A DNA stretch of 64,000 nucleotides from a virus. This document shows positions 1 to 64,000 of this stretch, piece after piece. The stretch lies in UHGV virus genome UHGV-1384413, one strand, 5' to 3'. Under the pieces are notes generated by a model. The model was given only the letters and a program-made list of their open reading frames with translations. It was not told the origin of the DNA and did not search any database. The position numbers were made by a program, and so were the translations under genes. Numbering within the stretch: position 1 is the stretch's first letter; the number at the start of each line of letters is the position of its first letter.

Positions 1-249
1 TTTGTGGAGCGGGAAGTCGCTGTAGTCTTTCTCCAGATAGTCAGCCATCCGGCGTAACGCCTCTGATAAACTGCAATCTGTATACTCGTTACAGTATTTC
101 ATCCAGTATTTAAGCACATACCCTTCAAAGGTATTAGTGCATTGGGACAAAACACCCCTGCAACGACCAGTCAGATGATCATGATCTAAACAAGGCTTAC
201 GAAGTGGTTCGCACAAGATTGGATCAAGACCATCCTGCTCTTCTGACAA
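1..249 (-). CDS. HNH endonuclease-like protein, partial (gene continues beyond window start; start codon uncertain, possibly TTG 247-249)
   Basis: Minus-strand frame open from 363 to the window edge, absent from the ORF track; translation contains PCLDHDHLTGRCRGVLSQCTN, the same DHDHxTGxxRG..C..CN motif as the HNH ORF at 15907-16476; no in-frame ATG upstream of the motif. Confidence 0.4.
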   Translation of the reverse strand, partial: MSEEQDGLDPILCEPLRKPCLDHDHLTGRCRGVLSQCTNTFEGYVLKYWMKYCNEYTDCSLSEALRRMADYLEKDYSDFPLHK

Positions 250-326
250 TTCTTTCCGAAAGTCGGCTATGTCCTTAGAATCTTTTAGCCACCCGCTATG
301 GACGGGGGCTTTGACAGCTTTCTTTC

Positions 327-956
327 TTATTTTACGCTTTGCGATAATCCCTCCAGATGCGCCCTACCTATCCAATAAGCATCTGCGAGATCGGCCTTAC
401 CTTGTACTAAGTTGATCCCATCCAGGAACCCGGGTTCAGATACTTCGCAGGCCTTAACCATCAACTTTTTATCCATCGTAACAGGTTTCTTCACAGTATG
501 CTCTTTACCTGTCCTTTTGTCAAGCTTTTTCTTCTCCTCAAAAGCAAGTTCTTCAGGAAGATGACTACGAGCAAACTTTTTGGCAGTTGTTGGTGTCACT
601 GTGTGAACCTTAAACAGGCCGTCATTTTCACAATCTGCTAAAGCATCCCAAAGCATAACTTCAAGACCGTAAAACAACCCAGCCAGTTCACGTGTGGCAT
701 CTCCTCGCGATCCGAAGGAGAGCCCTTCCATAACCACGGTGTCAACGCCGTGCGTGTGGATATAATATCTAACCTGTTTGCAGATCCAGTCAATACGCTC
801 AGCAGCTGTTGCAAAAGAAACCGTCCCTGGTTTCTTCTCTTTTGCAGATGAGCTTTGTGTGCGTAACACAACCTTATGAACAGGCTTACCATCGTCCCAT
901 ACAACACAGGCTGTGTGGGTAAGAGACTGGTCTATAGACAGCAGTCTTTCTCTCAT
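327..956 (-). CDS. RuvC-like Holliday junction resolvase
   Basis: 209 aa; RuvC-type acidic motifs LSIDQS (Asp), VVMEG (Glu), KADLADAYWIG (Asp..Asp) in the expected order; start overlaps upstream gene stop (ATGA). Confidence 0.6.
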   Translation of the reverse strand: MRERLLSIDQSLTHTACVVWDDGKPVHKVVLRTQSSSAKEKKPGTVSFATAAERIDWICKQVRYYIHTHGVDTVVMEGLSFGSRGDATRELAGLFYGLEVMLWDALADCENDGLFKVHTVTPTTAKKFARSHLPEELAFEEKKKLDKRTGKEHTVKKPVTMDKKLMVKACEVSEPGFLDGINLVQGKADLADAYWIGRAHLEGLSQSVK

Positions 957-1279
957 GCTGTTTCCTCTTCATCTGGAGAATAAGCTTTGTCTTTGAATAG
1001 CACAAGAGAGCAAAGCTTAACGTCTGTTTCCACGCTGGTAAACATGCATAACCGCTCGCCCTCAATCAGCTCGCAATCTTCTTTTAAAACAGCAGACCAT
1101 ACACGATCATCTGCGTAATCATCAGTATACAGGATGTATGCAATAGTGTCATCTTCATACAACCGCCACATACCTGTGGCAACAATAAATGTATTTTTTG
1201 TTTTAAGGGTCCCTGTTGTATGATCATCCTCAAAAACAGCTTCCATAATTGCATTATCTACAGAATTTTTAGTCATCAA
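953..1279 (-). CDS. hypothetical protein
   Basis: 108-aa ORF translationally coupled to flanking genes; no recognisable motif. Confidence 0.4.
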   Translation of the reverse strand: MMTKNSVDNAIMEAVFEDDHTTGTLKTKNTFIVATGMWRLYEDDTIAYILYTDDYADDRVWSAVLKEDCELIEGERLCMFTSVETDVKLCSLVLFKDKAYSPDEEETA

Positions 1280-2415
1280 ATTGCTCCAACATTTCTAAGA
1301 ACGTTAACAAGTTTTGTTTGATCATTGAATGTTCGCTTCATATACAAACAGTCAAAAATTATACTCATCCACTGGCCTACGGAAATCCTACGGTCGATAC
1401 CATTGAAATCGGTATACTTAACAGCACCTTTCGGAAACCATTTTTTATACTGATCAATGATTGTTAACCACATCTCTTTCGGTGTGCTGCACTGGGACAG
1501 CAAGGAGAATGCAGATGCATCTCCAAACTTCCCTTTACCAATAAGACCTTGGTAAGGCTTAATATTGTCAGCTGAGTCACCACACAGCATTTGATAACCG
1601 AAGAACAACATTCCATACCCACCAACATCGCCGTTTGGTTTCATGAATATGTTACCCATACCGTTATCAATGAGCATAGGTGTCTCTCTTACAAAATCAC
1701 CTTTATCGTTCCTCATCGGATCGAATACAAGCCCAGGAAGTGTTCGCTGGTCCTTATCTATAGAGATAATAAACTTGTTGAACTTTCCTGTTTTCTGGTA
1801 GTGGTTCCAACCTTCAAATTGCTGGATAGCTAACCAGTCGTCAGCTTCAATACCGTTGATCACTTGAGCGTTATATTGCTTTTGGAGATACTGTCTTGCA
1901 TCTTCAAGCAACAGTGGTCGAAGAGTATTGTTACGGTTGGCTTTATATCGTTCCGGCATGGGAAGATCTAGTCTGAAATTACCAGTACCCCCAAGCACTC
2001 CTACGCACCGATCTTCAGGAATACCGAGATAGTTAAGGACTGCATTAGCTTTACACTTAATTGTGTGCAAGCAGTTCTCTACAGGATCAGGGGTTTGGAT
2101 ATCCAAGACATCGAAATCTTCTCGTGTCCACGGAATAAACTCCTTACCAGCTTTTTTACATGCAGCTTCACGGTTGGTGTTCTCAGCCTTTAACCAACCA
2201 CCAACTGCGTTCTTCTGTCTCCCCCAAAACTCTGTTCGTGTTTTAAACACCTTCTTACGTCCTGAGGCTTTATGTGTTACCTCAATTGTCCTTTTTTCAC
2301 AACTTGCTGCAGCTTGATATGCAACCTGATCGAAGTCATAATAAACTATAGCGTCAGGTTCAAGAAGATCAGCTAGACAATCTATGGACTCAATAAGCGG
2401 ATATTCTCTACTCAA
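1276..2415 (-). CDS. 5'-3' exonuclease / flap endonuclease (FEN family)
   Basis: 379 aa; motifs GIEADDWLA, SIDKD and GDSADNIKPYQGLIG match the acidic and helix-hairpin-helix signatures of phage and Pol I 5'-3' exonucleases. Confidence 0.65.
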   Translation of the reverse strand: MSREYPLIESIDCLADLLEPDAIVYYDFDQVAYQAAASCEKRTIEVTHKASGRKKVFKTRTEFWGRQKNAVGGWLKAENTNREAACKKAGKEFIPWTREDFDVLDIQTPDPVENCLHTIKCKANAVLNYLGIPEDRCVGVLGGTGNFRLDLPMPERYKANRNNTLRPLLLEDARQYLQKQYNAQVINGIEADDWLAIQQFEGWNHYQKTGKFNKFIISIDKDQRTLPGLVFDPMRNDKGDFVRETPMLIDNGMGNIFMKPNGDVGGYGMLFFGYQMLCGDSADNIKPYQGLIGKGKFGDASAFSLLSQCSTPKEMWLTIIDQYKKWFPKGAVKYTDFNGIDRRISVGQWMSIIFDCLYMKRTFNDQTKLVNVLRNVGAI

Positions 2416-2716
2416 AGACCCTCCTGTTAGTTATTCTGCAAGATGGTTGGATGCTGTAATGGAATGCATCATCACTCTCTGCAATAAGCGACTCAACATC
2501 CCAATATTTTTCAAAAAGGAACGGATTAGACCCCCAGTGGTGGGTTATTTTCATCAAGGAGTCTGGTATCAGATAGCCACAGATCTTAATTACATCGCCA
2601 GGTTGAATGGTGTTTTCATGAAGGTTGCTTGCCTTCTTCAGGATCATACCTTTATGATTCTCGTTTGCATACAACTGGACAATATCTTTATCTTCAACAA
2701 TAAAAATTTTAAGCAT
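2408..2716 (-). CDS. hypothetical protein
   Basis: 102-aa ORF in the co-directional early block. Confidence 0.35.
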   Translation of the reverse strand: MLKIFIVEDKDIVQLYANENHKGMILKKASNLHENTIQPGDVIKICGYLIPDSLMKITHHWGSNPFLFEKYWDVESLIAESDDAFHYSIQPSCRITNRRVFE

Positions 2717-2775
2717 GTCTAGTTCTCCTAGTTTATAAATATCTGACTGATAATATCAGATTAATAGCACTTTTG

Positions 2776-3069
2776 TCAAGACTTTTTAGTCTTTCTTGGA
2801 GAGCCTTTTGTTGATCTTTTCCTTTTGTGGTAGATTCCAAGTGCGGCGTTTTCTTGGGCGCACGTTTTAACAGTTCTCAGACAAGAACTTTCAGCTTTAG
2901 GTAGGTTTAACTCCCACCAACCAAGCCAGTAAAGTTCTGATTCAGACAACTGCTCAGATTCAGCCTTTCGATACAGTGCTTGCATACCTCTGATAATGTC
3001 GTCCAGAGGCGTATCAAATACAAAAGCTGTCTTATCGAATTTCTCTTTTACAGGTTTCTTAGCCATCAA
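2776..3069 (-). CDS. hypothetical protein
   Basis: 97-aa ORF with lysine-rich C-terminus. Confidence 0.35.
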   Translation of the reverse strand: MMAKKPVKEKFDKTAFVFDTPLDDIIRGMQALYRKAESEQLSESELYWLGWWELNLPKAESSCLRTVKTCAQENAALGIYHKRKRSTKGSPRKTKKS

Positions 3070-3562
3070 GGTAACCCTCTATCCACGAAAAGTCAGTCTT
3101 CCATTCTGGAACTTTACTAAGCTCACGCCACTCTGCAAAGCAGTCTCGGTAATACGCCTCTGCCATACCCTTGGTGATCTTATTCACCTTAGCCAACTGA
3201 TTAACTGCCTGAGCATACTTTCCACGGATATTTGCTAACCCAGGATGCACCGATGTGTGACAATCTGGGCACAACGCTATCAGTCCGACAAGCCGGATCA
3301 CTCCCTCTTCGAAAGTGTAAAGTTCATGACACTCCACCGGATGTTTGCTGCCTTTACCACCACACACCTCACAAGTGTAGTTGGCTTCTCTGTAACACTT
3401 CTTACGGATCTTATCCCACTCACTCTTCTTCACAGCGTTTCTGAGGTTATTATACCAAGCTGTCTCCGGGATCAGTTGCACAATAAGCCTGCGTTCAGAC
3501 TTCATTAAACGTCCGTCTTCCATCAGCCCTCCAATTTGACCATACAATGACCATCTTTCCAC
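3059..3562 (-). CDS. zinc-finger protein, possibly HNH-like nuclease
   Basis: 167 aa; CEVCGG..HPVECHE..CPDCH Cys/His cluster; the HNH assignment is weak. Confidence 0.3.
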   Translation of the reverse strand: MERWSLYGQIGGLMEDGRLMKSERRLIVQLIPETAWYNNLRNAVKKSEWDKIRKKCYREANYTCEVCGGKGSKHPVECHELYTFEEGVIRLVGLIALCPDCHTSVHPGLANIRGKYAQAVNQLAKVNKITKGMAEAYYRDCFAEWRELSKVPEWKTDFSWIEGYLDG

Positions 3563-3741
3563 TTAGAAATCGATCTTTCGCCATTAGAGTAATAAACTTC
3601 AAGCTTAGCACGGTCATTCTTGATCTGTATGACCTTCGCTGTTTCTAGGGAACCATAACCGTAGTATACTGCAACAGTATCTCCCACATACACTACACTC
3701 CCGCGATAATCGTGAATATAATCAGTGCCTTCTAAAGCCAT
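3523..3741 (-). CDS. hypothetical protein
   Basis: 72-aa ORF. Confidence 0.3.
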   Translation of the reverse strand: MALEGTDYIHDYRGSVVYVGDTVAVYYGYGSLETAKVIQIKNDRAKLEVYYSNGERSISKWKDGHCMVKLEG

Positions 3742-3751
3742 ATTACCACCC

Positions 3752-3958
3752 TTATTCGAAGAAGTGAGTCCGAGGACAAGATCCAGCCTCGCCTTGTTTC
3801 ACAAGCTCGTAGAGCTCACCTTGGCTTGTTTCATAAAGGCAAATACGTTTACCATTGTCCCGATATACATCTACAAGATACGCTGTTTCACCTGCAAACA
3901 CGACACCACAGGCAAGGCATGCTGCCATGAACAAAATTGCCAACAGAAAATCTTTCAT
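3752..3958 (-). CDS. small membrane or secreted protein (holin candidate, speculative)
   Basis: 68 aa; N-terminal hydrophobic segment FLLAILFMAACLACGVVFAG; lies immediately downstream of the endolysin on the same strand. Confidence 0.35.
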   Translation of the reverse strand: MKDFLLAILFMAACLACGVVFAGETAYLVDVYRDNGKRICLYETSQGELYELVKQGEAGSCPRTHFFE

Positions 3959-4021
3959 GGTTAAACTCTCCTTAACATTTTACTGGGTAACAATACCACA
4001 TCCATGTGGTCATGTCAATGA

Positions 4022-4492
4022 TTAATCTAGAACAACACCGCCTGACTTTTTAAACACCTCGATCAACTTTTCGATCTTCTGTTCGTGCTGACCATACCCT
4101 GCACCGGGGAGGCTTGCCCATCGGGATCTGCAAAGATGGATGGCCTGATGAATACGACCTTCATCAATATCATCGAGCGCCTTGCACTCACGGATCAATT
4201 GTAGTGCGATCTTATCCTGACTGGCAGGGCCAAAATCTGGTAATCCTAACTGTTTCATATAGTGTTTAGCAAACTTCTCCAAAACTTGGTAGCGCCCCGC
4301 AGCAGAGGAGGTAAGTTTAGCATTTAGCTTAACGTACACACCTGGATGCTTACTGTAATCGCTAAACAGCTTGCCACCGACTATGACATCATAGCCCCGA
4401 TCCTTGGTAGGTTGTCTACCATTATCTGTACCTTCTGAATATGCGATCATGTCCAAGAAAGCTTTTCGTTGAACATTTTTATCAAGTCTCAT
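4022..4492 (-). CDS. endolysin, lambda R-like lytic transglycosylase
   Basis: 156 aa; N-terminal NVQRKAFLDMIAYSEGTDNGRQ and C-terminal WASLPGAGYGQHEQ closely resemble phage lambda R as recalled from memory. Confidence 0.8.
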   Translation of the reverse strand: MRLDKNVQRKAFLDMIAYSEGTDNGRQPTKDRGYDVIVGGKLFSDYSKHPGVYVKLNAKLTSSAAGRYQVLEKFAKHYMKQLGLPDFGPASQDKIALQLIRECKALDDIDEGRIHQAIHLCRSRWASLPGAGYGQHEQKIEKLIEVFKKSGGVVLD

Positions 4493-4616
4493 TTTTCATA
4501 CTCTCCAATTTACTCATAACTAACCCGATCAACAACACTGCATAATGTGGTTATGTAGGTGCCAATTGAAAAACCATCATTCAATTGGCTACCGTTACCT
4601 ACTAAACCTTCCTACA

Positions 4617-5900
4617 TCATTCCAGAACCTCCCAAGTGTCAGGGTTAACATTTCGGACGCAGATGCCGACAGGGAATTGGTAGTTGTTGTCTTCTGTCCT
4701 TGCTTGATATTTGAAGGTGACAAACTTGCCGATCATTTCCTGCATCCTGTCATAGCTACGCTCCTCGTGCGTGCCTTTCATCTTCATTTTAACAACGATA
4801 CCTTCCTTGTCAACGCAGATAAGAACACCTTCATCATTCTTATCTTTCTCAACGTCAATAACTTTCACCTCAGCATCGTTGAACTTTTTCCATTTCAATG
4901 CTTCAGATGTTCGCTGACCATATTCATATTTACCGCAGAAGTTACGCATGATAGTACCTTCATATCCTTCGGACATGAATACACCAACAGATTCTTCGCA
5001 ATGATCAACTGTGTACGCAAGCTCTGCGTCAACAACCTTGATATGGTCAAGCATCAGGGTGGTAATGGTATCTTCTGCATCCATAAGATCCTTGCATCGT
5101 CCAGATTCTGTTTCTGGATCCCACCATACCTTGTCACTAGGGATGTCGAAAATATGATACTCTAAGTCATAGCTACAGTACCCTCCGTAACGCAAATCAT
5201 CACGAATAGGCTCAACATCAACAGGAATATCTACCTTATTGAAGTTTTTGTATGTTGATAAGCCTGCCTTAATTGCGGCATGACGGCGTTTTTTATCTGC
5301 CTCGTAGTCTTTATCGATCTCGGCCTGAATCTCTTCCTGTGTGCGCCACCGTTTAGCAAGAGACACTATTTTCTGCAGAGGCAGACCATGAATATAGATC
5401 TCTCCGTCGAGCTGTTTAATCCCGGTGGTGAAGTGGAAAGAACGAAGTTGCTCCAGAAGCTTTCCTTGAATAGGGTAGGACTTATTACCACGGGAAATAA
5501 ATTTAGGCTCACCGTTTTGGAAAACAACCAGTAGACGAAGGCCATCTAATTTACGCAAAATCCAGCAAGGTAATTTAAGTGCCTTTCCACGCTTCAGGTA
5601 GTCATGCACCAACATGGGTAAAAGGTCAACACCCTGCTCGCAATCTTCCATATTTTCAACATATCCCAGACGGACTTGTTTTTCCCACTTACTGATCGCT
5701 TCCAGCTCAGCCTGTTGCTCAGCTGTAGTTTCATTGGCACGACCCACGTTCTTAGGTGTGCAGATCGTCTCTTTGTATTGCAGTTTACCATCAAGCTTGC
5801 CAAACTCTACAATAACCTTATCACCATCCGTGAATACTTTCCACTGCTGGTAGCTGCCATCTTTGTTCAGTGCGTACAGTGTTGTTTTGATCTGATGCAT
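4617..5900 (-). CDS. ATP-dependent DNA ligase
   Basis: 427 aa; adenylation motif I KLDG within ILRKLDGLRLLVVF; length and layout fit T7-type phage ligases. Confidence 0.75.
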   Translation of the reverse strand: MHQIKTTLYALNKDGSYQQWKVFTDGDKVIVEFGKLDGKLQYKETICTPKNVGRANETTAEQQAELEAISKWEKQVRLGYVENMEDCEQGVDLLPMLVHDYLKRGKALKLPCWILRKLDGLRLLVVFQNGEPKFISRGNKSYPIQGKLLEQLRSFHFTTGIKQLDGEIYIHGLPLQKIVSLAKRWRTQEEIQAEIDKDYEADKKRRHAAIKAGLSTYKNFNKVDIPVDVEPIRDDLRYGGYCSYDLEYHIFDIPSDKVWWDPETESGRCKDLMDAEDTITTLMLDHIKVVDAELAYTVDHCEESVGVFMSEGYEGTIMRNFCGKYEYGQRTSEALKWKKFNDAEVKVIDVEKDKNDEGVLICVDKEGIVVKMKMKGTHEERSYDRMQEMIGKFVTFKYQARTEDNNYQFPVGICVRNVNPDTWEVLE

Positions 5901-6169
5901 TACTCAGCCTCTTCCTTAAAAATTTTAAACATCTCTTCTTTGCTCATTACCAACCAGTCTCCCATAAAGTCAACTAACCAATCCCCTTGGTACAAGACCA
6001 GGTTACCAAACGGCTCGACAAGCTCACACATGCGAAGAATATCTCTGGTCCGAACAGGTGACGGTGTAAACACACCTGTATCAATCCACCGTTGTAGATC
6101 AGATACTGATGAAGAGCTTCCGTCAAACTGGTGTGCTTCTACAGGTTTAGCAAGATTAAATAACGGCAT
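5900..6169 (-). CDS. hypothetical protein
   Basis: 89-aa ORF whose start overlaps the ligase stop. Confidence 0.35.
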   Translation of the reverse strand: MPLFNLAKPVEAHQFDGSSSSVSDLQRWIDTGVFTPSPVRTRDILRMCELVEPFGNLVLYQGDWLVDFMGDWLVMSKEEMFKIFKEEAE

Positions 6170-6464
6170 TGCAGTCCTCCTTCTCTAATAAGTCTTTTAT
6201 CGGGTAAACAAGCAGGTGCGGATCGTAATAATTTATAGTTTTATTCTGCCACACTATGAACTTAATTACAACTAAATTTACCACATCTTTATCTCCATGC
6301 AGTCCAACACACAGATTTGTCCATATTTTGTGGTTGAATACTTTGCTGTCGATGTAGATCTTAGTGTCAAACTTATCCTCTATCCTACCTATAAGTTTAA
6401 CCAATTCTTTCATCTGATCCCCAAACACAGCATCGTTTTCAAGATCTCTGGAGTGCTTGTACAT
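6156..6464 (-). CDS. hypothetical protein
   Basis: 102-aa ORF. Confidence 0.35.
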   Translation of the reverse strand: MYKHSRDLENDAVFGDQMKELVKLIGRIEDKFDTKIYIDSKVFNHKIWTNLCVGLHGDKDVVNLVVIKFIVWQNKTINYYDPHLLVYPIKDLLEKEDCNAVI

Positions 6465-6505
6465 AACTTTCTACCTCACTTGCATACTTTCCTAAACAAG
6501 TAAAG

Positions 6506-6526
6506 CCGGGATCGCCCCGGCTATGT
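6506..6526 (-). terminator. GC-rich hairpin between minus-strand genes (possible terminator or attenuator)
   Basis: gccggg..atcgcc..ccggc inverted repeat between the MazG-like gene and the next gene; weak T-tract. Confidence 0.3.
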
Positions 6527-6528
6527 TA

Positions 6529-7242
6529 TTAAATATATTCTGTTACATCCTTGAAGCTTGAAGGCTTCATAATCTTACCTTTACTGTCGAGGAATATGAT
6601 AACTTTATTTCCGTTGTAGAATTCTTCTTTAGCAACAAAACCTTCATAGCGACCATCAAAGCGTCGCTCAAGATCTTTAATCTCCAACTCGATAAGTTGT
6701 TCAGCAGGCATATCTGCACTGGCACCGTGTGAATACCGCAGATGGTTGACGCGTGCAAACTTGCTGTCATTAGATTTTAGAACCTTCCGCATCATCCCGC
6801 ACACATCACCGCGAAGCTGGAACAGCAAAGCTGTTGACAACTCTGCTAAGCGGTAAGCAGACGCTCTTTGCTTAGAGGTATTTTTCGCAGCGATCAGTGT
6901 ATCATAAAATTCACCGATCTTAAACTTAAGACCTCGCGGATTATCAAACAGGTTTGACCACTTTTCATGGTTATCGTTAACAAGATAAGCGGCATAACTT
7001 GTGACAACGTGAAGATCGCAGGCCTCTTTTAGGAGATGATCCCCACCATCACCTTTCTCCAACTCTTCCAAAACTTCATTGAACTCTTCCTCAATGAAAC
7101 TCAGCTGAAGTTCGAATGGTGTGTATGATTTTTTCACTTTAGCTGCTACACGGTTCCAATTTTCCACCCAGTTGGCAGACCAAAGGTAGTTTTCAGGCTG
7201 AGACAGTTTTTCCAAGTTGTCAATCAGTTTAGTATTCAGCAT
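6529..7242 (-). CDS. MazG-like nucleotide pyrophosphohydrolase domain protein
   Basis: 237 aa; EEEFNEVLEELEKGDGGDHLLKEACDL matches the MazG/HisE EExxE..D metal-binding helix pattern. Confidence 0.5.
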   Translation of the reverse strand: MLNTKLIDNLEKLSQPENYLWSANWVENWNRVAAKVKKSYTPFELQLSFIEEEFNEVLEELEKGDGGDHLLKEACDLHVVTSYAAYLVNDNHEKWSNLFDNPRGLKFKIGEFYDTLIAAKNTSKQRASAYRLAELSTALLFQLRGDVCGMMRKVLKSNDSKFARVNHLRYSHGASADMPAEQLIELEIKDLERRFDGRYEGFVAKEEFYNGNKVIIFLDSKGKIMKPSSFKDVTEYI

Positions 7243-7256
7243 TAAAAGGCCTCCGC

Positions 7257-8018
7257 TTACAGTTCCATAAAGTTTTCTACGATGTCAATGAATGTTTTAT
7301 CAGAGAAAGCGTCAACAGCCCCGTTAAACCAAACTGGGATGCCGCGATCCTCATACTGGTAAATGTCACTACGTGAAATGCCATTCTCCCCTAAATGCTG
7401 TGAGTCGTATTTGTTAACGATCAGCAGTTTGGTCCCCTTATTACAGGCAGGGAATAGCTCCCAGTTAAAATTGATAACTGTGTTGGAGCACCCTATAAGG
7501 ATAACCATATCATTGCTCGTCAGAGAAGTCAACAGGTCATACATGTCTGTATACTTTGGAGCTACTTCTCCGAAGAACACGACATTAGGCTTAACCCAAG
7601 TATACTTGCTTGCATCTACCTCAGAGTATCCAATGTCTTTAATGACGTTACTCCCTTCATCATCCTCGTAGACTATTTCTGGCAAATATCCGTGGACATG
7701 TAAAATATCTTCATGTTTTACACCAGCACGCTCCAGCAAATCATCTACATTGGTTGTCAGGTTGATCACGCGACCAGACCAGCGGGAATACCATTCAGCG
7801 ATCCGGAGATGTGCAAGGTTAGGATCAACACTGCCCAGAGCTACACGCCGTGCATTGTAAAAGTCATGAACCTTATAGTAGTTCTTGGCAAAGGTGTGGA
7901 TGTTACACACCTCATCGATGCTGAAATTCTCCCACATTGCAGTGCCACCAGATCGGAAAGTTGGGATACCAGATTCAGCGCTCAAACCAGCACCGGAGAT
8001 AATGATCAGTCGTCGCAT
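7257..8018 (-). CDS. Sir2-family (sirtuin-like) NAD-binding protein
   Basis: 253 aa; GAGLSAESGIPTFR, TTNVDDL, VHGY, KPNVVFFGE, IGCSNTV and LLIVNK match sirtuin motifs in order; no CxxC zinc-ribbon insert. Confidence 0.6.
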   Translation of the reverse strand: MRRLIIISGAGLSAESGIPTFRSGGTAMWENFSIDEVCNIHTFAKNYYKVHDFYNARRVALGSVDPNLAHLRIAEWYSRWSGRVINLTTNVDDLLERAGVKHEDILHVHGYLPEIVYEDDEGSNVIKDIGYSEVDASKYTWVKPNVVFFGEVAPKYTDMYDLLTSLTSNDMVILIGCSNTVINFNWELFPACNKGTKLLIVNKYDSQHLGENGISRSDIYQYEDRGIPVWFNGAVDAFSDKTFIDIVENFMEL

Positions 8019-8026
8019 AAGTGTCC

Positions 8027-8377
8027 TCAGTAGATGTTTTGTTTAATCTCTATTCCAAACTTTTTAAACGAGTCAGCAGCAAGCATGAATTTACGAGCAG
8101 CTGATGGGTTAGAAGTATGCACGAAAATCTTCACGTTGTCAACTACAGGAGGCTTACCAAATATAAATTTTTCCTCCAGCATAGATAGGCAATCGTACCC
8201 TTCAAATACCTCTCCAAGGTCGTTGTCCATGTGCCACTCAGAAACGCGCCTGTAGAGCTTTCCCTTATCGTTAATAAAATCCATAAACTCAGAGGAATTC
8301 TTTAGCCAAAGAGCATCTGGGAGCCCATAATTTGACGGATCTCTCAAGTCATCCAGCCACACAATCAACTTCTTCAT
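8027..8377 (-). CDS. hypothetical alpha/beta protein, receiver-domain-like pattern (speculative)
   Basis: 116 aa; MKKLIVWLDDLRD..HTSNP..K pattern; translationally coupled (ATGA overlap) to the RNA ligase gene upstream. Confidence 0.35.
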   Translation of the reverse strand: MKKLIVWLDDLRDPSNYGLPDALWLKNSSEFMDFINDKGKLYRRVSEWHMDNDLGEVFEGYDCLSMLEEKFIFGKPPVVDNVKIFVHTSNPSAARKFMLAADSFKKFGIEIKQNIY

Positions 8378-9288
8378 TGCATATAGTCCTCGTTGTGGAA
8401 ATAGTAGTCAAGTATCTCACGACGTTCTTGCTCCAGGAGGCAGTTCCACACATCTTCTGTGTAATTGCTACGAATGAAGTTTACCATGCCATAAAACTCT
8501 TCGTCAACACGTTTAAAGATATCATCATCCCAAATCTTCCAAGCTTTACCCCTCATTACGGCCTTCCGTGCCAAATAGTATGGAGACTTGATCTTCAGCT
8601 GCAAATCATAAGGGTAGTAAGGCTTACGAATCATATACCCTTCACCTCTTGTTTCTGCAGCTAATTCTTTTGCATAGCTGAACGGAATTTCACGCACAGT
8701 GTGAGGACGTTTTGCACCAAGGTATTTGGCAATCCCATCTAAAGCTGCTTCTGGTAGCATTATTCCAGAATCATTATATCTGCAACCTATCAAATATGCG
8801 CCATGATCTTCCTGAACAATATGCGGATCTGAAGGGTGGCAAATTTCAAACATGAATGTCATGTTTTCATGGCCCATAACCCTCTTGATAAGATCTAAAT
8901 TACCACATTGCTCCTGGATTGTTTCTTTTGCGAGGTTACAATATGGAGAATCAAGAGACCCGGTTGTTGAGAACAATAGTTCACCTTTATGAGATGATAC
9001 CACACCAAGGAATCCGTTCTTTTTCTCTACCGCCGTCACAAGTTTATTGTCAGGCAGGTTGGTGGAATTTTCTCCCAAGTTAAACACTTTTGTGAAGGGC
9101 CATGCCACAACATTTCCTTCATTACCGACAACAATGCCTCGGCACTCCAGCAAACGAGGAGACAAATGCCATAAATTGTTGTAGAATACTTTTCTGGCAT
9201 ATTTATAGATCTTTAACCCAAGATCCGGGTAATATCTGCTGGTTACAAGACCTTTGTCAACTAGGTCGTCTGCATTAAAATACTTCAT
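8374..9288 (-). CDS. ATP-dependent RNA ligase-like nucleotidyltransferase (Rnl2-like)
   Basis: 304 aa; motif I EKKNG (Kx[DN]G), motif IV-like EGYMIRKP and motif V-like LKIKSP, as in T4 Rnl2-type ligases recalled from memory. Confidence 0.6.
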   Translation of the reverse strand: MKYFNADDLVDKGLVTSRYYPDLGLKIYKYARKVFYNNLWHLSPRLLECRGIVVGNEGNVVAWPFTKVFNLGENSTNLPDNKLVTAVEKKNGFLGVVSSHKGELLFSTTGSLDSPYCNLAKETIQEQCGNLDLIKRVMGHENMTFMFEICHPSDPHIVQEDHGAYLIGCRYNDSGIMLPEAALDGIAKYLGAKRPHTVREIPFSYAKELAAETRGEGYMIRKPYYPYDLQLKIKSPYYLARKAVMRGKAWKIWDDDIFKRVDEEFYGMVNFIRSNYTEDVWNCLLEQERREILDYYFHNEDYMQ

Positions 9289-9352
9289 TATACATTCCTC
9301 ATTTGTTATTTTGTCCCTTTATCCTGCCACACAAATAACTTGGTGTCAACAC

Positions 9353-9381
9353 TTGAAATTAACAAAACAGTTAGGTATACT
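9353..9381 (+). promoter_or_regulatory. sigma70-like promoter upstream of kinase gene
   Basis: TTGAAA, 17 bp, TATACT; about 30 bp upstream of the 9410 start. Confidence 0.45.
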
Positions 9382-9409
9382 ATCATTAAAATTAAAACGG
9401 AGAGTTACT

Positions 9410-9820
9410 ATGTCTAAAATGCTATATATCGTGCGTGGTCTACCAGGGTCTGGCAAATCAACACTGGCAAATGCGCTATCTTTAGAAGGTCTGTATCCAC
9501 ATTTTGAGAACGATATGTTCTGGTACGACGATGACGGCAATTACAATTGGGATGCAAGTAAAGTAACACTTGCAGCAAAATGGTGCAAAGATAACGTAGA
9601 AGATATGATGCGTATGGGCTACGACCGTATCGTGGTAAGTAATACGTTTACAAAAGAAAAATATGTGCAAGAATATATTGACATGGCGATCAGTCATGGA
9701 TATAGTTATACCGTGATCGTGGTTGAAAACCGCCATGGTAATAAAAGCATTCATGATGTTCCAGACAGGGTTGTGGATCGTATGGAACGCCAGCTTAAAA
9801 ACTGCATTAAACTTAAATGA
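9410..9820 (+). CDS. polynucleotide kinase (P-loop)
   Basis: 136 aa from ATG 9410 with RBS acggagag; Walker A GLPGSGKST at the N-terminus; the track start 9254 is rejected. Confidence 0.6.
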   Translation: MSKMLYIVRGLPGSGKSTLANALSLEGLYPHFENDMFWYDDDGNYNWDASKVTLAAKWCKDNVEDMMRMGYDRIVVSNTFTKEKYVQEYIDMAISHGYSYTVIVVENRHGNKSIHDVPDRVVDRMERQLKNCIKLK

Positions 9821-9827
9821 GGAATGT

Positions 9828-10382
9828 ATGAAATACTTTGTAACAAGCGACACACACTTTCTCCACCAGCGGGTAATGGAGTTCGACTCATGTCAAAAAC
9901 ACAGATCTCAGTATGATCACAATCTTGACAGTATGAATGCGGGAATCATCACCAAGTGGAACTCTGTTGTGTCACCTGCAGACACTGTGTTTCACTTGGG
10001 GGATATTGCGTGCACTAATGATAAGAATATCAACAAATTGCTTCCAGATGTTCTAAATATGTTGAACGGACATATTATTCTTGTTCGTGGTAACCATGAC
10101 ACAAGGACGACTGTCAGAATTATGAAAGAGTTCGGTCATGAGGTTGTAGATTATTACGAGCTTCGCCACAACAAGAATTTGATCTGTATGAGCCATTACC
10201 AGTTTGCAAAGTGGAACAGAAAGCCTCACGGATCAGTCCAACTGTTCGGTCATGCTCACGGAACCACACAGCAGTTGTTTGGCAGGCAGTTTGATGTCGG
10301 TTGGGATGTGTGGGGGAGACTCTTACCATTAGAAGAGGCATACCGTATTGCAATGAGTCTTGCTATTGACAGCGGGGAGTAA
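9828..10382 (+). CDS. metallophosphoesterase (calcineurin-like), candidate RNA 3'-phosphatase / 2',3'-cyclic phosphodiesterase
   Basis: 184 aa from ATG 9828 with RBS gaggaa; complete MPE signature SDTHF, HLGDI, GNHD, GHAHG. Confidence 0.7.
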   Translation: MKYFVTSDTHFLHQRVMEFDSCQKHRSQYDHNLDSMNAGIITKWNSVVSPADTVFHLGDIACTNDKNINKLLPDVLNMLNGHIILVRGNHDTRTTVRIMKEFGHEVVDYYELRHNKNLICMSHYQFAKWNRKPHGSVQLFGHAHGTTQQLFGRQFDVGWDVWGRLLPLEEAYRIAMSLAIDSGE

Positions 10383-10429
10383 TCCCTGCTATTTTAAAGA
10401 AAATTGCCACACAAGGAGAATCAGGAGAT

Positions 10430-10780
10430 ATGAAAGATGGGGATAAGCTGCTATATCTTAAAGTCCCCCTTGAAATACTGTCTATGTCAAAAGTTTTGAA
10501 TGACACAACTGGGGAGGTTGTTGTTCTTGACTTATATGACAAGATCGTATACTGCTACCTGCACAACTGGTATAAGCTTGGAGAAAATTCACGCTTCACA
10601 CCCAGCACAAGGAAAATTGCAGCAGATGTTGGGATAAAGAAAACAAAAGCAGCAGCGTGCGTTAAAACTTTAGAATGTGCAGGAGTGGTTGAAATATCCA
10701 CACAAGGGAGAGGTAAAAGATGCACATTTTCCAAAGTTTTGCCACCAGAAGAAGTTATTCGAATGTCAACAACTGGTTAG
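10430..10780 (+). CDS. winged-helix DNA-binding protein (possible iteron-binding regulator or initiator)
   Basis: 116 aa; helix-turn-helix-like STRKIAADVGIKKTKAAACVKTLECAGVV; sits directly upstream of the palindromic repeat array. Confidence 0.4.
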   Translation: MKDGDKLLYLKVPLEILSMSKVLNDTTGEVVVLDLYDKIVYCYLHNWYKLGENSRFTPSTRKIAADVGIKKTKAAACVKTLECAGVVEISTQGRGKRCTFSKVLPPEEVIRMSTTG

Positions 10781-10855
10781 ACCAGTAAAAACTTAAACAT
10801 CTGTACTATAAGGATTTGTATGTTTTATGTTCACTCTGGAACAGAGGTTAGTAAC

Positions 10856-10936
10856 TGTCCGTGATACGGACACTACTGTCCGTCACGCGGACACATCTGC
10901 CCGTAGTACGGACACTAACTGTCCGTGATACGGACA
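10856..10936. repeat. array of four imperfect palindromic iterons, GTCCG-N5-CGGAC, on a 21-22 bp period
   Basis: Half-site starts at 10857, 10878, 10899 (gcccg variant) and 10921; units 1 and 4 are identical (taactgtccgtgatacggacac). Confidence 0.8.
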
Positions 10937-11075
10937 CATAAAGAATATAACTAAAATAACTAAATAATAAAAATAAAAGATCTAGCACTTATGGTACTAA
11001 AGTACATATACTTAACTTATGTAGAATATACTAGATCCTAAGTACCATGTTTTAAATTTATTACTTATTACTTAT
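10937..11075. other. AT-rich tract with short direct repeats (possible DNA unwinding element)
   Basis: ataactaaaataactaaataataaaaataaaag and ttattacttattacttatta; no ORF on either strand. Confidence 0.4.
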
Positions 11076-11300
11076 TATGGGTAGTGTCGGCCCTTCATTG
11101 GCACTCGCCTACGAGGGGCGAGATGCCGGGCCTCCGTAGTGCACACAATAACAGAAGTGCATACATGCAGGACTGTTAACATGTGTGGGAGCGAAGCGAT
11201 AGCGCAGGCCAAAGGCCGAGCACTAATGTGGATCACCGACGAAAGCTTGCCAGCGCCGGAAGGAGTCGGTTGAGAGCCTCCCGCGCGAGTTCTGATAAAG
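11076..11300. other. GC-rich ORF-free segment with multiple hairpins (candidate structured RNA or cis-element)
   Basis: Local inverted repeats ctcgcc..ggcgag and ggcc aaa ggcc; composition contrasts sharply with the flanking AT-rich DNA; no ORF of 60 aa or more. Confidence 0.3.
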
Positions 11301-11447
11301 TTTATGTGTGGAAACTGACAAGAAGGCTCCTAAATCGCTCCACAGCTATATAAACTATACCAAGTAAGGCAATCGCACCAGTTTGATAGAAAAGCTCGTT
11401 ACAAAGCGATACAGTGAGTTTTTCTATAACTTGAAGAGGAGGCTGCT

Positions 11448-12026
11448 ATGAGTTCACGCAAAGATGCCCGTGAAAAGATTGCAAAACGTTATCAGGATGA
11501 AGAACAGATGGAGAAAACTTTCAAGTGGAAGCCAGGTTTCCAGCGTAATCATTCTAACGCCCGTGATCGTAAGCATCCTGATAAGTGGCTAACACCGCCA
11601 AATGATGGCATGCAGGTTGGTGATGAGAAGGAGCTATCACCTGGAAAAGATGGCAACTACATTCGCACTAAGGACGCCAGTCCAAAGGATGACAGCTATC
11701 TTGTAGATAAGGTTCTTGATGGTATTGATGTAGATGTTGACACTGCACGAAACCTTTTTCTTGGTTGGTATCGTACAGGGTTTTTCGACATCAAGGCTAT
11801 TCGTCGTGTTTGTGATATTAAAAAGTCTGCATATGATGACGACTCGTTACATCGCACCCTGAGACAATATTCAGAAAGATATGGTCATCCGGTTATCACT
11901 CTTGACGATGTTAACGAAGTGATGTATCATGCAGAGGTTGTTGCAGGCAGATTTGGTGATGCATATCTTGATATCCTTTCTGCAAACGATGAGGTAATGT
12001 TGAATAAGATTTACTATGAACGTTGA
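11448..12026 (+). CDS. hypothetical protein
   Basis: 192 aa; RBS gaggagg upstream of the ATG. Confidence 0.45.
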   Translation: MSSRKDAREKIAKRYQDEEQMEKTFKWKPGFQRNHSNARDRKHPDKWLTPPNDGMQVGDEKELSPGKDGNYIRTKDASPKDDSYLVDKVLDGIDVDVDTARNLFLGWYRTGFFDIKAIRRVCDIKKSAYDDDSLHRTLRQYSERYGHPVITLDDVNEVMYHAEVVAGRFGDAYLDILSANDEVMLNKIYYER

Positions 12027-12225
12027 GGAGAGCTTAATGAACAATCCGGTAGCAAAGAACTGTAATAAGTTCAACAAGTCTGCAATTCACACCGACAGGA
12101 AAAAGAGCTGGTCACCGGACATTGACGAGGAGCTTGAGAATTACTTTGAAGATCTAGTCACCAATGCAGGTGAGGTTGCGATTAAAGAATACGCAGACAG
12201 GAAGGATAAGGCCGGAATCTGTTGA
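12016..12225 (+). CDS. hypothetical protein
   Basis: 69-aa ORF overlapping the preceding stop. Confidence 0.3.
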   Translation: MNVEESLMNNPVAKNCNKFNKSAIHTDRKKSWSPDIDEELENYFEDLVTNAGEVAIKEYADRKDKAGIC

Positions 12226-12272
12226 CAAAAATAATGTTACCTGATAAGATCTGCAATATGATGTGATACAAT
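12222..12272 (+). promoter_or_regulatory. promoter region (TTGACA-17-TAAGAT, plus downstream TGATACAAT extended -10)
   Basis: TTGACA 12222-12227 and TAAGAT 12245-12250; TGATACAAT 12264-12272 is identical to the motif at 30669. Confidence 0.4.
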
Positions 12273-12301
12273 TTTAACTTACGAGGTCTACAGGTAATGC
12301 T

Positions 12302-12544
12302 ATGTTTAAGGTTAAGCTCGTTTTCCGTTCCATGAATGAGGATTATTTAGAAGATGAAGGTGAATTTCGTGCACTAGATGATGCAATAGATTTTGCCAAC
12401 GACTTAGCTTGTATGAATACTGGTTATGGTTTATGTTGTTGGGATGGTGGTGTTCAGATTGGTGATAGCAAGATCTTCTACTTCTACCCTGAGCCCGATA
12501 ACAAACAAATTAAGTATGTTTTATTTATTTGTGCTTTACAATAA
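12302..12544 (+). CDS. hypothetical protein
   Basis: 80-aa ORF. Confidence 0.4.
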   Translation: MFKVKLVFRSMNEDYLEDEGEFRALDDAIDFANDLACMNTGYGLCCWDGGVQIGDSKIFYFYPEPDNKQIKYVLFICALQ

Positions 12545-12832
12545 GGTTGTTTTCGTGTATCATGATGAATATCCAATTTAAAGATGAGTTTGATGGCTTT
12601 ATCTCCGGATGCTTTGAAACAGGGTTCGGAGAAGACTGAGTTCCCCTTAGAGGGCTTGATAGTGCACCACACTTAAAATGGTAGGGGCAGCCAGCACATG
12701 ACGATGTGACCCCAGCCAACCTGTAATAAGGTCGAGCCAGAGCGCGGTAATGGGTATCTGGTAACCCACTTGTTGGGTCTTGCTGGTCCAGGACGCTGGG
12801 CAAGTCGCAGGGAATACCACCCTGCGGCGAAC
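12545..12832. other. GC-rich non-coding island (candidate structured RNA)
   Basis: No plus-strand ORF; all three minus frames stay open with Pro/Arg/Ser-rich low-complexity translations (track ORFs 12484-12954); perfect hairpin cgcaggg-aatacca-ccctgcg at 12806-12826. Confidence 0.35.
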
Positions 12833-12861
12833 TTGACAATCAGTATTTGCCGTGATAAAAT
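12833..12861 (+). promoter_or_regulatory. consensus sigma70 promoter with extended -10
   Basis: TTGACA 12833-12838, 17-bp spacer, TGaTAAAAT ending at 12861. Confidence 0.55.
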
Positions 12862-12889
12862 CCACCTATCACGTGATAATGGAGGAAAC

Positions 12890-13228
12890 ATGGCGGATAC
12901 AACTAAAAAGCGTCGCCGTAGAGGCAGACCTCTGAAAGAGGAGTCCAACGCCATTCAGCTAGAGAAGAACATTCTTGATATGAAGGAATCTTTTATAGCG
13001 ATGGTTCCAGAAGCTCACAAAGTTTTAAGAGAGCTGATGTTGGACCCGAAAACCAAACAAAATATTCGTCAAAGCATTGCAGAGTATGTTCTTGATAAGG
13101 CAGACCGAATGCAGGAAGAATATGATGAGATGTTTGGTGAAGAGGAAGAGGTGGTAGTAGAAGAGGCTGAAAAACCAGCACCTTTTATGCCATTTACCAC
13201 AGAAATACAGCCTGTTGGCAATAGTTAA
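12890..13228 (+). CDS. small DNA-binding-like protein with basic N-terminus and acidic C-terminus (terminase small subunit candidate, speculative)
   Basis: Start moved to ATG 12890 (RBS ggagga, promoter at 12833); MADTTKKRRRRGRPLK AT-hook-like N-terminus; track start 12770 lies in the GC island. Confidence 0.4.
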   Translation: MADTTKKRRRRGRPLKEESNAIQLEKNILDMKESFIAMVPEAHKVLRELMLDPKTKQNIRQSIAEYVLDKADRMQEEYDEMFGEEEEVVVEEAEKPAPFMPFTTEIQPVGNS

Positions 13229-13237
13229 AATATTTTC

Positions 13238-13266
13238 TTGACAAACTTTGCTTAACAGTGTAATAT
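13238..13266 (+). promoter_or_regulatory. sigma70-like promoter for the tRNA cluster
   Basis: TTGACA 13238-13243, 17 bp, TAATAT 13261-13266. Confidence 0.5.
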
Positions 13267-13324
13267 TGTAAACATGGTCTCCCACCTTTTCTGGCGGCTC
13301 AGGTGTAAAAGAAAGCCACCCAGT

Positions 13325-13399
13325 GCCCTGTTAGCTTAGTGGATAAAGCAGCGGCCTTCTAAGCCGTTGACACTGGTTCGAGTCCAGTACGGGGTGCCA
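13325..13399 (+). tRNA. tRNA-Arg (anticodon TCT)
   Basis: Manual cloverleaf: acceptor gccctgt/acggggt, D stem gctt/aagc, anticodon loop cuUCUaa, T loop ttcgagt, CCA encoded. Confidence 0.7.
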
Positions 13400-13403
13400 A
13401 ATT

Positions 13404-13490
13404 GGGGAGTTATCCCGTAGAGGTAGCGGTGTAGACTGTAAATCTATTGTCATTGCGACTCGGGTGGTTCGACTCCACCACTCCCCACCA
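13404..13490 (+). tRNA. tRNA-Tyr (anticodon GTA), long variable arm
   Basis: Acceptor ggggagt/actcccc, anticodon loop cuGUAaa, variable arm tgtcattgcgactcg, T loop ttcgact, CCA encoded; D stem imperfect. Confidence 0.65.
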
Positions 13491-13604
13491 AATTTACATT
13501 TTTAAATGCATAAATTATACAGATAATGACATTGATATTTATCGTCGTTTATACTAGTCACTAACTGCTCGAAAATCAGTGTCATTATCAGTGTAATTTA
13601 TAAA

Positions 13605-13695
13605 GGAGAGTAGGGAGCAATGGTGCTCAAGCGGTCTTGAAAACCGTCCCATTGAGGACGACTTGATGATGGTTCGATTCCATTACTCTCCGCCA
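13605..13695 (+). tRNA. tRNA-Ser (anticodon TGA), long variable arm
   Basis: Acceptor ggagagt/actctcc, anticodon stem gcggt/accgt with loop cuUGAaa, 20-nt variable arm, T loop ttcgatt, CCA encoded. Confidence 0.65.
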
Positions 13696-13793
13696 TATTG
13701 TTAACCTTGTAATTAAGCGAAAGCCGGAAGCAGAACCGGATTATCAAATGTTACAGTCGTCATCGCCGACTAGCAACATGGTTAACATTATTC

Positions 13794-13890
13794 GCTAGGT
13801 AAGCCCTTTGGCAAGGGCGAGGATTTTTAATCCTGAAAATAGACGAGGTAGTCGTTGAATACATAGGTGGTTCGATTCCATCACCTAGCA
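13794..13890 (+). tRNA. atypical tRNA-like gene (best fit anticodon TTT, Lys-like) with ~30-nt variable region
   Basis: Perfect 7-bp acceptor gctaggt/acctagc and canonical T arm ggtgg-ttcgatt-ccatc, but the anticodon arm is 4 bp plus a G.G pair around loop uuUUUaa, followed by a 30-nt stem-loop region; no CCA. Confidence 0.4.
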
Positions 13891-13896
13891 CCTTTT

Positions 13897-13972
13897 GCTG
13901 ATGTAGCACAATTGGCAGTGCAATTGATTTGTAATCAATAGGTTGCAGGTTCAAGTCCTGCCATCAGCACCA
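13897..13972 (+). tRNA. tRNA-Thr (anticodon TGT)
   Basis: Acceptor gctgatg/catcagc, anticodon stem attga/tcaat with loop uuUGUaa, T arm gcagg-ttcaagt-cctgc, CCA encoded. Confidence 0.7.
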
Positions 13973-13973
13973 T

Positions 13974-14048
13974 GGCCCTGTAGCTGGAAGGTTCAAGCAA
14001 GCGACTCATAATCGCCAGACGGTGGTTCAATTCCACCCAGGGCCACCA
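13974..14048 (+). tRNA. tRNA-Met or tRNA-Ile2 (anticodon CAT)
   Basis: Acceptor ggccctg/cagggcc, anticodon loop cuCAUaa, T arm ggtgg-ttcaatt-ccacc, CCA encoded. Confidence 0.65.
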
Positions 14049-14059
14049 AATAATAAATA

Positions 14060-14136
14060 CTCCGCGTAGCTCAGCTTGGTAGAGCGCCTGATTTGGGATC
14101 AGGAGGTCGAGTGTTCGAATCACTCCGTGGAGACCA
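14060..14136 (+). tRNA. tRNA-Pro (anticodon TGG)
   Basis: Acceptor ctccgcg/cgtggag, D arm gctcagcttggtagagc, anticodon stem cctga/tcagg with loop uuUGGga, CCA encoded. Confidence 0.7.
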
Positions 14137-14182
14137 CCTTTAGTTATACTTTAAATATATACACACAAAAGGAACCTTTAAA

Positions 14183-14452
14183 ATGTATACACTTAAAATT
14201 GTAGAACGTGTAAATCCAACCCATACTTTAGATCTTCGTGACGATTTCAACCCTCTTGCTGTAAATCTTCGAGAGTCGTATCATGAACTAAGCTGCGATG
14301 CAGTTGTGGTCTTCTTTGAAGACAACTCTGAAGGGGCAGTAGCTTGTGTTGTTGATAGCGAGCAGAAGTTTTATATTTACAGAGATGTGGATGCTTACTT
14401 GATGAATGAGAATGCGGTTACTGTCAGAATCATCCACCGAGTGCCTCGATAA
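14183..14452 (+). CDS. hypothetical protein
   Basis: 89-aa ORF with RBS aaaggaacc; followed by a hairpin terminator. Confidence 0.45.
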   Translation: MYTLKIVERVNPTHTLDLRDDFNPLAVNLRESYHELSCDAVVVFFEDNSEGAVACVVDSEQKFYIYRDVDAYLMNENAVTVRIIHRVPR

Positions 14453-14505
14453 GTATTAGTCTCCTTTTAGTTAGTTTCGATCTATTTAGGTTACTCAATT
14501 TTAAC

Positions 14506-14540
14506 CCGCCCCGTTAGCTGTATAGCTGCGGGGTTTTTTC
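14506..14540 (+). terminator. rho-independent terminator
   Basis: ccccg..cgggg stem followed by TTTTTT. Confidence 0.5.
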
Positions 14541-14558
14541 GTTTCTGGAGCCTTAAAA

Positions 14559-14957
14559 ATGATTTCAGTTTTAACATTGATGAGTAAACACAGAGGGATC
14601 ATAAAAGGTTTAGTTTTTGCAGCGGCTATAGGCATGGCTTATCTTGGGGCCGTGTATTGGTTTAACTCTAAGCTCAATGATGCTTATCAAGAAGGTGTGT
14701 TAGCAACAGAGTTAAAGTGGGAACGGATCCTTGACCAACAACAAAAGCAGGCCGACAAAATTAAAATGGGCCACGCAGAGGAGGTTAAAAACCTTGAAAA
14801 ATCTCTTTCTGATCTACAGGATAAATTAAATATGGCTGAGAAGGCAGGTAAAGAAAAGCAGATTATCTACCTCCAATCTCCTGAAGGTAAGAAGTCAACA
14901 CTTCCTGATCAGCTAATAGATATTTATAATGAGAGTATCAATCAGGAGGTTCGATGA
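14559..14957 (+). CDS. i-spanin-like protein (inner-membrane anchored, coiled-coil)
   Basis: 132 aa; N-terminal TMD GLVFAAAIGMAYLGAVYWF then charged helical periplasmic region; stop overlaps the next start (ATGA). Confidence 0.5.
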   Translation: MISVLTLMSKHRGIIKGLVFAAAIGMAYLGAVYWFNSKLNDAYQEGVLATELKWERILDQQQKQADKIKMGHAEEVKNLEKSLSDLQDKLNMAEKAGKEKQIIYLQSPEGKKSTLPDQLIDIYNESINQEVR

Positions 14958-15241
14958 GAGTTACTGCACTGGTTGTTTTGTGCTTGTTATTGTGTGGGTG
15001 TGCAACCAGCGTTGAGAGAGAATACAAGATTGACCCTCCGGATGTAGGAAGGTTGATTGTTAAACCTCCCGAGGGTGCTATGAAACCACCTGCTAAAGCT
15101 ATCCCTTTGAAGAAAGGTGCGCCAGATGCGGTGAATTCTGGCATTATGAGGGATAATAACCTGTCTTGTAGTAATGATAGGGCTAAATTGATCATTTTGC
15201 AAGACTATATAAGAACACTGTTTCCAAAGGAGAGAGGTTAA
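14954..15241 (+). CDS. o-spanin-like lipoprotein
   Basis: 95 aa; signal peptide ending in lipobox-like LLCGC, proline-rich mature part; coupled to the i-spanin gene. Confidence 0.5.
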   Translation: MRVTALVVLCLLLCGCATSVEREYKIDPPDVGRLIVKPPEGAMKPPAKAIPLKKGAPDAVNSGIMRDNNLSCSNDRAKLIILQDYIRTLFPKERG

Positions 15242-15666
15242 TGTCTAAGATTTACGGACCGTGTTCTGAAAAGCAGAAGATGATCCTAGAGAACGATGCA
15301 GATATTTTGGTGATCGGAGGTGCAGCTGGGTCTGGCAAGTCGTTCCTCTTGCAGCTAATGCCGCTTAAAATTATTGATGACCCGCACAGCTCTGTGGTTA
15401 TGTTCCGAAGAACAACTCCCCAGTTGGAAGGTGAGGGTGGGCTATGGCCTAAAGCAGTAGCTATTTACAGTGATCTGCCTGAAAACATTAAACCAAAGTT
15501 CAGAGAGAAGGATCATAAGTTTATTTTTCCACGGTTTGATCCGAGCACTGGCAAGTGGGATAGGAGCAAAAAGGGGGCCGTTGTAAAATACTGCCACATG
15601 GAGTATGTCCAAGATAAGCTTAACCATCAAGGCCTTGAGTACACCATGGTTTGCTTCGATGAGGGT
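15241..15666 (+). CDS. terminase large subunit, ATPase N-terminal part (exon 1)
   Basis: Walker A GGAAGSGKS; ORF ends straight after Walker B MVCFDEG with TAA at 15667. Confidence 0.7.
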
Positions 15667-16550
15667 TAATTTGTAGCTCTCGTAAAACCTCCCTAATTGC
15701 GGGGAAATCTTTATTATTGACACCACCAACCTGTCATGGTAACATGATAGAGGCTTCGAAGAGAGATCGAAGGTATGGTAACAGTGTGTTAATTTAGATA
15801 ATCCGCAGCGAAGCATCCGAGAGGATGAACGTTCAACGACTAGTCGAAAGACGTAGAATCAAGCGATTCGAAACGGGAGGGTGAATGTGTAATACTAAAA
15901 AAATGTATGGATTGCCAAAGAGTTCTGCCTCTTGATGATTTCTTTTTATCATCTAAGAGCAAGGATGGATACTCAGGTACATGCAAGGAATGCTATATGT
16001 ACTACAGGAAGAATGGATCTCGTAGAAACAAAAATATGGTTAAGAGAGATGATGCAGCATCTTTTGTTCAAGACTTGCTGAAGAAAGGTGAGCTTTTTGA
16101 ATGTAAATCTTGTCATGAAAGTATGCTTGCTGATAGTTTTTACACAAAGCGTGACTATGGTAAAGTGTATCTGGTTACGAACAGGTGTAAGATGTGTGAA
16201 AAGTTTTATCAGATTGAGAAGAAATTTCACATAACAAAAGATGAATACTATCGTTTACTCTCAGATCAAGATCATAAGTGTGCCATTTGTAGAATATCTC
16301 TTGATGAGTATAGGACGCAAGGGTACAGAGATTTCTTTTGTGTTGATCATGACCATAAAACTGGTGCTGTAAGAGGGTTGCTTTGTGATAAATGCAACAG
16401 AGCTTTAGGGTTCTTCCAAGAGGATGAGGAAACCATTCTTAGAGCAGCAGAGTATTTGCACATTCATAAGATATAGTCTGGTCTGCATGGAGACATGCAG
16501 CTGCCTGAAAATGGCGGGGCAAGACTAGCGACCTTGCCCGAACATAAACG
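15667..16550 (+). mobile_element. probable group I intron (boundaries approximate) carrying an HNH homing endonuclease ORF
   Basis: Interrupts the terminase reading frame right after Walker B; ORF-free flanks 15667-15906 and 16477-16550 contain hairpins such as gggcaag/cttgccc; stop at the 5' junction, candidate omega-G at 16550. Confidence 0.5.
15907..16476 (+). CDS. HNH homing endonuclease
   Basis: 189 aa; several CxxC pairs and canonical FCVDHDHKTGAVRGLLCDKCNRALG HNH core. Confidence 0.75.
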   Translation: MDCQRVLPLDDFFLSSKSKDGYSGTCKECYMYYRKNGSRRNKNMVKRDDAASFVQDLLKKGELFECKSCHESMLADSFYTKRDYGKVYLVTNRCKMCEKFYQIEKKFHITKDEYYRLLSDQDHKCAICRISLDEYRTQGYRDFFCVDHDHKTGAVRGLLCDKCNRALGFFQEDEETILRAAEYLHIHKI

Positions 16551-17672
16551 ACGCAATTCGAATGGGAGCAGATAGACTACCTGATGTCTCGTTTGCGATC
16601 TCAGTCAAAGTATCCATCAAGAATGGTTATCAGCTGTAACCCCGACTCAGAACACATGCTTGCCAAACTGGTTAGGTGGTGGTTGGACGATGAAGGGTAT
16701 CCAGATCCGGAGAAATGTGGTAAGAAAAGATATTTTATCCGACGCGACGGTGAATTTATTTGGGGAGACTCTAAAGAAGAGTTAATAGAGAAATACACCA
16801 CGGTTAACGGACTGGGTGTGGAGATCAAGCCAAGACCGTTGTCATTCTCGTTTATAGGCGCAACAATTTTCGATAATCCTGTCTGCTTGAGAGACAACCC
16901 AGAATACCTTGCTTTCCTTGAAGGTCTGCCAGAGCTTGAAAAAGCCCAGCTTCTTCATGGAAACTGGTTTGCCAAACCTGAGGGTGCAAACTATTTCCAA
17001 AGATCTTTCCTTCGGGATGCCGATAGAGTACCTCTTGGATCAGTATCTTGCAGGGCATGGGATAAGGCAGGAACCGAGAGAACTTCCGGTAATAAATTTC
17101 CTGACTTTACTGCCAGTGTTAAGGTAAGTAAAGATAGCGACGGCTTTTATTACCTGTCCGGGGATTATTGTCCTGAGAACGTGGATGACGGTAGGTATTC
17201 CACAGGTCTGGAAGGAAAGTTCTGTAAAAAGGCTGGGGAACGAGATGTGATCATCAGGAAACAGGCGCAGTTTGATGGAGATGATTGCATAATCGTATTT
17301 TCTGTGGACCCCGGTCAGGCAGGTAAGAGTGAGTTCTTAACCTCGTCCAGATCCTTGCTCGCCGAAGGGTTCAGGGTTGAAGAAGATCCAATGCCTTCCA
17401 ACAAATCTAAGCTGACAAGGTTCTCACCTTTTGCCAATCTTGCCCAACAAGGAATGGTGAGGATTGTAAAATCCAGTTTCCATCCTGACACTCTGGAAGC
17501 ATTTCTGACTGAACTTGAAAAGTTCAACGGGGAAAGATCAACATTTAACAGAAAAGACGACTGGGCCGACTGTGTAGCTTCTGCGATTAATTTCCTGGAG
17601 AAAGAGGAGGTAGCGCTGCCTTGTGTGATTCCATCAATCTCATCACCTTCTATGTTCAAGCGTTTTATCTAA
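16551..17672 (+). CDS. terminase large subunit, nuclease C-terminal part (exon 2; 5' boundary approximate)
   Basis: Frame open from 16548; TQFEWEQIDYLMSRLRS..VISCNPD continues the ATPase C-motif region, then a nuclease-domain-like region FSVDPGQAGKSEF. Confidence 0.6.
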   Translation, partial: TQFEWEQIDYLMSRLRSQSKYPSRMVISCNPDSEHMLAKLVRWWLDDEGYPDPEKCGKKRYFIRRDGEFIWGDSKEELIEKYTTVNGLGVEIKPRPLSFSFIGATIFDNPVCLRDNPEYLAFLEGLPELEKAQLLHGNWFAKPEGANYFQRSFLRDADRVPLGSVSCRAWDKAGTERTSGNKFPDFTASVKVSKDSDGFYYLSGDYCPENVDDGRYSTGLEGKFCKKAGERDVIIRKQAQFDGDDCIIVFSVDPGQAGKSEFLTSSRSLLAEGFRVEEDPMPSNKSKLTRFSPFANLAQQGMVRIVKSSFHPDTLEAFLTELEKFNGERSTFNRKDDWADCVASAINFLEKEEVALPCVIPSISSPSMFKRFI

Positions 17673-17774
17673 GTGTTGCCAATCTTAATTAGATGTGGTA
17701 GAATAGAGTAATCGGAGATACTGGCCCTCTGACACGAGGGCTATTTTGTTATACTGTTTTGAGGGGTAAAGCTT

Positions 17775-19331
17775 GTGTCCAAAAAGAACCGCAGGAAACA
17801 CAACGCCACAGCCAAAACTGTGAATAAATCTGGGAACGCAGGCGCACCAACTCATAATGTTCGTATGAGTGAGATCGGTTCTGGCGCACTTTCCCAAATT
17901 ATGGCAGAATCACAATCTATGATGGTTGAGGAATTGCGTTGGCCTCAACTGATTGCCACAGTGGAGACTATGAAATGTGATTCCACAGTTGCTACTGCCT
18001 TAGATACAAAATATGTTTTCATCACGAAAGCATTCAATGATTTTAAGATCCTTTATAATGTTAAAAGTGAAGACTCTAAGAAAGCCGCCGAGCTTATAGA
18101 GTATTCTTTGCGTAATTTGGCAAACCAACAAACTCTTCGAGATATTGCAAGAAGCGCAGCTACCTTTAACGAGTATGGTTTTTCACTGTTTGAGAAAGTA
18201 TACCGCAGAGAGAAAGAAGGTAAATACGCCGGGATGCTTCTTATTGATAAGATTGCGTTCCGACCACAGGCCAGTTTGTCCAGATCAGAGCCGTTTGTCT
18301 TTGACAAGAATAGTAGAACACTGACAGGTATTTATCAATCACCTAATGCATTTCTAAACACGCAGAATGCACGCTGGGCTGGTCCTCTCGCTGCAATGCC
18401 TTCAAAAGGCTTTAATGAGCCTGAAATTTTCATCCCTGCTAAAAAGCTTATGCTCATGACTCTGTCAGGAACAGAATCTAACCCTGCAGGTGTGTCACCG
18501 ATGATAGGTTGCTACAGATCTTTCCGTGAGAAAGTTTTGATTGAAAACCTTGAGGTTGTTGGCTGTTCCAAAGACCTTGGTGGTGTTCTTGAGCTGAAAA
18601 TTCCTTCCAATATTTTGAACAAGGCCAGTATTGACCCGAATTCAATGGAAGGGAGAATGGTTGCAGATCTTATGCTTGACGCAGCAAACGCCCATAGTGG
18701 GGAGCAAAGTTTCTTTATACTTCCGTCTGATAGAGATAAGTCTGGTAAAGAGCTTTACTCCATGACCCTGAAGGGGGTTGATGGTATGGGTAAGCAGTAT
18801 TCCACTAAAGATTTGATTGATGCCCGTAAGAAGGCGATTCTTGACCGTTTCGGTGCTGGCTTTATTAACCTTGGTAACGATAACGTTGGATCCTTCTCTC
18901 TGTCTGAGTCAAAACAATCTATTCATGGTCATTTTGTTCAGCGTGATATAGATATTATCACTGAGGCCTTCAATAAAGATCTTATTCCACAGCTTCTGGC
19001 ATTGAATGGTATCATCCTTGAAGATGATGATATGCCTAAACTGAAACCTGGTCTGATTGAAGAAGTGGACATGGAGAGCTTCTCCAAGTTTGTCCAGAGG
19101 ATCGGTGCTGTAGGTTACTTGCCAAAAACTCCTGCAGTAATTAATAAGATTCTTGAAGTAGGTGGGTTTGATGAAAGATTTGACGAGGACATGGATCAGG
19201 AAGAGCTAATGAAGCTCTTGGGCCAGGACATCAGCAGGGCTGGCGATGGAATGGCTGCAGGATCCACTGGCAACGGCACTTCTAAGATGTCATCAACCAG
19301 AGATAATTCCATATCCAACATGGAAAATTAA
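17775..19331 (+). CDS. portal protein (putative; GTG start)
   Basis: 518 aa directly after terminase and before scaffold and capsid; acidic C-terminus; call is by position and size. Confidence 0.5.
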   Translation: MSKKNRRKHNATAKTVNKSGNAGAPTHNVRMSEIGSGALSQIMAESQSMMVEELRWPQLIATVETMKCDSTVATALDTKYVFITKAFNDFKILYNVKSEDSKKAAELIEYSLRNLANQQTLRDIARSAATFNEYGFSLFEKVYRREKEGKYAGMLLIDKIAFRPQASLSRSEPFVFDKNSRTLTGIYQSPNAFLNTQNARWAGPLAAMPSKGFNEPEIFIPAKKLMLMTLSGTESNPAGVSPMIGCYRSFREKVLIENLEVVGCSKDLGGVLELKIPSNILNKASIDPNSMEGRMVADLMLDAANAHSGEQSFFILPSDRDKSGKELYSMTLKGVDGMGKQYSTKDLIDARKKAILDRFGAGFINLGNDNVGSFSLSESKQSIHGHFVQRDIDIITEAFNKDLIPQLLALNGIILEDDDMPKLKPGLIEEVDMESFSKFVQRIGAVGYLPKTPAVINKILEVGGFDERFDEDMDQEELMKLLGQDISRAGDGMAAGSTGNGTSKMSSTRDNSISNMEN

Positions 19332-19398
19332 AAATTATCAACACAGGGGGTTGCAAAACCTCCTTTGGCGTGATAAAATAATCCACATGGGGAATAAG

Positions 19399-19818
19399 AT
19401 GCCACAGGAAGAAATGATTTCCTACGAAATCATCTACGAACCGGACACTAAAGACGCTCACGGTGAGTGGATGAGTAAAGACACCATCAAAAAGGCTAAA
19501 GATAATTGGGACGCAGCATACGCCGCAGGCCTAGTTTCTGAAAACCTTTTCCACTTGACCTCTACAGATGCTTTCACTATTGAAAAGACGTGGATTCAAG
19601 AAGAGTTTGATGTTGTAGTAATTGGCACTGAGCAGGTCATCAAGGCTGGCTCTTGGGTTGCTAAAGTTAAATACAATAATCCTGAATTATGGGAAGCTAA
19701 GAAGGCTGGCATTGTTGGTGGCCTAAGCATTCAGGCAACAGGTAATGTTGATGAAGAAACTGGTGAAATTACCAACGTAAACTTCGGGATCAGTGTTGTA
19801 GAAGAGGGCAATGAATAA
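19399..19818 (+). CDS. head morphogenesis protein (in the position of a prohead protease)
   Basis: 139 aa from ATG 19399 (RBS gggga); track start 19246 overlaps the portal gene and is rejected. Confidence 0.3.
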   Translation: MPQEEMISYEIIYEPDTKDAHGEWMSKDTIKKAKDNWDAAYAAGLVSENLFHLTSTDAFTIEKTWIQEEFDVVVIGTEQVIKAGSWVAKVKYNNPELWEAKKAGIVGGLSIQATGNVDEETGEITNVNFGISVVEEGNE

Positions 19819-20795
19819 TGTCTGAAAAAACGATTACTATTAAAGAGAAGGGGATTGCCCTGTGCCATAAGGCGCAAGGCTATAGCGCTAACAACAGACC
19901 TGTATCTCTTTTGATGAAGAGTGATCTTCAGCCTGAGCAGTTGACAGACGATATTGTTAAGGCACTTCGCCAAGTTACTGTGGAGCTGAGTTTTGAAGAA
20001 TACCTGCGTCGTTTCTTCGATATGTGGTATGATGATGCCAAAGCACTTGCACACATGCTTGGTTTTGAGATTGAAGAGGAAGCTTGGGCTAAAGAGCATC
20101 CTGATTGGGAATGGGCACAAGCTGACGCAGAGTCTTGCATTGCATGGCTGGAAGAGCGTTGTGATAACGTGACCATTCATAAAGCTGCAAAAGAAGGCAA
20201 GCAGCTTAGTGTGGTAGATCAGTACAGTCTGTTAAAAACACAACAGATTTTTGAACAAGTAACCGCTGATCTCTTCGATAAAGAAGGGAACCTGATCAAG
20301 GCGGTACAGGAACCTACTGAGGTGGATAAAACTACCGAGGTGGATGATGTTGCAAAATCCGCAAATACCGAGGAGAATCCGGTGGACGTAACCAAAACTA
20401 AAGAGTATCTGGATCTGCTGAAGCAAGTAGAAGAGCTGAAAGCAACCCAGAGTAAAGCTGAAGAAATCATCAAGGCCCAGGTTGAAGTTGAAAAAGCTAA
20501 AATGCTGGCTAAAGCTCAAGCTTTAAGCTTTGTTGGTGAAGAAGATCATGCAACCCTGGTTGACTTCATGCTGGAAAAAGCTAACGAACCTATCGTAGCT
20601 ATGCTGGAGAAAGCTCAAGCCAAAATTAAAGAGCTGGAAGCAGAGGTGCATAAAACCAAAGAAGAGTTTGCCACCACTGAACATGGTAATGATGGCGAAC
20701 CTGTTGTGGATGATATTGCAAAATCCGCAGAAGAAATTCTTGCTGAAAACGTTGCAAAAGCACTTGCTCGTGCACGTGCAGAATCTACCAAATAA
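19818..20795 (+). CDS. scaffolding protein
   Basis: 325 aa, acidic, helical/coiled-coil character (AKALARARAESTK); located between portal and capsid genes. Confidence 0.5.
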   Translation: MSEKTITIKEKGIALCHKAQGYSANNRPVSLLMKSDLQPEQLTDDIVKALRQVTVELSFEEYLRRFFDMWYDDAKALAHMLGFEIEEEAWAKEHPDWEWAQADAESCIAWLEERCDNVTIHKAAKEGKQLSVVDQYSLLKTQQIFEQVTADLFDKEGNLIKAVQEPTEVDKTTEVDDVAKSANTEENPVDVTKTKEYLDLLKQVEELKATQSKAEEIIKAQVEVEKAKMLAKAQALSFVGEEDHATLVDFMLEKANEPIVAMLEKAQAKIKELEAEVHKTKEEFATTEHGNDGEPVVDDIAKSAEEILAENVAKALARARAESTK

Positions 20796-20815
20796 GACAT
20801 TAACGGGGGAAATAA

Positions 20816-21202
20816 ATGATTACCGCTCAATATTCTGATATCGTGCTCGGCAAAGTTGATTCTAGCGATGCTGGCTACAATTTTAAAGAAATCAAGGTAA
20901 CACTGACAGAGCATCACCACGCTGGTACTGTTGTAACAAAAACTGGGACCATCGCTAACGCAGACGGTTCTGATGTGTACGGCGTTCTTGTTGACCGTGC
21001 TCTTGTCAAAGATGCTGGTACGGTTCATCTTGCAAAACCGTTAGAAGTTGGTCAATCCTATAACCTGGTTGTTGCCGTTCACGGTGTTACCTTTGCAAAA
21101 GACATGCTGTTAGGTGCAGATGGAGCTAAAGCAGACCAAAGAATTCTGGATAAGTTGGAAGCTTTAGGTAACAAAGTTCACGTCCAAACTGTTGGTGAAT
21201 AA
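20816..21202 (+). CDS. head decoration protein candidate
   Basis: 128 aa immediately upstream of the major capsid gene, as in lambda D-E order; no motif. Confidence 0.3.
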   Translation: MITAQYSDIVLGKVDSSDAGYNFKEIKVTLTEHHHAGTVVTKTGTIANADGSDVYGVLVDRALVKDAGTVHLAKPLEVGQSYNLVVAVHGVTFAKDMLLGADGAKADQRILDKLEALGNKVHVQTVGE

Positions 21203-21252
21203 TAAGCCCTAAATTGTTCGGGAAATATTTAAGTTTTACTTTGGAGAAATAA

Positions 21253-22263
21253 ATGATTACTCGTAAAGATGAATTTGGCATTGTCGATTTAGGTGCTACT
21301 CTGGACCTTGTTCCGCGCCAATTCCGACTGATTACCGGTATGGATCTGTTCGAAACCCGTCTCGGCACCTCAACAATTGCTCAGATCGAGCGTGTTGATG
21401 AAGTTGTAACCGACATTCCGGCACGCCGTCGTGGTGGTGAGCGTAACTATGTTGGTAGTGAACGTGCTCAGGTTAAAAACCTGAACATCCCGTTCTTCCC
21501 TCTGGACAAAGGCATCACTGCTGCAGATGTTCAGAACTTCCGTCGTTACTTCACCCCTGATGCTCCGAAAACTGTTCAGGATGTAGTAACCCGCGTTGTT
21601 CGCCGTATCCGTGTTTCTCATGAAGCACTGCGTGAGAAAGCGCTGTTCCAGGCTATTCTGGGTAAATCCTATGCGCCTGGTGACGCTACCTGCCAGTATG
21701 ATTACTACACTCTGTGGGGTGTGTCTCAGAAGTCTGTTGAGATCGACCCTGCAAAAGCAGATCAGGATCCTATGGAGGTTCTGGAAGAAGCTCGTCTGCA
21801 CATCGCACTGCAAGCTGGTGATAACGCAGCTGGCTATCGTATTGTAGCTCTGTGCTCACCAGAGTTCTTCAGTGCTATTACCCATCACCCGCTGGTAGAA
21901 CTGGCATACACCTATTACGGCTCTGCTCAGGAACCTCTGCGTCGCCGTCTGGGTGCTGGCGGTCAAGACAGCGTATACCGTGTGTTTGAGCATAAAGGTA
22001 TCACCTTTATCGAAGATATCTCTGGCAATATTCCTAAGAAAGAAGCTCGCATTCTGCCGATGGGTATTGATCAGATGTTCCAGCTGCACTTTGCTCCGGC
22101 AGACGATGTTAACGAAGCAAACACTCCAGCACAGGAACTGTACATGTGGTATAAACACTCTGCATACCTGCGTGAAGAGAAGATTGAATCTGAAACTTCT
22201 ATGCTGGCAGTTAACACCCGCCCAGAGCTGGTTGTTAAAGCAACTCTGAAAAACGGTGACTAA
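21253..22263 (+). CDS. major capsid protein
   Basis: 336 aa; strongly biased codon choice typical of a highly expressed gene; strong terminator follows; position after scaffold. Confidence 0.65.
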   Translation: MITRKDEFGIVDLGATLDLVPRQFRLITGMDLFETRLGTSTIAQIERVDEVVTDIPARRRGGERNYVGSERAQVKNLNIPFFPLDKGITAADVQNFRRYFTPDAPKTVQDVVTRVVRRIRVSHEALREKALFQAILGKSYAPGDATCQYDYYTLWGVSQKSVEIDPAKADQDPMEVLEEARLHIALQAGDNAAGYRIVALCSPEFFSAITHHPLVELAYTYYGSAQEPLRRRLGAGGQDSVYRVFEHKGITFIEDISGNIPKKEARILPMGIDQMFQLHFAPADDVNEANTPAQELYMWYKHSAYLREEKIESETSMLAVNTRPELVVKATLKNGD

Positions 22264-22286
22264 TCACTAAGGTGATTCATCCCATA

Positions 22287-22318
22287 TGGGGAGGGGGTTC
22301 TCCCCCTCCCCTTTTTTA
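22287..22318 (+). terminator. rho-independent terminator
   Basis: ggggaggggg-ttct-ccccctcccc followed by TTTTTT. Confidence 0.8.
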
Positions 22319-22345
22319 TTTATTAGGGTTTAACAGGAGTGTCCC

Positions 22346-23200
22346 GTGAAGAGAGCCGTATATCCAGTTGAGTATGATCCTCTATTAAGAGTTTTCAACA
22401 ATCAGTTAAGTTTCTATCAATTTTTAGCACAATATAACCCAGAAATCAATGTTGGTTTATCAGCCTTGCTGCCACCAACAGAATTCGTTATTGGCAGTGT
22501 TCACTATCCATGTAGAACTATTGTAGACTTCTTCGAGAAGATTGCAAAACATACAGGCCTGCCAATTGATACTGGTATTTCAACCATCCGTATGGGTGTT
22601 ATTCTTCTGTTCTTCACAGAGAACCTTGATGAAAGCACTTTAACACTGCAAAGCGGTGATGTCAATATCACACTCACCCCGTCAGTGTTTAAAGAGGTAG
22701 ATGCCGCTTTCAAAGTTTCAGTGGCAGAAGGTCATCTGTGGGACCCTGAAGGGATGCCCAAAAAAGTGACCATAAACGATGAGCAATGCGATGTTGCTTA
22801 TGCAGAAGATACCCAAACTTTCACCATTGAGTGGCCTAAGAAACGTTCTCAGGTTGTAAATCTTGGGCTGACTTCTACAGTAGCCCCAGAACCTGAACCA
22901 GAGCCGGAGCCACCTGTAGGCCCTACTGAACCTGGTGGTGGCAGTGAGGAATCACCAGGTCCGACCGCACCGGATGGTACGGAAGGTACTGAGCAGGATC
23001 CTGAACAGGCACAAGAATCAAGATCTTCTCACGGCGATGTTGATGCCATACTGCACCAAGCCGCAGCTCTTAACAACGAAGAGGACAAGAGTGGTTCAAA
23101 AGATGCACTCCAAACCTTCGCTAAAGAGTACGGTGTTACCTTAAGTAAGGCAAAAACTTTCCAAAATATGATGAAAGATTTTGAGGCTGCACTGGCATAA
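22346..23200 (+). CDS. structural protein with Pro/Glu-rich linker
   Basis: 284 aa from GTG 22346 (RBS aggag); PEPEPEPEPP linker and acidic C-terminal region. Confidence 0.35.
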   Translation: MKRAVYPVEYDPLLRVFNNQLSFYQFLAQYNPEINVGLSALLPPTEFVIGSVHYPCRTIVDFFEKIAKHTGLPIDTGISTIRMGVILLFFTENLDESTLTLQSGDVNITLTPSVFKEVDAAFKVSVAEGHLWDPEGMPKKVTINDEQCDVAYAEDTQTFTIEWPKKRSQVVNLGLTSTVAPEPEPEPEPPVGPTEPGGGSEESPGPTAPDGTEGTEQDPEQAQESRSSHGDVDAILHQAAALNNEEDKSGSKDALQTFAKEYGVTLSKAKTFQNMMKDFEAALA

Positions 23201-23208
23201 TTTTGTTA

Positions 23209-23245
23209 AGGCCCCTTCCAAATCAGGAATGGGGCTTTATTTTTA
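23209..23245 (+). terminator. hairpin terminator
   Basis: ggcccc..ggggc stem then TTTATTTTT. Confidence 0.4.
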
Positions 23246-23259
23246 CGAGGTATTTTCAA

Positions 23260-23880
23260 ATGGCATGGTATGAAGATGAAGAGATTATCCCGTCACCGCC
23301 TAACCATGATGGTGTAGTCGATACCCCAGAAGAACCACCAAAAGAAGATCCTGTGCCTCCGGAACCTGATCCAGACCAACCTCTTATTGATATTATGAGG
23401 TTATTGCTTGGCAATGTTGACGAGGAAACACTCCCTGATGAGGTAATTAAAACATTCCTTGACATGGAGAAGCTGAAACTAAATTATCCGGCAGACCCTG
23501 ATAAGCTACCCCTGCTTAAGTACAATGTGCTTGTGCAGCTTGTGCGGTGGCTGATGATGCAGGAAGTTTCCAGCGGTAATGCAAGTATAACTTCTCGTCT
23601 GGAAAAAATAGGTGATGAGACCATAGAGATTCGTGGTGGATCTTCCTACGCTCAGTGGAAAGATTTTCTTGATTGGCTGCTGGCACACCCAGATTATGTA
23701 GACTCTGAGCTAGATGCTTATAGCAGAATGATTATCATTGGTGGTGTTCGTGTAGACGAAGGAATTCGGGTTAAATTTAATGAAAACAGTAACGGCCCGT
23801 TCGATGTTCAGGGGATTACACCTATTAGTGGTCTAAATAATCAACCTCCTCGCCACCCAAGACGCAAACGCAGTTTTTAA
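23260..23880 (+). CDS. head-tail joining protein (putative)
   Basis: 206 aa from ATG 23260; track start 23203 overlaps the terminator. Confidence 0.35.
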   Translation: MAWYEDEEIIPSPPNHDGVVDTPEEPPKEDPVPPEPDPDQPLIDIMRLLLGNVDEETLPDEVIKTFLDMEKLKLNYPADPDKLPLLKYNVLVQLVRWLMMQEVSSGNASITSRLEKIGDETIEIRGGSSYAQWKDFLDWLLAHPDYVDSELDAYSRMIIIGGVRVDEGIRVKFNENSNGPFDVQGITPISGLNNQPPRHPRRKRSF

Positions 23881-23906
23881 AAATTGTTGCTTTTGATGTA
23901 TCTTTG

Positions 23907-23916
23907 TGGTAAAATA
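23907..23916 (+). promoter_or_regulatory. extended -10 promoter element TGGTAAAATA
   Basis: Identical 10-mer recurs at 27428, 41570 and 47388 in front of structural operons. Confidence 0.45.
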
Positions 23917-23933
23917 CATTAGTGAGGAATATA

Positions 23934-24392
23934 ATGCTAAAGGTTAAATGTCAAACAAGGTTCAACCTAAAGCGTTTAGATCGCTTTTATAAAGACCTTG
24001 TGAAACTTGAAAGCAAAACAATAACCTACGGCTTTTATGATGAACCTCACCCGTCAGGCTTAAATATGGCAACATTGGCAGCTATTCACAACTTCGGTTG
24101 GAACGGGCTGCCTGTTCGCAATTTCATGGAGACGGCCTTTGCATTTCACAGCACGCAACTACAGACCTTGACAGAAAAATTGTTGAGAGCTATGGCTAGA
24201 GGATCAAGTGCAGAGGCTGTTCTTAGGCAGATGGGGGACACAGGGGCCAAAGCTATCCAGTTTGTTATTGAGGCTGGTCAGTTTAGTAACCCTACTGTTA
24301 GTGAGCAGTGGGCACAAGAGAAGGGCTTCAACGAGGCTATGCGGCATTACGATGTGCTGCTTGAATCTGCAACCTTTAAAATTGGACAGTAA
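23934..24392 (+). CDS. head-tail connector or tail completion protein (putative)
   Basis: 152 aa from ATG 23934 with RBS gaggaa. Confidence 0.35.
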   Translation: MLKVKCQTRFNLKRLDRFYKDLVKLESKTITYGFYDEPHPSGLNMATLAAIHNFGWNGLPVRNFMETAFAFHSTQLQTLTEKLLRAMARGSSAEAVLRQMGDTGAKAIQFVIEAGQFSNPTVSEQWAQEKGFNEAMRHYDVLLESATFKIGQ

Positions 24393-24407
24393 AAATAAGG
24401 GGGTTGA

Positions 24408-24833
24408 GTGGCAGCAGGTTATAAGCTGATAGGAAAGAACAGGCTAATACCTCGTAAAACATTCAAAGGTCGCCACAGAGTGTATAACAAAACAGTTGGT
24501 GGTCCTTTTGCTAACGAGGGGTTAGAACTTGAGTATGAAGAGTTTGATGTCTTAGAGTGTGTTGTGCAGCCGTTGACAGGAAGGGCAGCTAAAGATTACT
24601 CCTCTCAAATAAATCCTGAGGGTGACAGACAGTACGAGGCTTTTACAGTTTACTCCTCAACCAAGTTGTATAGTCCAGACGAAGGAACATATGCAATGGC
24701 TGATCAAATTCAACTGCCTGACATCCGTGGTGACCTGAAGTGGTTTACCGTTTTAAAATGTGATGCTTATGTCACGTCTGGTGGTGGAAGATATAGATTT
24801 TTTGTGGTAGAAGAGCCTGAAGGAGAAAACTGA
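24408..24833 (+). CDS. structural protein
   Basis: 141 aa; GTG start with RBS aagggggttgag. Confidence 0.35.
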   Translation: MAAGYKLIGKNRLIPRKTFKGRHRVYNKTVGGPFANEGLELEYEEFDVLECVVQPLTGRAAKDYSSQINPEGDRQYEAFTVYSSTKLYSPDEGTYAMADQIQLPDIRGDLKWFTVLKCDAYVTSGGGRYRFFVVEEPEGEN

Positions 24834-25384
24834 TGGAAGCTTTCGAAAAAGTTTTTTCTGATCTTGAAACAACCATCGCTAAGCTTGTCAAGGTTGCCAC
24901 AGGAAGAACTGTAGTTCTGGCAGAAAGCTCTACCATACCGAAGCCGGAAGGTGAGTTTGTACTTTTGCAAACCCTGGCGATCAATCCCACCACTTGGGAA
25001 GATAATGAGTTTCAAGATGCGGAGGGTAATGCTTACGTCACCCACAGTTACACTGTTACTTATCTGTTAACAGCTTATCGCGGCAGGGCATATGCTGCAC
25101 TTAGCAGAGTATTGCAAGCAATAAACCTTCCAATGTTTTATGACAAGTATTTCCCTCTGGGATCGTGCTTTGCCTACTCTAACAATTCAACAATCTCACC
25201 TCAAAGAGTACCGTTGAATAAGCAGACGTATGAAAATAGAGCCACGGTAATGCTGACATTTAACGTAAGGTTTGTTGAGACAGACATTGGGGCTTTTGAG
25301 GATCTTCAGGGAATTAAGGCTGAAATAACCACACACTTCCCTTCACCCAATTCTGATAAATCGGTTACAGACAGTGGTCAGTAA
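24833..25384 (+). CDS. structural protein
   Basis: 183 aa; start overlaps the previous stop. Confidence 0.35.
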   Translation: MEAFEKVFSDLETTIAKLVKVATGRTVVLAESSTIPKPEGEFVLLQTLAINPTTWEDNEFQDAEGNAYVTHSYTVTYLLTAYRGRAYAALSRVLQAINLPMFYDKYFPLGSCFAYSNNSTISPQRVPLNKQTYENRATVMLTFNVRFVETDIGAFEDLQGIKAEITTHFPSPNSDKSVTDSGQ

Positions 25385-25456
25385 TCGTTATAATTGTGTA
25401 GTGTAATGATTACACTGCGTGTTTGATATCCGTGCACAGATATTAAGAGGAAACAA

Positions 25457-26833
25457 ATGCCATATTTAGATAAAGTGGTAGATGTTACAGTTAACCTCGG
25501 AACCCAACCTATTGACACTGTAGGTTTCGAAACTCCCCTGTTCATCGCTATCCACAACAACTTTACTGAGCGAGCTCGCGTATATGCGGAGCTGGATCAG
25601 ATGGTGGAAGATGGTTTCGCACAAGGCTCTGCAGCGTATGAGTTTGCAGCAAAAGCTTTTGGTGGTGTATTCCCTCCACAATATGTTATGATCGGCAGAC
25701 AGGCCAAAGAAAAAACCACTGTAGATTTTAAAGGTATTGCTGCCGCAGCTGATACCGATGTCGTAATGACCATTGCAAAAGGTGGCTACAATACTTCTTT
25801 GATAGTCCCTATCTCTGGTGGAACAGGTGCAACTCAGATTGCAGAGTCTATGAAGACTAAGATCGAAGAAGATGATAGCTTGGATGGTATCTCTGTAGAA
25901 GCTGCCGATGGTGTTATCACCATCACTGGTGACTGTACTGTTGGTTATCATACTGGTAACTATACAATCAAAAATATCGCCAATTCTGAAAAACCTTCTA
26001 CAGTAGTTGATAAGATCAATGCTGAGCGGGACAATTGGTACTTCCTGTGCCATGAAGACCACACCGACATTGAGGCATGTGCTAAGTGGGCTCAGGCCAA
26101 CTACAAGCTGCACGTCTACTCTACTGCAGAAGATGTGACTGGCAAAGATAGTAACATCGCTACCAAACTGAAAGCTGCACAATATGACAGTGTTGGCATG
26201 TACGATCCTCGCGCAGATAAGGACTTCCCGGAGGGTGGTATCATAGGTGCTATGGCATCCAACGATCCGTCCTACGGTGACAGCTTGCACTTAAAACAGA
26301 TGCCAGGTGTGATTGCACCATCTCTGACTTTAACTCAGCGTATGGCGATTTGGGAAAACCACGTTAACTTCTACAGAATGATTAACGGTGTTGGAGCTTT
26401 CTGGGAAGGTAAGTGTGCTTCAGGTCAATATGCAGACGCTATTCGTTTTGCACACTGGATCAAGTTCAGATCTGAAGAATCCATGTTTGGGTACATGCAT
26501 CGCCGCTCCAATATGGGTTTAAGCATGAAGATGTCTGATGATGATCTTCCGGTTATCAAGTCTGTTCTGATGAACAACCCGATCAATACTGGCATTAAGA
26601 ATGGCGCGATCCTGACAGGTTTTGACGAAGACAACAATGTGTTCTACGACCCGATCATTACAGTTCCTAAACGTGCAGAGATCCCAACCAATCAGTTGGC
26701 TGCTCGTGTTCTGGAAGGTGTGAAAGTAGAACTGGTGTATAACAACGCCCTGCACTTCGTTCGTATCCGGATCAACGTCCTCCTGGACAAAGTTGGTTCT
26801 AAATCCACCAATGCTGTTGCAATGACTGAATAA
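25457..26833 (+). CDS. tail sheath protein (alternatively a major tail protein)
   Basis: 458 aa followed by a 157-aa tube-sized gene, chaperones and tape measure; C-terminal region resembles sheath proteins; gp25-like and V-like baseplate genes downstream support a contractile tail. Confidence 0.45.
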   Translation: MPYLDKVVDVTVNLGTQPIDTVGFETPLFIAIHNNFTERARVYAELDQMVEDGFAQGSAAYEFAAKAFGGVFPPQYVMIGRQAKEKTTVDFKGIAAAADTDVVMTIAKGGYNTSLIVPISGGTGATQIAESMKTKIEEDDSLDGISVEAADGVITITGDCTVGYHTGNYTIKNIANSEKPSTVVDKINAERDNWYFLCHEDHTDIEACAKWAQANYKLHVYSTAEDVTGKDSNIATKLKAAQYDSVGMYDPRADKDFPEGGIIGAMASNDPSYGDSLHLKQMPGVIAPSLTLTQRMAIWENHVNFYRMINGVGAFWEGKCASGQYADAIRFAHWIKFRSEESMFGYMHRRSNMGLSMKMSDDDLPVIKSVLMNNPINTGIKNGAILTGFDEDNNVFYDPIITVPKRAEIPTNQLAARVLEGVKVELVYNNALHFVRIRINVLLDKVGSKSTNAVAMTE

Positions 26834-26843
26834 GGAAGACTAG

Positions 26844-27317
26844 ATGGAAACTCAAATTTTAACTCCTTATGCTTATGACCCTAAAAAGGTCAAACTGTAC
26901 CTGATGCAGCAGCGTGTCACTGGCTTCGCTGCTGACACCAAGATCGTTGTTTCAAGAAACGAAGACAACATCTACCCTCATGTTGGTGTGGATGGCGAAA
27001 TGTCTGCAGCCCTGTCTCGTAACCAATCTGGTGTTATGACTGTGTCTTTGCAGAACACTTCTGTATGGAACGCCTACCTTTCTGACTGGCAGAAACAGGC
27101 ATCTATTACTGGTCTGGTATTCTTCCCGGTTCTGCTGGAAGGTAGCCAGGGTCCTGGTATTGCTACAATCGGTTGGATCCAAAAACAGCCAGACCTCACT
27201 TACGGAACCGAAGTAGGTCAGCTGGACTGGGATATCGGTATTCTGGATGCATGGCTCAACCGTGACAACATCACTGGTGCTCTCACTGGCCTCGCAGGTC
27301 TTGCAGGTATTATCTAA
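26844..27317 (+). CDS. tail tube protein (putative)
   Basis: 157 aa directly after the sheath candidate; terminator follows. Confidence 0.4.
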   Translation: METQILTPYAYDPKKVKLYLMQQRVTGFAADTKIVVSRNEDNIYPHVGVDGEMSAALSRNQSGVMTVSLQNTSVWNAYLSDWQKQASITGLVFFPVLLEGSQGPGIATIGWIQKQPDLTYGTEVGQLDWDIGILDAWLNRDNITGALTGLAGLAGII

Positions 27318-27335
27318 GGGCACACTTTAGTATAA

Positions 27336-27366
27336 GCCTCACCTTCGGGTGGGGCTTTTTGCTTTT
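27336..27366 (+). terminator. rho-independent terminator
   Basis: gcctcacc-ttcg-ggtggggc then TTTTTGCTTTT. Confidence 0.7.
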
Positions 27367-27407
27367 ATGGTTTTGACAAACTCTTTTGGATTGCTTGAAA
27401 GGTTAAA

Positions 27408-27437
27408 TTGACAATGCACCATAATCATGGTAAAATA
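27408..27437 (+). promoter_or_regulatory. sigma70 promoter with extended -10
   Basis: TTGACA 27408-27413, 17 bp, TGGTAAAATA 27428-27437. Confidence 0.55.
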
Positions 27438-27479
27438 CACAAATATGGTGCACAACATGACTAATAAGGATGCTATAAA

Positions 27480-27953
27480 ATGGCTATAAACTTTAGACCT
27501 ACAACAGAGATTGATTTAGCAGGGCACAACTTTGTGATCACCCACTGGGGACCGATGAAAGCAATGAAAAACATGCCTAAAATCGGTAAGATTGTAGCTG
27601 TCCCGCTAGGAGCTGTCGGCGGATCTATTCTCTCAGGTGGTCAGAATATGGCAGAGGTCCTTCCTACAGCCCTGGCTTACCTGTTTCAAGAACTTGATGA
27701 TAACTCTATTGAAGAGTTATTTAAAATCTTGTTCGAAGATATTACCGTGGATGGTGTGGATAAGCTTAACCCTGATGTTGTGTTTGCAGGGCATCTGCTG
27801 GAGATGATTAAGCTGGCAGGTAAGGTTCTGGAGGTTAACTACGGCTGTTTTTTCACACAAGACGGTTTAGGAAGCCTTCTGGAGATGTTACAGCAGATGG
27901 GTATGATCCAGCAGGTGAACAATCTGGATCAGGCTCCGGAAGAGCAGGAATAA
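27480..27953 (+). CDS. tail assembly chaperone
   Basis: 157 aa immediately upstream of the tape measure gene; acidic C-terminus; contains slippery heptamer T TTT TTC. Confidence 0.45.
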   Translation: MAINFRPTTEIDLAGHNFVITHWGPMKAMKNMPKIGKIVAVPLGAVGGSILSGGQNMAEVLPTALAYLFQELDDNSIEELFKILFEDITVDGVDKLNPDVVFAGHLLEMIKLAGKVLEVNYGCFFTQDGLGSLLEMLQQMGMIQQVNNLDQAPEEQE

Positions 27954-28213
27954 GCAAGGTTGTTGTGAGGGCCAGTGAGTGGGCAGCCAAGAACAGTTCA
28001 CTTAACTGGTTCGACTTTCTTTGGTGCAGGGTGCTCAAGAATTTCAAAGGGGAAAATTTTGAATCGCTAAATCTTGCAGATATGGCGTATTTCCTGAAAC
28101 TCTGTGAGTATCTTGATATCGAAGAATTCCTAGATACCGTCCAAAACAGGGAAATGGAGCGGGAGCAGAAGGCTGCCGCAGCTGCTGCGAAAGCTAAGCG
28201 CAGGAGAGGATAA
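27848..28213 (+). CDS. -1 frameshift extension of the tail assembly chaperone (G/GT-like product)
   Basis: -1 frame open from 27824 to 28213, overlapping the 3' end of the 27480 ORF; slippery site 27848-27854 in the zero frame; ends in an Ala/Lys/Arg-rich tail. Confidence 0.4.
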   Translation, partial: FFHTRRFRKPSGDVTADGYDPAGEQSGSGSGRAGISKVVVRASEWAAKNSSLNWFDFLWCRVLKNFKGENFESLNLADMAYFLKLCEYLDIEEFLDTVQNREMEREQKAAAAAAKAKRRRG

Positions 28214-28218
28214 TCTAA

Positions 28219-28253
28219 GGGCCGGATTCCTTTTCTGGGATCTGGCCCTTTTT
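28219..28253 (+). terminator. hairpin terminator or attenuator
   Basis: gggcc..ggccc stem then TTTTTATT. Confidence 0.4.
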
Positions 28254-28267
28254 ATTATGAGGAAAGC

Positions 28268-30604
28268 ATGGCTACAAACAAAATAGTTGCCACAACAGTC
28301 AACAAGATTGGCTTTGAGATAGAGAACTCCTCCTACAAAAAAGCTGTAGAGAAAATTCGCAGTATTGGGAGAGAGTTCAGGAAACTGGGCGAGGATTTTA
28401 ACTCAGCCAACCCAATGAGTAGATGGCAGGCAGTGGCTGTTAAAACCCAGCAAACAATGCAGCGGGTTGCCAGACAGCAATCTCAGGCAAATGCTAAATT
28501 GCACAGGGAGAGCGTAACACAAGCCAAGAAAGAGGCTGCAGTAAGGGCTGCAATAGAACGTAGGGAGAACGCGAGACGTAAACAAGCTGTAGGTAATCTT
28601 ACCGCTAAAAATCCAGAAATGGCTAGGATGCGTAAGTTCTACCAGCAGCAAGCTAAAGAGGCCAAAAAGGCTGCCAAATCTGCACCAGTGTCTTACGGAG
28701 GTTATAAGGCACCTAAGGCAAGAGTTTTGGCTAATGCCAAATCTTTCAAATATATCCCCGGTAACCCTAACATGGGTGGTGTGGCTTCCGACCCTAATCT
28801 TGTGAAAGCTCAGACAGCGGCTATGAACCGTTACCATAGGCAGCTAAGAAGGGACAGTAAAGCTGGTATGGATAATAGGCTTATGTCGGATCGTGAGGCA
28901 AGAAGAACCCACCTCTACAACTCTGCGATAAGACTTTCTGCCAAGTATGGGGCTGGATTCCGTGGAAGCTTGCCAGGATACTCAGAGTTAGAGTCCAGGT
29001 TTGCTCGCGGAGAGATGAAAAAGTCAACCTTTAACGCCCACCTGTCAGCTCTGCAGTCTGGGTTTAAAAGCGCCACCAGCCAAACGCTTACACTAGGCGA
29101 TGCCCTGAGAGACTTACGTAGATCTGTTATTAATGCAACAGCTGCGTATACAGCTTTTTCTGGATTTGCTGCGGTGAACAGATCCGGTCACATGATGGAG
29201 GGGGCAAGTGCTGCTCTTACTGCTGTTACTGGAGATCCAAACAAAGCCAACAGTGAAGTTGCGTTTGTCCAGCAGGAGGCTATGCGTCTTGGTTTTGATC
29301 TCAAATCTGGTCTTCAGGGTTATTCTCAGATGGCGGTGAACGCCAAAAATCAGATGACGAACCAAGAGGTCCATGAGCTATTCTCTGCATACTCACAGTA
29401 TGCTGCTGCTTATGGTGCCGATGAGGTAAAATACCAGCGCGGTATTATGGCAATCCAGCAAATGCTCGGTAAAGGGCAGGTAATGTCAGAAGAACTTAAG
29501 CAACAGCTTGCTGAGGCGTTACCTGGGGCATATGAACCTTTCATCAAGGCCACCAAAGAGGCTTTTGGTCTTTCTGAACTCTCCATGGATCAGTTCATGG
29601 ACATGATGAAGAAAGGTGAGGTTAAAACAGCCAAGATCATGAAGTATGTGGCTAAGTACATGAACGAGGCATCTGCAGCTGGTTATGAGAGAATGCAGAA
29701 GTCTAACGTGCTGGCAGAAAACAGACTGAAAACCTTCATCGAACTGTCCCGTCAGAAACTGTTCACCCGTTGGGCTGACGAACTAACAGAGTTCTATTAT
29801 ACACTGATTCGCACTGGTGAGACTTTGCAATTTGTGTGGGATGCCTCTGGTGATTTTGTTAGCGGGTTTGTGAGAGGTCTCAACTGGGTAGTTGGTGAAC
29901 TAAACAATACCATAGTCAAGATCCGCCTGTTTTTCCTTGAATGGGGGATTAAATGGGGATTCATAACAGCTAAGACGAAGGAATATTCTGAAGAGCTTCA
30001 TGACACCTTTAGTTATGCTAAATGGGCAGGGTTTGCTGCTGCCATCATGCTGGTCGTCAACGCCCTAACAAAAGGTTTTGTCATGGCATCTATGCTTGTA
30101 AAAACCTTTAAATTCCTTAGCTCTATAAGAGGCGCAGCTGGAGCAGCAGGTGCAGCTACTGCAGAAGGATCTGGTGGTGGTGGCGCGGCAGGAAAAGGTG
30201 GAGGTGGCCTCAAGACACCTGGTGGTAAAGTTGGCCTGCTTGGTAAGCTGGGTATTATCGGTACAATATTGAGCGCCGGGGAGTTATTTAATGACCGTTT
30301 CAACCCACTGAGTGAGAGAAATCAGCAACTGGATACTATCAGCGATATGATTCGCAAAGATATCATATCTGGAGGTAACGGGTTTGTTGATCCTTTGGAC
30401 ACCTTACCGGGCGGTACTCTTCCGTTGCCGGGTGGCCCTGGTTTTGCTTCTCAATTAAGAACTATGGAAATGCTCCCTTTAGAGATTAGTGATGGGAAAA
30501 TCACGATTTCAATAGATGAGGGTGAGTTTAGCAAAATACTTGATGCAAAACTTGAGTGGGAGAACAACAAAGATATTAACTTTATGTCAACAGATCTTTG
30601 GTAA
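28268..30604 (+). CDS. tail tape measure protein
   Basis: 778 aa, Ala/Gln/Lys-rich helical N-terminal half, Gly-rich hydrophobic segment AAGAAGAATAEGSGGGGAAGKGGGG; follows the chaperone pair. Confidence 0.6.
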   Translation: MATNKIVATTVNKIGFEIENSSYKKAVEKIRSIGREFRKLGEDFNSANPMSRWQAVAVKTQQTMQRVARQQSQANAKLHRESVTQAKKEAAVRAAIERRENARRKQAVGNLTAKNPEMARMRKFYQQQAKEAKKAAKSAPVSYGGYKAPKARVLANAKSFKYIPGNPNMGGVASDPNLVKAQTAAMNRYHRQLRRDSKAGMDNRLMSDREARRTHLYNSAIRLSAKYGAGFRGSLPGYSELESRFARGEMKKSTFNAHLSALQSGFKSATSQTLTLGDALRDLRRSVINATAAYTAFSGFAAVNRSGHMMEGASAALTAVTGDPNKANSEVAFVQQEAMRLGFDLKSGLQGYSQMAVNAKNQMTNQEVHELFSAYSQYAAAYGADEVKYQRGIMAIQQMLGKGQVMSEELKQQLAEALPGAYEPFIKATKEAFGLSELSMDQFMDMMKKGEVKTAKIMKYVAKYMNEASAAGYERMQKSNVLAENRLKTFIELSRQKLFTRWADELTEFYYTLIRTGETLQFVWDASGDFVSGFVRGLNWVVGELNNTIVKIRLFFLEWGIKWGFITAKTKEYSEELHDTFSYAKWAGFAAAIMLVVNALTKGFVMASMLVKTFKFLSSIRGAAGAAGAATAEGSGGGGAAGKGGGGLKTPGGKVGLLGKLGIIGTILSAGELFNDRFNPLSERNQQLDTISDMIRKDIISGGNGFVDPLDTLPGGTLPLPGGPGFASQLRTMEMLPLEISDGKITISIDEGEFSKILDAKLEWENNKDINFMSTDLW

Positions 30605-30617
30605 CAAACAGCACACA

Positions 30618-30641
30618 GGGGGCTCCGGCCCCCTTTATTTT
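30618..30641 (+). terminator. rho-independent terminator
   Basis: gggggc-tccg-gccccc then TTTATTTT. Confidence 0.7.
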
Positions 30642-30668
30642 ATCGGTGTTGTAAAAACGGCTATTTTA

Positions 30669-30677
30669 TGATACAAT
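30669..30677 (+). promoter_or_regulatory. extended -10 promoter element TGATACAAT
   Basis: Identical 9-mer at 12264; about 35 bp upstream of ATG 30711. Confidence 0.35.
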
Positions 30678-30710
30678 ATTTAGATGGTATCGGAGTGTCC
30701 TGGAGAGGTT

Positions 30711-31595
30711 ATGCCAAGCAATATAGTTGATGAAAAAGACCTGTACAAGCCTCAAGAGGTTAAATCTCCAAAGGCTGAAAAGGCAGAGCAGCAAACTGAA
30801 AGCGATGTAAAGTACACTATGTTTGTCAGCGGTCTTAACTATGGTGGTCGCAATACGGAGATGAAGGGTAAAAACTTTACTAACGATCTTGCCATTATCT
30901 TCGATCAGGTTGAGAACTACTCTTTCAAACATTCTGTTGATAAAACTGGTTTTGCAGTGGAAGATAAATCTACCATGTCAGACCACGCTGTAATTAAAGA
31001 TGGTGTATTTTCTTTTACTGGTAGAGTAAATACATCTCCACATATAATTTATGAGCAAAACTACATTGATAGGAATACTGACTCTAAAAACCCTGCAGCA
31101 TCTATGCGACCAGGCGCTGCATTGGAGGCTTTGACTGAGATTATCAATAAGCGACAGTTGGTTTCTTTGGTTACCGAGGAGAGACTCCTTGAGAACTACA
31201 TCATAACCAGTCTTTCTGCCAACAAGTCTGCTGGTGAAGGCGCTGCAATGGTGTTTGATGTAGAGCTTACAGAGTTCCGCACATTCTACTTGAATAAGGT
31301 TGTTAATGCAACTGTATACAGCAATCCTAAGAAAGTAGGCAAGACCCAGCAAAAAGGCGCTGTCAACGATTGTAAGAATGGCAGTAACGTGGGTAACAAA
31401 AGGGACACAGGAGCATTTGCAGACACTGCATCCACAAATGCCGCAGAAGAGTGGCAGCCATACAAATCTATGATGTGGACAGATGAAAACGGTGTCACCC
31501 AATCTGCTGCGGATTGGTACTATCAGGAGTATGGAAGACCTTCTACCATAGTCCCATCTGAGCAGGGAAACTACAACAAAGTTAACGGAAAATAA
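30711..31595 (+). CDS. tail/baseplate protein
   Basis: 294 aa from ATG 30711 with RBS ggagagg; track start 30684 rejected. Confidence 0.4.
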   Translation: MPSNIVDEKDLYKPQEVKSPKAEKAEQQTESDVKYTMFVSGLNYGGRNTEMKGKNFTNDLAIIFDQVENYSFKHSVDKTGFAVEDKSTMSDHAVIKDGVFSFTGRVNTSPHIIYEQNYIDRNTDSKNPAASMRPGAALEALTEIINKRQLVSLVTEERLLENYIITSLSANKSAGEGAAMVFDVELTEFRTFYLNKVVNATVYSNPKKVGKTQQKGAVNDCKNGSNVGNKRDTGAFADTASTNAAEEWQPYKSMMWTDENGVTQSAADWYYQEYGRPSTIVPSEQGNYNKVNGK

Positions 31596-31606
31596 GGGGG
31601 CGTGCA

Positions 31607-31987
31607 ATGGAGCTTAAAGATTGGTGCATAATCACCTTTGTGTGGGACATTGACGGCTTTCCTGATCAAACCATGCGTGTTGTTTTAGACAATGAAACAT
31701 ATGAAATGCGTATGCAATGGAATGAGAGGGATGAGTCTTGGTGGTTATCCCTTGGTCCGGTAGGTGACAGCCCTTTAGTAACCAGAAAAGTAACAGCTTG
31801 TCAAGATATCTTAGACGGACTGCATTACAGAGACGATTTACCGAAAGGTAGATTGATGGCGCTGTCGTTTAAAGATGATCAATATTGGGGCAGGGTTGGA
31901 AGATACAACCTTGGAGCAAGATCCGAGCTACAGCTTGTATACGGCACCCCAGTTGATCTTTACAAGGAACAGCAAGGGTTAGAATAA
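31607..31987 (+). CDS. baseplate or tail protein
   Basis: 126 aa, coupled to neighbours. Confidence 0.35.
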   Translation: MELKDWCIITFVWDIDGFPDQTMRVVLDNETYEMRMQWNERDESWWLSLGPVGDSPLVTRKVTACQDILDGLHYRDDLPKGRLMALSFKDDQYWGRVGRYNLGARSELQLVYGTPVDLYKEQQGLE

Positions 31988-32985
31988 TGGCAGAGTACAG
32001 ACGTAGAACATGGCGATTATTATTTGGTCGTCCTGTAGAACATGGCGGTAAATCAAAAACCAATATCCCAAAATCTGTTGAAAAGAAAGGAGAGAGTGAT
32101 TCCGGAGTTTATGAGATTAGCTCTGACACTGGTGCTGCCAATATCGAGTTTGACATACAAAAGGACAATACCAAAGAGCCAAACAAAGGCTATGTGACAG
32201 TTTACAACCTGTCTGACGATACAGTTAACTATTTAGATATGCATCAAGCTGATGCTCTTGCAGTTATGTTTGAGGCTGGCTATGATAATGAGAACCAGTT
32301 GATATTCTCCGGAACTGTAGAGTTTGTTGAGGACAGATGGGAAGGTCCGACCAGAAAAACTAAGTTCATCTTTGGGGATGGTACTGAGAACATCATTAAG
32401 TGCCAAAGCACAAGGTCTTATCAGAAAGGCACACCTCTGAACTCTGTGCTTAATGACCTGCTGAAGGATATGAACTTGCCAAAAGGTAGGGTTGTTGGTT
32501 TTGGAAACCAGACTTTACAATACTCTATGGCTTTCTCTGGGAACACTGCAGAGAACCTCCGCAGGTTTGCAAGGCTGACAAACTCAACATTCAGCGTTCA
32601 GGACGGTGCTCTATATTGGACCAAGGTTGGAAAAAGGTTCAAGGACTCTGTATTTGAAATAAGTGCAGAGTCTGGGATGCACGGATCACCCACACCTAAA
32701 AACCCAGAACCTGCTAAAAAACGAAAAGCTAAAGCTGCTGCGAAAGGTGGCACAAGTAAGAAAAAGAAAAACCCGAGAGAGGATGTTGGTCTTACTGTAA
32801 CCACATGTCTTAACGGAGCTATCCTCCCAGAGTCCACCATTTATCTTAAAAGCAGGCAATACACAGGCTTCTATAAGGTGATCACAGTCCATCATAAGGG
32901 CACCATAGAAGGTGGTGATTACACTACAGAGCTTGGCCTTGGGGAAACAATAGGTGGAGTTGTTGACAAAACTGAGGAGGTATAA
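31987..32985 (+). CDS. baseplate hub-region protein (putative)
   Basis: 332 aa; Lys-rich flexible linker PAKKRKAKAAAKGGTSKKKKNPRE; position between tape measure and spike. Confidence 0.4.
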   Translation: MAEYRRRTWRLLFGRPVEHGGKSKTNIPKSVEKKGESDSGVYEISSDTGAANIEFDIQKDNTKEPNKGYVTVYNLSDDTVNYLDMHQADALAVMFEAGYDNENQLIFSGTVEFVEDRWEGPTRKTKFIFGDGTENIIKCQSTRSYQKGTPLNSVLNDLLKDMNLPKGRVVGFGNQTLQYSMAFSGNTAENLRRFARLTNSTFSVQDGALYWTKVGKRFKDSVFEISAESGMHGSPTPKNPEPAKKRKAKAAAKGGTSKKKKNPREDVGLTVTTCLNGAILPESTIYLKSRQYTGFYKVITVHHKGTIEGGDYTTELGLGETIGGVVDKTEEV

Positions 32986-33662
32986 TGGCAATAAATAGGA
33001 AAGATGCTGCTGTAAGATCCTTTATAGAAAAAATAATGAGGGACTACCACACCAGTATCAGGGCCAGAGTTGTCAGTGTAGATTACAGTATCCCTTCTGC
33101 AGCCGTGCAGCCGATAGCTGAAACCACGTTTGATGACGGAGATGTTGAGAGATACCCTCTTATCTATGATGTTCCAATCCAGGTGATGTCTGCAAACAGT
33201 GGGAAGGCAAGGTTAACACTACCAATTAAGGCTGGGGATGTTGTAGGGTTGCAGTTTTCAGAGAGAAATGAAAACAATAACGATGATCAACAAACTCACG
33301 GCCTATTTCCAGGGTGGGCAATAACCTCTGTTCATTCAGACTCGAATGCTTTGCAGATCGATCCTGATAATGTAGAGTTATGGAATGATAGGGTTTATTT
33401 TAAGCTAACACCCTCTGGTGATTTTGAGCTTCAAACACCTGGTGGGACATTACGGTGCGACAGTAGCGGGGAGTTTTCTTTCACCAACGGGGCTGCCAAT
33501 TTACGAGCTGCTGTGGATGGAAATATTAGAATGAATGGTGCCACAATAGACCCATCAGGTAGAATTATAACGGCTGCTGGTGTGGATTTGGACTCATTCT
33601 ATGCAGAATATAAAGGTCATACCCACTCTTGCCCTGATGGCGAGACAAGTGGACCGCACTAA
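32985..33662 (+). CDS. baseplate spike protein (P2 gpV / Mu gp45-like)
   Basis: 225 aa; C-terminal apex motif YKGHTHSCPDGETSGPH resembles the His-containing tip of gpV-type spikes. Confidence 0.6.
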   Translation: MAINRKDAAVRSFIEKIMRDYHTSIRARVVSVDYSIPSAAVQPIAETTFDDGDVERYPLIYDVPIQVMSANSGKARLTLPIKAGDVVGLQFSERNENNNDDQQTHGLFPGWAITSVHSDSNALQIDPDNVELWNDRVYFKLTPSGDFELQTPGGTLRCDSSGEFSFTNGAANLRAAVDGNIRMNGATIDPSGRIITAAGVDLDSFYAEYKGHTHSCPDGETSGPH

Positions 33663-33674
33663 TAGAGGGCTTGA

Positions 33675-34391
33675 ATGGCTACGCTTTATAGTGATATATT
33701 GATGGACCCACAGACAGGTGATTTGGCGATAGACAAAGGTCTTGAGTTGATAGATTCAAACCAAGTAAGTCTGCGCCAGCGCCTGTGGATGAGGTTTAAT
33801 ACATGGAAGGGGAGCTGGTACTTTGATGAGTTGTTTGGCTTCCCTTATATGGACTTTCTCAGTAAGAAGGTCATGAAGACTGTTCTTGATAACAAGATTA
33901 TGGAAGTGGCAAGACAAGAGCCAGATGTGCTAAACATCATAAACTTCCAGTCTACTATGGATCGAAGATCGAGAACATACCAAGCGTTCTTTGAGGTTGT
34001 TACCAAGGAGAACGAGATTGTAAGGCTGGCTTTCGTAGGTCTTGATCAGTTTACCTACCCACAGCCTGATGACGGGGCAACCTCTCTTTGTGATGATGAA
34101 GGTTGGATTAAGTGGGCTAATAAACTGTACTACCTGATCAACTTCAGATTGCCTAGAACTGGAGATGCTACGTGGTGGAACCAGTATGCTGGTCCTGAGA
34201 TGGAAAACCCGATCCCTGTAGGTTCTCTGTTGACTCAGGATAAAGATCTGCTGATGACTGATGCAGAACAAACCATTAACCGCAATACCTGGACGCTTGC
34301 TCCAGATGAGCGCGAATATTCTGGTGTTATTGCTACCTCTAATGATGAGGCTATTGCCAACCAGTCTGGTCGTGCTATTGATGTTAACTAA
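33675..34391 (+). CDS. baseplate wedge protein with gp25/gpW-like N-terminal domain
   Basis: 238 aa; N-terminus MATLYSDILMDPQTGDL..GSWYFDELFGFPY parallels T4 gp25 (LYSDIDPE..FDPEFG) as recalled from memory. Confidence 0.55.
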   Translation: MATLYSDILMDPQTGDLAIDKGLELIDSNQVSLRQRLWMRFNTWKGSWYFDELFGFPYMDFLSKKVMKTVLDNKIMEVARQEPDVLNIINFQSTMDRRSRTYQAFFEVVTKENEIVRLAFVGLDQFTYPQPDDGATSLCDDEGWIKWANKLYYLINFRLPRTGDATWWNQYAGPEMENPIPVGSLLTQDKDLLMTDAEQTINRNTWTLAPDEREYSGVIATSNDEAIANQSGRAIDVN

Positions 34392-34400
34392 GGAGAAATC

Positions 34401-35069
34401 ATGGCTGTAGCTTATCCTACAATACCAATCCCAGATCTTGAAGATGCAGAAACAGTCTTGAGTGATGACTTCTTGGTTGTCAACCAGACTGACGGGACAA
34501 GAAAGGCTAAGATTGATGATGTTGTCAATGATCTTAGCATTACTAAAATAGTTTATTTCACAGAGGGCGGTTATCTTAAGAGCAAGAAGGATTTTGCTTA
34601 TGATCCGGAAACTAAGCGCTACTACACATGGAATGGAGATTATCCTAAAATAATCCTCCCAGATTCCACTGTAGAGGGTGCCGGAGGTGTGTCTGCAAAA
34701 GCATGGTCTGTTTTTGGAGAGCTTGCTGCAACTTCTTCAGGTAGGATAGTTGATTACGGCTCTATTGGTGGTCAACTTGACATGGATCTTGACGTTGCAG
34801 ACACGTTTAAAGTTCGGCTCACTTCAAACACCACAATCTCTTTTGAAAATCAAACAGAAGGGCTCGACGGAGTGGCAAGAACTATAACTGTATGCATAAC
34901 GCAGACCTCTGGTGGTAACAAAGTTTATTGGCCTGACAATGTTAAATGGGCCTACGGAAGAGATCCTATCCTAACATTTACAGCTGGTGCAACAGACATT
35001 TTCAAGTTGGAAACATATGATAATGGACTAACTTGGTACGGGGCACTGATCATCGCAGGAGCTATCTAA
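34401..35069 (+). CDS. tail fibre or adaptor protein sharing the N-terminal anchor domain with the 37704 fibre
   Basis: 222 aa; N-terminal DDFLVVNQTDGTRKAKIDDVV..FTEGGYL..DFAY parallels DDYLVVQQPDLTRRVKIGDVV..FKEGGKL..DFAY of the 37704 ORF. Confidence 0.45.
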   Translation: MAVAYPTIPIPDLEDAETVLSDDFLVVNQTDGTRKAKIDDVVNDLSITKIVYFTEGGYLKSKKDFAYDPETKRYYTWNGDYPKIILPDSTVEGAGGVSAKAWSVFGELAATSSGRIVDYGSIGGQLDMDLDVADTFKVRLTSNTTISFENQTEGLDGVARTITVCITQTSGGNKVYWPDNVKWAYGRDPILTFTAGATDIFKLETYDNGLTWYGALIIAGAI

Positions 35070-35070
35070 G

Positions 35071-37668
35071 ATGCGTATTCAACACAACATTGATAACGTA
35101 TTTCAGATGATCGAGGGGCACAGGAAGTGCCTCGATAATAACACAGGTATTACCAATCTTCCTACACAGAACAAACTGGTAAACCAGGATGGACTTATAG
35201 CGTCAGGTTGGTCAGGGAGTAAGATAAATAATGATTGGGCAATGCATGAGTCCCAAGCTGTGTTGATTCTGGGATACATTGAGGCATACAGGGCATCAAA
35301 AAGCGATTTTTATCTAGACAGGGCCAAAGAGGCTTGGGAAGCCTACAACAGTCATCTTCTGGGCGTATATGCAGTAGAAAGTAAAATGCAAAGATTGTCC
35401 CACTACCCGTTATCCACAGATGGGGTTCCATCGCATGGTGGGTTTAAAGATGTGGTTGTGTCTTTTAACAAAGGTAGAGGAAAAATCCCAGCGGGATCCC
35501 CGACATGGGGAGAATACTTAGACAAGGCTTTTCAGGCGTATAACGGTGTTTTAGGAAGAAACACGGTAGACTCTGATGTTTACGGCGGCACAGATGCTAA
35601 TCCTAATTGGACAACTTCCGGATTAAGTTGGTGGGTTGAGTGGTATATAGCATGGGATGGTAACCGCTATTGGGCCAACGGTAGCATAGCCGACAGTGGT
35701 CATACGTCTGCAGAGTTCGGCACAATCCAACTGCAAGATAAGGGTGTTACAGGCAACCACAAGGTTACCTATTGTGTGAGATTGCCTCAAGAGCAGGGCG
35801 GATCGGTGATACCTGCTGGATCCCCTGTAATTGTAAACCCTATAAACGTGGTTGCAGACAATCAAGCCCCAGAGTTAGACGGAGAAGAGATGTGGTGTGA
35901 CGCTTGTTATCAACTCTATACCTTAACAGGCGAGGAAAAGTATTACACCGCGTTTAAACAGTCTTACAATAAGTTGCTTAATTTCAGCGATATAAACGCC
36001 TACGACAAGCTGTTCAGAAAGACCACGTTGATTAAGGCACCGTTCACGGATGGTACTTGTCTCGTCGCAGGAACAGTTCCTGTCATGAGCAGGGACAGTG
36101 ACGGGTATATCAATTTTAGAATGAACGCTCGCCAGCCTTGCGAAATAATCCAAAAAGGGACTACATACAAAATAGGCAGAGATGCTGAAATTGTTATGAA
36201 TTTCGGAGGAGAAGGGGTTCTGTTCCAGCCACATTTCATCCTTAATGATGGCAACAATAACAAAAAACAGTACAGAATAGGTGTCCCTTTTGGAGGAGCA
36301 GAGGTAACAGAAACAGTTGCCAAGGTTACTGATTTTGTAGAGGTGGTTGGTAAAGACGGTAACCCATATCTCTTGCCAAAAGAGGAAAACATTGCCGTAA
36401 GCGGTGGCGCTAGTGTTAGTATGCAGTATGATACCGACATTTACAACCACTCTGACAACTTCACCCGTTGCAACATAGTAAGAGGCAAGGTAACTTTCAA
36501 TTTTGGAAGAGAGATTTCTTTAAACTCAGTAACTTATCGATCAGATGATGAAATGGTAAGGGTCAAATTTCTTGACAAAGACCGTTGGTTATGGTATGCT
36601 GATCTATATGCCACTAATGGACAATGGATAACAGAAACTCTTACTCTGGGGGATTTTAAACTAGACCCTACACAACCTCATCACACCGAAGAGGAGATTA
36701 AACCTTTCTTTGCTAACACCAAAGGGATCACCTCTGTGGATTTCAGTCTGAGCGACAGGCAGATAGGCAATGGCTTGTTTGATCTGTATTGCGTCAACAC
36801 GCTACCGCAATTTTATGTTGCAGATAGAGATGCTTACCTAATTTGGTTTAGTGTATGGATGGCAAGCAAGACAGAATCAACCGCTAAGGTTGGCGATTGT
36901 TATGTCAGAAACTACAAGCAAGGTGCATACAGGCACACGCCCGGTGTGTTCCCTGCCGGAAAGGTGATAGATAAGGAAAATTATCTCTTAGAGGAAAGGC
37001 CAAGTTGGCCCTATCCTGGTATGCAATACCCAGCAGTTTACTGCATGGGTGCAGAAAACATAGACCGCCATAGATTGTCAAATACAATAGGCTTTCTGTA
37101 TGACTCTCAAGCCTGGTATAACAATACATTTAAGACAGAGGGTCCAGTTGCCTCACGTTATGTATGGCAGAGAGGTAATGAAGGGTTGACTGGTTGGTGG
37201 GAGATGGTAGATAACTCTAAACTCCAGTCAAGATCTTTTGTTGCTGCGTGCCGCACAATATATGAGCTCAAGAAACATAAAGAGCCTGTTGATGAAAGAC
37301 TATTCCTGTTCTGCCAGAAATGGGCATGGTTCCTCAACAGATTCCAGTCATCCCATTCAGGAAATTTGCCTACAGACTTTAACACCTCTGGTGGATACTC
37401 TTATCAAGATAGGGGAGATAGGATGTGGGTGGTAGGTGAATGGCTTGCAGGTTGCTGCTGGCTAGGTCTTTGCGGGTATTCAGAGACAATACCTCAAATA
37501 GATATTGTTGTAGAAGCCTGTATGAAGCTACTGCAAAAGCACCACTTTATTAATGGGGATAATGTTTTAAATGGCTGCTGGGCAGTTTCTGATCCGGTAG
37601 GCTATCACTCTGGCGAAATCCTTCGCGGTCTGGGCCTTTATGCTCAATACCGTGGATTGTACCTTTAA
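35071..37668 (+). CDS. large tail-associated protein, Trp-rich (possible carbohydrate-active tailspike)
   Basis: 865 aa; Trp/Tyr-rich segments such as WWVEWYIAWDGNRYW; no catalytic motif assignable by eye. Confidence 0.35.
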   Translation: MRIQHNIDNVFQMIEGHRKCLDNNTGITNLPTQNKLVNQDGLIASGWSGSKINNDWAMHESQAVLILGYIEAYRASKSDFYLDRAKEAWEAYNSHLLGVYAVESKMQRLSHYPLSTDGVPSHGGFKDVVVSFNKGRGKIPAGSPTWGEYLDKAFQAYNGVLGRNTVDSDVYGGTDANPNWTTSGLSWWVEWYIAWDGNRYWANGSIADSGHTSAEFGTIQLQDKGVTGNHKVTYCVRLPQEQGGSVIPAGSPVIVNPINVVADNQAPELDGEEMWCDACYQLYTLTGEEKYYTAFKQSYNKLLNFSDINAYDKLFRKTTLIKAPFTDGTCLVAGTVPVMSRDSDGYINFRMNARQPCEIIQKGTTYKIGRDAEIVMNFGGEGVLFQPHFILNDGNNNKKQYRIGVPFGGAEVTETVAKVTDFVEVVGKDGNPYLLPKEENIAVSGGASVSMQYDTDIYNHSDNFTRCNIVRGKVTFNFGREISLNSVTYRSDDEMVRVKFLDKDRWLWYADLYATNGQWITETLTLGDFKLDPTQPHHTEEEIKPFFANTKGITSVDFSLSDRQIGNGLFDLYCVNTLPQFYVADRDAYLIWFSVWMASKTESTAKVGDCYVRNYKQGAYRHTPGVFPAGKVIDKENYLLEERPSWPYPGMQYPAVYCMGAENIDRHRLSNTIGFLYDSQAWYNNTFKTEGPVASRYVWQRGNEGLTGWWEMVDNSKLQSRSFVAACRTIYELKKHKEPVDERLFLFCQKWAWFLNRFQSSHSGNLPTDFNTSGGYSYQDRGDRMWVVGEWLAGCCWLGLCGYSETIPQIDIVVEACMKLLQKHHFINGDNVLNGCWAVSDPVGYHSGEILRGLGLYAQYRGLYL

Positions 37669-37671
37669 CAT

Positions 37672-37692
37672 AGGGGGCTGTTTGCCCCCTTT
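37672..37692 (+). terminator. hairpin terminator
   Basis: gggggc-tgtttg-ccccc then TTTC. Confidence 0.5.
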
Positions 37693-37703
37693 CAGGAGAA
37701 AGA

Positions 37704-40700
37704 ATGGCTGATATTAAAGTTGTCAGAATTGAATCTCTTCCTGCCACTACCGCAGTGACAGAGGATGATTACCTGGTTGTTCAACAACCAGACCTGACCC
37801 GTCGTGTAAAAATTGGCGATGTTGTCCATGTTGATGGGACTGTTTCTCATGTAATCTCCTTTAAGGAAGGTGGTAAGTTAAACGGCCCAATGGATTTTGC
37901 CTACTTCGAAGAGGAAGACCTCTACCTGCGTTGGAAAGGCGAATTTCCACACACTGTCCCTGCACTGTCTTCACCATACTCTGACGGTGGGATTACTGAC
38001 GCTGCATGGATGGTGTATACAGACCCGTCATTAAGGGAGGAGCTGGAGTCTACCATTGGTGCGTCTATGATTATGACAGCCGAAGGGCAGTCTGTCCAGG
38101 ATGTAATGGATGTTACTGTTCAGACAGCCAACGATGCTAAAGCACTTGCACAGCGGGTAGATTTTGGCACAGTGCATACTGTAGGCGATGTTATTCACCT
38201 TGTCAACTTTGTTGGTCCTGCAGTTATTGAAGAGGGAAGAACTACTAACTACCCTTCTGAAGCAGCTGGTGAAAAATTTCTGAACGGTGTGGTATCTCGT
38301 CGTGATACTACAACTGTTGATGGCATTTTCCGTGGCGCTACCTCCGGAGCTATGTATACCATTGCAGTAACCAACGGTGTAGCAACAACAAAAAGAATAG
38401 CACTTCGTGACGAATTTAAACGCCTGGAGGCAAACAACCCAACAAGAACAGTTATCCGTGCCGGAGATGATTTAAACACGGCAGGGTACTTGCAGCTTGA
38501 TGCAACAGGCCGTTGGGGTATGTGGAACCAACAAACAGCCTCGTGGCAACCTCTTGCTATAGAGCAAGGCGGTACAGGAGCCAGAGATGCCGCAGGTGCA
38601 CGCATTAACTTAGGGGCTTTCTATAAGCAACGTGCAGCCCTTGAGGCAAATTTCAATATCAATAACTTAACTGGTAATCAGGATGGTGTATACTACCAGC
38701 CGATGACTGCTAATGCAACTGAGGCAAATGGTTACCCTGCGGGTTCTGGTGCGGGTCACTTGATTGTTTGGCAGAACAATGCTAACGGCGGTACAGGTTG
38801 TCGTCAGGAATACTATCCATTCTCTAACGTAGATGTTTGGTATTTGAGAACCTATCAGGCCAACACAAATCAGTGGACTGCATGGCAGCCGATGGTCAGA
38901 CCTCGTAACGATGATACCTTTAGAGCGCACATCGGTCTCGGGTCTAGAAATTCCCCTACCTTCGGGCACCTTTACCTGTCTCAAAGTTCTGCTGATGTTA
39001 AGTCAGCATCAGGTATTGTTAACGGGGACAAATACAACGCTGACGGTGTCCTTGAGCATGGTTATAGGATCTACTCTGAGGTAAGAAACGACAATAAAGC
39101 TTGGTTGACAATCCACCTGCACAAAGGTGCAAAAGGATCTGAAACTCACAGATATTTAGGTTTCCGCGAAGACGGAGTATTAGACTGCCCTAAATATATG
39201 CAGGTTGGTGATCTGAACGGTCAGCTGGCAAACTGGGGACTTGGAGAATGGATCCGCAGTTCAGGGGCAGAAAGAGGTTTCTGGGGATCTAAGAAAGCCG
39301 CCAAGATGGTCATCTGGGATGGCGGGATGGACGAATCCGGTAACGGCAGTTTGGAATGGGGTGTTTATAACACCCGGAAAGCTAAATGGGAACCACTGCC
39401 GATAGCTTGTGGTGGTACCAGTGCCAGGACTGTAGGGGATGCTCAAGCACAATTCAGAATCCCTCTGGCAGCAGGCGCTAGACCCTATGTAAACCTGCCT
39501 AGAACTGCAGCTATGCAGGACGGTAAGTATTATCCTATTATCGTCAGAACTGACCCCAACTTTGCAGCAACTATCGGGACAGATTTGACCATTGTCACCA
39601 GATCTTCTTCTGGCGGTGACCCAATGAACTGTGCTACACTACAGTGTCACTACAGAACTGGTGGCTGGACAGACAGAGGTGATTCTTTCCAAGGGGTTAT
39701 TAATTTCTACCAAAACGAGAGAGCAATCCTCGGATGTGTATCTCCAACCAGAGGTAAGCAGGAGTATGTTGCATTCTATGTAGAGGCACGTGCATTCCCT
39801 GTTACAGTATATGCTGGCGCTACTGTAATAGAAGTGTCAACCAGGGAGGCTGATTGGCAAGTAGGCAACGTGACAGGTAACCAAGATGGTGTCAAGTTCT
39901 GTGCTCCTCTGGAATCTGCAGATTTGAGTCTTGCAATCAAAGGTGATGATGTAACAAACACCAGACCTCTGGTTGAGTTCAAAGGAACATCAGGTTTCTA
40001 CACTGGTGGTGGAACTATGTGGCACTACCTGGGGACTCCTGAACGCTATGCAGTGATGAGCAAAACGAACATGCCTAAAGTCGAGCTGTGGGCAGACGGT
40101 CTTGACTATTTGTGCTACGGCAGTCCTAGAAAGGCATTATTCTCTAACGCGGGATTCCAGTGTGCATCTGACGGAACAGAGGATCTAACTAACGGCACGT
40201 TTACCTCTAAATGTGGTAATGGTGCTGGCCTTAAAGGCCAAGCAGAGTTCAGGTCTACTCCAGAAGCTGGTCAAGTTATTGTTCGAGATGTTGTGGGAAC
40301 AGCTCATAGATTCTACAACTTCAACAAAGATGGTACTTTCTCAGCCCCAGGTGGTTTTGTATGTCATACTGGTGGAGACTGGAACAACCAGTTCGGGCCT
40401 AATAACCCGTCAAAAATAATGGCTGGCAACGTCAACGGACCAGAAGGTTCGATGGTTGTTGGTGGACTGTCTGTGGCGTTTTCTGGAAACTATGCTTTCC
40501 AAATGGCTGGTCGCCTTGATCAGTTATACACCAGATCTATTGAGGGTGGTAACCACAGGGCGTGGAACAAAGTTATTCAGCACCGTGGTCAAGGTCTGGG
40601 GACAGAAGACCTTAATGACTACGATGGTAGCCGTGAAGGTTTCTATCACCAAGGTTCAAACGCTGACGCACTTGTAATAGATCGCCACTACCCTGCTCCA

Positions 40701-41510
40701 TACGCTGGTACACTGCTTGTTTACAAAAACACAGCTAACAGACCTCAAGGTTGTGTGCAGGAATATATCACCTATTTTGGTGACAGATATACTCGTGCTG
40801 GTAACTACGTTGGCGATGTCTTTACTTGGGAAGAATGGAGACACGATGCTGGTAAGGGCATTCAGTTAAGACCTAATTACACTTTCGGTGAAACCAGTAA
40901 TCAACTGGAAATTCATGTCGGTTCTAATAGTCTTTCTAGCAACGCCGATAACTTACCCACCAATACAGGTAGAATGTTCTATTGGGGAAACACAGCCAGG
41001 AAGAATGTGCTTGAGTTTCAGATAAACGACAACGCTGCGTCTGCTGGTTGGGTATTCCACTGTGGTGCTAGGTCAGACGAGGCTAAGTCAAGATATTTTG
41101 CTGTCAACGGTGTAGTAGAGTGCACCACTGTAAGCCAGAGCTCTGATAGAGACCTGAAGGATAACATAGAGGTTATTCCTAACGCGCTGGAAGCTATCCG
41201 TAAGATGAAGGGCTATACCTACACTTTAAAAGAGAATGGTATGCCTCACGCGGGGGTAATTGCTCAAGAGGTCATGGAAGCATTGCCAGAGGCAGTAGGG
41301 TCTTTCGTGAAAAGGAAGGAAATCCCAAACCCTGATCAAGATGGGACTCCTTTGATAACAGAAGAAAGGTTCTATAACGTTGACTACGCAGCTGTAACAG
41401 GCTTGCTTGTCCAGGTTTGCAGGGAACAGGACGATAAAATAACCGCCCTTGAGGAGCAGGTTAAAAAATTGACAGAGGTTGTTACTGGGTTGCAAGAGAA
41501 ACTGAAGTAA
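37704..41510 (+). CDS. long tail fibre with C-terminal intramolecular chaperone domain (peptidase S74-like)
   Basis: 1268 aa; two GG[TS]GA..AR.NLG-type hinge motifs (IEQGGTGARDAAGARINLG, IACGGTSARTVGDAQAQF); C-terminus SDRDLKDNIEVIPNALEAIRKMKGYTY plus coiled coil, typical of auto-cleaving chaperone domains. Confidence 0.65.
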   Translation: MADIKVVRIESLPATTAVTEDDYLVVQQPDLTRRVKIGDVVHVDGTVSHVISFKEGGKLNGPMDFAYFEEEDLYLRWKGEFPHTVPALSSPYSDGGITDAAWMVYTDPSLREELESTIGASMIMTAEGQSVQDVMDVTVQTANDAKALAQRVDFGTVHTVGDVIHLVNFVGPAVIEEGRTTNYPSEAAGEKFLNGVVSRRDTTTVDGIFRGATSGAMYTIAVTNGVATTKRIALRDEFKRLEANNPTRTVIRAGDDLNTAGYLQLDATGRWGMWNQQTASWQPLAIEQGGTGARDAAGARINLGAFYKQRAALEANFNINNLTGNQDGVYYQPMTANATEANGYPAGSGAGHLIVWQNNANGGTGCRQEYYPFSNVDVWYLRTYQANTNQWTAWQPMVRPRNDDTFRAHIGLGSRNSPTFGHLYLSQSSADVKSASGIVNGDKYNADGVLEHGYRIYSEVRNDNKAWLTIHLHKGAKGSETHRYLGFREDGVLDCPKYMQVGDLNGQLANWGLGEWIRSSGAERGFWGSKKAAKMVIWDGGMDESGNGSLEWGVYNTRKAKWEPLPIACGGTSARTVGDAQAQFRIPLAAGARPYVNLPRTAAMQDGKYYPIIVRTDPNFAATIGTDLTIVTRSSSGGDPMNCATLQCHYRTGGWTDRGDSFQGVINFYQNERAILGCVSPTRGKQEYVAFYVEARAFPVTVYAGATVIEVSTREADWQVGNVTGNQDGVKFCAPLESADLSLAIKGDDVTNTRPLVEFKGTSGFYTGGGTMWHYLGTPERYAVMSKTNMPKVELWADGLDYLCYGSPRKALFSNAGFQCASDGTEDLTNGTFTSKCGNGAGLKGQAEFRSTPEAGQVIVRDVVGTAHRFYNFNKDGTFSAPGGFVCHTGGDWNNQFGPNNPSKIMAGNVNGPEGSMVVGGLSVAFSGNYAFQMAGRLDQLYTRSIEGGNHRAWNKVIQHRGQGLGTEDLNDYDGSREGFYHQGSNADALVIDRHYPAPYAGTLLVYKNTANRPQGCVQEYITYFGDRYTRAGNYVGDVFTWEEWRHDAGKGIQLRPNYTFGETSNQLEIHVGSNSLSSNADNLPTNTGRMFYWGNTARKNVLEFQINDNAASAGWVFHCGARSDEAKSRYFAVNGVVECTTVSQSSDRDLKDNIEVIPNALEAIRKMKGYTYTLKENGMPHAGVIAQEVMEALPEAVGSFVKRKEIPNPDQDGTPLITEERFYNVDYAAVTGLLVQVCREQDDKITALEEQVKKLTEVVTGLQEKLK

Positions 41511-41515
41511 CTGTT

Positions 41516-41547
41516 TTGCCCTCGCTTCGGCGGGGGCTTTTTGTTTG
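41516..41547 (+). terminator. rho-independent terminator
   Basis: gccctcgc-ttcg-gcgggggc then TTTTTG. Confidence 0.75.
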
Positions 41548-41569
41548 TATTGCGTATTAACTCAAAATC

Positions 41570-41579
41570 TGGTAAAATA
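41570..41579 (+). promoter_or_regulatory. extended -10 promoter element TGGTAAAATA
   Basis: Same 10-mer as at 23907, 27428 and 47388; 30 bp upstream of ATG 41610. Confidence 0.45.
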
Positions 41580-41609
41580 ACTATCATGATTGTTTAACCT
41601 GGAGGCACA

Positions 41610-42200
41610 ATGTTTTTATGGGAAAGGCCTAGATATCTTCCAGATATTAGATTGGAGTTGCTGGCAGATATTGTTACGTTTAAAAGCCCGTTTACAGGTA
41701 AGACGCAAAAAGTAACCTATGCCACGCCCAACTGGAAAGGAACTTTGACGGTTTCCAATATAAGTGAGTCCCAGCTATTGGAGCTTAAAAGTTTTGTTGA
41801 TCAGGTGTATAAAGATGGGAACATCTTTCTTATTAAAACGTACGGTCACTCAGTAACAGCTAATGAGCCAATCGCCCTTGGGCCTACTGGTAACGACGAT
41901 TTTTTGAAGACGGTCGGATGGGAGCCAAACAGAGACATAGCCAGAGCTGGGGATAAAATATCTGTCAATGATGAATTGAAAGTGGTAACAGCTCCAGTGC
42001 GCAGCGATGGTGTTGGGTCTGCTGTCATAAGCATATCCCCAAGACTTAGAAAACCTATTGCTGCAGGGGACACTATGAAGATAATAACTCAATCCCCAAA
42101 GGGTAGGTTTCATATCAGAGATATTTATAAAATTAAGCAAAAAGTCGATGCTATGCAAAAAGGTGATAATATAGTTATCAACTTCTTTGAGGATTTCTAA
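41610..42200 (+). CDS. tail-tip-associated protein
   Basis: 196 aa; first of three coupled genes preceding the J-like fibre gene. Confidence 0.35.
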   Translation: MFLWERPRYLPDIRLELLADIVTFKSPFTGKTQKVTYATPNWKGTLTVSNISESQLLELKSFVDQVYKDGNIFLIKTYGHSVTANEPIALGPTGNDDFLKTVGWEPNRDIARAGDKISVNDELKVVTAPVRSDGVGSAVISISPRLRKPIAAGDTMKIITQSPKGRFHIRDIYKIKQKVDAMQKGDNIVINFFEDF

Positions 42201-42753
42201 GATGATTAGAGCGCCATTAGATAATTTATTTCTTGAAAAGCTGGAGCTTGATAGTGTTGAGATCTTAATTGCTGCAAAGCTAGAGCTACCAACAGGGACT
42301 GTCAGGGTGTGCTCAGGAACTGGTGTTGTGGTGATTGAGGGGCAACATTTTATAGGGATAGGTGGATCAGCAACATTGACTGCTGTGTCTGAGAAAGATG
42401 CCACCAACTTCGGATCTGTGGTAGCAACATTGAACGGATTTGATCCCAAGTATGTAGGTGATCTGCTGAAGACAGAGTATTCGGGTTGTCGTGCCACGTT
42501 GTATATCACAGCTATGGAGAATGGTTTACCTGTTACAACCAATGGCTTGTTTGACGGCCTTATAACAGACATGGCTATTCAGACAGGGGAGAATAGTGCT
42601 TTGTCCATATCCATATCTTCCATCTTCAACAGCTGGTTAAGAGGTTTTCCTTATCGATACACAGAGGAGAGCCATAGCTCAAGAAACGATAATGACAGAT
42701 TTTTTAAATATGTGGATCAGGTGGCAAGCCGCCCGATCATTTGGGAGGTTTAA
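42187..42753 (+). CDS. tail-tip-associated protein
   Basis: 188 aa; overlaps both neighbours. Confidence 0.35.
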   Translation: MRISKMIRAPLDNLFLEKLELDSVEILIAAKLELPTGTVRVCSGTGVVVIEGQHFIGIGGSATLTAVSEKDATNFGSVVATLNGFDPKYVGDLLKTEYSGCRATLYITAMENGLPVTTNGLFDGLITDMAIQTGENSALSISISSIFNSWLRGFPYRYTEESHSSRNDNDRFFKYVDQVASRPIIWEV

Positions 42754-43178
42754 TGAGCACACACCCTCGTTTAGTGGACTGGCAAGAAAGATTGTGGAAA
42801 GTGTTTGACGAAGAAGCCACCGTCCCGTTTGAATGGGGATTCCACGATTGCTGCACTTTTGCGGCTAAGTGTGTTGATGCCCAATACGGAACAGATTTTC
42901 TTTCTAACTTTGAAGGAACGTATAAAACAGAGTTGGAAAGCAAGAGATGGTGCATGCTTCGTTTCAAAACCACACATCTGCCTACTATTTTTGATCTCTT
43001 TTTGACTCGACTGGATACTCCTAAACAGGTTCAGCGTGGGGATATTGTTATTTTCGAAGGTCTGAACGGGCTCACCGCTGGTGTGTTCTGGAACAACCAG
43101 ATTTGGGCGAAAGGTGATAAAGGGATCTTTATGTTTGACATGAAAGATTCTATCGTTGTTGATGTCTGGAGGTATTAA
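42741..43178 (+). CDS. tail-tip-associated protein (possible gpK-like Cys-containing domain)
   Basis: 145 aa; WGFHDCCTF Cys-containing motif; stop overlaps the J-like start. Confidence 0.3.
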   Translation: MGGLMSTHPRLVDWQERLWKVFDEEATVPFEWGFHDCCTFAAKCVDAQYGTDFLSNFEGTYKTELESKRWCMLRFKTTHLPTIFDLFLTRLDTPKQVQRGDIVIFEGLNGLTAGVFWNNQIWAKGDKGIFMFDMKDSIVVDVWRY

Positions 43179-46100
43179 TGCCAATTGCAATGATTGATAA
43201 CATCGTTGCTTCTGCAAGATCTTCGAGCTATGACTGGAACGCATCCAAGGCAGCTCTGGCTGACAGCCTGAACACTGTTACCACCAGAACCTTGGATAAG
43301 ATTTTCGAAGGCAACAAATCTTACAGAAGTCAGCAAGATAGACAAAAGCTCCTCAGATCTTCTGCTGCACCTTGCTCTGTAGTGTATGGGAAGACACGCA
43401 CATCTGGATTGCTTGCGTTTTTGGAGCAGGACAGGGACAGAACCCTTCATTGTGCTATTGTTCTTGCCAATCACCCTCTGGAAGGTGTAGAAGATATACT
43501 TATCGACGGTAATCCTATTTCCTCATATGGAGATTTGGTATCTTGGGAGCTACATAACGACAGAAAAACCTCTGATCCTTTCATGGGCACACACTGCCCT
43601 TCGTGGTCACCAGACATGATAGGTAGAGGGATCAGTTGGCTACGTGCCAGCTTTAAGTTTGACCCTAACAAGTTTCCTTTTGGGTTGCCGAACGTTACAC
43701 TCGTCAAAGTTGGTAAAAAATGTTATGATCCTCGTATCAGTAAAGAGGTGTATACCAATAACGCTGCCTTGGTGATTCTGGACTATCTAAGAACGTACCT
43801 TAAATGTCCTGACGAAACCATCAACTGGGAGTCCTTCAAGGAGGCTGCCAACATATGCGACGAGGCTGTAAGAAACGCAGACGGAACCAGTGAGCGTCGT
43901 TACACCATTAATGGAGAGTTCGACATGGATGAAGCACCAGCAAGCATTATGGCAGAAATGCTGAAAGCTTGTGGTGCAGATCTTAGCTATGTAGCTGGCA
44001 AATATGGTCTGCTGGTAGGTGCATATTATGGCCCGGCAACAATGACACTGAGTGAGGACTGTGTTTGCGGTGAGGTTAAGATCTATCCGGAAGCCTCTTT
44101 CGACAAGAGATCGAACACAATAACTGGCAGATTTACTAGTCCAACCAAAGGGTATTCTGAAACAGATTTTCCATCAGTGTTTGTCCCAGAGTGGATAGAG
44201 AAGGATGGAGAAAGAAAGATAATCGATATAGATTATCGCTTTGTTACCAGCCCTTATCAAGCTCAGCGTGTTTCTGCAATCTTCTTAAGACGTGCCCGAG
44301 CTGGCAGGATTATTGAAGTAACCTGCAATATGCGAGGTTTTAAATTTAAACCTGGGCGTTACGTTACGATGAATCTTCCAAGTATTGGTATAGTGGGCCA
44401 AGAAATGAGGGTTCTTGAGTGGGAGTTCACCAAAAAGGGAGGTGTCAAGGTAAAACTTCGTCAAGATGCCAAAGAGTGGAACGATGCCACAGGACAACTT
44501 CCGGATTCTGGAGATGTAGATATTCCGATATCTCCATCCGGCGTAGCTCAACCGCAAAACTTCAGATACTCTGTTCTTCAAGCTGGAGAAGTAACTCACG
44601 GTGTTTTGGCTTGGGACAACGTTGGAACTTATGCTCAAAATATTGTGCAGGTAAGAAAGAACGGAGAGATTATTTGGACAGCACAAACAGTAGAGCAGTT
44701 TGTCCGTGTAGAAGGATTGACCAAAGGGTCATACACAGCAACCGTGGTTGCAACATCTTATAAAGGTGGTGTATCTCCAGAAGCGTACTGCGAGTTTAAC
44801 ATTCAGGCACCTGAAGCTCCGGTTTCTGTAGAAGTTAAGCAGGGATACTTTGCTATCACCTTGATTCCGCACAGCAGGGACTTAGCAAGTGTAAGCACCC
44901 AGTATGACTTTTGGACATCTGGTATGACAAGGTTGCCAGACACAAGTGATGCAACCGTTACTTCAAAAGCCACTCGTATGGGTGTTGGTTCAACTTGGAC
45001 ATCTGAAGGTCTGCAGAACGATAAGATCTATTATTGGTATATTCGAACCACAAACGCTTTTGGTAGTTCTCAGTTTATAGAATGCGCTGCACGCTGCTAC
45101 ACCTCTATTGAAGATTTGATGCCTCAGATAGATGCTGAATTTAAAAAGACAGAAACTTATAAAGAGTTGATGAGCACTTTAGATTCCTCTATCGAAGAGG
45201 TTGAAAATCGTGTCACAGAACTTAACAGGTACATGGATGGTAGAGTTGACGAGGCTTTTGACCACATGGAAGGTGAGTTCTCTAGAGTAGACAAGCTGTA
45301 TGCTCAGTTGGGGGATAGGGTTGGAATATTCATCCAAGAAACCCACGACAACTTCCAGGACGTTAATGGAACGCTTACCACTCTAGACCAGAAACTGGTA
45401 GCCACTCAGAACAAGTTTGCAGATGATCTTTCTAAAGAAAGTGGTAAGCTGACTTCTCTAATACAGACCACTAACAAAGCTACAACCGATCTGTTAAATC
45501 AGAAAACTGAAGCTTTGGACGAGAAGATTTTTTCAACAAGGGGTGAATTGGAAGATGCTTTGGCACAGGAAAGCTCTGAGCTGAACTCTCTGATTGTTTC
45601 AACCAATAAAACGACTACAGATCTCCTTAATCGGAAAACCGAGGCTTTAGACAATAAGCTGACAGCAACGAAAGGTGAGTTGACCAACAACCTGCAGAAT
45701 GAGAGTGCTAAACTATCATCCTTAATTGAGTCAACCAACAAATCCACCACTGATCTTCTTAATAAGAAAACAGAGGCGTTGGATGAAAAACTGGTTGCTG
45801 CACAGGGCGAGTTGACTGAGCAGATCGGAGATGTTGAAAAAGGCTATCTGGCTGGTGATAAGAGCCTAGAGGGCAAGTTGAATACTCAAAGATCTGAGTT
45901 GGATGCGAGCATTCTGAGCACTAACCAGGCCACTGTGGACTTGCTGAACAGAACTTCTGAGACTCTTGACCAGAAGATTAGCCAGACCAACGCCACAGTG
46001 TCCAAAAACTACACCACGCTTGATGGTAAGATAAACACCGCCAAGTCTGATCTTAATACGTTGATTTCTACCACCAACAAGGCCACAACTGACCTATTGA

Positions 46101-47323
46101 ATCAGAAAACGGCAGCTTTGACTGAGCAGTTAACCACTGCTAAAGGGCAGATTACAACCAACACCAATAACATTACCGGGTTGGATAATAAGCTGACTCA
46201 GACTAAGAAAGAATTGTCTGCGAATATTTCTGAAACTAATAAGTCTACTGTTGACCTTATTAATGGCACAGCGTCAGCTATTCGTCAAGAACTTGCTGTT
46301 GCTAAGCAGGAGATTATTGATGATGTTGGAGATGTGACCGAACTCAGAGCTGCAGTGGCTACAACATCTAAGGCTGTGACCGACTTAGAGGGCAAAGTAA
46401 ATGCTCAATGGGGCACAAAAATACAGGTAGACTCTGCAGGGAATAAGTATGTGGCAGGTATCCAGTTAGGCATGGAAGGCTCTGGAGGCCAAGTTCAGTC
46501 ATATTTCATGGTTAGCGCAAACAACTTTGCGGTATACAACCCAGGCAATGGAACAGCAACCCTTGCTTTCGCAATCAAGAACAACCAAGCGTTCTTGAAA
46601 GACGCTTTTATAGAGAACGGCACGATCTCTTCTGCCAAGATCGCGCAAGAAATTTCGTCAAACAACTACGATGGCAACGGGTACCACAAATACGGTTGGT
46701 ATATTAACAAGAACGGGCACGCCCAGTTTATGGATGTGTGGGTGAAAGGTAACATCAACGCTAGTGCAGGTAACTTCACAGGGGCAGTTAACGCCACCAG
46801 TGGTACCTTCCGTGGAGATGTTTATGCCAACAATGGTAGCTTTAGAGGGACCATAGATGCAACAGGAGGTACATTCCGTGGACGTGTAGAAGCTTCCGTT
46901 ATCCGTGCTAACCAGTTCGAAGGTGCGATTGTTGCACACAGGACTTACGGAGATTGTGCTCCAGTATATAACTCGCAGCAAAGGGTTTGCCGTTGGAGGT
47001 GGAGATATGTGGACAACGTGCAAGGCCAAGGTAAGAACGTAACATTCTTCTTTAAACTGAATGGTACTCTTGCCAGCTCCCAACTGAATGCATGGATAGC
47101 TGGTCATCAGATCCTTGCTGGCAAGAAGTATTTTAACGACAACAACGGCATGTGTGCGGTAGGGATAACAGGTCTGGGTGAACAAACTATAGACATTGTT
47201 ATCGAGATTTACACACCGTGGTCAACGTCCAGCGTGACAGGTGTCACAATCTCCTGTCCCACTGTGATCGTTAGTCGTTCTAACTCAAGCTTCCAGGGAC
47301 CTTGGAACGAGTCTCACGACTAA
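43178..47323 (+). CDS. central tail fibre, lambda gpJ-like, with inserted coiled-coil repeat array
   Basis: 1381 aa; QGYFAITLIPH..YYWYIRTTNAFGSSQFIECAA and C-terminal KYVAGIQLGMEG..NAFLKDAFIENG parallel lambda J (PGYFQITATPH..YYFYIRSVN; HYVAGIGLSMED) as recalled from memory; about six tandem ~40-aa repeats STNK[AS]TTDLLN.KTEALD.KL. Confidence 0.65.
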   Translation: MPIAMIDNIVASARSSSYDWNASKAALADSLNTVTTRTLDKIFEGNKSYRSQQDRQKLLRSSAAPCSVVYGKTRTSGLLAFLEQDRDRTLHCAIVLANHPLEGVEDILIDGNPISSYGDLVSWELHNDRKTSDPFMGTHCPSWSPDMIGRGISWLRASFKFDPNKFPFGLPNVTLVKVGKKCYDPRISKEVYTNNAALVILDYLRTYLKCPDETINWESFKEAANICDEAVRNADGTSERRYTINGEFDMDEAPASIMAEMLKACGADLSYVAGKYGLLVGAYYGPATMTLSEDCVCGEVKIYPEASFDKRSNTITGRFTSPTKGYSETDFPSVFVPEWIEKDGERKIIDIDYRFVTSPYQAQRVSAIFLRRARAGRIIEVTCNMRGFKFKPGRYVTMNLPSIGIVGQEMRVLEWEFTKKGGVKVKLRQDAKEWNDATGQLPDSGDVDIPISPSGVAQPQNFRYSVLQAGEVTHGVLAWDNVGTYAQNIVQVRKNGEIIWTAQTVEQFVRVEGLTKGSYTATVVATSYKGGVSPEAYCEFNIQAPEAPVSVEVKQGYFAITLIPHSRDLASVSTQYDFWTSGMTRLPDTSDATVTSKATRMGVGSTWTSEGLQNDKIYYWYIRTTNAFGSSQFIECAARCYTSIEDLMPQIDAEFKKTETYKELMSTLDSSIEEVENRVTELNRYMDGRVDEAFDHMEGEFSRVDKLYAQLGDRVGIFIQETHDNFQDVNGTLTTLDQKLVATQNKFADDLSKESGKLTSLIQTTNKATTDLLNQKTEALDEKIFSTRGELEDALAQESSELNSLIVSTNKTTTDLLNRKTEALDNKLTATKGELTNNLQNESAKLSSLIESTNKSTTDLLNKKTEALDEKLVAAQGELTEQIGDVEKGYLAGDKSLEGKLNTQRSELDASILSTNQATVDLLNRTSETLDQKISQTNATVSKNYTTLDGKINTAKSDLNTLISTTNKATTDLLNQKTAALTEQLTTAKGQITTNTNNITGLDNKLTQTKKELSANISETNKSTVDLINGTASAIRQELAVAKQEIIDDVGDVTELRAAVATTSKAVTDLEGKVNAQWGTKIQVDSAGNKYVAGIQLGMEGSGGQVQSYFMVSANNFAVYNPGNGTATLAFAIKNNQAFLKDAFIENGTISSAKIAQEISSNNYDGNGYHKYGWYINKNGHAQFMDVWVKGNINASAGNFTGAVNATSGTFRGDVYANNGSFRGTIDATGGTFRGRVEASVIRANQFEGAIVAHRTYGDCAPVYNSQQRVCRWRWRYVDNVQGQGKNVTFFFKLNGTLASSQLNAWIAGHQILAGKKYFNDNNGMCAVGITGLGEQTIDIVIEIYTPWSTSSVTGVTISCPTVIVSRSNSSFQGPWNESHD

Positions 47324-47329
47324 CTTTTA

Positions 47330-47356
47330 AAGCCCCGCTTCGGCGGGGTTTATTTT
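47330..47356 (+). terminator. rho-independent terminator
   Basis: agccccgc-ttcg-gcggggtt then TATTTTTAT. Confidence 0.75.
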
Positions 47357-47366
47357 TATGCTCAGA

Positions 47367-47397
47367 TTGACTATTGTTACAAAATTTGGTAAAATAC
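47367..47397 (+). promoter_or_regulatory. sigma70 promoter with extended -10
   Basis: TTGACT 47367-47372, 17 bp, TGGTAAAATA 47388-47397. Confidence 0.55.
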
Positions 47398-47428
47398 CTT
47401 GTAGAGATTTTCATACCGGAGGAGTGAC

Positions 47429-48919
47429 GTGGCTAAGTATGGATTGACAGAGGCTGGTTTCGTTATACCAACCCTAAATGACCTAATCGTTGAAACTAAG
47501 CAAAGCCTGATCCGTGCTTTTGGCGAAAACTTCAACGTACAGAGTAACTCCGTTGCAGATAAGCTGACCACTATCTTCAACGAGCGAGAGTATCAACTTA
47601 TTCTTATGGCAGCATCTGTATACGCATCGCAGACGCTGTATGGGGCAGAAGGTATTTACCTGGATGAGCTTCTTGGAAGACAGGGTATTTACCGAAGAGG
47701 CCGTTCTAAATCATCAGGTACCTGCCAGTTGACAATCAACACAACTGTGCCGTACAATATGATTTATGATTCCAAAACTTATACACTGGACAGTGGCAAC
47801 TTTGTTCTTAGCAACGATGTGCAGGTGGCGGGAAATCTTATTGCTCACAGAATAAACGCTCCAGACCTAAGAATTGGGAAATACAACTTTCAAATTACCA
47901 ACCAGACAGACGGAAGTATCAAAACAAAAAGTCTGGTTTTAACAGATAAGGCTCTGGACTCTTCTGATTTGCCAAGCTTTTACGGCGAGATTAAGCAATT
48001 CATTGTCGATAATACAACCCTGCTGAATGATGATTTAATTCAGATAGATATGTTGACAGGGACGTTGTGGATAGGGTACAATTCGAATCTTGATCAAGTT
48101 GGACTTAATAGTAGGGTAGATTTCAGAGTATCCCCGATTGTAGGGGAAAGAACTATCACCCTAGATGTTATCGCTAACGAGGCTGGTGAGCTGTCAAGAG
48201 AGGCAGAAACCGTGACAACAATGTCACCTACTCCCAGCGGATTTATCAAGCTTACCAACCGAGAAAGATTCAATGAGGGCAGGGATGTTGAGAAAGACTC
48301 TGAGTATCGCCTAAGAGCTTCCAGCACTAAGCAGTTAACATCTAAAGCTACCCGCCCTGCAATTCTTAGCGCTGTAAGCGAGGTGAAAGGTGTTGAGAAA
48401 GTAAGAGTGTTCTCCAACAACACCGATAAAACGGATGCGAAAGGTATACCACCTTATAAGTTTCAAGTGGTGGTGTTTGGTGGTGCAACAGAGGATATCT
48501 GTCAGGCGCTGTATCAAACCATAGCTTGCACAAACAGAACTTATGGGAATATCTTCTACGATATTACCACATCAGACGGTCAAACTGAAAGGATTTATTA
48601 CTCCAAGGCAAATACCTACCGCCTAGATGTAAGAATTACCTACTCAGGTGCTGCGCTTTCCACAACCGAAAAAGATGCCATTGTAGAGGCTCTTTTGCAG
48701 GTTGTTAACGGACTGGATGTTGCAGATACGTTGTACAATATCCAATTGGTTGGTGCTGCATCAGCTGCTGTGTCAATAGGCAGATTTAACAGACTTGTAA
48801 TTCAAGTCAAACCTGTGGGGGCCTCTGATGAAGCTTACACTACAAACGATATTGTTGCAAACATGACTGAGGTGTTTGACCTAGACGAAAGTAATATAAC
48901 TTTCCAACAAACTATTTAA
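47429..48919 (+). CDS. baseplate J-like wedge protein (P2 gpJ / T4 gp6 family; GTG start)
   Basis: 496 aa; N-terminal region and C-terminal AKGIPPYKFQVVVFGG..YRLDVRITYSGAA resemble Baseplate_J proteins. Confidence 0.5.
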   Translation: MAKYGLTEAGFVIPTLNDLIVETKQSLIRAFGENFNVQSNSVADKLTTIFNEREYQLILMAASVYASQTLYGAEGIYLDELLGRQGIYRRGRSKSSGTCQLTINTTVPYNMIYDSKTYTLDSGNFVLSNDVQVAGNLIAHRINAPDLRIGKYNFQITNQTDGSIKTKSLVLTDKALDSSDLPSFYGEIKQFIVDNTTLLNDDLIQIDMLTGTLWIGYNSNLDQVGLNSRVDFRVSPIVGERTITLDVIANEAGELSREAETVTTMSPTPSGFIKLTNRERFNEGRDVEKDSEYRLRASSTKQLTSKATRPAILSAVSEVKGVEKVRVFSNNTDKTDAKGIPPYKFQVVVFGGATEDICQALYQTIACTNRTYGNIFYDITTSDGQTERIYYSKANTYRLDVRITYSGAALSTTEKDAIVEALLQVVNGLDVADTLYNIQLVGAASAAVSIGRFNRLVIQVKPVGASDEAYTTNDIVANMTEVFDLDESNITFQQTI

Positions 48920-48930
48920 GGCGGTGAGAT

Positions 48931-49617
48931 ATGGCAGAGATTAAGTCGGATGTCAACCACATCCACACTCTGCCAGATTTTGTTCAGGGAGGTCTTGATT
49001 ACCTGCCTGGGGATTTTCTGGCTGAGAAGGTTAATTTAGTCACATTCTTAACCGTGTACCTTAAAAGGTTGGAGAATGTTGATAAGATGCTGGTAGGTTT
49101 GGCTGAAGGAAGATTGCTTAACAATGCCAGCGGAAGATACCTTGATGAAGTTGGTAATCAACTTGGTATTCTTAGGAATGGGCTTTCAGATGCTGATTTT
49201 CGTGCTACGCTGATTATTCAGCAGGCAGCATCATCAAGAGGTGGTACTCGCGAAGATGTCATCTCCACCTTACGGCAGTTGTTCGGAAGAGACAATTTCG
49301 ATACGTGGAAAGGTGACAACTTCAGATTTGACATAAATATTAGAAAAACTTGCTTCGACATATTACAGTCCATCGATCAAATCTTAGATATGCTACCATT
49401 ACCTTGTCATTTGCGTCTTACAGAGTCGCAAGGGCAAGCTTTTGGTTTTGAAGGGGACTCTACAGCTCTCGGCTTCGGGTCGGTGTGGGAAGAAAACCAG
49501 TTCGGTGTCGGTGGGTTGGCTACTTTGTTATATGTTCCTGACGTAAGACCTGATTGGGATACCACAACTATTTATTGTGAAAGTATTACAGTAAACGCAA
49601 CTAGACAGGAGGGTTAA
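48931..49617 (+). CDS. baseplate protein, P2 gpI / Mu gp48-like
   Basis: 228 aa immediately after the J-like gene; ..LDYLPGDFLAE.. N-terminal pattern and gene order match tail protein I. Confidence 0.45.
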   Translation: MAEIKSDVNHIHTLPDFVQGGLDYLPGDFLAEKVNLVTFLTVYLKRLENVDKMLVGLAEGRLLNNASGRYLDEVGNQLGILRNGLSDADFRATLIIQQAASSRGGTREDVISTLRQLFGRDNFDTWKGDNFRFDINIRKTCFDILQSIDQILDMLPLPCHLRLTESQGQAFGFEGDSTALGFGSVWEENQFGVGGLATLLYVPDVRPDWDTTTIYCESITVNATRQEG

Positions 49618-51689
49618 TGGCAACAGCTGTTTTTAAACCTTACCGTGATTACTCTACAATGGCTGCACGGTTTCATTACCGCACAGTTCAGGATACTGCA
49701 GTTCCGGGTAGGGATTATGATCATGTTGAGGGCGATGTAACTATCCCGGTTGGGGCAACCAGTATTGAGATCCCTGTAGAAATTGTTGACAAATTGCCAA
49801 ACAGGTTGCCAAGAAGCTTCTTTATGGAGTTTTCATCAAACTCCCAAGGGGTTATGATTGGAACACAAAGAGCGAAATGTACAATAGTTTCAGATGAGAA
49901 TCTTGACAGAATATCTTGGGATACCGTTGAGGAGAGAATGTTTCACCCAAGATACTGGGTTACAACCACACAGCAGACTGAAAGCACCTGTATTGTTGCG
50001 GATAATAACTGCTGTATTAACCGTTTAGTGTCAAGAACATATGGAGGCATGGCTGGGTGCATTTGGGAAACAGTTGACAAGTATGACCATTTCGGCATTG
50101 GATTTGATGATCACTACGAGATGAGAAACACCAAGCTTTGGTTCAGAATGTCAATAACCAATGCCAGCAACTTCTCCACCCCTGAAAAGATGATTATGAC
50201 TGTAGACCTTGTTGATGGTACAATCATCTATGTTCCTTTAGCTCAATATGCTGTCAGCATCTCAGAGGATAAGAATGTTGCAGAAATTCATATTGATTTC
50301 GAGGACTGCGTCGGGATGGACCAGAACAACAACATGATGGGTGTTGATCCTCGGCAGGTGAGAAGGATTTTAATACCGCTTATGCCTAAAGATTGGGTAG
50401 GTAATAGCACAGACCCGAGAACGGAAAATGTAGAATGTGAGTTGCGTCTAGATCTTCTTCAGCCAGACACAGGCTGGAAAATGATGCAACTTAACAATAT
50501 TCAGGTGAAAGAACACGATGTTGGGATCTGCACAGCATATGACGATATGTGGAACGTATCCCCTTTAAGGGTGTTGAGTAATATCAAGCGTCTGGGCTAT
50601 ACAGGAACCATAAACCATTATGTTGGTATGAGCCATTATTATGACTACACATGGTCAGGAACCCAATGGTCTATAAACAAAACAGGAGCTCTAAACGCTG
50701 CAGCTTATAAATGGCATGATGATTTTATGTACAATGCCAAACGGCATGACTTCGACGTTATGCAGTCTGTAAGCTTTGAGCTTTATAGCGATGCCTGTCC
50801 GTTGGAATGGACCCAGAGAGACTGGAACGATAACTATGCTAAAACAGGCTATACGCCTTGCAGTTACCTCCTGTCTCCAACCATTGAAGAGGGCATGAAT
50901 TTCCTTACTGCAGTATTTAAGAATTTTGCATCAGCCGCTATAAGAAACAACCTGCCAGTGATTATGCAGATTGGTGAACCGTGGTGGTGGTTCAATACCG
51001 ATACCCGTAAGCCTTGTATTTATGACTACCCTACAAAGCAGGCGTTTTATGATGAGACTGGTGAATATGCACTAGACATTGGGACTATTGACGATCCTAA
51101 AACTGGCGGTGTTTATGACAAGTATGTAGCATTTTGTCGTGGTAAGCTTGGCGCTCGTATTGCAGCTATTTCAAAGGCAATAAAAGCACACGCTGCATCA
51201 GCTCAGATGACAGCTTTACTGTTTTTCCCCACTATTATGGAAACCGAGCTTACGCAAAAACTGAACCTTGCTGACCAATATAAAAAGGAAGCAGGTGCTC
51301 TTGATTTCTTCTGCACTGAGTGCTACGATTGGGTGATGCAGGGAGGTATTGAAAAGGCAAAAGAGTCTGTAAACATACCTATCGTTAAGTTAGGTTGGAA
51401 ACCGTCTGAAATACAATACCTTGCAGGGTTCGTTCCTAGCAAAGAGCTTGCTCCGGTATATGGCTACGACCCAACCAGGAATTACCAAGAATTTTTATGG
51501 AGATGTATTTGCGGAAACATGGCAACCATAGAGTATAGATACCCTGAGGTAAAACAGTATGTGTGGGCATACCCGCAAGTAATGTCTGACAGCATCACTG
51601 TTACCGCCAGAGATTCTACTGTTCTGCATATGGGGCAGGTTGCTCTGAAAGGGTATGTAGAAGATGTTGTTCCGCCAGACTTCTCATAA
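49617..51689 (+). CDS. tail fibre or spike with N-terminal Calx-beta-like domain
   Basis: 690 aa; GRDYDHVEGDVTIPVGATSIEIPVEIVD fits the Calx-beta pattern; Trp-rich C-terminal domain (IGEPWWWFN) of unknown, possibly enzymatic, function. Confidence 0.4.
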   Translation: MATAVFKPYRDYSTMAARFHYRTVQDTAVPGRDYDHVEGDVTIPVGATSIEIPVEIVDKLPNRLPRSFFMEFSSNSQGVMIGTQRAKCTIVSDENLDRISWDTVEERMFHPRYWVTTTQQTESTCIVADNNCCINRLVSRTYGGMAGCIWETVDKYDHFGIGFDDHYEMRNTKLWFRMSITNASNFSTPEKMIMTVDLVDGTIIYVPLAQYAVSISEDKNVAEIHIDFEDCVGMDQNNNMMGVDPRQVRRILIPLMPKDWVGNSTDPRTENVECELRLDLLQPDTGWKMMQLNNIQVKEHDVGICTAYDDMWNVSPLRVLSNIKRLGYTGTINHYVGMSHYYDYTWSGTQWSINKTGALNAAAYKWHDDFMYNAKRHDFDVMQSVSFELYSDACPLEWTQRDWNDNYAKTGYTPCSYLLSPTIEEGMNFLTAVFKNFASAAIRNNLPVIMQIGEPWWWFNTDTRKPCIYDYPTKQAFYDETGEYALDIGTIDDPKTGGVYDKYVAFCRGKLGARIAAISKAIKAHAASAQMTALLFFPTIMETELTQKLNLADQYKKEAGALDFFCTECYDWVMQGGIEKAKESVNIPIVKLGWKPSEIQYLAGFVPSKELAPVYGYDPTRNYQEFLWRCICGNMATIEYRYPEVKQYVWAYPQVMSDSITVTARDSTVLHMGQVALKGYVEDVVPPDFS

Positions 51690-51701
51690 TCAGGAGATAA
51701 A

Positions 51702-52742
51702 ATGTCAAAACCTAGTTTTCCATTAGAGATTTGGGCAGAGGAGGATCAGGTTCTGCCTAACACCCACAGACAGAACAGGCTACGCCCGATTGATGATTTG
51801 TGGAGAAAAGGTTGGGATCTTGGTCAAAAGCCGTCATGTGAAGAACTTAACTATATTTTCAATATGCTCGGGACTTGGGCAAAATATATTGCTGACGAGC
51901 AGATCCCTGCCCAAGAGGGCCGTTATCTGGTACGTGATAATAACCTGAGCGATCTTTTGAACATTCCTGTTGCCCGTAGAAACCTTGGGATTATTACTAA
52001 GGAAGAGGCAGACGCCAGGTATGTAAAAGTTACAGGCGATACAATGACAGGCCCCTTAGGTTTGCAGCGTATCAACTTTAAAGCTGCCGAGACAGATAAG
52101 GCTTGGATAGAGACAACTATTGGTCCAGATAAGACAACTCTCGACTTTGGGTTAAGTGATAACACTGGGGCGTTTGATGATGGTGGCACATCTACAGTAG
52201 ATGCGTTTCGTTGGAGATTCCAGCCAACTCAGCCAGACATTAATCCAGAGTTCACTTTGATGTACCTGAACGCGATCACGGCTAACCGTGCGCTGTTGAA
52301 AGTGGTAGGTAATGTTGAAGTTGTCGATAACATGCGGTGTAACAACCTTACCATTAGCAGCACAGCAACATTCACCAACTGTAATGTGGCTAGTCAGTTG
52401 ACAGCTGGGTCCGTATATGTTAATGGCGGCGCAAGTTGTGACAGTATGGTTGTAAGAAGCCAGCATTGTGTTGTCGGTAACAGGAATGTGGTGCGCTCTG
52501 TGAATGGAGTGACGGCTAACGGTAACGGAGATGTAACGATCACCATCCCGCAGACAGGGGTACAGGATATCAGAATCGGTGCAAGACTTGTTGATGGTGT
52601 TTCTGAATCTCCAGTTCGCAACGGCTACGTTGTCACAGGTTGGCATTTTGGTGATAAAAAAGAGATGCGTGGTTCAACCTACTGGGCAGGACCTTTACAA
52701 AAACTTGTAAATGGTCAATGGATCACTGTTAATTATGCGTAG
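51702..52742 (+). CDS. tail fibre / receptor-binding protein, paralogue A
   Basis: 346 aa; conserved N-terminus (SFPLEIWAEEDQVLPNT) and C-terminus (LQKLVNGQWITVNYA) shared with the 53755 ORF, divergent middle. Confidence 0.45.
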   Translation: MSKPSFPLEIWAEEDQVLPNTHRQNRLRPIDDLWRKGWDLGQKPSCEELNYIFNMLGTWAKYIADEQIPAQEGRYLVRDNNLSDLLNIPVARRNLGIITKEEADARYVKVTGDTMTGPLGLQRINFKAAETDKAWIETTIGPDKTTLDFGLSDNTGAFDDGGTSTVDAFRWRFQPTQPDINPEFTLMYLNAITANRALLKVVGNVEVVDNMRCNNLTISSTATFTNCNVASQLTAGSVYVNGGASCDSMVVRSQHCVVGNRNVVRSVNGVTANGNGDVTITIPQTGVQDIRIGARLVDGVSESPVRNGYVVTGWHFGDKKEMRGSTYWAGPLQKLVNGQWITVNYA

Positions 52743-52756
52743 ATCGGAGGACTAGC

Positions 52757-53341
52757 ATGAAAATACTTCAAGAGTTTAAACTTTACCAGCCGGGATCTGG
52801 CGAATACTACACCAACAAGGAGACCAAGGAGCTGACTCCTCAGGAGGTTGAGGATTACACAGCATACACTGGATATTTTTTACGTAATGATGATGGCGAT
52901 TGGTATGTGCAATCACGAACACTGCGACAAGAAAATCCAGGCTGTATCTTCCTACTTGTTGACGAGAAGGGTATTCTTAAGACATCTACAGAAGAACCTG
53001 ATGCCTTGTGGCCTGCTCCAGGTCTTCGTGTGGTTATCGCCAAAAAAGAAGAGGTACCAGAAAACATTATGCTCCACCACGACGCTTTGCGTTTAGTTGG
53101 TGATGAATTTGTCACAGACAATGAATTCTTTGTTCAACAGGCAGAGGGTGTCATAGAGACAGAACTTGCTTGGGCTACTGCTAGAATTGGTGCCTATCAA
53201 GACATGATTGACCTTGAATACGATCTTACTGATGACCAAAAACGCAACATCAGAGATTTGAAAATGTACAGGGTAAAACTTCTTGAAATAGATACATCTA
53301 AAGCCCCTGACATTTTCTTCCCGGAACGACCTACCCTCTAA
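52757..53341 (+). CDS. tail fibre assembly protein (Tfa-like chaperone)
   Basis: 194 aa; C-terminal YRVKLLEIDTSKAPDIFFPERP matches the conserved Tfa C-terminal motif. Confidence 0.6.
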   Translation: MKILQEFKLYQPGSGEYYTNKETKELTPQEVEDYTAYTGYFLRNDDGDWYVQSRTLRQENPGCIFLLVDEKGILKTSTEEPDALWPAPGLRVVIAKKEEVPENIMLHHDALRLVGDEFVTDNEFFVQQAEGVIETELAWATARIGAYQDMIDLEYDLTDDQKRNIRDLKMYRVKLLEIDTSKAPDIFFPERPTL

Positions 53342-53352
53342 GAGGAGGTGTT

Positions 53353-53667
53353 GTGGAGTTGGATTTGGCGGCATTGTACGGTATCTGCATGGGTACCGTT
53401 GTCCCGATCTGTGTATGGGCTTTCAACCAGTGGCACACCAAATGGAAAGGCATTTCCAAGAGGTTGGATGAGCTGGAGAAAGACCTCATCTTAGTGAAAA
53501 ATAGCATGGTTACAAAAGATAGACTTGATTCCATTATCGAGACCCGGTTAAGTAAGCTAGAGGCCGATATTAACGACCTTAAGCAAGATGTCAGGACAGA
53601 TGTCTCCGGTATCAGAGCTGATGTGCAAAAGATTTTACACATGCTTGTAGAGCATAGTAAAAGGTAA
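53353..53667 (+). CDS. small membrane protein with coiled coil (function unknown)
   Basis: 104 aa, non-ATG start with RBS aggagg; one N-terminal TMD LYGICMGTVVPICVWAF then charged helical region. Confidence 0.35.
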   Translation: MELDLAALYGICMGTVVPICVWAFNQWHTKWKGISKRLDELEKDLILVKNSMVTKDRLDSIIETRLSKLEADINDLKQDVRTDVSGIRADVQKILHMLVEHSKR

Positions 53668-53675
53668 ACAAAGGT

Positions 53676-53710
53676 CAGAACGGCAAGGATGCCGTTCTTG
53701 CATTTTGTTC
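53676..53710 (+). terminator. rho-independent terminator
   Basis: cagaacggc-aagga-tgccgttctt then TGCATTTTG. Confidence 0.6.
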
Positions 53711-53717
53711 TCTAAAG

Positions 53718-53726
53718 TGTTAAAAT
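53718..53726 (+). promoter_or_regulatory. extended -10 promoter element TGTTAAAAT
   Basis: Variant of the recurring TGnTAAAAT motif; about 30 bp upstream of ATG 53755. Confidence 0.35.
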
Positions 53727-53754
53727 AGTCCTTAAGGAATTTTCTCAGGAGAAC

Positions 53755-54801
53755 GTGATGACTAAACCAGTTATCCCTCTTGATATTTGGGCCAATCAGG
53801 ATGTTGTGCTTGAAAATACAGGAGAGTTGAACAAATCTCAACCGAACAAAGAAGAGAGATTGAAAGGTTGGGATATGACACAAAGGATAGCATGTGAAGT
53901 TGTTAACTTTGAACTCCACATGCTTTCTGCGTGGCTAAAGCATTTAACAGAAGATGTTGTCCCTGGATGGGATAATAGATTCTTAAGGGTCACTAATAAT
54001 CTGGCAGATGTTCCAGACAAAGCTGCTGCACGTAAAGTTCTCAATGTATACTCGCCTGAAGAAATGGATGACCTGTATGTTGACAAGACTGGGGACACAA
54101 TGACCCAGACTCAAACTTTAGGTCTTCAAAGAATCGAGTTTGCATCCGCGTCAACAGACAATGCGGCGATATATACCACCATAACTCCAGACAAGACGAT
54201 GATGGATTTCTGGATTATGGACAACATCGGCGGTGCTGACGGCACGGACCTTGATGATCCTTCTCACCAAATAGACGGTTTCCGTTGGAGATTTCAACCC
54301 TCTGGTGGGCAGCCTGTGTTTTCGGCTATGAAGCTCAATGCTATAACTGCCAACCGTGCAAGACTGGCTATCCAAGGAAATCTTGAATGCAATGATGCAA
54401 AAAGCTCCTCTGCAAATGCTAATGCGGTAACGATACCAAGAGCCACTGTTAATGGACAACAATCCTGCGGCAGCGCTCAAATAGGTGGAAGAGTAGATTG
54501 TAACGATAAAACCGCCAGGGGTCAATATGCAACAGTTGGTGGGAGAAACGTTGTCCGCAGGGTAAATGGTAGTAGCGCAGATAGCAGTGGTAACCTTACT
54601 ATCCCTATGCCTAGTAGGGGTGTTGAAGATGTAAGGATAGCAAACCGCTTCAGAACCACCTACAGAGAATCAAGAGTATACCCTGGGCATGTAATGTGCT
54701 CCGGCAATTACGCCTATAAACACCCGTATCAAGGTGACTATTGGACTGGTGCTATTCAAAAATTTGTAAACGGTCAATGGATCACTATATCTTATGCTTA
54801 A
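53755..54801 (+). CDS. tail fibre / receptor-binding protein, paralogue B
   Basis: 348 aa; N-terminus PVIPLDIWANQDVVLENT and C-terminus IQKFVNGQWITISYA parallel the 51702 ORF. Confidence 0.45.
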   Translation: MMTKPVIPLDIWANQDVVLENTGELNKSQPNKEERLKGWDMTQRIACEVVNFELHMLSAWLKHLTEDVVPGWDNRFLRVTNNLADVPDKAAARKVLNVYSPEEMDDLYVDKTGDTMTQTQTLGLQRIEFASASTDNAAIYTTITPDKTMMDFWIMDNIGGADGTDLDDPSHQIDGFRWRFQPSGGQPVFSAMKLNAITANRARLAIQGNLECNDAKSSSANANAVTIPRATVNGQQSCGSAQIGGRVDCNDKTARGQYATVGGRNVVRRVNGSSADSSGNLTIPMPSRGVEDVRIANRFRTTYRESRVYPGHVMCSGNYAYKHPYQGDYWTGAIQKFVNGQWITISYA

Positions 54802-54810
54802 AGAGGGTAA

Positions 54811-55077
54811 ATGAAATTAACTCAGTTTTTATGGGGGTTGGTTGCGGCATCTGATGACCCTACGAAAGTGTCCCAATCTAAGCTATGGTCAAACATAGGC
54901 ATGGCAGTGATGACTGGGGTGTTTATTCATATGGGGTACAATGATACGCTTCCTGAATGGTATGCGTGGATATACGCACCTTCGGTAGCTTGCCCCCAGC
55001 TTATTAGCAAATTCATCTCGCTCCGGTGGGGTTGCCAACACCCTGACCACGTTAAAAACGAAGAGCAAAAAGCTTAA
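54811..55077 (+). CDS. small hydrophobic protein (function unknown)
   Basis: 88 aa with two hydrophobic stretches (FLWGLVAA, IGMAVMTGVFIHMGY). Confidence 0.3.
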   Translation: MKLTQFLWGLVAASDDPTKVSQSKLWSNIGMAVMTGVFIHMGYNDTLPEWYAWIYAPSVACPQLISKFISLRWGCQHPDHVKNEEQKA

Positions 55078-55086
55078 GGAGAAATC

Positions 55087-56832
55087 ATGGCGCAAGACAT
55101 GACAAGCTTCGAGCAAGCGGTAGATCAAGTAATTGTTGATTCTGAACGTTTGCACTTGATTGTCAACGGTAACGCTGTGGATGAAGTTGTCGTAGAGGAT
55201 GGGACCACTATCCCTACGGTACGAAAAGCCATGCTTGACACCCTTTATTTTAAAACGCCACCAATCCCTTGGGCGTATGGTGCATCCACAACAGTTTTTA
55301 ACCAGTTGTACGAGTTTAAAGGGGATACAGGCACTCAGTGGTGGTACGCCCCAGCAGCATCAAAATCTAACCCGGTTAGGATGCCAGCAGATCCTTCACA
55401 ATCTCCGAACTGGAGATTATACACCGATTCTGCAGTAATGGCAAAATACTACGCAAAACTTAACAGCCCAAGGTTCGAAGGTGACCCGAGAGCACCTACA
55501 CCTCCAATGGATGATAAGTCTGAGTCTATAGCAAACACAGAGTTTGTTGTTGACTATGTGGATAGCATATTTAAAGCCATGGAGGGGATGAAAGTTACTG
55601 TAGGATCTTTGGTGGTAAAAGGTCTTACAGAACTTGCTAACACTATAGTTGGGGGCACCCTTACCTTACACGGACCTGTTAATGGAGCAGATTCTACTGC
55701 ACGCTTCAGGAACCTAATCCTTACGGCAAATACTTCTACACTGACTTTTGCGTGGAGCGATCCTAAGCATGCAGACTGGAGAAGCACAGAGCTGCAACCT
55801 CATGAAGTATCAACTCACAGAGTTATAGCTGACACTATAACTTCTGGGAAACCAGTGGCTAATAACAACGATGTGCATTTTGATGGTCTAGGTAATAACT
55901 TTTTTGACTACGTGTACATTCGCGGTAATGCCATGAAGGCAGCCACCGAACCGACATTGCAGGTTGATGGGACCACCAGGGTTAAGAACCTTGAGGTGAC
56001 AGGGACCGTTACAGGGATAACCTACTCTGTAGATGGCACCATGATCTACCCTAGCTATATTGAAAGCACGGGAGATGCACTGATCAATGGGGATTTAGAG
56101 GTTGGCGGATCTATAGTCATTCGTGGCACAGCATCTGTCCAGAACATATCTTTAAATACTCTGAGGGTGAATGAGCGTGCCACTTTTGAAGGAGAAGGGC
56201 TTACAGCCAACAAAGGTGCAATTACCGAGCTGACAACCACCACTCTAACTGCAACAACTGCAAACTCTGAAAACTGCAACGTTACCAGAAACTTGCAGGT
56301 AAATGGAGATGTTAGTTTAAACGCAGCAGGGACGGGCACCACCTACCTTCACAACCTTGAAATATCAGGTACAGTGACTGGGTGGCTGCCAGACTTCTCT
56401 AATGTCAACTTTGTCTGTAACGGCATTAACTCCAGTGGCAAGATAACCACCTCTCAAGAAATTGAAGCTGGTAAAACTATTACTGCCCCTGCTTTCCATG
56501 CAGGGAAGGTGGAGTTTGACTTAGAGGAGGCTGACGCATCTGGTGGGACATGGACACCTAACGGGCAGGCCAATATGTATGTTGTCCACGCGAAAGGGGA
56601 TTTTACAATAGGGCCATGGCCTGGAACATCGGCTGAAGATAAACCTTACCCGTTCACTGCAATCATCTATGTCATTCAGGATGCTGTAGGCCACAACGTG
56701 ACTTTACACGATAAATATGCCATACTGTCGGCTACTCCTGTTATTAACAACAAAGCCAACAGCGTCACTTTGCTACAATTGACATATTGTGGTGTTGGTG
56801 ATATTGTGGATGTGGTTATTGCACAACGTTAA
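55087..56832 (+). CDS. tail fibre protein
   Basis: 581 aa; Thr/Gly/Asn-rich beta-strand repeats; terminator follows. Confidence 0.45.
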   Translation: MAQDMTSFEQAVDQVIVDSERLHLIVNGNAVDEVVVEDGTTIPTVRKAMLDTLYFKTPPIPWAYGASTTVFNQLYEFKGDTGTQWWYAPAASKSNPVRMPADPSQSPNWRLYTDSAVMAKYYAKLNSPRFEGDPRAPTPPMDDKSESIANTEFVVDYVDSIFKAMEGMKVTVGSLVVKGLTELANTIVGGTLTLHGPVNGADSTARFRNLILTANTSTLTFAWSDPKHADWRSTELQPHEVSTHRVIADTITSGKPVANNNDVHFDGLGNNFFDYVYIRGNAMKAATEPTLQVDGTTRVKNLEVTGTVTGITYSVDGTMIYPSYIESTGDALINGDLEVGGSIVIRGTASVQNISLNTLRVNERATFEGEGLTANKGAITELTTTTLTATTANSENCNVTRNLQVNGDVSLNAAGTGTTYLHNLEISGTVTGWLPDFSNVNFVCNGINSSGKITTSQEIEAGKTITAPAFHAGKVEFDLEEADASGGTWTPNGQANMYVVHAKGDFTIGPWPGTSAEDKPYPFTAIIYVIQDAVGHNVTLHDKYAILSATPVINNKANSVTLLQLTYCGVGDIVDVVIAQR

Positions 56833-56841
56833 TATATCTGA

Positions 56842-56866
56842 CCGCTCCTGACGGGGCGGTTTTCTT
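56842..56866 (+). terminator. hairpin terminator
   Basis: ccgctcc-tgac-ggggcgg then TTTTC. Confidence 0.5.
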
Positions 56867-56880
56867 ATCTGGAGAACACA

Positions 56881-59800
56881 ATGCTTCCAATCCCTTTGCT
56901 AAAACTTGGTCGTCATTTCCTCGATAAGAGGGGTGGAGTTAAGGAACTTGCTGTTCTGTCATACCCAATAGACAACAGTGACGGTACAAGCACTACAGTA
57001 GCTTATGTAAACAGCTTAGCTATACTTTTTGACGATGGTCAGCTTAATATTACTGGCTATAACAAGTTCGGAGAGTGTCGCACTGGGGATCGTAGCCCTA
57101 TAAACTACCCGAGCGAGACAGCTTGGAATGTTGATCATGTGTGGAGAGCAGACCGTGCGTTTGTGATCCGGACTTTTGATAACCAGTTTTTCTACATCGG
57201 CTGCACTGCAGGTCTTATCGGATCCACTGCGGCAGGTGGTAACGATGTTTGCGTAAACGAGTGGACACCTCTTCCTGAACAGATTGTTAAAGGGTTACAC
57301 CTTGACACGCACCCAGAGCGCCTTGTTGAGGTGATGGGTGGTATTAACAACACTGTTTGGGTTATTGCAGAGGCAGAAGGCACTGGCATACTGAACTTGT
57401 ATGGATCTGGTAACAACACCTACGGATCTTTGCATGTAGATAAAAACCAGCATGCAACTCCTGTAAAGATTGGTGAAACATCAGAAAATCCTGAAACAGG
57501 CCCTTGGAAAAACCCAAGCATTAACTGCGAGGTGCATGATAACTCTGTTATTTTCGGTGGGCCTAGAGGTTTTTGGATTGCTGGATACGACTTTCTGAGA
57601 AACAACAGTAGAAACGACCTTGTTTGGCCCCCTGCTCAGATTACTCGCAACGATTTGAAAGGCATTCCTGCAGATGAGGAGTGGAAAGGATTCATGTGTG
57701 GTCCGAACGGGGCGATAATTGCAACGCAGAGGATGCACAAGCCTAATGATCAGCAGCTTGTTAACGTATTCTACGGGCAAGATGTCTGGGGAGATGATAC
57801 ATGGCGTTCCTTAAATATTACCTACACCCATGAAGTAATAATGGCTCGTGGGTACGGAACAAGTGGCATTTTCTTCAATAATGGCACTAAGCAGTATCGC
57901 GGATTCTCTCGCAACTTATGTAATGATATTGGCGCACAATCTGCAAACAATAACCCTAGGGCCAATTTTATCCACTATCAAGCTCTTGCCACAGCCAAAT
58001 ACGTTGAGCAACGCCTCCCAGTTAGCTGGACAGAGAGTGTTTATTTCCAAGGCATTCACAGAGAAGGTTTTTTAGGGACCTTTACTGTTGTTAATGGTAA
58101 ACTTTGGTGGTCAGGTATCCCAAGGGGAAGTTTTGCAGGTTCTAATAACCTGTTTGGCGGCAGACTTAATAGTCAAGGGTTCACAGAGGTTCCTGAGAAT
58201 TGGTATAAAAATGTCCCAGTAGACAGTTGGGGTGTTGATGATATTTTTGACGTTAACGGTGTTAGCAGTGTTAGCAATATTTACATTGGTGACACGGTCA
58301 AGATGAAATTGAAGCCTCAGCCAGAGGGGGCTACGTTCATTATTGACAAGATTGAACTGGTAAATGCTGCGGGTACGGTTGTTACAGATGCAAATTACCA
58401 ATTCTCCACCAACTGGAACCACGGCGGGGCCAACGAAGTTGTTGTTACACAGTATAACAGGAATGTTAACAGACGTGGCCTGTACTCTGTAAAAATAACC
58501 TATCACGACAAGCATGGCACAGGTAGAACGCACACGACAAGGACTTTGAACTGGAACACCATAGTTCCTGCGTATCCTTCTGACGGTAAGTGGCATACTG
58601 TCGGTAGAAACAAACAGTTCCATGTTAATGACACTGTATACTTCGGGTTGAATGGGACTCAGCCTGCGGTAGAAGGAGATACATCGTACATGGTCCGACT
58701 CCACAGAATGGATGCTGGATCAGTAACTTATGATGTTACCCAAGAGATTTATAATCAGCGACGGAATACCTATAATAACTTGGTGCAGACACAGGCCTTA
58801 TGGGAGTTCAACCCAAACGGTAGAGGTGGTAAAATGCTGCAGGTCAACGAACAAAACGGAACGTCGTTGACTGTCCACGAACACCCAGACCCTTGGCCTG
58901 ATCCTGGAAAACCTCACCCAGGTGCTCGTACACTGAAAATTGTCAGCCATGATGCAGGATATTTCGGAATACGCTGGGAAGCCACAGTAAGATATGCCGA
59001 CGGGACAACAAACAACATAGGGATTACACTCGGCGGTACTAGTGAGGATAACTCGCTGAAAATTGCCTACACCCCTAGAGGTATCTCTGTTGATAATATG
59101 GATGTTGTTCGCAATGGTTACGGCGATGTGAATGTCAAAGTTACTCTTGGCGAACATCTTGGTGGGGAAAGGATCATTATGTATGCCTTTGATCATGACC
59201 CACGAACCGATGGAACTTATGCAAATCAGGCATGGAGTTACCTGATAAATGCACCTGAGCCGAATACTAAAGAGTTCTACTACGGTATGAAGCGAGATGC
59301 GTGCAAGAAAACAGGAACACATGACTGGATTGCTATCTGCGTTAAAGATGAGCGCACAGCTTGGGATGAGCCTGTTAACAGATGGTTCATAGGTATTCCT
59401 ACCCGGAGTGATAAGTATGTCGCAGAGTATATTGTATGCATGGGCGGTACCAACCTAAACATGTGTTGGAACGAAGATGCAAACAAATACTCTGATTATG
59501 ACTATATGAGAGATTACTCTTGTAATCAGTGGTTTAACCAATCAACAGGGTATCCTCCACGTCAGGCGAGAGTAAACCCTGCAATCTTTACAGATACGCA
59601 GGTTTTCTTGACAAAACAGGCCAATGAGGTTCAGACCTTCAAGAACAAATATGACCCTAACAAATGGTTTTATAACTGTTATGGCGCATTTTTCTGGGGT
59701 CCTGGCGAACTGCCTAATGGAGGATCTTGCTTCGAGGCTGCAACTTACGCCAGTGATTACATCATGGGCCAGGTTAAGAAGTATAAGATAATTCCAGGTC

Positions 59801-62508
59801 CTGAAACTCTTGGTAATGCCGTTGACCCTTATATCATCATGACTGCGCTGAGATCAAACATGGACGGGACATCCATGTCTATGCAGATTCCAGTAACAAA
59901 TGGGTACAAACGTGTTGTGATGATTATTAAGTGTGACTTAATAGGTAAACAAGTCCTTGCAGAAAACGGGACCTCCACACATCCTTTTGAGATTGCTCTG
60001 CACTATCAGTTTGCTGACTCACCCTTTTCAGGGGATAAGAGAATATCTGATACAGATGCGCAGCGTTGTAAGAAGGTATTGTTGGGTGCAGGTTGGTGGT
60101 GGTATGAATTTGATTTAACAGACAAATTCACCGACACGTCAAAAGTTGTAACAGGGCTTCGTCTAGACCTTGGCGAGAACATGCACAAAGCTGTTTGTGA
60201 TGGCACCTATGGTGACCCTACAGTATATCTGAAGTATGTCTCTTTTGAGCATCCGGAAGATGTTGTTTACGGTCCAAAACTGAGATTGTTTGGCAGTTGG
60301 ATTGCAAAAGACAGGGTAGGCATGGGTAAAAAGGTAAGAGGGTTCTTAGTTGATGCAGGAACAGAAGACATGCTGGTTAATGCAGTATGGCCTGAATTAC
60401 CTGGGACTCAGTGGAATAACTCAGCCAAGTCTATAAACTGGTTCAACATTCACAGAGCTATGTGGACCACTAACTGCTACTTGTGGAGAGAGCTTAACGA
60501 TCAGGCTTTTGGCTTCGGTAACGGCAGAAGGATGGCGATCATTTGCTGGACAACGCTGCAAAGATGCTATGACCATGATTACGAGATTGGTGGTAGGGCA
60601 TGGAAAAATATCAGGGATAGAATCATAACCAATTTTGCAGACGACAACGGCGGTGGAGCACATAACTTTGGCACAAGCCGACTTATCCATTTGAACGGAT
60701 CCTCAGCCTACAAGAAAGAAGGTTACTCTGGGTCTATGATTGAGTGGGGTTTGGTGAAAGATGCTCGCGTATTGATGGGTCAACAACTTGCTGCTGCAAT
60801 AGGTCCTAACGCAGTGCAGTCTGTTAAGCCAGCGTGGTTCGATATACCAATATGGTCATCTGGAACACCGGGAACTGCGGCAATCAACCCTACCACTGGG
60901 GATTTGGAAATCTCTTGGGAGGACTTAAAGCAGGTTGGCGGCTGGGATAAGACAGGGTACCAGGTGCAATGGTGGAGATCTGACGGATCGTTAGCAGCTG
61001 ATGAGTTTGTTAAGGACAATTTCTACACCATGTCCTCTGCAAAAGCCCAGCAATTGTTTGGTCAGGCCACTCCGTCAACGATCACTATGTCTATGTGTTG
61101 TAAAGACAACAGAACTGGAGCTTTGGGACCAAGGGTTGCTAAAGTTTTCTCAGGTATTAAATGGAATCTCCCTGTTCAAAGTGTTTCATGGAAGCAAATA
61201 GGTGATAACAAGCTACTGGTTACTCCTGCCTGCCAGTTCAACGCAACCCTCAACGTTGATCCGGCTGTTGCAGCAAACTCAGCTAAAGCTTCTGACTTCT
61301 CTGTGTCTAACACTGCTATGGCAGATGTGAGAAAGATTGACACACTGAATGCCAGAATTACCTGTAAAAACACTTATGGCACATTCCAGATCATCAACAA
61401 CTTCACAGATGCTGATTCTAAGGTAGTGAGGACAGCAAGCCAGACTATGCAGTTGGGAACTCTGGCATACTCTGCCTTGATCACTGAACAATCTCCTACC
61501 CTTCAGGGTGGGGGTGTTGGTAAGTTGATCACAACACCTGTGTGGAAGCCAAATGAGTGGGTTGTGTTTGATTTGACTGTAGACTTCTCCAGTGACAATA
61601 ACTGGACATGGGTAAGGAATTGCTTGTCACAGTTGATGGGTGGTCCAAGCTCTGTTAGTGATAGCCACGACTCTACTGACCCGAGCGTGTTCCAGGTGGG
61701 TAAAACTCACCCAGAAACTGGGGCACAGTTGCCTGACAGGAAGTATGCTTTGGTTTGCATCTCCAACGGCAAGGCAGATGTAACCTTCTCAGGGACACAC
61801 ACATATAACGGCACTTACAACTTCTCTAAAAAGTACAGCCTCAAGGCAGGTAACATTGTAGATGAAGTTGGTGCGTTGTATAATCCAGGTAACGGCATAG
61901 GGATTGTGGGCGGTAAACTGCAGATGCAGGAACCTTCTATAACCCCAGCCAACGTGCCTGGTATCAGAAAAACTTGGGAAAGTAGCAATACCAATATTGC
62001 AACAGTGGATGCTACCACAGGACTGGTAACATTTAAGGCTACCGAGAATGTCACCATAAGGTTTGTAGTTACAGATGATGCAGGCCGCAAAACGTCTTCA
62101 ACATCGTTTACTGTCAAACAGATGGCACCTCAGTGGTTTATTTGGGAAGGAAATCCTCTTGACGGGGCTTACCCTAGACCTGCAGGAACGTCTAATATGA
62201 GGGTCTTTACCGGTCCAGTCATGGACAATCCAACCACAACCACCAACCCTGCATTTTTTGGTGCTTACATACCTGAAATTATTGGCCTACCAAGGAACCA
62301 AATACAATTGCTTTTCGGGGCAGGCGTTGATGGTCTAGCCACTTTCGGGTACAGTGACAACATTGATGCAGCCAGAAGCTCCGGTTGGATTGGATTTAAG
62401 TTCCAGTGGAACCCTGGTGGTAGAACATTAGGTCTCGCAAGTATAGGTGTTATGCTGCCTGGCAACCAGCAATACCATCTCGAAGCTTATACAAACTTCC
62501 CTAGTTAA
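56881..62508 (+). CDS. giant tail fibre / adhesin-like protein with Ig-like (Big_2-type) domain
   Basis: 1875 aa; N-terminal Gly/Asn-rich repeats (LYGSGNNTYGSLHV) suggestive of a beta-propeller; Big_2-like segment TWESSNTNIATVDATTGLVTFKATENVTIRFVVTDDAGRKTSSTSFTVK. Confidence 0.5.
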   Translation: MLPIPLLKLGRHFLDKRGGVKELAVLSYPIDNSDGTSTTVAYVNSLAILFDDGQLNITGYNKFGECRTGDRSPINYPSETAWNVDHVWRADRAFVIRTFDNQFFYIGCTAGLIGSTAAGGNDVCVNEWTPLPEQIVKGLHLDTHPERLVEVMGGINNTVWVIAEAEGTGILNLYGSGNNTYGSLHVDKNQHATPVKIGETSENPETGPWKNPSINCEVHDNSVIFGGPRGFWIAGYDFLRNNSRNDLVWPPAQITRNDLKGIPADEEWKGFMCGPNGAIIATQRMHKPNDQQLVNVFYGQDVWGDDTWRSLNITYTHEVIMARGYGTSGIFFNNGTKQYRGFSRNLCNDIGAQSANNNPRANFIHYQALATAKYVEQRLPVSWTESVYFQGIHREGFLGTFTVVNGKLWWSGIPRGSFAGSNNLFGGRLNSQGFTEVPENWYKNVPVDSWGVDDIFDVNGVSSVSNIYIGDTVKMKLKPQPEGATFIIDKIELVNAAGTVVTDANYQFSTNWNHGGANEVVVTQYNRNVNRRGLYSVKITYHDKHGTGRTHTTRTLNWNTIVPAYPSDGKWHTVGRNKQFHVNDTVYFGLNGTQPAVEGDTSYMVRLHRMDAGSVTYDVTQEIYNQRRNTYNNLVQTQALWEFNPNGRGGKMLQVNEQNGTSLTVHEHPDPWPDPGKPHPGARTLKIVSHDAGYFGIRWEATVRYADGTTNNIGITLGGTSEDNSLKIAYTPRGISVDNMDVVRNGYGDVNVKVTLGEHLGGERIIMYAFDHDPRTDGTYANQAWSYLINAPEPNTKEFYYGMKRDACKKTGTHDWIAICVKDERTAWDEPVNRWFIGIPTRSDKYVAEYIVCMGGTNLNMCWNEDANKYSDYDYMRDYSCNQWFNQSTGYPPRQARVNPAIFTDTQVFLTKQANEVQTFKNKYDPNKWFYNCYGAFFWGPGELPNGGSCFEAATYASDYIMGQVKKYKIIPGPETLGNAVDPYIIMTALRSNMDGTSMSMQIPVTNGYKRVVMIIKCDLIGKQVLAENGTSTHPFEIALHYQFADSPFSGDKRISDTDAQRCKKVLLGAGWWWYEFDLTDKFTDTSKVVTGLRLDLGENMHKAVCDGTYGDPTVYLKYVSFEHPEDVVYGPKLRLFGSWIAKDRVGMGKKVRGFLVDAGTEDMLVNAVWPELPGTQWNNSAKSINWFNIHRAMWTTNCYLWRELNDQAFGFGNGRRMAIICWTTLQRCYDHDYEIGGRAWKNIRDRIITNFADDNGGGAHNFGTSRLIHLNGSSAYKKEGYSGSMIEWGLVKDARVLMGQQLAAAIGPNAVQSVKPAWFDIPIWSSGTPGTAAINPTTGDLEISWEDLKQVGGWDKTGYQVQWWRSDGSLAADEFVKDNFYTMSSAKAQQLFGQATPSTITMSMCCKDNRTGALGPRVAKVFSGIKWNLPVQSVSWKQIGDNKLLVTPACQFNATLNVDPAVAANSAKASDFSVSNTAMADVRKIDTLNARITCKNTYGTFQIINNFTDADSKVVRTASQTMQLGTLAYSALITEQSPTLQGGGVGKLITTPVWKPNEWVVFDLTVDFSSDNNWTWVRNCLSQLMGGPSSVSDSHDSTDPSVFQVGKTHPETGAQLPDRKYALVCISNGKADVTFSGTHTYNGTYNFSKKYSLKAGNIVDEVGALYNPGNGIGIVGGKLQMQEPSITPANVPGIRKTWESSNTNIATVDATTGLVTFKATENVTIRFVVTDDAGRKTSSTSFTVKQMAPQWFIWEGNPLDGAYPRPAGTSNMRVFTGPVMDNPTTTTNPAFFGAYIPEIIGLPRNQIQLLFGAGVDGLATFGYSDNIDAARSSGWIGFKFQWNPGGRTLGLASIGVMLPGNQQYHLEAYTNFPS

Positions 62509-62520
62509 CAGGAGGCAAAT

Positions 62521-62550
62521 AAAAAGGGGCCGTTTGGCCCCTTTCTTTTA
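62521..62550. terminator. bidirectional hairpin terminator between convergent genes
   Basis: aaaaaggggcc-gttt-ggccccttt flanked by A- and T-tracts on both sides. Confidence 0.7.
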
Positions 62551-62553
62551 TAA

Positions 62554-62754
62554 TTAGTAATATTCCCAACACGACCCATCTTCAGACGGCTGGACACGCT
62601 TACCTTTGTAGTCAACATAGGTGTAACCACAACCTTCGCAGATAACAGGTGCTGCATAGCCTTCCTTCCACTGATCCTCAGTGATCAGACCTTCAAAATC
62701 TTTGCAGTCAAAGCCAAATAACTCTTCAGAGCAATCTTTACAAAAATCAGCCAT
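62554..62754 (-). CDS. small zinc-ribbon protein
   Basis: 66 aa; CKDC..CEGC Cys pairs. Confidence 0.35.
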   Translation of the reverse strand: MADFCKDCSEELFGFDCKDFEGLITEDQWKEGYAAPVICEGCGYTYVDYKGKRVQPSEDGSCWEYY

Positions 62755-62757
62755 TTC

Positions 62758-63240
62758 TCAGTCCTCGCATTTAACAAATTTTTCTACAGATCCACCAAGC
62801 ACAGCTTGTTGTTTGATGGCACTTTCTTCATCATAGTGGATAGACTTATGTTCCGTACCTCCAAACTTGCCTGTGTGGAAGGTGTGCACCCAAATCTCTT
62901 TAGGAAGGGATTTATTCTCTTCTTCCACCAACTCCCACATTCCCCATAAGTGATCTGTGATATCTCTGATGAAATATCCCTCGCCGAGGTTTGTATTCAC
63001 ACTGTAGGCCGATTCGTGATCTCCGCAAATATAACGGAAGGCAGTGTACTCTTTCCCTGGCGTGAAGTGGGTATCCATTAGTATGGCTGTTAAAGAATTA
63101 GGGTCTCGAAATCCCAAAAACTTTAGTTTAACAATTTCGACGTTCACACTTGCAAGATTATCCATGACAATCTCCTCTGCTTGGTTGATGAGATAATCAT
63201 ATATAAATCTGGTGTTGATGTCAAGCTTAATTTTAAGCAA
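62758..63240 (-). CDS. hypothetical protein
   Basis: 160-aa ORF; first gene of the next minus-strand block. Confidence 0.35.
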   Translation of the reverse strand: MLKIKLDINTRFIYDYLINQAEEIVMDNLASVNVEIVKLKFLGFRDPNSLTAILMDTHFTPGKEYTAFRYICGDHESAYSVNTNLGEGYFIRDITDHLWGMWELVEEENKSLPKEIWVHTFHTGKFGGTEHKSIHYDEESAIKQQAVLGGSVEKFVKCED

Positions 63241-63328
63241 TTTGAGAGGGTATTTTATTTAGAGAGGTAATCACACAGAGGTAGGTAGTTTATGAAGGCA
63301 CAGGCCTCGTTTGAGGCCTTAAAACAGA

Positions 63329-63709
63329 TTATGACGATTTGACGTAGCGCTCTGACAAAGCTGGGAAGCCAAAAGCAGCACCTACACTACCGTACGCTAT
63401 CCACCATTGAAGTTCATCGTGACACCATTTTCCGATCAGAAAGGTGCTGGGGTAGCGAGTTAATATTTTGGCATAAGCTTTAGGGTCTGCATCCTCTGGG
63501 ATAATGATGCTTGGAACATCTTTGTTATGACCACAGCAGCAGTTTAGAGTTTTCAATCCTGCCGCCCATAGGCTCATGATAGGCTTAGCCATGCACTTAT
63601 CAAGGCACACACGTTTTTTGCCGTCACGGAGCTTTTTAGGCACATCAACGATAACATTTTGATGCTTGGCACCTTTCACTTTCCAATTATAGGATTTACA
63701 CTTGCACAT
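63329..63709 (-). CDS. Cys-rich hypothetical protein
   Basis: 126 aa with CKCK, CLDKC and CCCGHN clusters. Confidence 0.35.
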   Translation of the reverse strand: MCKCKSYNWKVKGAKHQNVIVDVPKKLRDGKKRVCLDKCMAKPIMSLWAAGLKTLNCCCGHNKDVPSIIIPEDADPKAYAKILTRYPSTFLIGKWCHDELQWWIAYGSVGAAFGFPALSERYVKSS

Positions 63710-64000
63710 TTAATCAGTCTCCATCTAGAAAGCAATACTTTACTTAAAATCTTTGTCACCTATTACGATTGCACGAATCCACTCATTGTGATGTTCAATG
63801 GCGGTAAGGTGTAACATAATGCAGTGATTGTCATTACTAAACACGGTACGGTAAGCTTTAGCAGCACCATGATATAACTTCCACATTAAGTAATGATACC
63901 TTCGTTTCATGGCTCTTTCTCCGGTTCAGGATCTGGGTAATCTTCAATAATAAAAGGCCATCCATTACGCTTTGCGTCAGACTTATATTTAATCTCCTTC

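Follow-up and report, generated by a model that had tools for sequence, protein, structure and literature searches.

Baseplate genes of an rV5-like Escherichia coli phage are separated by a variable slot that carries fibre genes and a siphophage-type tail-tip module

Core Baseplate Genes and Their Separation

The window analyzed here, a stretch of 64,000 nucleotides from the viral genome UHGV-1384413, derives from a Vequintavirus, an rV5-like E. coli myophage, and the features described below lie on its + strand. Its four core baseplate genes form two pairs. The first encodes the central baseplate spike (gpV/phi92 spike type, 225 aa; 32985–33662), which matches Pfam PF18352 (E 1.4e-9) and is 47.6% identical to phiTE_232, the phiTE spike gene, and 60% identical to the SSE121 spike, followed by the sheath initiator (T4 gp25/P2 gpW role, 238 aa; 33675–34391). 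A Pfam search with the initiator gave no match; it was identified by PDB matches to the initiators of phiTE (9mjn, E 5e-61) and phi92 (gp139, 3e-16) and to Bas63 gp022 and Pam3 gp21. Residues ~173–238 (nt 34191–34388) form a C-terminal tail that, in an alignment of 12 homologues, is found only in phages in which the slot downstream of the initiator gene is occupied. The second pair encodes wedge 2 (Baseplate_J; T4 gp6/P2 gpJ role, 496 aa; 47429–48919) and wedge 1 (T4 gp7/P2 gpI role, 228 aa; 48931–49617). Wedge 2 (phrog_6) matches Pfam Baseplate_J above the gathering score (36.6 vs. 21.1 bits, E 4e-9) as well as phiTE wedge 2 (1e-158), phi92 gp145 (9e-56), Bas63, and Pam3 gp22 in the PDB, while wedge 1 (phrog_4056, baseplate protein) matches phiTE wedge 1 (2.5e-67) and phi92 gp146 (3.8e-23). 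Immediately downstream lies an N4 gp65-like fibre gene (non-contractile tail sheath TIM-barrel; 49617–51689; Pfam PF23845, 1e-79), whose product is 43% identical to that of L002 14754–16805, a gene sited between initiator and wedge 2; in Phapecoctavirus this gene lies inside the slot, whereas in the window it follows wedge 1.

A sequence-only reading of the window had proposed these spike, gp25-like, J-like, and I-like assignments and a separation of about 13 kb between the pairs. All four assignments hold, and the gap from the initiator stop (34391) to the wedge-2 start (47429) measures 13,037 bp, confirming that the baseplate genes are split. In 113 of the 126 matching phage records, 32985–49617 is covered to at least 80% in one collinear place, and these 113 share the 16.6-kb arrangement at 90–97% identity; the split layout is therefore not an assembly artefact. 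It is already present in published genomes. Vequintavirus genomes such as those of rV5, vB_EcoM-ECP32, and BASEL Bas49–Bas59 have the same genes in the same order at 90–97% nucleotide identity, and nothing substantive differs. From the tape-measure gene gp49 to the last large fibre gene gp27, the rV5 genes correspond one-to-one to those of the window, with gp45 as the spike, gp44 as the initiator, gp43–41 and gp40–37 as the two gene cassettes described below, and gp36 and gp35 as the wedge genes; here gp45, gp43, gp41, gp37, and gp36 are confirmed anchors (PMC3606486) and the remaining numbers follow from gene order. In Maffei et al., all of these genes together make up a single “lateral tail fiber locus” (PMC8594841).

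Two Cassettes Within the Gap

The gap holds seven + strand genes in two cassettes, A (three genes, 34401–41510) and B (four genes, 41610–47323). The earlier expectation that fibre genes fill it is borne out for cassette A but not for cassette B; more than half of the inserted genes constitute a Dit/hub/DUF6950/J-type module of probable siphophage origin rather than the usual fibre genes.

Cassette A begins 9 nt past the sheath initiator gene, with no terminator in between, with a small tailspike-anchor protein (222 aa, rV5 gp43 equivalent; 34401–35069; Pfam Tail_spike_N, E 3e-10; phrog_7760, tail fiber). This protein has weak PDB matches to the N-termini of CBA120 TSP3 and Sf11 gp13, and in SSE121 and Phapecoctavirus the slot likewise contains homologues of it. 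The second gene (35071–37668) encodes a large tail protein (865 aa, rV5 gp42 equivalent; phrog_2871 tail protein, 1169 bits) for which PDB and Pfam searches gave no match. It is conserved as part of the slot in Seunavirus and Phapecoctavirus and, along its entire length, shares 35% identity with proteins encoded in the slots of SSE121 and Ro121c4YLVW. The third gene (37704–41510) encodes a large variable fibre or tailspike (1268 aa, rV5 gp41 equivalent) that combines an N-terminal anchor like that encoded at 34401–35069 (Tail_spike_N, 2.5e-10) with a C-terminal self-cleaving chaperone domain (Peptidase_S74, 1.8e-16), and is 92.8% identical in amino acid sequence to its EduardKellenberger counterpart, compared with 97–100% for its neighbours.

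Cassette B is a siphophage-type tail-tip module whose genes encode a Dit, a hub component resembling gpL, a DUF6950 protein, and a hub of the pb3/gpJ type fused to a J-like central fibre. The distal tail protein (Dit, 196 aa, rV5 gp40 equivalent; 41610–42200; phrog_1302, 2e-50) yielded an AlphaFold2 model (pLDDT 85) that resembles T5 Dit pb9 and the DT57C Dit in Foldseek comparisons (E 1e-8 to 4e-8, TM ~0.6). The next gene (42187–42753; phrog_2048) encodes a gpL/GTA g13-like hub subunit of 188 aa, whose model (pLDDT 76) matches the T5 pb3 N-terminus (1.6e-6), lambda gpL (1.5e-5), and JBD30, T1, and RcGTA hub chains. BASEL annotators placed the start of this gene 15 nt later, and some of its homologues are labelled DUF2163 by their sources. 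The third protein (145 aa; 42741–43178; Pfam DUF6950, 6e-34) takes the position of lambda gpK and GTA g14, and its hhalign comparison with lambda gpK was not significant. The last and largest (1381 aa, rV5 gp37 equivalent; 43178–47323) is a hub and central fibre of the lambda gpJ/T5 pb3 type, consisting of an N-terminal hub, domains of the FN3/Ig type, a coiled-coil insert of ~300 aa (residues ~687–991), and a J-like distal fibre with a variable C-terminal half. It contains the Pfam domains Ig_J, Ig_J_second, and Phage_Tail_Tip, matches lambda J in the PDB (9e-28) and NCBIfam lambda_TipJ (7e-43, below cut-off), and its N-terminal profile matches T5 pb3 (4.8e-12).

Cassette B has a parallel in the tail tip of Seuratvirus (TMP, 195 aa, 195 aa, 145 aa, host specificity protein), which has the same four genes with the same sizes, overlaps, and order; the cassette is collinear with the four post-tape-measure genes of SLUR25 at 33, 40, 45, and 58% identity, in order, the last value being for the SLUR25 host specificity protein. 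This gene order is preserved in 84 of 84 loci, and annotations of Vibrio D63 and Pseudomonas MR15 show the same four-gene layout. T5 (pb9 Dit, pb3 hub) shares the Dit fold and hub homology, lambda (M, L, K, I, J) shares the gpL-like fold and the FN3 and distal fibre domains of J, and RcGTA (g12–g15) shares the g13-like fold of the second protein; no equivalent of lambda gpI was identified in the cassette. In contrast to siphophage tips, cassette B resides in a contractile-tailed phage, has its own promoter-like site, does not follow the tape-measure gene, and carries the coiled-coil insert and a different C-terminus. A siphophage tip normally forms around the tape-measure C-terminus and then nucleates the tube, and no obvious tape-measure or tube partner for such a tip is present in the genome of the window.

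Terminator–Promoter Junctions

The two cassettes and the wedge genes are set apart by a pair of similar junctions, in which the promoters and terminators are consensus matches only. A terminator scan found an intrinsic-terminator-like hairpin, GCCCTCGC-TTCG-GCGGGGGC followed by a T-run (41518–41537), which closes the predicted hub/spike/initiator/fibre transcription unit, and a second such hairpin with the same CGCTTCGGCGGGG core (47330–47351), which would close cassette B. This core occurs exactly twice in the window, and each hairpin is followed by TGGTAAAAT. The first copy of the latter (41570–41578) is the extended -10 of a promoter-like site (41550–41578) predicted to drive cassette B; the site after the second hairpin (47367–47395: TTGACT, 17 nt, TAAAAT with TG) is the predicted driver of the wedge operon. 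The motif TGRTAAAAT is present seven times in the window, always on the + strand, against 1.9 expected. As judged by reading positions against ORF lists, four copies (23907, 27428, 41570, 47387) fall within clear gaps immediately 5' of + strand genes, those at 12853 and 19371 overlap listed ORFs of uncertain true start, and that at 58827 is intragenic. The intervals 47324–47428 and 41511–41609 are 79% identical (score 29.5 vs. -6.6 ± 4.2 in shuffles), a likeness that could partly reflect shared regulatory motifs rather than duplication.

Every examined locus of the Vequintavirinae has a terminator followed by TGRTAAAAT ahead of its wedge-2 gene. The core baseplate genes would be organized as two transcription units, one ending with spike and initiator and the next starting with the wedge genes; as there is no translational coupling across the junction between them, extra genes could be accommodated there.

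The Slot in Related Phages

P2 (V-W-J-I) and Mu (45-46-47-48) keep the genes for spike, gp25-like, J-like, and I-like proteins adjacent and in that order. These four structural roles recur in the window with their order unchanged, but there the W and J equivalents are 13 kb and two terminator–promoter junctions apart, and the I-like protein has no detectable Pfam family match. A closer comparison is phiTE, a Pectobacterium phage (Certrevirus, Vequintavirinae) with a cryo-EM baseplate (9cuy/9mjn), whose tube initiator, plug, hub, spike, sheath initiator, wedge 2, and wedge 1 are 40–57% identical to their homologues in the window. The same terminator–promoter junction precedes its wedge-2 gene, but its slot is empty (89 bp), its initiator (177 aa) lacks the C-terminal tail, and its fibre genes lie only downstream of wedge 1. 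The slot is likewise empty, at 89–105 bp across this group, in TH18, A5-4, Erwinia pEa_SNUABM_56 (Henunavirus), and Vibrio PWH3a-P1, and measures 0 bp in Felix O1; spike, initiator, J-like, and I-like genes are contiguous in all six of these phages.

Occupied slots hold one gene in Aeromonas PAc and Barbavirus, three in SSE121, six in Klebsiella K54_rec6, where they are unrelated to those of the window, and six in Phapecoctavirus, compared with seven in the window. In phi92 and Phapecoctavirus (Stephanstirmvirinae; cryo-EM baseplate 21vq), the split takes the form, in phi92 numbering, of gp139 (initiator), gp140–144 (fibres, including the N4 gp65-like gp142 and the endosialidase gp143), and gp145/gp146 (wedge). 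[quoted passage not shown] The initiator/wedge-2 boundary is thus a recurrent, lineage-variable slot, occupied by 0, 1, 3, 6, or 7 genes. The synteny supports the earlier suggestion of an insertion, although the site is a transcription-unit boundary and not the interior of a baseplate operon.

Alternative Explanations

The split would be only apparent if the products of 47429–48919 and 48931–49617 were fibre or adaptor proteins, as the sequence-only reading had itself considered. The 228-aa protein gave no match in the Pfam search and is labelled “putative tail terminator protein” in one public annotation. Nevertheless, both proteins align end to end with the phiTE wedge chains and with phi92 gp145/gp146, and the 496-aa protein exceeds the Baseplate_J gathering score. 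Since the phiTE and phi92 wedge chains have been modelled in cryo-EM baseplates (PMC11972413; PMC13450770), these matches refute a fibre or adaptor identity, and it is exceedingly improbable that the genes are not truly split. It is also unlikely, though less so, that cassette B plays no part in the myophage, whether as a decaying or selfish passenger or as a misassembled piece of a siphophage. No cryo-EM density has been assigned to it, and in two Vequintavirus phages cryo-EM located just three of the nine annotated fibres (PMC12143355). The tape-measure and tube proteins with which a siphophage tip associates are missing, and virion MS support is thin: rV5 gp37 was detected by four peptides, two of them non-tryptic (PMC3606486). 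Against this, none of the four ORFs is disrupted or truncated when compared with its siphophage homologue, GC content matches the surroundings, and the promoter-like and terminator-like signals are of the phage's own type. The cassette is under strong purifying selection, with dN/dS vs. EduardKellenberger of 0 to 0.09 (13–105 synonymous changes), similar to the wedge genes, and the presence of rV5 gp37 in virions likewise points to a retained function. In identity bands, the Dit gene is found at ≥90% in ~119 records and wedge 2 at ≥95% in ~118, so cassette B is present in essentially every Vequintavirus record. Moreover, the distal half of the 1381-aa protein shows allelic variation typical of receptor-binding proteins: its C-terminal half is 80–85% identical vs. 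96–100% for neighbours, and it is one of the regions whose alleles vary strongly across the genus (PMC8594841, S5C legend).

A more serious, though still less favoured, possibility is that the filled slot is ancestral in the rV5/phi92 group, that phiTE, TH18, A5-4, and Henunavirus lost genes, and that perhaps only cassette B was inserted. Homologues of the 222-aa and 865-aa proteins share the slot in Vequintavirus, Seunavirus, and Phapecoctavirus, and the initiator tails of Vequintavirus, Seunavirus, and the Klebsiella phage are homologous to one another. The TH18 initiator, whose core is 72.6% identical to that of the window and by eye close to that of SSE121 in the alignment, ends exactly where the tail would start, which looks like a deletion. 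However, Vibrio PWH3a-P1 and Felix O1, which are more distant relatives with the same baseplate, have contiguous genes, and gene numbering indicates the same for Pam3 (gp21/gp22) and Bas63 (gp022/gp023). The Klebsiella slot content is unrelated, and the ~35% identity of the 865-aa protein in SSE121, vs. 60–71% for core proteins, suggests exchange rather than vertical descent. Cassette B is found in Vequintavirus only; none of its four genes had a homologue in the other myophage loci compared. The history of the slot likely involved both gains and losses. Because relatives of its 222-aa and 865-aa proteins are found at this site not only in Vequintavirus and Seunavirus but also in Phapecoctavirus, which is more distant, cassette A may not have been inserted at all but be an ancestral feature that phiTE-like lineages lost.

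A Variable Slot at the Operon Boundary

The reading best supported, and held with high confidence, is that of a conserved operon-boundary slot containing cassettes A and B, with B probably derived from a siphophage. Cassette A would have been appended directly to the hub/initiator operon and most likely encodes a branched tailspike or fibre, which by analogy with phi92 fibre I may attach at the wedge periphery. Cassette B was most likely captured from a Seuratvirus-like siphophage, in what we take as the probable direction of transfer, and would most likely serve as an extra receptor-binding appendage with a variable distal end. Published annotations do not present the slot as a site of variable insertion or recognize a complete siphophage tip module in cassette B. 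The separation of the baseplate genes marks a variable insertion site for receptor-binding genes and is not an oddity of this genome.

Split Baseplate Genes and Identity of the Wedge Proteins

The equivalents of V, W, J, and I are adjacent in P2 and Mu. In the window, these four roles recur in that order, in the spike (32985-33662), the sheath initiator (33675-34391), wedge 2 (47429-48919), and wedge 1 (48931-49617) genes, but the W and J equivalents are not adjacent. The sequence-only reading had described baseplate genes split by a fibre block, and all four ORFs are indeed present as described. The stop of the initiator (34391) and the start of wedge 2 (47429) are 13,037 bp apart, with seven genes and two terminator-promoter junctions in between. 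This interval is referred to here as the slot. All seven genes lie on the + strand, and the description of them as fibre genes holds for the first part only: cassette A (34401-41510) consists of tailspike and tail genes, while cassette B (41610-47323) is a siphophage tail-tip module.

The product of 33675-34391 matched the solved sheath initiators of phiTE (9mjn, E = 5e-61), phi92 (gp139, 3e-16), Bas63 (gp022, 2e-7), and Pam3 (gp21, 3e-3). Because a Pfam scan that included the GPW_gp25 model returned no family at E ≤ 5, its membership among sheath initiators rests on homology to solved structures. The product of 47429-48919 exceeded the Pfam gathering score for Baseplate_J (PF04865; 36.6 bits versus 21.1) and, in the PDB, matched phiTE wedge 2 (1e-158) and phi92 gp145 (9e-56), both along its full length, as well as Pam3 gp22 (8e-8). 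Its neighbor at 48931-49617, which had been called gpI-like, gave no Pfam or NCBIfam match, the best being DUF2612 at E = 0.25, and matched phiTE wedge 1 (2.5e-67) and phi92 gp146 (3.8e-23) in the PDB; this protein has the gpI role by homology to the solved wedge partners, and its sequence matched no curated gpI-type family. The alternative explanation of the split, in which the wedge calls were wrong, is therefore refuted, since both products match solved wedge chains rather than fibre or adaptor proteins.

In phiTE, two wedge-2 chains and one wedge-1 chain form a canonical trifurcation unit (PMC11972413), and the phi92 wedge has been described like that of phiTE (PMC13450770). The latter account is inconsistent on composition, with one gp145 and two gp146 in its text and gp145-i, gp145-o, and gp146 in the legend of its Figure 3J. 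Two J-like chains and one I-like chain are favored by the chain counts of PDB 21vq (two gp145, one gp146) and by phiTE. By analogy with these chain counts, each wedge of the phage studied here would contain two copies of wedge 2 and one of its partner.

Conservation of the Layout

A megablast search of 32985-49617 against 50,697 phage records matched 126, of which 113 aligned, in a single collinear place, to 80% or more of the query with identities of 90-97%. The matched records are Vequintavirus genomes of about 131-140 kb, from rV5-like E. coli myophages. The gene order is not an assembly artefact, since it is the same as that of a well-sampled genus, and misassembly or chimerism was rejected on the strength of the 113 independent collinear genomes. 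Between 18 and 23 GenBank records of the MG0656xx series, labeled ‘Campylobacter phage’ with Campylobacter jejuni as host, are 92-93% identical to the locus of the window, which suggests that they are mislabeled or contaminant genomes.

The split is a genome layout that was already known, being visible in the published rV5 genome and in phi92. Within the rV5 series from gp49 to gp27, the numbers gp45, gp43, gp41, gp37, and gp36 were confirmed in the rV5 paper (PMC3606486), and the remaining numbers were assigned here from gene order. The BASEL paper treats the region from the tape measure to the last fibre as one fibre locus and describes the assignment of its genes to individual fibres as unclear (PMC8594841).

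Transcription-Unit Boundaries

The two strongest terminator-like hairpins between 32 and 50 kb, at 41518-41537 and 47330-47351, follow the stop codons of the last gene of cassette A, which encodes a 1268-aa protein, and the last gene of cassette B, which encodes a 1381-aa protein, respectively. Their common core, CGCTTCGGCGGGG, is unique to these two positions within the window, and each hairpin is followed about 35 nt later by TGGTAAAAT. Seven copies of the extended -10 sequence TGRTAAAAT were counted in the window, where 1.9 would be expected; all are on the + strand, that of the structural module, and most have a TTG-type -35 element 17 nt upstream. Manual reading of these positions against the ORF lists placed four copies (23907, 27428, 41570, and 47387) in unambiguous gaps that immediately precede + strand genes and two (12853 and 19371) over listed ORFs with uncertain true starts. 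The seventh, at 58827, lies inside a gene for an 1875-aa fibre (56881-62508); it may represent an internal promoter or have arisen by chance.

Together, the hairpins and TGRTAAAAT positions point to a layout of three predicted transcription units. The first would extend from the tail chaperones through the tape measure, tube initiator, plug, hub, spike, sheath initiator, and cassette A to a terminator; the second would comprise a promoter-like site, cassette B, and a terminator; and the third would comprise a promoter-like site, wedge 2, wedge 1, and further fibres. The junctions that flank cassette B, at 41511-41609 and 47324-47428, are direct repeats with 79% identity over 94 aligned positions and an alignment score of 29.5, compared with -6.6 ± 4.2 in shuffles. 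The pair fits a duplication, with shared regulatory motifs contributing to the likeness. Precise loss of the cassette by recombination between these repeats could occur.

Slot Occupancy in Related Myophages

The junction preceding wedge 2, consisting of a hairpin, a T-run, TGRTAAAAT, and a ribosome-binding site, was present in every Vequintavirinae locus examined, and gene order downstream of wedge 1 was constant throughout the loci compared. The slot itself contains no gene in phiTE (Certrevirus; 89 bp), TH18 (105 bp), A5-4 (91 bp), Erwinia phage pEa_SNUABM_56 (Henunavirus; 97 bp), or Vibrio phage PWH3a-P1 (91 bp), and measures 0 bp in Felix O1. The tail region of phiTE lies at 95-142 kb of its genome, the first 1-30 kb being a replication module. 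One gene occupies the slot in Aeromonas phage PAc and in Barbavirus, three in SSE121 (Seunavirus), six each in Klebsiella phage K54_rec6 and Phapecoctavirus, and seven in the window, while phi92 has gp140-144 there. The occupants differ among lineages: Seunavirus and Phapecoctavirus contain homologs of the 222- and 865-aa genes of cassette A, while the genes of Klebsiella phage K54_rec6 are unrelated to those of the window. Variable, lineage-specific contents at a conserved junction therefore identify this position as a recurrent cargo site.

These comparisons support the proposal that the fibre block was inserted into the baseplate operon, with refinements, one being that the site is a boundary between transcription units. 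For cassette B, the direction of change is securely a gain. Cassette A could likewise have been gained, or it could represent an ancestral state that was lost elsewhere.

Cassette A and the Downstream Fibre Genes

Cassette A begins 9 nt past the sheath initiator and encodes proteins of 222, 865, and 1268 aa. The Tail_spike_N domain (PF18668) is present on both the 222-aa protein (34401-35069; E = 3e-10) and the 1268-aa protein (37704-41510; 2.5e-10), whose N-termini are 38% identical over ~100 residues, and the latter also contains a Peptidase_S74 chaperone domain. Located between their genes is that of the 865-aa tail protein, which had no match in a PDB sequence search. Presence of the Tail_spike_N anchor on more than one protein is a feature shared with the branched tailspikes of CBA120 (TSPs) and G7C (gp66), making branching putative in the window.

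Several features were observed downstream of wedge 1. A 690-aa protein (49617-51689) contains Pfam ‘non-contractile tail sheath’ domains of the N4 gp65 type (E = 1e-79) and a Calx-beta domain. This family, which includes phi92 gp142, has been tied in the literature to ECA/NGR glycan recognition. Its gene is located inside the slot in Phapecoctavirus and phi92, but in the window and TH18 it follows wedge 1. Two paralogous short-tail-fibre genes (51702-52742 and 53755-54801) are 43% identical, and a lambda gpK-type tail-fibre assembly chaperone (Caudo_TAP; 52757-53341) is encoded between them; other Vequintavirinae genera have a single copy of the short-tail-fibre gene. The 1875-aa fibre gene ends a + strand structural module of ~52 kb that is bounded by strand and GC-skew switches at ~9-10 kb and ~62.5 kb.

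Cassette B Is a Siphophage Tail-Tip Module

The four proteins of cassette B are 196, 188, 145, and 1381 aa long. Lambda-J Ig/FN3 and tail-tip domains were recognized in the largest by Pfam (Ig_J_second, 3e-30; Phage_Tail_Tip, 7e-39), and a PDB search with it matched lambda J (8iyk, 9e-28). Its score of 146 bits against the NCBIfam model lambda_TipJ is far under the cut-off of 1950 bits, and it is therefore not an ortholog of lambda J. A profile of residues 1-501 matched the T5 hub protein pb3 (4.8e-12), while the Pfam family Phage-tail_3 reached only E = 0.099 in the test for a hub within the cassette.

None of the profiles of the three smaller proteins aligned significantly by hhalign with lambda gpM, gpL, and gpK, and PDB sequence searches with the three yielded no match. 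NCBIfam likewise gave no match for the 196- and 188-aa proteins, and no Pfam family was found in scans of 21 and 18 diverse homologs of these, respectively. A single-sequence search with the 196-aa protein returned near-identical proteins only, and its diverse homologs were reached by means of a profile built from loci in viral contigs. The AlphaFold2 model of this protein (pLDDT 85) matched T5 pb9 and the DT57C Dit in Foldseek (E = 1e-8 to 4e-8, probability 1.00, TM ~0.6), and that of the 188-aa protein (pLDDT 76) matched the N-terminus of T5 pb3, lambda gpL, and hub chains of T1, JBD30, and RcGTA. Because the hhalign comparisons with the lambda proteins were not significant, their assignments as a probable Dit and a gpL-like hub piece, respectively, rest on predicted folds. 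The 145-aa protein, third in the cassette, was compared with the NlpC/P60-type peptidases that take this place in tail-tip modules (lambda gpK, GTA g14). Pfam assigned it to DUF6950 only, and hhalign gave a probability of 5% against lambda gpK; the DUF6950 alignment contains a conserved D-C-C motif and an RGD-I/V motif, and no conserved His.

Genes 44-57% identical to residues 1-501 of the 1381-aa protein were found by tblastn in 43-64 kb phages of E. coli, Serratia, and Brenneria; less similar homologs were present in Vibrio and Pseudomonas phages. The four genes that come after the tape-measure gene of Seuratvirus SLUR25 encode 195-, 195-, and 145-aa proteins and a host specificity protein of 1005 aa. 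These proteins are 33, 40, 45, and 58% identical, respectively, to those of cassette B, and gene order and overlaps agree. Vibrio phage D63 is annotated alike (distal tail protein, tail protein, hypothetical protein, and tail fibre), as is the same four-gene layout in Pseudomonas phage MR15, where the second gene is DUF2163. The order was kept in 84 of 84 loci with all four genes. These include 77 non-Vequintavirus viral contigs of 9-81 kb, in which no homologs of the sheath or baseplate genes of the window were seen near the cassette. An ORF of tape-measure size lies directly upstream of the Dit homolog in 53 of the 77 contigs, the other 24 probably being missed through the way in which the gene start was located. 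The upstream position of the tape-measure gene is therefore taken from the three annotated siphophage genomes (SLUR25, D63, and MR15), in each of which the cassette comes directly after it.

A Dit/hub/J set normally forms the axis of a non-contractile tail. Cassette B is such a siphophage tail-tip module, with a Dit, a gpL-like and pb3/J-like hub, J-type FN3/Ig domains, and a distal fibre. In the window, its position is 11 kb past the sole tape-measure gene, after a fibre gene and a terminator; given this lack of adjacency, the cassette is tip-like in its parts and is not classed as the tip of this phage's tail. The literature search, which was not exhaustive and offers weak evidence of novelty, found no paper describing it as a complete Dit/hub/J module.

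Conservation and Selection of Cassette B

By identity bands, about 119 records contain the Dit gene at 90% or more and about 118 contain wedge 2 at 95% or more. No homologs of the four cassette B proteins were found in the other myophage loci examined. From these observations, virtually all Vequintavirus genomes carry the cassette, and the other genera of the subfamily lack it. With phage EduardKellenberger as the comparison (these genes being about 94-96% identical at the nucleotide level), dN/dS was 0, 0.008, 0.088, and 0.028 for the 196-, 188-, 145-, and 1381-aa genes, respectively, the value of 0 reflecting 0 non-synonymous versus 26 synonymous changes, and 0.007 and 0.011 for the wedge genes. 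Such values indicate that cassette B is probably functional. The homolog of the 1381-aa protein, rV5 gp37, was found in virions, by four peptides only, in a mass spectrometry table that lists 19 proteins; gp38-40, which correspond to the three smaller proteins, were not found by name in the supplement of the paper (PMC3606486).

The 1381-aa protein is the least conserved of the locus in pairwise comparison (80-85%), and its distal half coincides with one of the two stretches in which strong allelic variation within the genus has been described (PMC8594841). Receptor-binding tips typically vary in this way. Of nine annotated fibres, three were resolved by cryo-EM of Bas49 and Bas54, and one Vequintavirinae fibre was noted to have an N-terminal region ‘common in central tail fibers’ (PMC12143355).

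The C-Terminal Tail of the Sheath Initiator

Sheath initiators differ in length according to whether the slot is filled. Of the six initiators from loci with an empty slot, five (174-183 aa) end within six residues of the conserved GDxTW-WNxW motif, and the sixth, the 139-aa initiator of Felix O1, lacks the whole C-terminal region. All six from occupied slots have 25-65 extra residues, or 260 in Barbavirus; in the window, the tail comprises residues ~173-238. Thus, a tail accompanies a filled slot in the window and in the related loci L003, L004, L002 (Phapecoctavirus), L014, and L005 (Rheinheimera phage Barba25A), and both are missing in L009, L011, L012, L013, and L007. At face value, this split (6/6 versus 0/5) is one in 462 arrangements by our own count, although these lineages cannot be treated as independent. 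An alignment is possible between the tails found in Vequintavirus, in Seunavirus, and in the Klebsiella phage (NP-I/V-P-x-G-S/T-LL). In Barba25A, the initiator domain and the C-terminal extension of ~260 aa are fused in a single 441-aa ORF (12103-13428), and a pectate-lyase-type gene lies between this ORF and wedge 2.

The C-terminal arm of the phi92 initiator moves on contraction. [quoted passage not shown] The pattern of occurrence suggests that the extra tail may help to dock appendages encoded in the slot, or at least that it travels with them in recombination.

Implications for Baseplate Evolution

The split alone teaches little that is new, as phi92 and a well-sampled genus have it as their standard layout. 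The junction that separates sheath initiator from wedge is naturally insulated at the level of transcription, and receptor-binding genes are added and swapped there; it is therefore an obvious site for host-range engineering in rV5-like therapeutic phages. Cassette B could matter more, as an axis-type Dit/hub/J set is conserved where the axis of the contractile virion is already complete. One tentative explanation, which we consider possible but somewhat less probable than its converse, is that a contractile-tailed phage captured a complete siphophage tail-tip unit, with the Dit ring, gpL-like and pb3/J-like hub, DUF6950 protein, and J-type central fibre taken together. The unit would have been kept under strong purifying selection and transcribed independently between the phage's own baseplate operons, and it would assemble into a free-standing ‘mini tail tip’ attached to the myophage baseplate, providing a further means of receptor binding. 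The C-terminal tail of the sheath initiator, present only with a filled slot, would form part of the docking system for slot-encoded appendages. If true, the hub/Dit architecture would be reused off-axis as the base of a fibre, a mode of baseplate elaboration that has not yet been described structurally.

Follow-up and report, generated by a model that had tools for sequence, protein, structure and literature searches.

The reading frame at 43178-47323 is probably a six-unit allele of gp37, the fibre subunit of an accessory siphovirus-type tail-tip cassette serving as an alternative, host-specific receptor-binding device. The window, by which we mean the whole 64,000-nucleotide stretch of virus genome UHGV-1384413, is a Vequintavirus, an rV5-like myovirus of E. 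coli with a contractile tail. A sequence-only reading had described a lambda J-like central fibre with an inserted repeat array; its coordinates for the frame (+ strand, 1381 aa) are exact, and the J-like nature holds, with the Ig_J_second and Phage_Tail_Tip models passing Pfam thresholds and lambda J aligning. The protein retains the J hub, Ig/FNIII domains, tail-tip domain and beta-helix, and all four cassette genes are homologues of the Nonagvirus tail-tip genes, in conserved order. Published work already covers this protein family, both as J-like and as an accessory fibre used on particular hosts; since the family is known and annotated, the details added here are incremental.

The cassette and its locus

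The J-like gene is the last of a four-gene cassette with its own transcription, bracketed by terminators on both sides. The cassette occupies a slot in which fibre genes vary, with the sheath-initiator block on one side and the wedge genes on the other:

41518..41537, +, intrinsic terminator at the end of the upstream gp41-like fibre gene (8-bp stem, 7 GC pairs, T run); 5' boundary of the cassette
41570..41578, +, TGGTAAAAT, extended -10-like motif before the cassette; a second copy of the 9-mer, at 47387, follows the closing terminator
41610..42200, +, Dit-like (distal tail protein) gene, 196 aa; orthologue of rV5 gp40 and bas54_0028
42202..42753, +, hub-like tail-tip protein gene, 183 aa; orthologue of rV5 gp39 and bas54_0029
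42753..43178, +, DUF6950 protein gene, 141 aa (PF22262, E=6e-34)
43178..47323, +, J-like fibre gene, 1381 aa; six-unit allele of rV5 gp37 and bas54_0031
47330..47351, +, intrinsic terminator closing the cassette
47367-47395, promoter-like site for the wedge genes, TTGACT-17-TGGTAAAAT, after the closing terminator

Terminators are annotated in phage Murica at positions matching both of those that bound the cassette. The 9-mer occurs only five times in the window, and the copy upstream of the cassette is a candidate promoter element. The hub-like frame opens at TTG 42187 and the DUF6950 frame at TTG 42741, with starts placed at ATG 42202 (checked) and ATG 42753. The Dit-like protein matches phrog_1302 'distal tail protein' (E=2e-50), with no Pfam match and no PDB sequence match, and the hub-like protein matches phrog_2048 'tail protein' (E=1e-67). 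Against the Nonagvirus tip genes, the Dit-like protein is 31% identical to the ChristophMerian gene directly after the tape measure gene, the hub-like protein 37% identical to the second and the DUF6950 protein 47% identical to the third. BASEL records annotate the DUF6950 protein as a 'cell wall hydrolase'.

The sequence-only reading took the protein for a central fibre. In its full form such a role would put the J trimer under the tube and on the axis of the tail, as in lambda, where it gates DNA exit. The full J architecture, hub region included, would suit such a role, as would the name 'central tail fiber J' in many GenBank records, and the low abundance of gp37 in rV5 virion mass spectrometry would fit a single trimer per particle. 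We nevertheless regard this as extremely improbable: the genes upstream of the cassette already supply the phage with a tape measure, tube initiator, plug, hub and spike (the tube initiator, plug, hub and iron-tipped-type spike being essential in Bas54), the cassette does not adjoin the tape measure gene, Bas54 can do without any of the four cassette genes on K-12, the hydrophobic channel-plug segment is lost, and electron microscopy of rV5 reports thin 70-nm fibres at five to six per particle. The combination of a J-type protein with baseplate genes had also been called unusual. Among the contractile-tail relatives examined, the cassette was indeed found only in Vequintavirus, and representatives of Mydovirus, Seunavirus, Certrevirus and Justusliebigvirus do not carry it in their tail loci, with the wedge gene serving as a positive control; within Vequintavirus, on the other hand, it is universal (117 GenBank records).

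Domains and the repeat shaft

The J-like protein is divided as follows:

43178..43318, +, polar N-terminal segment, aa 1-47, where siphovirus J proteins have a hydrophobic, Gly/Ala-rich segment of the 'iris/penetration' type
43319..44647, +, hub (baseplate-hub-type) region, aa 48-490
44654..45133, +, two J-type Ig/FNIII domains, aa 493-652 (PF24421, PF24489; lambda J alignment)
45158..46414, +, alpha-helical shaft, proline-free with hendecad periodicity, aa 661-1079
45431..45826, +, three exact tandem 44-aa units, aa 752-795, 796-839 and 840-883 (27-29/44 identical)
45842..45859, +, GYLAGD, aa 889-894, the one place where the predicted shaft helix is interrupted (AF2, aa 892-895)
45881..46327, +, three further, diverged 44-aa units, aa ~902-945, 953-996 and 1007-1050
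46352..46774, +, J 'tail tip' domain (DUF1983), aa 1059-1199 (Phage_Tail_Tip PF09327, E=6.8e-39, passing threshold)
46769..47320, +, four GxFxG beta-helix-type repeats and then the distal domain, aa 1198-1381

The first 47 residues have a maximum 19-residue hydropathy of 0.31 and 9 charged residues, as against 1.7-2.3 and 1-4 in the same segment of five siphovirus J homologues, so that this myovirus copy lacks the hydrophobic N-terminus with which siphovirus J proteins plug the channel. Residues 48-713, comprising the hub plus Ig domains, align to ChristophMerian J with 55% identity, and residues 48-496 are 50-58% identical to Queuovirinae J proteins; the hub region also matches T5 pb3 residues 526-752 (E=2e-4) and has weak tblastn links to GTA-type proteins. 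Ig_J_second (aa 547-652, E=3.4e-30) is above the Pfam threshold and Ig_J (aa 493-545) slightly under it. The tail-tip domain is 64% identical to ChristophMerian J 718-846. The region at aa 1198-1381 is full-length only in Vequintavirus, siphovirus J proteins sharing just its first ~45 aa, and it has no sequence relative in the PDB; its AF2 model is all-beta and unusable. The distal domain, which contains Cys and is Vequintavirus-specific, is presumed to be the receptor-binding end.

The repeat array had been placed between J domains as an insertion, and the alignments bear this out. Query 497-671 pairs with residues 666-838 of lambda J (PDB 8iyk) and query 1053-1217 with residues 837-990, which leaves query 672-1052 (~380 aa) as extra sequence at a single lambda J junction. 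The closest siphovirus J (ChristophMerian, 879 aa) has ~10 residues where the query has 714-1065 (352 aa), and siphovirus J proteins in general have about 10-30 residues at the shaft position.

About six repeats of ~40 aa had been proposed at roughly nt 45400-46330; the number and the location are right (the six-unit array spans nt 45431-46327), but the repeat length is 44 aa (132 nt). At an offset of 44, BLOSUM autocorrelation reaches 0.87, compared with -0.45 +/- 0.12 in 1000 shuffles (z=10.7), in which autocorrelation at any offset never exceeded 0.18. A unit HMM detects the three diverged units (902-945, 953-996 and 1007-1050) with E values of 3.6e-9, 3.7e-14 and 1.7e-5 respectively, and from the third unit onward successive starts are 62, 51 and 54 aa apart. 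Tandem Repeats Finder misses the repeats because the DNA copies are only 61-72% identical; a second DNA repeat search recovers four 92-nt copies. Synonymous codon changes among the tandem units are as many as non-synonymous ones, and given this and a DNA identity of about 62% we consider the tandem units old; recent adaptation therefore does not account for the differences in copy number.

The extension was also described as heptad-rich, which does not fit the hydrophobic periodicity of the shaft: this is 3.64-3.68 residues, the value of a hendecad (11/3) rather than 3.5, and 44 is 4x11. The repeat region most likely folds as a long helical extension, because AF2 predicts a near-continuous helix (aa 661-891 and 896-1079; pLDDT about 67-76 in a single-sequence monomer model, a moderate confidence), the shaft has no proline in 419 residues, and the J homologue of the F2 pyocin has a solved alpha-helical shaft at the same position. 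The GYLAGD break may be a hinge or kink in the shaft.

Allelic variation and function in Vequintavirus

Comparison of repeat number among related phages gave 2, 3, 4 or 6 units by Vequintavirus allele, corresponding to roughly 32-63 nm. The six-unit window allele is the longest and is in the minority, with 13/115 GenBank records matching its shaft at >=95% identity. Variation between alleles is confined to the shaft, in sequence and in length, and the hub and distal domain hardly vary: identity is 93-99.5% over the hub, tail-tip and distal domains (hub 99% conserved, distal region 95-99.5%), as against 54-79% for the shaft. Units 1 and 2 of the window allele are missing from the rV5/MaxBurger allele. 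The sequence-only reading had raised the prospect that the repeats are a universal feature of the family. They occur in every Vequintavirus allele examined and are absent from ChristophMerian J, the only siphovirus J to which the unit HMM was applied, so they are universal in the orthologue group but not in the J family.

Functional data come from the Bas54 orthologues, in a transposon (HIDEN-SEQ) preprint on a 4-unit allele whose supplement has a duplicated sheet. On E. coli K-12, the fractions of TA sites with insertions are 0.96, 0.80, 0.94 and 0.81 for bas54_0028-0031, while the genes flanking the cassette are essential and the hub, spike and wedge genes tolerate no insertions. On the clinical isolate CFE311, log2FC values for the same four genes are -6.4, -5.1, -5.3 and -6.4 (adjusted p about 0); all four are thus dispensable on K-12 and indispensable on CFE311. 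On a further isolate, CFE303, bas54_0031 insertions are abundant. Insertions in bas54_0026/0027 rise on CFE311, and the J cassette is therefore independent of those two fibres.

These observations are consistent with a model in which three parallel chains would wind into a coiled coil of about 63 nm, anchored at the baseplate periphery via the hub, hub-like and Dit-like parts and holding the conserved distal binding domain off the baseplate. Such a fibre would be an alternative receptor-binding device required on some hosts only. Each 44-aa unit would add about 6.6 nm, and unit number would therefore set the reach of the tip. The RBPseg model of a Vequintavirinae fibre likewise has a central-fibre-like N-terminus, a large coiled coil and a C-terminal beta-helix.

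The differences in repeat number could instead be neutral, a side effect of recombination within a repetitive spacer whose structure tolerates change, and have no effect on host range, a possibility that we take seriously but doubt. Coiled-coil spacers tolerate in-register indels, and the differences observed are 88 aa (2 units) plus 14 aa; a mosaic shaft between near-identical flanks is a signature of recombination, and the units are old and diverged. Drift alone, however, would not be expected to place variation in the shaft and conserve the presumed binding tip; four discrete length classes persist across 115 genomes, and the BASEL study singled out the J-like gene, which is among just three fibre genes that vary while the rest of the locus is conserved.

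A different role for the shaft, in our view unlikely, is mainly that of a docking platform, with other fibre trimers binding its kinks or units as in the F2 pyocin, so that unit number would set valency and not reach. The single predicted break at GYLAGD and a conserved Gly in 4/6 of the 44-aa units lend themselves to this, as do the about nine fibre proteins encoded by Vequintavirus, of which only three are seen at the baseplate. But the shaft weakly matches the coiled coil of the P22-type tail needle gp26 (E=0.003), where the equivalent Gly lies inside the coiled-coil repeat region at no obvious break; GYLAGD is present in the window, rV5, MaxBurger and TP14 alleles, absent in FFH2, Murica and LL12, and not found in 3-unit alleles; and the cassette is essential on CFE311 although insertions in the neighbouring bas54_0026/0027 are tolerated or enriched there.

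We give very little credence to the idea that the cassette is not a stable part of the virion, acting as a free tail-tip-like particle or within the cell, with a CFE311 requirement that is not adsorption. Purified rV5 virions yielded just 4 peptides and 5 spectra of gp37 (4.2% coverage), a weak signal, and gp38-40 are not among the detected proteins named in the main text of that report. In cryo-EM of Bas49 and Bas54 only three baseplate-near fibres are resolved, and as far as the accessible text goes none is assigned to the J-like protein; the hydrolase annotation of the DUF6950 protein points the same way. Yet all four proteins are homologous to structural tail-tip proteins, purified particles do contain gp37 peptides, and the CFE311 defect is not rescued in trans in a pooled library, as a virion-borne function predicts.

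Comparison with known systems

The Nonagvirus (Queuovirinae) tip, for example ChristophMerian bas19_0019 and the three genes upstream, is syntenic with the four window genes (31-64% identity). Unlike the window cassette, that module lies directly after the tape measure gene and builds the sole tail tip, and its J has the hydrophobic N-terminal segment, only ~10 residues where the window protein has the 352-aa shaft stretch, and nothing corresponding to the 184-aa distal domain. The four-gene order also matches RcGTA g12-g15 (distal tail protein, hub, peptidase and megatron; PMC7296036), with small proteins of the same size class and the DUF6950 gene as the positional equivalent of the g14 peptidase. 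The megatron joins hub-type and fibre-binding parts as the window J-like protein does, but it has no long coiled coil, and its residues 1-46 form an iris plugging the channel (PMC7296036) where the window protein has a polar segment.

P22-type gp26 (PDB 4lin) is a trimeric coiled-coil fibre with repeats resembling the window unit (TNKA.T.LN ... TTA.G.I); its N-terminus and tip are unrelated to the window protein, and this weak similarity may be convergent. The alignment to lambda gpJ (PDB 8iyk and related entries) runs from the Ig/FNIII domains through a short helical connector and the tail-tip domain into the first part of the beta-helical fibre; phmmer gives no N-terminal alignment, and the window protein scores 146 bits against the NCBIfam lambda_TipJ model (cut-off 1950 bits). 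Lambda J lacks the long shaft, and it is the essential central hub and fibre of its phage, a role that the window protein does not have. The F2-type pyocin central fibre (PDB 25vf; PMC13455828) is a J homologue whose residues 981-1184 align to query 965-1180, with an extended three-stranded alpha-helical shaft inserted between FNIII domains and lower fibre, the position of the window shaft. The pyocin shaft is much shorter and is not described as a 44-aa repeat array, and the F2 fibre sits on a non-contractile tail axis with side fibres at a Gly kink.

In rV5 the orthologue is gp37, with the same locus and four-gene cassette; ever since the genome's deposition, the GenBank record has likened rV5 gp37-gp40 to tail proteins of siphovirus PY54. 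The hub, Ig, tail-tip and distal domains are 97-99.5% identical between the two, and the window allele differs in a diverged early part of the shaft and in 102 extra shaft residues, equal to two 44-aa units plus 14 aa.

Domain architecture and the repeat-built shaft

The phage is a Vequintavirus, an rV5-like E. coli myovirus, and the reading frame of interest lies where the sequence-only reading had placed it:

43178-47323, + strand, J-like protein, 1381 aa

It matches 117 phage records, and the 'central tail fiber J' gene of phage NHEP1 is 98% identical to it at the DNA level. Eighteen GenBank records of the MG0656xx series (e.g. MG065644 and MG065674), named 'Campylobacter phage' with C. jejuni as the host, are 94–98% identical to E. 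coli Vequintavirus over the J-like gene, and this host label looks doubtful. The GC skew of the window changes sign at about 9–10 kb and at about 62 kb, consistent with changes in the direction of transcription from early to structural gene blocks.

The likeness to lambda J that was proposed from the sequence is borne out by Pfam, by PHROG and by alignment. Pfam places the second J Ig-like domain (PF24489) at aa 547–652 (E=3.4e-30) and Phage_Tail_Tip (PF09327, DUF1983) at aa 1059–1199 (E=6.8e-39); the first J Ig-like domain (PF24421, aa 493–545, E=4.7e-5) scores 23.9 bits, slightly below its 29-bit cut-off. The protein matches phrog_31, 'central tail fiber J', with E=5e-161 and T5 pb3, in the hub region, with E=2e-4; there is no match to Pfam Phage-tail_3 at E<0.01, and a score of 146 bits against the NCBIfam lambda_TipJ cut-off of 1950 shows that it is not an equivalog of lambda gpJ. 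The closest relatives beyond Vequintavirus are 'J-like tail tip proteins' of Queuovirinae siphoviruses, and J of the Nonagvirus ChristophMerian (879 aa) is 55% identical over aa 48–713, which takes in the hub region, and 64% identical over aa 1066–1197. With Ig/FNIII domains, a tail-tip domain leading into a beta-helix, and an N-terminal hub region, the protein has the domains that characterise the J family, and it is an annotated, partly characterised member whose classification is unchanged.

Alignment with the solved structure of lambda J locates the extra sequence. Lambda residues 666–838 correspond to aa 497–671 (the J-type Ig/FNIII domains) and residues 837–990 to aa 1053–1217 (the tail-tip domain and the start of the beta-helical fibre, with GxxxG-type repeats), and because lambda J aligns on both sides, about 380 residues are extra at a single junction. 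At this insertion ChristophMerian J has about 10 residues as opposed to 352, and it also lacks the last 184 residues. An insertion between the Ig and tail-tip domains, as proposed from the sequence, is thus confirmed.

The insertion does contain repeats, at the place first described, although the period is 44 aa (132 nt) rather than roughly 40. Three units are exactly tandem (aa 752–883) and share 27–29 of 44 residues; three more-diverged units start at about aa 902, 953 and 1007. The autocorrelation at offset 44 is 0.87, compared with -0.45 ± 0.12 in shuffled sequences (z=10.7), and in 1000 shuffles no offset gave a value above 0.18. The array is old, since DNA identity among the tandem units is only about 62% and synonymous and non-synonymous codon differences are equally numerous; Tandem Repeats Finder reported nothing relevant in the gene because the DNA copies are too diverged. 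The heptad character suggested earlier did not hold: hydrophobic periodicity peaks at 3.64–3.68 residues over the entire shaft (the helical part, aa 661–1079) and in each third of it, corresponding to an 11/3 hendecad, and not at the heptad value of 3.5. Each 44-aa unit comprises four hendecads, with hydrophobic 'a' positions at 7, 18, 29 and 40, i.e. every 11 residues.

Full-length homologue searches were saturated with near-identical 1279-aa alleles and provided no diversity for alignment, and both structure predictions were therefore made from the single sequence. The AlphaFold2 model of aa 661–1079, a stretch of 419 residues without a proline, is of moderate confidence (pLDDT about 67–76) and predicts a long helix linking the FNIII and tail-tip domains, with a single break at 892–895. 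The break falls at a short motif:

45842-45859, + strand, GYLAGD (aa 889–894), only predicted break of the shaft helix

The shaft also weakly matches gp26, the tail needle of P22-type phages, in its trimeric coiled-coil core (E=0.003). The J homologue of F2-pyocin, whose alignment covers the last repeats and the tail-tip domain, has been solved with a three-stranded 'alpha-helical shaft' in the corresponding position (PMC13455828). Taking together the helix model, the 11/3 periodicity, the absence of proline, the gp26 match and the F2-pyocin shaft, the structure is most likely a trimeric coiled coil. J-like proteins with still longer shafts exist elsewhere; the 2158-aa metagenomic protein P0129 combines Phage-tail_3 (the J hub) with roughly 800 coiled-coil residues of unrelated repeat sequence.

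Allelic variation in shaft length

The repeat region is confined to Vequintavirus in the collections that we searched. Among 1.84 billion cluster representatives two proteins fell below E=1e-10, both of them Vequintavirus-type J, and matches among 50,697 phage records were in Vequintavirus genomes only. Counting with an HMM of the unit, trained on the three tandem units of the window allele, gave two to six copies per Vequintavirus allele, and zero in the siphovirus J of ChristophMerian.

Length and copy number of the 44-aa unit in J-like alleles (unit HMM)
Window: 1381 aa, 6 units
rV5, MaxBurger: 1279 aa, 4 units
FFH2, LL12, Murica: 1199 aa, 3 units
O157 typing phage 14: 1174 aa, 2 units

Exactly two units (88 aa) and a further 14 aa distinguish the window allele from that of MaxBurger, and the six-unit form is a minority, with a shaft match of at least 95% in 13 of 115 records. 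GYLAGD is present in the two-, four- and six-unit alleles and absent from the three-unit alleles of FFH2, Murica and LL12. Assuming 0.15 nm per residue, the four length classes would have helical parts of about 63, 48, 36 and 32 nm. The rV5 allele does not appear to be an in-register deletion between units 1 and 3, as no chimeric pattern was seen and its single unit is closest to unit 3 (72% DNA identity).

The BASEL study listed the J-like gene as one of three variable fibre genes of the locus (PMC8594841). When the same boundaries are applied to all alleles, identity to the window is 99% in the hub, 93–99% in the tail-tip domain and 95–99.5% in the distal 184 aa, as against 54–79% in the shaft, which ranges from 161 to 368 aa. 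Allelic variation is therefore restricted to the shaft and does not involve the tip.

PDB sequence searches with the distal domain returned chance-level matches only, and the AlphaFold2 model of aa 1050–1381 (pLDDT 42) is too low in confidence for a fold search. Residues 1264–1298 (window 46967–47071) have a weak, non-significant likeness to the TonB C-terminal domain (E=0.34), which is probably due to chance; mimicry of a TonB box or TonB-like domain would bear on receptor binding.

A four-gene tail-tip cassette

The three genes upstream of the J-like gene are 31%, 37% and 47% identical to the three ChristophMerian genes that lie, in the same order, between the tape measure gene and J. Together with the J-like gene they form a cassette of overlapping or abutting genes between two strong terminators, each of which is followed by the promoter-like motif TGGTAAAAT:

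41518-41537, strong terminator
41570, TGGTAAAAT, just 3' of the terminator and 5' of a gene block
41610-42200, distal tail protein (PHROG), 31% identical
42202-42753, tail protein (PHROG), 37% identical
42753-43178, DUF6950 (Pfam), 47% identical
47330-47351, strong terminator
47387, TGGTAAAAT, just 3' of the terminator and 5' of a gene block
23907, 27428 and 58827, remaining three of the five occurrences of TGGTAAAAT in the window

This 9-mer is probably the -10 element of a phage promoter. PDB sequence searches with the three small proteins gave chance-level matches only, and NCBIfam searches gave nothing. Gene order and pairwise homology for all four genes, and the PHROG assignments, are those of a siphovirus tail-tip module, and the order is also identical to that of the RcGTA genes g12 (distal tail protein), g13 (hub), g14 (150-aa peptidase) and g15 (megatron) (PMC7296036). 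The rV5 GenBank record already notes a similarity of gp37–gp40, the orthologues of the cassette proteins, to proteins of siphovirus PY54.

A tape measure, a Dit-like tube initiator, a plug, a hub and a spike belonging to the phage itself are also encoded in the window (28268–33662). Some 11 kb separate the end of the tape measure gene from the cassette, which is downstream of it and beyond two fibre genes. The four proteins were not found in the tail loci of other genera of the subfamily or in that of the phi92-like phage PaulScherrer, with the wedge gene serving as a positive control; there the region from the sheath-initiator block to the wedge genes is occupied by different fibre genes or, in Certrevirus, is empty. 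The cryo-EM paper on phi92, a phage with an unassigned fibre II, offers no help here because PaulScherrer, which represents its group, does not have the cassette. Because the module is widespread as the sole tail tip in siphoviruses, we infer that it was transferred from a siphovirus to a myovirus. The 127-kb Vibrio phages that weakly match the J hub were considered as further myovirus examples and proved to be T5-like siphoviruses. No N-terminal anchor sequence common to the J-like protein and the other fibre genes of the window was found.

Two neighbouring genes deserve mention:

37704-41510, + strand, gp41-like fibre, 1268 aa, Tail_spike_N and Peptidase_S74 chaperone
49617-51689, + strand, 690-aa protein, Pfam 'non-contractile tail sheath protein' TIM-barrel (E=1e-79), N-domain and Calx-beta

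Over its last 176 aa the gp41-like fibre shares 50% identity with the C-terminal part of the ChristophMerian lateral tail fibre, which makes this a second fibre part in common with that siphovirus group. The Bas54 orthologue of the 690-aa protein, bas54_0034, was called essential by HIDEN-SEQ transposon mapping, unlike most other fibre genes.

Role of the cassette and comparison with known systems

The sequence-only reading took the J-like protein for a central fibre. Its observation was sound and its interpretation only partly right: the gene is not beside the tape measure gene, its product is not the sole hub, its Bas54 orthologue is non-essential on K-12, and the hydrophobic plug is missing. 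The last point emerges from comparison with five siphovirus J homologues, which have about 40 hydrophobic, Gly/Ala-rich residues at the N-terminus (maximum 19-residue hydropathy 1.7–2.3, with 1–4 charged residues in the first 45). In the Vequintavirus J-like protein the first residues (MP.A.I) are kept and are followed by polar sequence (hydropathy 0.31, nine charged residues), and the plug or penetration segment of GTA- and Queuovirinae-type J is not present. Residues 1–46 of the RcGTA megatron form an iris that plugs the tail channel, with proposed insertion into the outer membrane (PMC7296036); we equate the two segments by position and character rather than by alignment. Loss of the segment, of which we found no description in the literature cited here, would fit a protein that is no longer at the end of the DNA conduit.

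HIDEN-SEQ data for Bas54 on K-12 (bioRxiv 10.1101/2025.11.20.689424) show insertions at 96%, 80%, 94% and 81% of TA sites in the cassette orthologues bas54_0028 to bas54_0031; the J-like gene, bas54_0031, has insertions at 180 of 221 sites and was called non-essential on this host. In the same study the genes for the gp25-like protein, the wedge, the hub and the spike are essential (bioRxiv 10.1101/2025.11.20.689424). Passage on the clinical isolate CFE311 leaves no or almost no insertions in any of the four cassette genes (log2FC -5.1 to -6.4, adjusted p about 0), and insertions in the adjacent fibre genes bas54_0026 and bas54_0027 rise (bioRxiv 10.1101/2025.11.20.689424). On isolate CFE303, bas54_0031 insertions stay abundant (bioRxiv 10.1101/2025.11.20.689424); we used raw counts here because the gene-level sheet 'resampling_K-12_vs_CFE303' (supplementary file 9, Data S6/S7) contains the same table and console line (311 wig file) as 'K-12_vs_CFE311'. 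That the four proteins act together follows from the conditional phenotype that they share on CFE311 in the published data and from their overlapping genes, which form a single transcription unit flanked by two terminators. From the results on the three hosts, the cassette behaves as one unit, an alternative adsorption device that some hosts require and that does not depend on the neighbouring fibres.

In rV5, gp37 is weakly represented in purified virions (4 peptides, 4.2% coverage) and thin 70-nm fibres are seen occasionally; a 48-nm shaft with its tip domains would be of this order. Three fibres close to the baseplate were resolved when Bas49 and Bas54 were examined by cryo-EM, and the text consulted assigns none of them to the J-like protein (PMC12143355).

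A tentative and, in our estimate, rather unlikely reading is that the cassette is a free-standing siphovirus-type tip complex at the periphery of a contractile baseplate, with a shaft of repeats that is a ruler or a docking platform and is tuned by recombination. A Dit ring, the hub and a J trimer would form the tip complex, its DNA-channel function lost, and its peripheral mounting would make it a second adsorption device that can be switched. The 44-aa hendecad units would provide a modular ruler and might also, as the shaft of F2-pyocin does for its side fibres, let other fibres dock; recombination among alleles of two to six units would then tune the reach of an invariant tip through the differing capsule and O-antigen layers of the hosts.

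Vequintavirus phages are used in biocontrol and therapy for their broad host range, and the assignment of genes to fibres is still unsettled. That gp37–gp40 are one siphovirus-derived unit required on some hosts only, that what varies in nature is the length of a repeat-built shaft rather than the binding tip, and that the channel-plug segment has been shed make this question testable. The additions to a known family are the 44-aa hendecad unit with its polymorphism of two to six copies, the shaft as the only site of allelic variation, the synteny of all four genes with Queuovirinae, a cassette bounded by terminators and the loss of the N-terminal plug segment. If transfer occurred as we suggest, this is a clear case of an entire tail-tip module moving from non-contractile to contractile tails with a change of role. 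Among known systems the central fibre of F2-pyocin is structurally the nearest, although the shaft of the Vequintavirus J-like protein is much longer and is built of repeats.

Follow-up and report, generated by a model that had tools for sequence, protein, structure and literature searches.

The locus at positions 51702–55077 of UHGV-1384413 (the window, a stretch of 64,000 nucleotides) contains two similar tail fibre genes, which raises the question of whether these are copies of one host-range cassette with exchanged central domains, as the original prediction had it, or two fibres that are kept for different tasks. The window is part of the genome of a Vequintavirus (rV5-like) phage, and the two ORFs, both on the plus strand, are orthologues of rV5 gp33 (51702–52742, 346 residues, 99% amino-acid identity) and gp30 (53758–54801, 347 residues, 96% identity), a pair of paralogous short tail fibres referred to here as fibres A and B. 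Comparison of the ORF map with the rV5 annotation gives the same gene order, gp34–gp33–gp32(Tfa)–gp31–gp30–gp29–gp28, and on through gp27. The nucleotide identity of the locus to more than 100 rV5-like genomes is 95–99%, and a 5-kb stretch is 95.4% identical to rV5 and 98.8% identical to ECP32. Both fibre ORFs had been correctly placed (51702–52742 and 53755–54801), and both carry the N- and C-terminal motifs quoted for them. The ORF of fibre B is open from 53755, but the ATG at 53758, which gives 347 residues as in the rV5 annotation, is the more likely start, since an AGGAG sequence at 53747–53751 stands 6 nt away.

Fibres A and B are related over their whole length. BLASTP aligns them end to end with 43% identity (153 of 356 positions, E 5e-95), a similarity that is far beyond chance and extends well past short stretches. 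When the thirds of fibre A were searched separately, fibre B was found with the N-terminal 110 residues (38.9% identity, E 2.5e-24), with the middle 175 residues (45.9%, E 1.5e-32), and with the 61-residue tip (44.3%, E 5e-13). The middle, where the two proteins had been said to differ, is the best-conserved third, and the proposal of swapped central domains is unsupported for this reason. Identity changes gradually, between 23 and 63% across segments of 30 residues, and the profile contains no sharp breakpoints with high-identity flanks of the kind seen in mosaics. Exchange of central specificity domains by recombination within a duplicated cassette would explain the terminal motifs that A and B have in common, as well as the locally lower identity around residues 200–235, and mosaicism does exist in the short-fibre protein family. 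However, this sole low stretch lies in a shaft region that is rich in insertions and deletions and varies in length in all homologues, and the flanks are without high identity (nucleotide identity 49%, longest exact match 15 nt). Furthermore, Mu-type fibres bind their receptor with the C-terminal tip and not with the centre, and both genes are near-invariant across the genus. An exchange of centres is therefore very improbable.

As for the domain structure, fibre A consists of an N-terminal domain (residues 1 to about 110), a shaft (about 110–285), and a Mu gpS-like tip (about 286–346). Both fibres belong to PHROG 4465 (E 4.5e-171 for A and E 1e-163 for B). In a sequence search of the PDB, residues 1–108 of fibre A match the short tail fibre (STF) of phiTE (9cuy_c, E 1.5e-19) and residues 286–343 match Mu gpS (5yvq_A, E 1.4e-6); with a profile of the fibre family, the same two structures are found at the N-terminus (E 7.4e-35) and at the tip (E 1.3e-13), respectively. 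Fibre B has the architecture of fibre A, but its N-terminal domain has diverged and its tip (…CSGNYAYKHPYQGDYW…) is distinct. The match to the N-terminus of the phiTE STF is weaker for fibre B (E 2.6e-8, 36.8 bits versus 73.5 for A), and with fibre B alone the PDB sequence search does not reach E ≤ 1 against Mu gpS. The AlphaFold2 monomer models have low confidence (pLDDT 64 and 59) and low TM-scores to Mu gpS (0.15). Just two features were taken from them, namely the succession of secondary-structure elements, which is predicted to be the same in A and B, and the sole significant Foldseek match, which for both models is Mu gpS (5yvq_A, E 4e-7 for A and E 1.3e-7 for B).

Purifying selection acts strongly on both fibres. 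Identity across about 117 Vequintavirus records is 95% or higher for gp33 and 90% or higher for gp30, with dN/dS values within the genus of 0.020 (A) and 0.051 (B). Fibre B has accumulated 72 unique changes compared with 34 in A (Tajima's relative-rate test, chi2 13.6), and of the 53 alignment columns without variation in 27 non-B homologues, 9 differ in every B-type protein, 7 of these at residues 19–62. The faster evolution, the loss of these otherwise invariant residues, and the lack of a Tfa gene of its own could suggest that B is a redundant copy in decay. This is hardly credible for a gene with a dN/dS of 0.05 and an intact ORF that is 90–100% conserved throughout these genomes and present in three diverged lineages; moreover, mass spectrometry of rV5 virions found gp30, together with gp32 and gp33 (PMC3606486). 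The layout A–Tfa–m104–B is also found in two diverged metagenomic lineages, and B is an old extra copy that predates the split of the three sampled Vequintavirus-like lineages.

The position of fibre B becomes clearer from the genera that have a single fibre, where the gene order is STF–Tfa–m104–m157–m88–gp28. In the window, m104 corresponds to gp31 (53353–53667, plus strand, 104 residues) and m88 to gp29 (54811–55077, plus strand, 88 residues), and gp30 sits exactly where the related genera carry m157, a gene for a polytopic membrane protein of 157 residues. Neither m157 nor a remnant of it was found in the window, and no Vequintavirus record has the gene, although 107 records of other phages do. 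The gp31 protein is 33% identical over its full length to the product of the 104-aa gene in Av-05, SEW_6S, GAP31, BIS47, and Hena1, and its gene is kept 3′ of Tfa throughout Vequintavirinae; the “lipoprotein” that follows Tfa in phi92-like phages is matched with an hhalign probability of 76%. It has one predicted transmembrane segment (residues 5–23, Kyte-Doolittle 1.91), and in Pfam it gives sub-threshold coiled-coil noise only. By eye, the part after the N-terminal helix reads as a coiled coil. In NCBIfam, the fibres, Tfa, gp29, gp31, and m157 all stay below the family cut-offs, with three chance-level matches for gp31.

The gp29 protein, which follows fibre B, is 50–56% identical to the product of an 87–89-aa gene that occupies the corresponding position, ahead of the gp28-like fibre, in the single-fibre genera. 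It falls in PHROG 1322 (“membrane protein”) and has no match in Pfam or NCBIfam. An 88-aa ORF is thus found after the second fibre as originally noted, but the description of it as hydrophobic holds only weakly, with a best 19-residue Kyte-Doolittle mean of 1.05. Judged from sequence and synteny, gp29 is not a partner of fibre B but belongs to a conserved group of small genes, which is also present after the single fibre–Tfa pair of related genera. A role for gp29 as chaperone of B was rejected because gp29 is conserved in genera where B is missing. According to the LL12 paper, the holin of V5-like phages is without an assigned gene, but a holin/antiholin set made up of gp31, m157, and gp29 is unsupported, given the weak hydrophobicity of gp29 and the lack of a family match; the transmembrane screen in the rV5 paper, which picked out gp129, also counts against it (PMC3606486).

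The 87-nt gap between gp31 and gp30 contains, on the plus strand, a terminator-like hairpin with a 9-bp stem (53677–53698), followed by TTGCATTTT, and a promoter-like element of the extended −10 type (53698–53727), which reads TTGCAT, 17 nt, and TGTTAAAAT. The segment 53668–53712, which holds the hairpin, has a folding energy of −18.7 kcal/mol (z −4.8). The related L017 and L015 still allow a hairpin to be drawn at this position although their sequences have changed, and the TTGCATTTT tail is invariant. The promoter-like element matches the late motif described for rV5 (TggTAaAAtA; PMC3606486) with one mismatch. This motif occurs 16 times in the window compared with 6.25 expected, a count exceeded in 0 of 100 shuffles, and TG(C/T)TAAAATA is invariant before gp30 in the window, rV5, L014, L017, and L015. 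An IMG/VR scan with fibre B returned only four close loci, useful mainly for the intergenic alignment. Terminator and promoter are both consensus-level predictions, and we infer that the element serves as a promoter of gp30.

The possession of a hairpin and promoter-like element, and the replacement of a non-homologous gene, would also fit acquisition of B from an unsampled Vequintavirinae-like lineage, with B inserted together with its promoter in place of the 157-aa gene. In the N-terminal domain, the A–B distance is 1.19 compared with 0.64–0.90 to single-copy fibres, and the support for A and B as sisters is 1% (neighbour-joining, 300 bootstraps); fibre A also has a higher identity to the Av-05 fibre (48%) than to fibre B (43%). 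However, no donor is visible, as B-type proteins are confined to Vequintavirus-like genomes and their next-best matches are at most 40% identical, and the best match of B among the fibres compared is A. The full-length tree groups A and B as sisters with weak support (53%, with 49% and 42% on the other two segments), and the roughly two-fold faster rate of B can by itself produce the observed tree. Horizontal acquisition is thus unlikely, but it deserves more weight than an exchange of centres or decay.

The Tfa chaperone, an orthologue of rV5 gp32, is encoded directly 3′ of fibre A (52757–53341, plus strand, 194 residues). Its assignment, also made in the original prediction together with the C-terminus quoted there, is borne out by Pfam Caudo_TAP (E 1e-11, 45.5 bits versus a cut-off of 22.1), which covers the conserved C-terminal residues 121–192, and by PHROG 136 (E 1e-36). 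Fibre B is followed by gp29, which is without similarity to Tfa, and tblastn with eight Tfa proteins found no second Tfa in the 64-kb window. What has been duplicated is consequently the fibre ORF alone and not a cassette with its chaperone, and a single Tfa is assumed to serve two tips that are 44% identical. For Tfa, tip binding has been assigned to the variable N-terminal domain and promotion of trimerisation to the conserved C-terminal helices (PMC9608196). By analogy with Mu gpS/gpU, gp32 would bind the fibre tip and promote fibre trimerisation in this way, and may stay on; its presence in rV5 virions is consistent with a Tfa that remains bound.

In the short-fibre family, recombination exchanges the C-terminal tip of about 60 residues, as observed in relatives but not in the window. 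The extreme C-termini match within each genome, with …VNYA (A) and …ISYA (B) in the window and …VQTL in both fibres of L015, where the tips are homogenised and the N-termini are still distinct. Tips of the paralogues can be homogenised or diversified by recombination within a genome, as in the L015 lineage, and the pair would then be a built-in reservoir for changing tip specificity. The matching C-termini, the equal length, the shared succession of predicted secondary-structure elements, and the presence of both proteins in rV5 virions could also indicate that A and B co-assemble as heterotrimers, so that two gene products form one kind of short fibre. This appears improbable for proteins that are 38–46% identical and differ in their N-terminal and tip sequences, and B appears to have a separate promoter. 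The homogenised tips and distinct N-termini in L015 are also more easily understood as two fibres that share one chaperone, and we know of no precedent for such heterotrimers among Mu/P2-type fibres.

The explanation that covers the locus as a whole, with a probability of roughly 0.85, is an rV5-like short-tail-fibre module with two paralogous fibres and one Tfa. Given the fast evolution of B, its changed N-terminal residues, and its different tip, combined with purifying selection and presence in virions, the two fibres are most likely sub- or neo-functionalised, and neither redundant nor products of a central swap. Both fibres are presumed to be trimeric, as in their homologue Mu gpS. Their globular N-terminal domain of about 110 residues would dock on the baseplate wedge, as suggested by the phiTE homology, with the wedge subunit at 47429–48919 (plus strand, orthologue of rV5 gp36 according to the rV5 annotation) as the likely partner. 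The C-terminal 60 residues or so are expected to be the receptor-binding tip, like that of Mu gpS. Lateral fibres would engage surface glycans first, whereupon the short fibres may bind the LPS core and trigger contraction. A probable target is Glc I of the outer core, as for LL12, which needs this residue (PMC7229145), and BASEL phages, while the receptor of each paralogue is inferred. Fibre B, placed downstream of gp31 in the m157 slot, has a hairpin and promoter-like element of its own. A more specific but doubtful possibility is that B is neo-functionalised, with an N-terminus that docks at another baseplate site and a tip that reads a second LPS-core chemotype, one Tfa folding both fibres; if so, rV5-like phages carry two short-fibre rings of different specificities. 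These phages are among the most often isolated coliphages, find use in O157 typing, in biocontrol, and in therapy cocktails, and have their terminal receptor step attributed to the short fibres. For re-engineering, the conserved junction RNVVRSVNG…GVQDIR, after which some 60 residues remain, is the natural exchange point in the family and shows where to cut.

Compared with rV5 itself, no substantive difference is noted; the window holds the same locus from another isolate, with 99%, 99%, and 96% amino-acid identity for gp33, gp32, and gp30 (Kropinski 2013; Maffei 2021) in the same order. In rV5 the paralogues are likewise 42–43% identical (42.3% in PMC3606486) and have the same Mu GpS/GpU homology, and Maffei 2021 described two paralogous short fibres with a chaperone, homologous to Mu GpS/GpU and without allelic variation (PMC8594841). 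As pair and homology are already published, the observation is real but ordinary, and the finding as originally stated adds little. What is new is the location of gp30 in the slot of a lost 157-aa gene, behind a hairpin and promoter-like element, its derived N-terminal domain with the loss of otherwise invariant residues, and an evolutionary rate about twice that of gp33, with both fibres under strong purifying selection. New as well is the exchange of the C-terminal tip by recombination, as observed in relatives. These details give testable hypotheses on why two short fibres are kept. Cryo-EM fitting at 7–9.5 Å (RBPseg) placed a single short-fibre model, RBP04, a resolution that presumably cannot tell two 43%-identical paralogues apart.

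Homologous fibres, 30–48% identical, are found in Avunavirus Av-05, Seunavirus PVP-SE1/GAP31, Mydovirus, Henunavirus, and phi92 (gp147), followed by Tfa and a 104-aa transmembrane, apparently coiled-coil protein, but there is one fibre instead of the two in the window. The remaining genera of Vequintavirinae have retained the 157-aa membrane-protein gene at the position that gp30 occupies in the window. For the phi92-like and Phapecoctavirus fibres, the match is limited to the N-terminus and tip, the shaft being different. The phi92 homologue gp147, known as fibre III, is anchored on the wedge protein gp145 and points downward (PMC13450770). Similarly, the short fibre of phiTE attaches to wedge 1 (PMC11972413), and its N-terminal 90 residues or so (9CUY/9MJN), a trimeric joint on that protein, are homologous to the fibres of the window. 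The phiTE STF shares the motif PIDDL…KG.D.GQKP..EE.NY, much of which is lost in fibre B, but is longer (554 residues), with a long coiled coil and Ig-like domains.

A functional analogue is T4 gp12, a fibre of the baseplate that presumably mediates irreversible adsorption by binding the LPS core, but T4 has one short-fibre gene, and gp12 is folded by the gp57A chaperone and not by a Tfa. HHpred similarity to gp12 was reported by Kropinski 2013 (PMC3606486), and no gp12 chain is among the PDB matches at E ≤ 0.01 in the sequence and family-profile searches. The closest structural counterpart of the tips is Mu gpS/gpU (5YVQ), in which the C-terminal receptor-binding domain (gpS residues about 440–503) is homologous to them and is their only significant fold match, and as in Mu, a Caudo_TAP gene lies directly downstream, here of fibre A. 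Mu has two alternative tips, S and S′, each with its own chaperone (U and U′), which are switched by DNA inversion. Unlike this arrangement, the two fibre genes of the window lie on the same strand with a single Tfa gene, their tips are 44% identical, their rV5 orthologues are both present in virions, and their N-terminal domain is of the phiTE/Vequintavirinae type and not of the Mu type.

The locus is the published short tail fibre pair of Vequintavirus together with their tail fibre assembly chaperone (Tfa), and hence a known object. Between positions 51000 and 56000 the window shares 95–99% nucleotide identity with over 100 rV5-like phage genomes (genus Vequintavirus), and its ORF map agrees with the rV5 annotation gene for gene: gp34, an N4 gp65-like TIM-barrel protein (49617–51689); gp33, tail fibre A (51702–52742); gp32, the Tfa chaperone (52757–53341); gp31, a small protein of 104 aa (53353–53667); gp30, tail fibre B (53755/53758–54801); gp29, a small protein of 88 aa (54811–55077); gp28, a fibre (55087–56832); and gp27, a giant Ig-like fibre (56881–62508). 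The start of fibre B is most likely ATG 53758, because this is the start annotated in rV5 and an AGGAG at 53747–53751 is correctly spaced. For rV5 itself, Kropinski et al. 2013 (PMC3606486) put the identity of gp30 and gp33 at 42.3%, used mass spectrometry to show that virions contain gp30, gp32 and gp33, and raised the possibility of two LPS chemotypes being recognised. At least 16 GenBank records named "Campylobacter phage" with host C. jejuni, MG065661, MG065662, MG065644 and MG065682 among them, are 95–99% identical to this coliphage locus and probably represent rV5-like phages that were mislabelled or entered as contaminants.

The original prediction, a duplicated receptor-binding fibre cassette with swapped central domains, described something real, but in part wrongly. 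Fibres A and B are homologous from end to end (153/356 identities, 43%, E 5e-95), the quoted N- and C-terminal motifs occur in both, and A is directly followed by the Tfa gene, whose product matches Pfam Caudo_TAP above the curated cut-off (E 1e-11) and carries the quoted …IDTSKAPDIFFPERP end. The assertion that the two fibres differ in the middle is incorrect. When the segments are searched separately, the middle 175 residues are 45.9% identical (E 1.5e-32), as compared with 38.9% for the N-terminal 110 residues (E 2.5e-24) and 44.3% for the last 61 (E 5e-13). Identity per 30-residue window ranges from 23% to 63% without breakpoints, and the single low-identity stretch, at about residues 200–235, is a part of the shaft that is length-variable in every homologue. 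The two genes are 49% identical as DNA, with a longest exact match of 15 nt. An exchange of central domains between A and B is thus not supported.

As for the small genes around B, a comparison with related genera that carry one fibre each (Avunavirus Av-05, two Seunavirus-like phages, Mydovirus BIS47 and Henunavirus Hena1) is informative. The order in these genera is fibre, Tfa, a 104-aa gene, a 157-aa gene encoding a polytopic membrane protein, a gene of 55–89 aa as annotated, and a gp28-like fibre. The window gp31 is an orthologue of the 104-aa gene product (33% identity over the full length), and gp29 is an orthologue of the 87–89-aa one (50–56% identity). The 88-aa ORF that was proposed to accompany B is indeed present, although its hydrophobicity is weak, and since it is shared with the single-fibre genera it is no partner of B. 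Fibre B sits precisely where these genera carry the 157-aa gene, no trace of which exists anywhere in the window; the gene is present in 107 phage records, phiTE and CR3 among them, and in none from Vequintavirus. We hypothesize that B replaces a lost membrane-protein gene. In phi92-like and Phapecoctavirus phages, the fibre and Tfa are instead followed by a protein of 111–113 aa, a probable gp31 homologue by profile comparison (hhalign probability 76%). Across Vequintavirinae, three small genes (104, 157 and about 88 aa) follow the short-fibre Tfa, with Vequintavirus lacking the middle one; the set lies at 53353–53667 and 54811–55077 in the window, at 5638–6701 in L003 and at 5650–6719 in L005. 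In the 104-aa protein, a single transmembrane helix is combined with what looks like a coiled coil. V5-like phages are without a confirmed holin (LL12 paper), and no evidence was found that ties the three post-Tfa genes to lysis.

The 87-nt gap upstream of B is the largest in the gene block, whereas the corresponding genes in single-fibre genera overlap by 4 nt. The gap contains a hairpin at 53677–53698, followed by TTGCATTTT, and the 45 nt around the hairpin fold at −18.7 kcal/mol (z −4.8). Further downstream, TGTTAAAATA at 53718–53727 has one mismatch relative to the published rV5 late motif. Although its sequence has changed, the hairpin region is still foldable in four other lineages, where TTGCATTTT and TG(C/T)TAAAATA are invariant. 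The rV5 late-promoter motif TGGTAAAATA, allowing at most one mismatch, occurs 16 times in the window against 6.25 expected, nearly always on the + strand and in the structural-gene block at about 15–61 kb (e.g., 23907, 27428, 41570 and 47387, the last of these 33 nt upstream of the wedge gene). We infer that the hairpin and the motif in front of B may act as terminator and promoter.

B-type proteins are confined to Vequintavirus-like genomes, with about 117 records at least 90% identical and all others at most about 40%. The layout of A, Tfa, 104-aa gene and B is also found in two diverged metagenomic lineages, L015 and L017, and B is therefore older than the split of these lineages; it arose either by internal duplication or by acquisition from an unsampled relative. 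Relative to the window, A, Tfa and B are 88%, 78% and 78% identical in L017, and 73%, 47% and 47% in L015, so that across these three lineages only, Tfa divergence follows B and not A. Faster evolution of B is seen with Av-05 as outgroup (72 unique changes compared with 34 in A, chi2 13.6). Of 53 columns that are invariant among 27 non-B homologues, 9 are changed in all B-type proteins, and 7 of these fall within the docking domain at residues 19–62 (P19E, I30, W34R, G41, K43R, Y51F and Y62H). Purifying selection on both fibres is strong within the genus (dN/dS 0.020 for A and 0.051 for B).

Mosaicism does occur in the fibre family, but its place is the tip. As far as about column 295, the Av-05 fibre is 98–100% identical to the metagenomic protein P0011, and past this point identity falls to about 40%; P0014 and P0020 show the same pattern. 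A conserved RNVVRSVNG…GVQDIR junction leads into at least eight types of tip, and we propose as a hypothesis that natural recombination takes place at a junction ahead of the last ~60 residues. In L015, the N-terminus and shaft group by orthology (55% for B and its counterpart B', compared with 38% between the L015 paralogues A' and B'), whereas in the last 60 residues the identity of A' to B' rises to 85%, above the 65% between A and A' and well above the 36% between B and B', which indicates that this genome has exchanged tips between its paralogues. The A and B tips differ in the window lineage (44% identity), and that of B is kept in rV5 and L017 (88–95%). The extreme C-termini are alike within a genome (…NYA/…SYA in the window, …QTL/…QTL in L015), which fits either one shared Tfa, only one being encoded in the window, or gene conversion. 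An A-type tip (58% over the last ~58 residues) is also present in a fibre of Salmonella phage birk, a Rosemountvirus of about 52 kb (L010 1852–4245), which shows that myophages of unrelated families exchange the tip together with the junction; two Tfa genes follow that fibre, with the lysis cassette right after them.

Directly upstream of A, gp34 matches the TIM-barrel and N-terminal domains of the Pfam "non-contractile tail sheath protein", with a sub-threshold Calx-beta match (25.6 bits, cut-off 27). Recent papers tie this N4 gp65-like protein to ECA/NGR glycan recognition, and the proteins presumed to bind the primary and the terminal receptor are therefore neighbours. Seunavirus and Mydovirus have no gp34-type gene at the corresponding position. 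On the other side, gp28 orthologues carry Pfam Phage_phiTE_241_N and Phage_phiTE_241_C domains. One GenBank record (HMD-6) names the gp28-like fibre a "polymer-forming cytoskeletal protein", probably because of a weak Bactofilin match (E 0.016), and this label is likely a mis-annotation of a beta-helical fibre. The gp27 orthologue, 1875 aa in the window, is split by gene calling in L017 (7124–9044) into a 475-aa gene and a further ORF, which fits the allelic variation of large lateral fibres (Maffei 2021); the short fibres are, by contrast, invariant.

Beyond the published work, we add the replacement of a lost membrane-protein gene by B, the conserved hairpin and promoter-like element upstream of B, the derived N-terminal domain and tip of B and its faster rate, the paralogue tip exchange in a sister lineage, and the junction that precedes the ~60-residue tip. 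We regard all of these as specialist hypotheses, not as surprises.

The architecture of the fibres can be related to known systems at both ends. Residues 1–108 of A match the N-terminal joint in the solved structure of the phiTE short tail fibre (9CUY chain c, E 1.5e-19), a joint that rests on wedge protein 1 (PMC11972413), and a further match of A is to Mu gpS at its receptor-binding end (5YVQ, residues 440–501); with a profile of 30 homologues, the E-values are 7e-35 for phiTE and 1e-13 for gpS. The phiTE match is weaker for B (36.8 bits, compared with 73.5 for A), which corresponds to its changed docking-domain residues. In AF2 monomer models of low confidence (pLDDT 64 for A, 59 for B), helices and strands follow in identical order, and gpS is the sole significant Foldseek match of each model (E 4e-7 and 1.3e-7, respectively). 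In Tfa of Mu and Pam3, a variable N-terminal domain binds the fibre and conserved C-terminal helices drive trimerisation (PMC9608196); the Pfam match of the window Tfa spans this conserved C-terminal part. For Bas49 and Bas54, two BASEL Vequintavirinae phages, RBPseg described density for the short-fibre class and noted a Mu-like tip (PMC12143355), and the phi92 homologue gp147 ("fibre III") is located at the underside of the wedge protein according to a 2026 cryo-EM study (PMC13450770).
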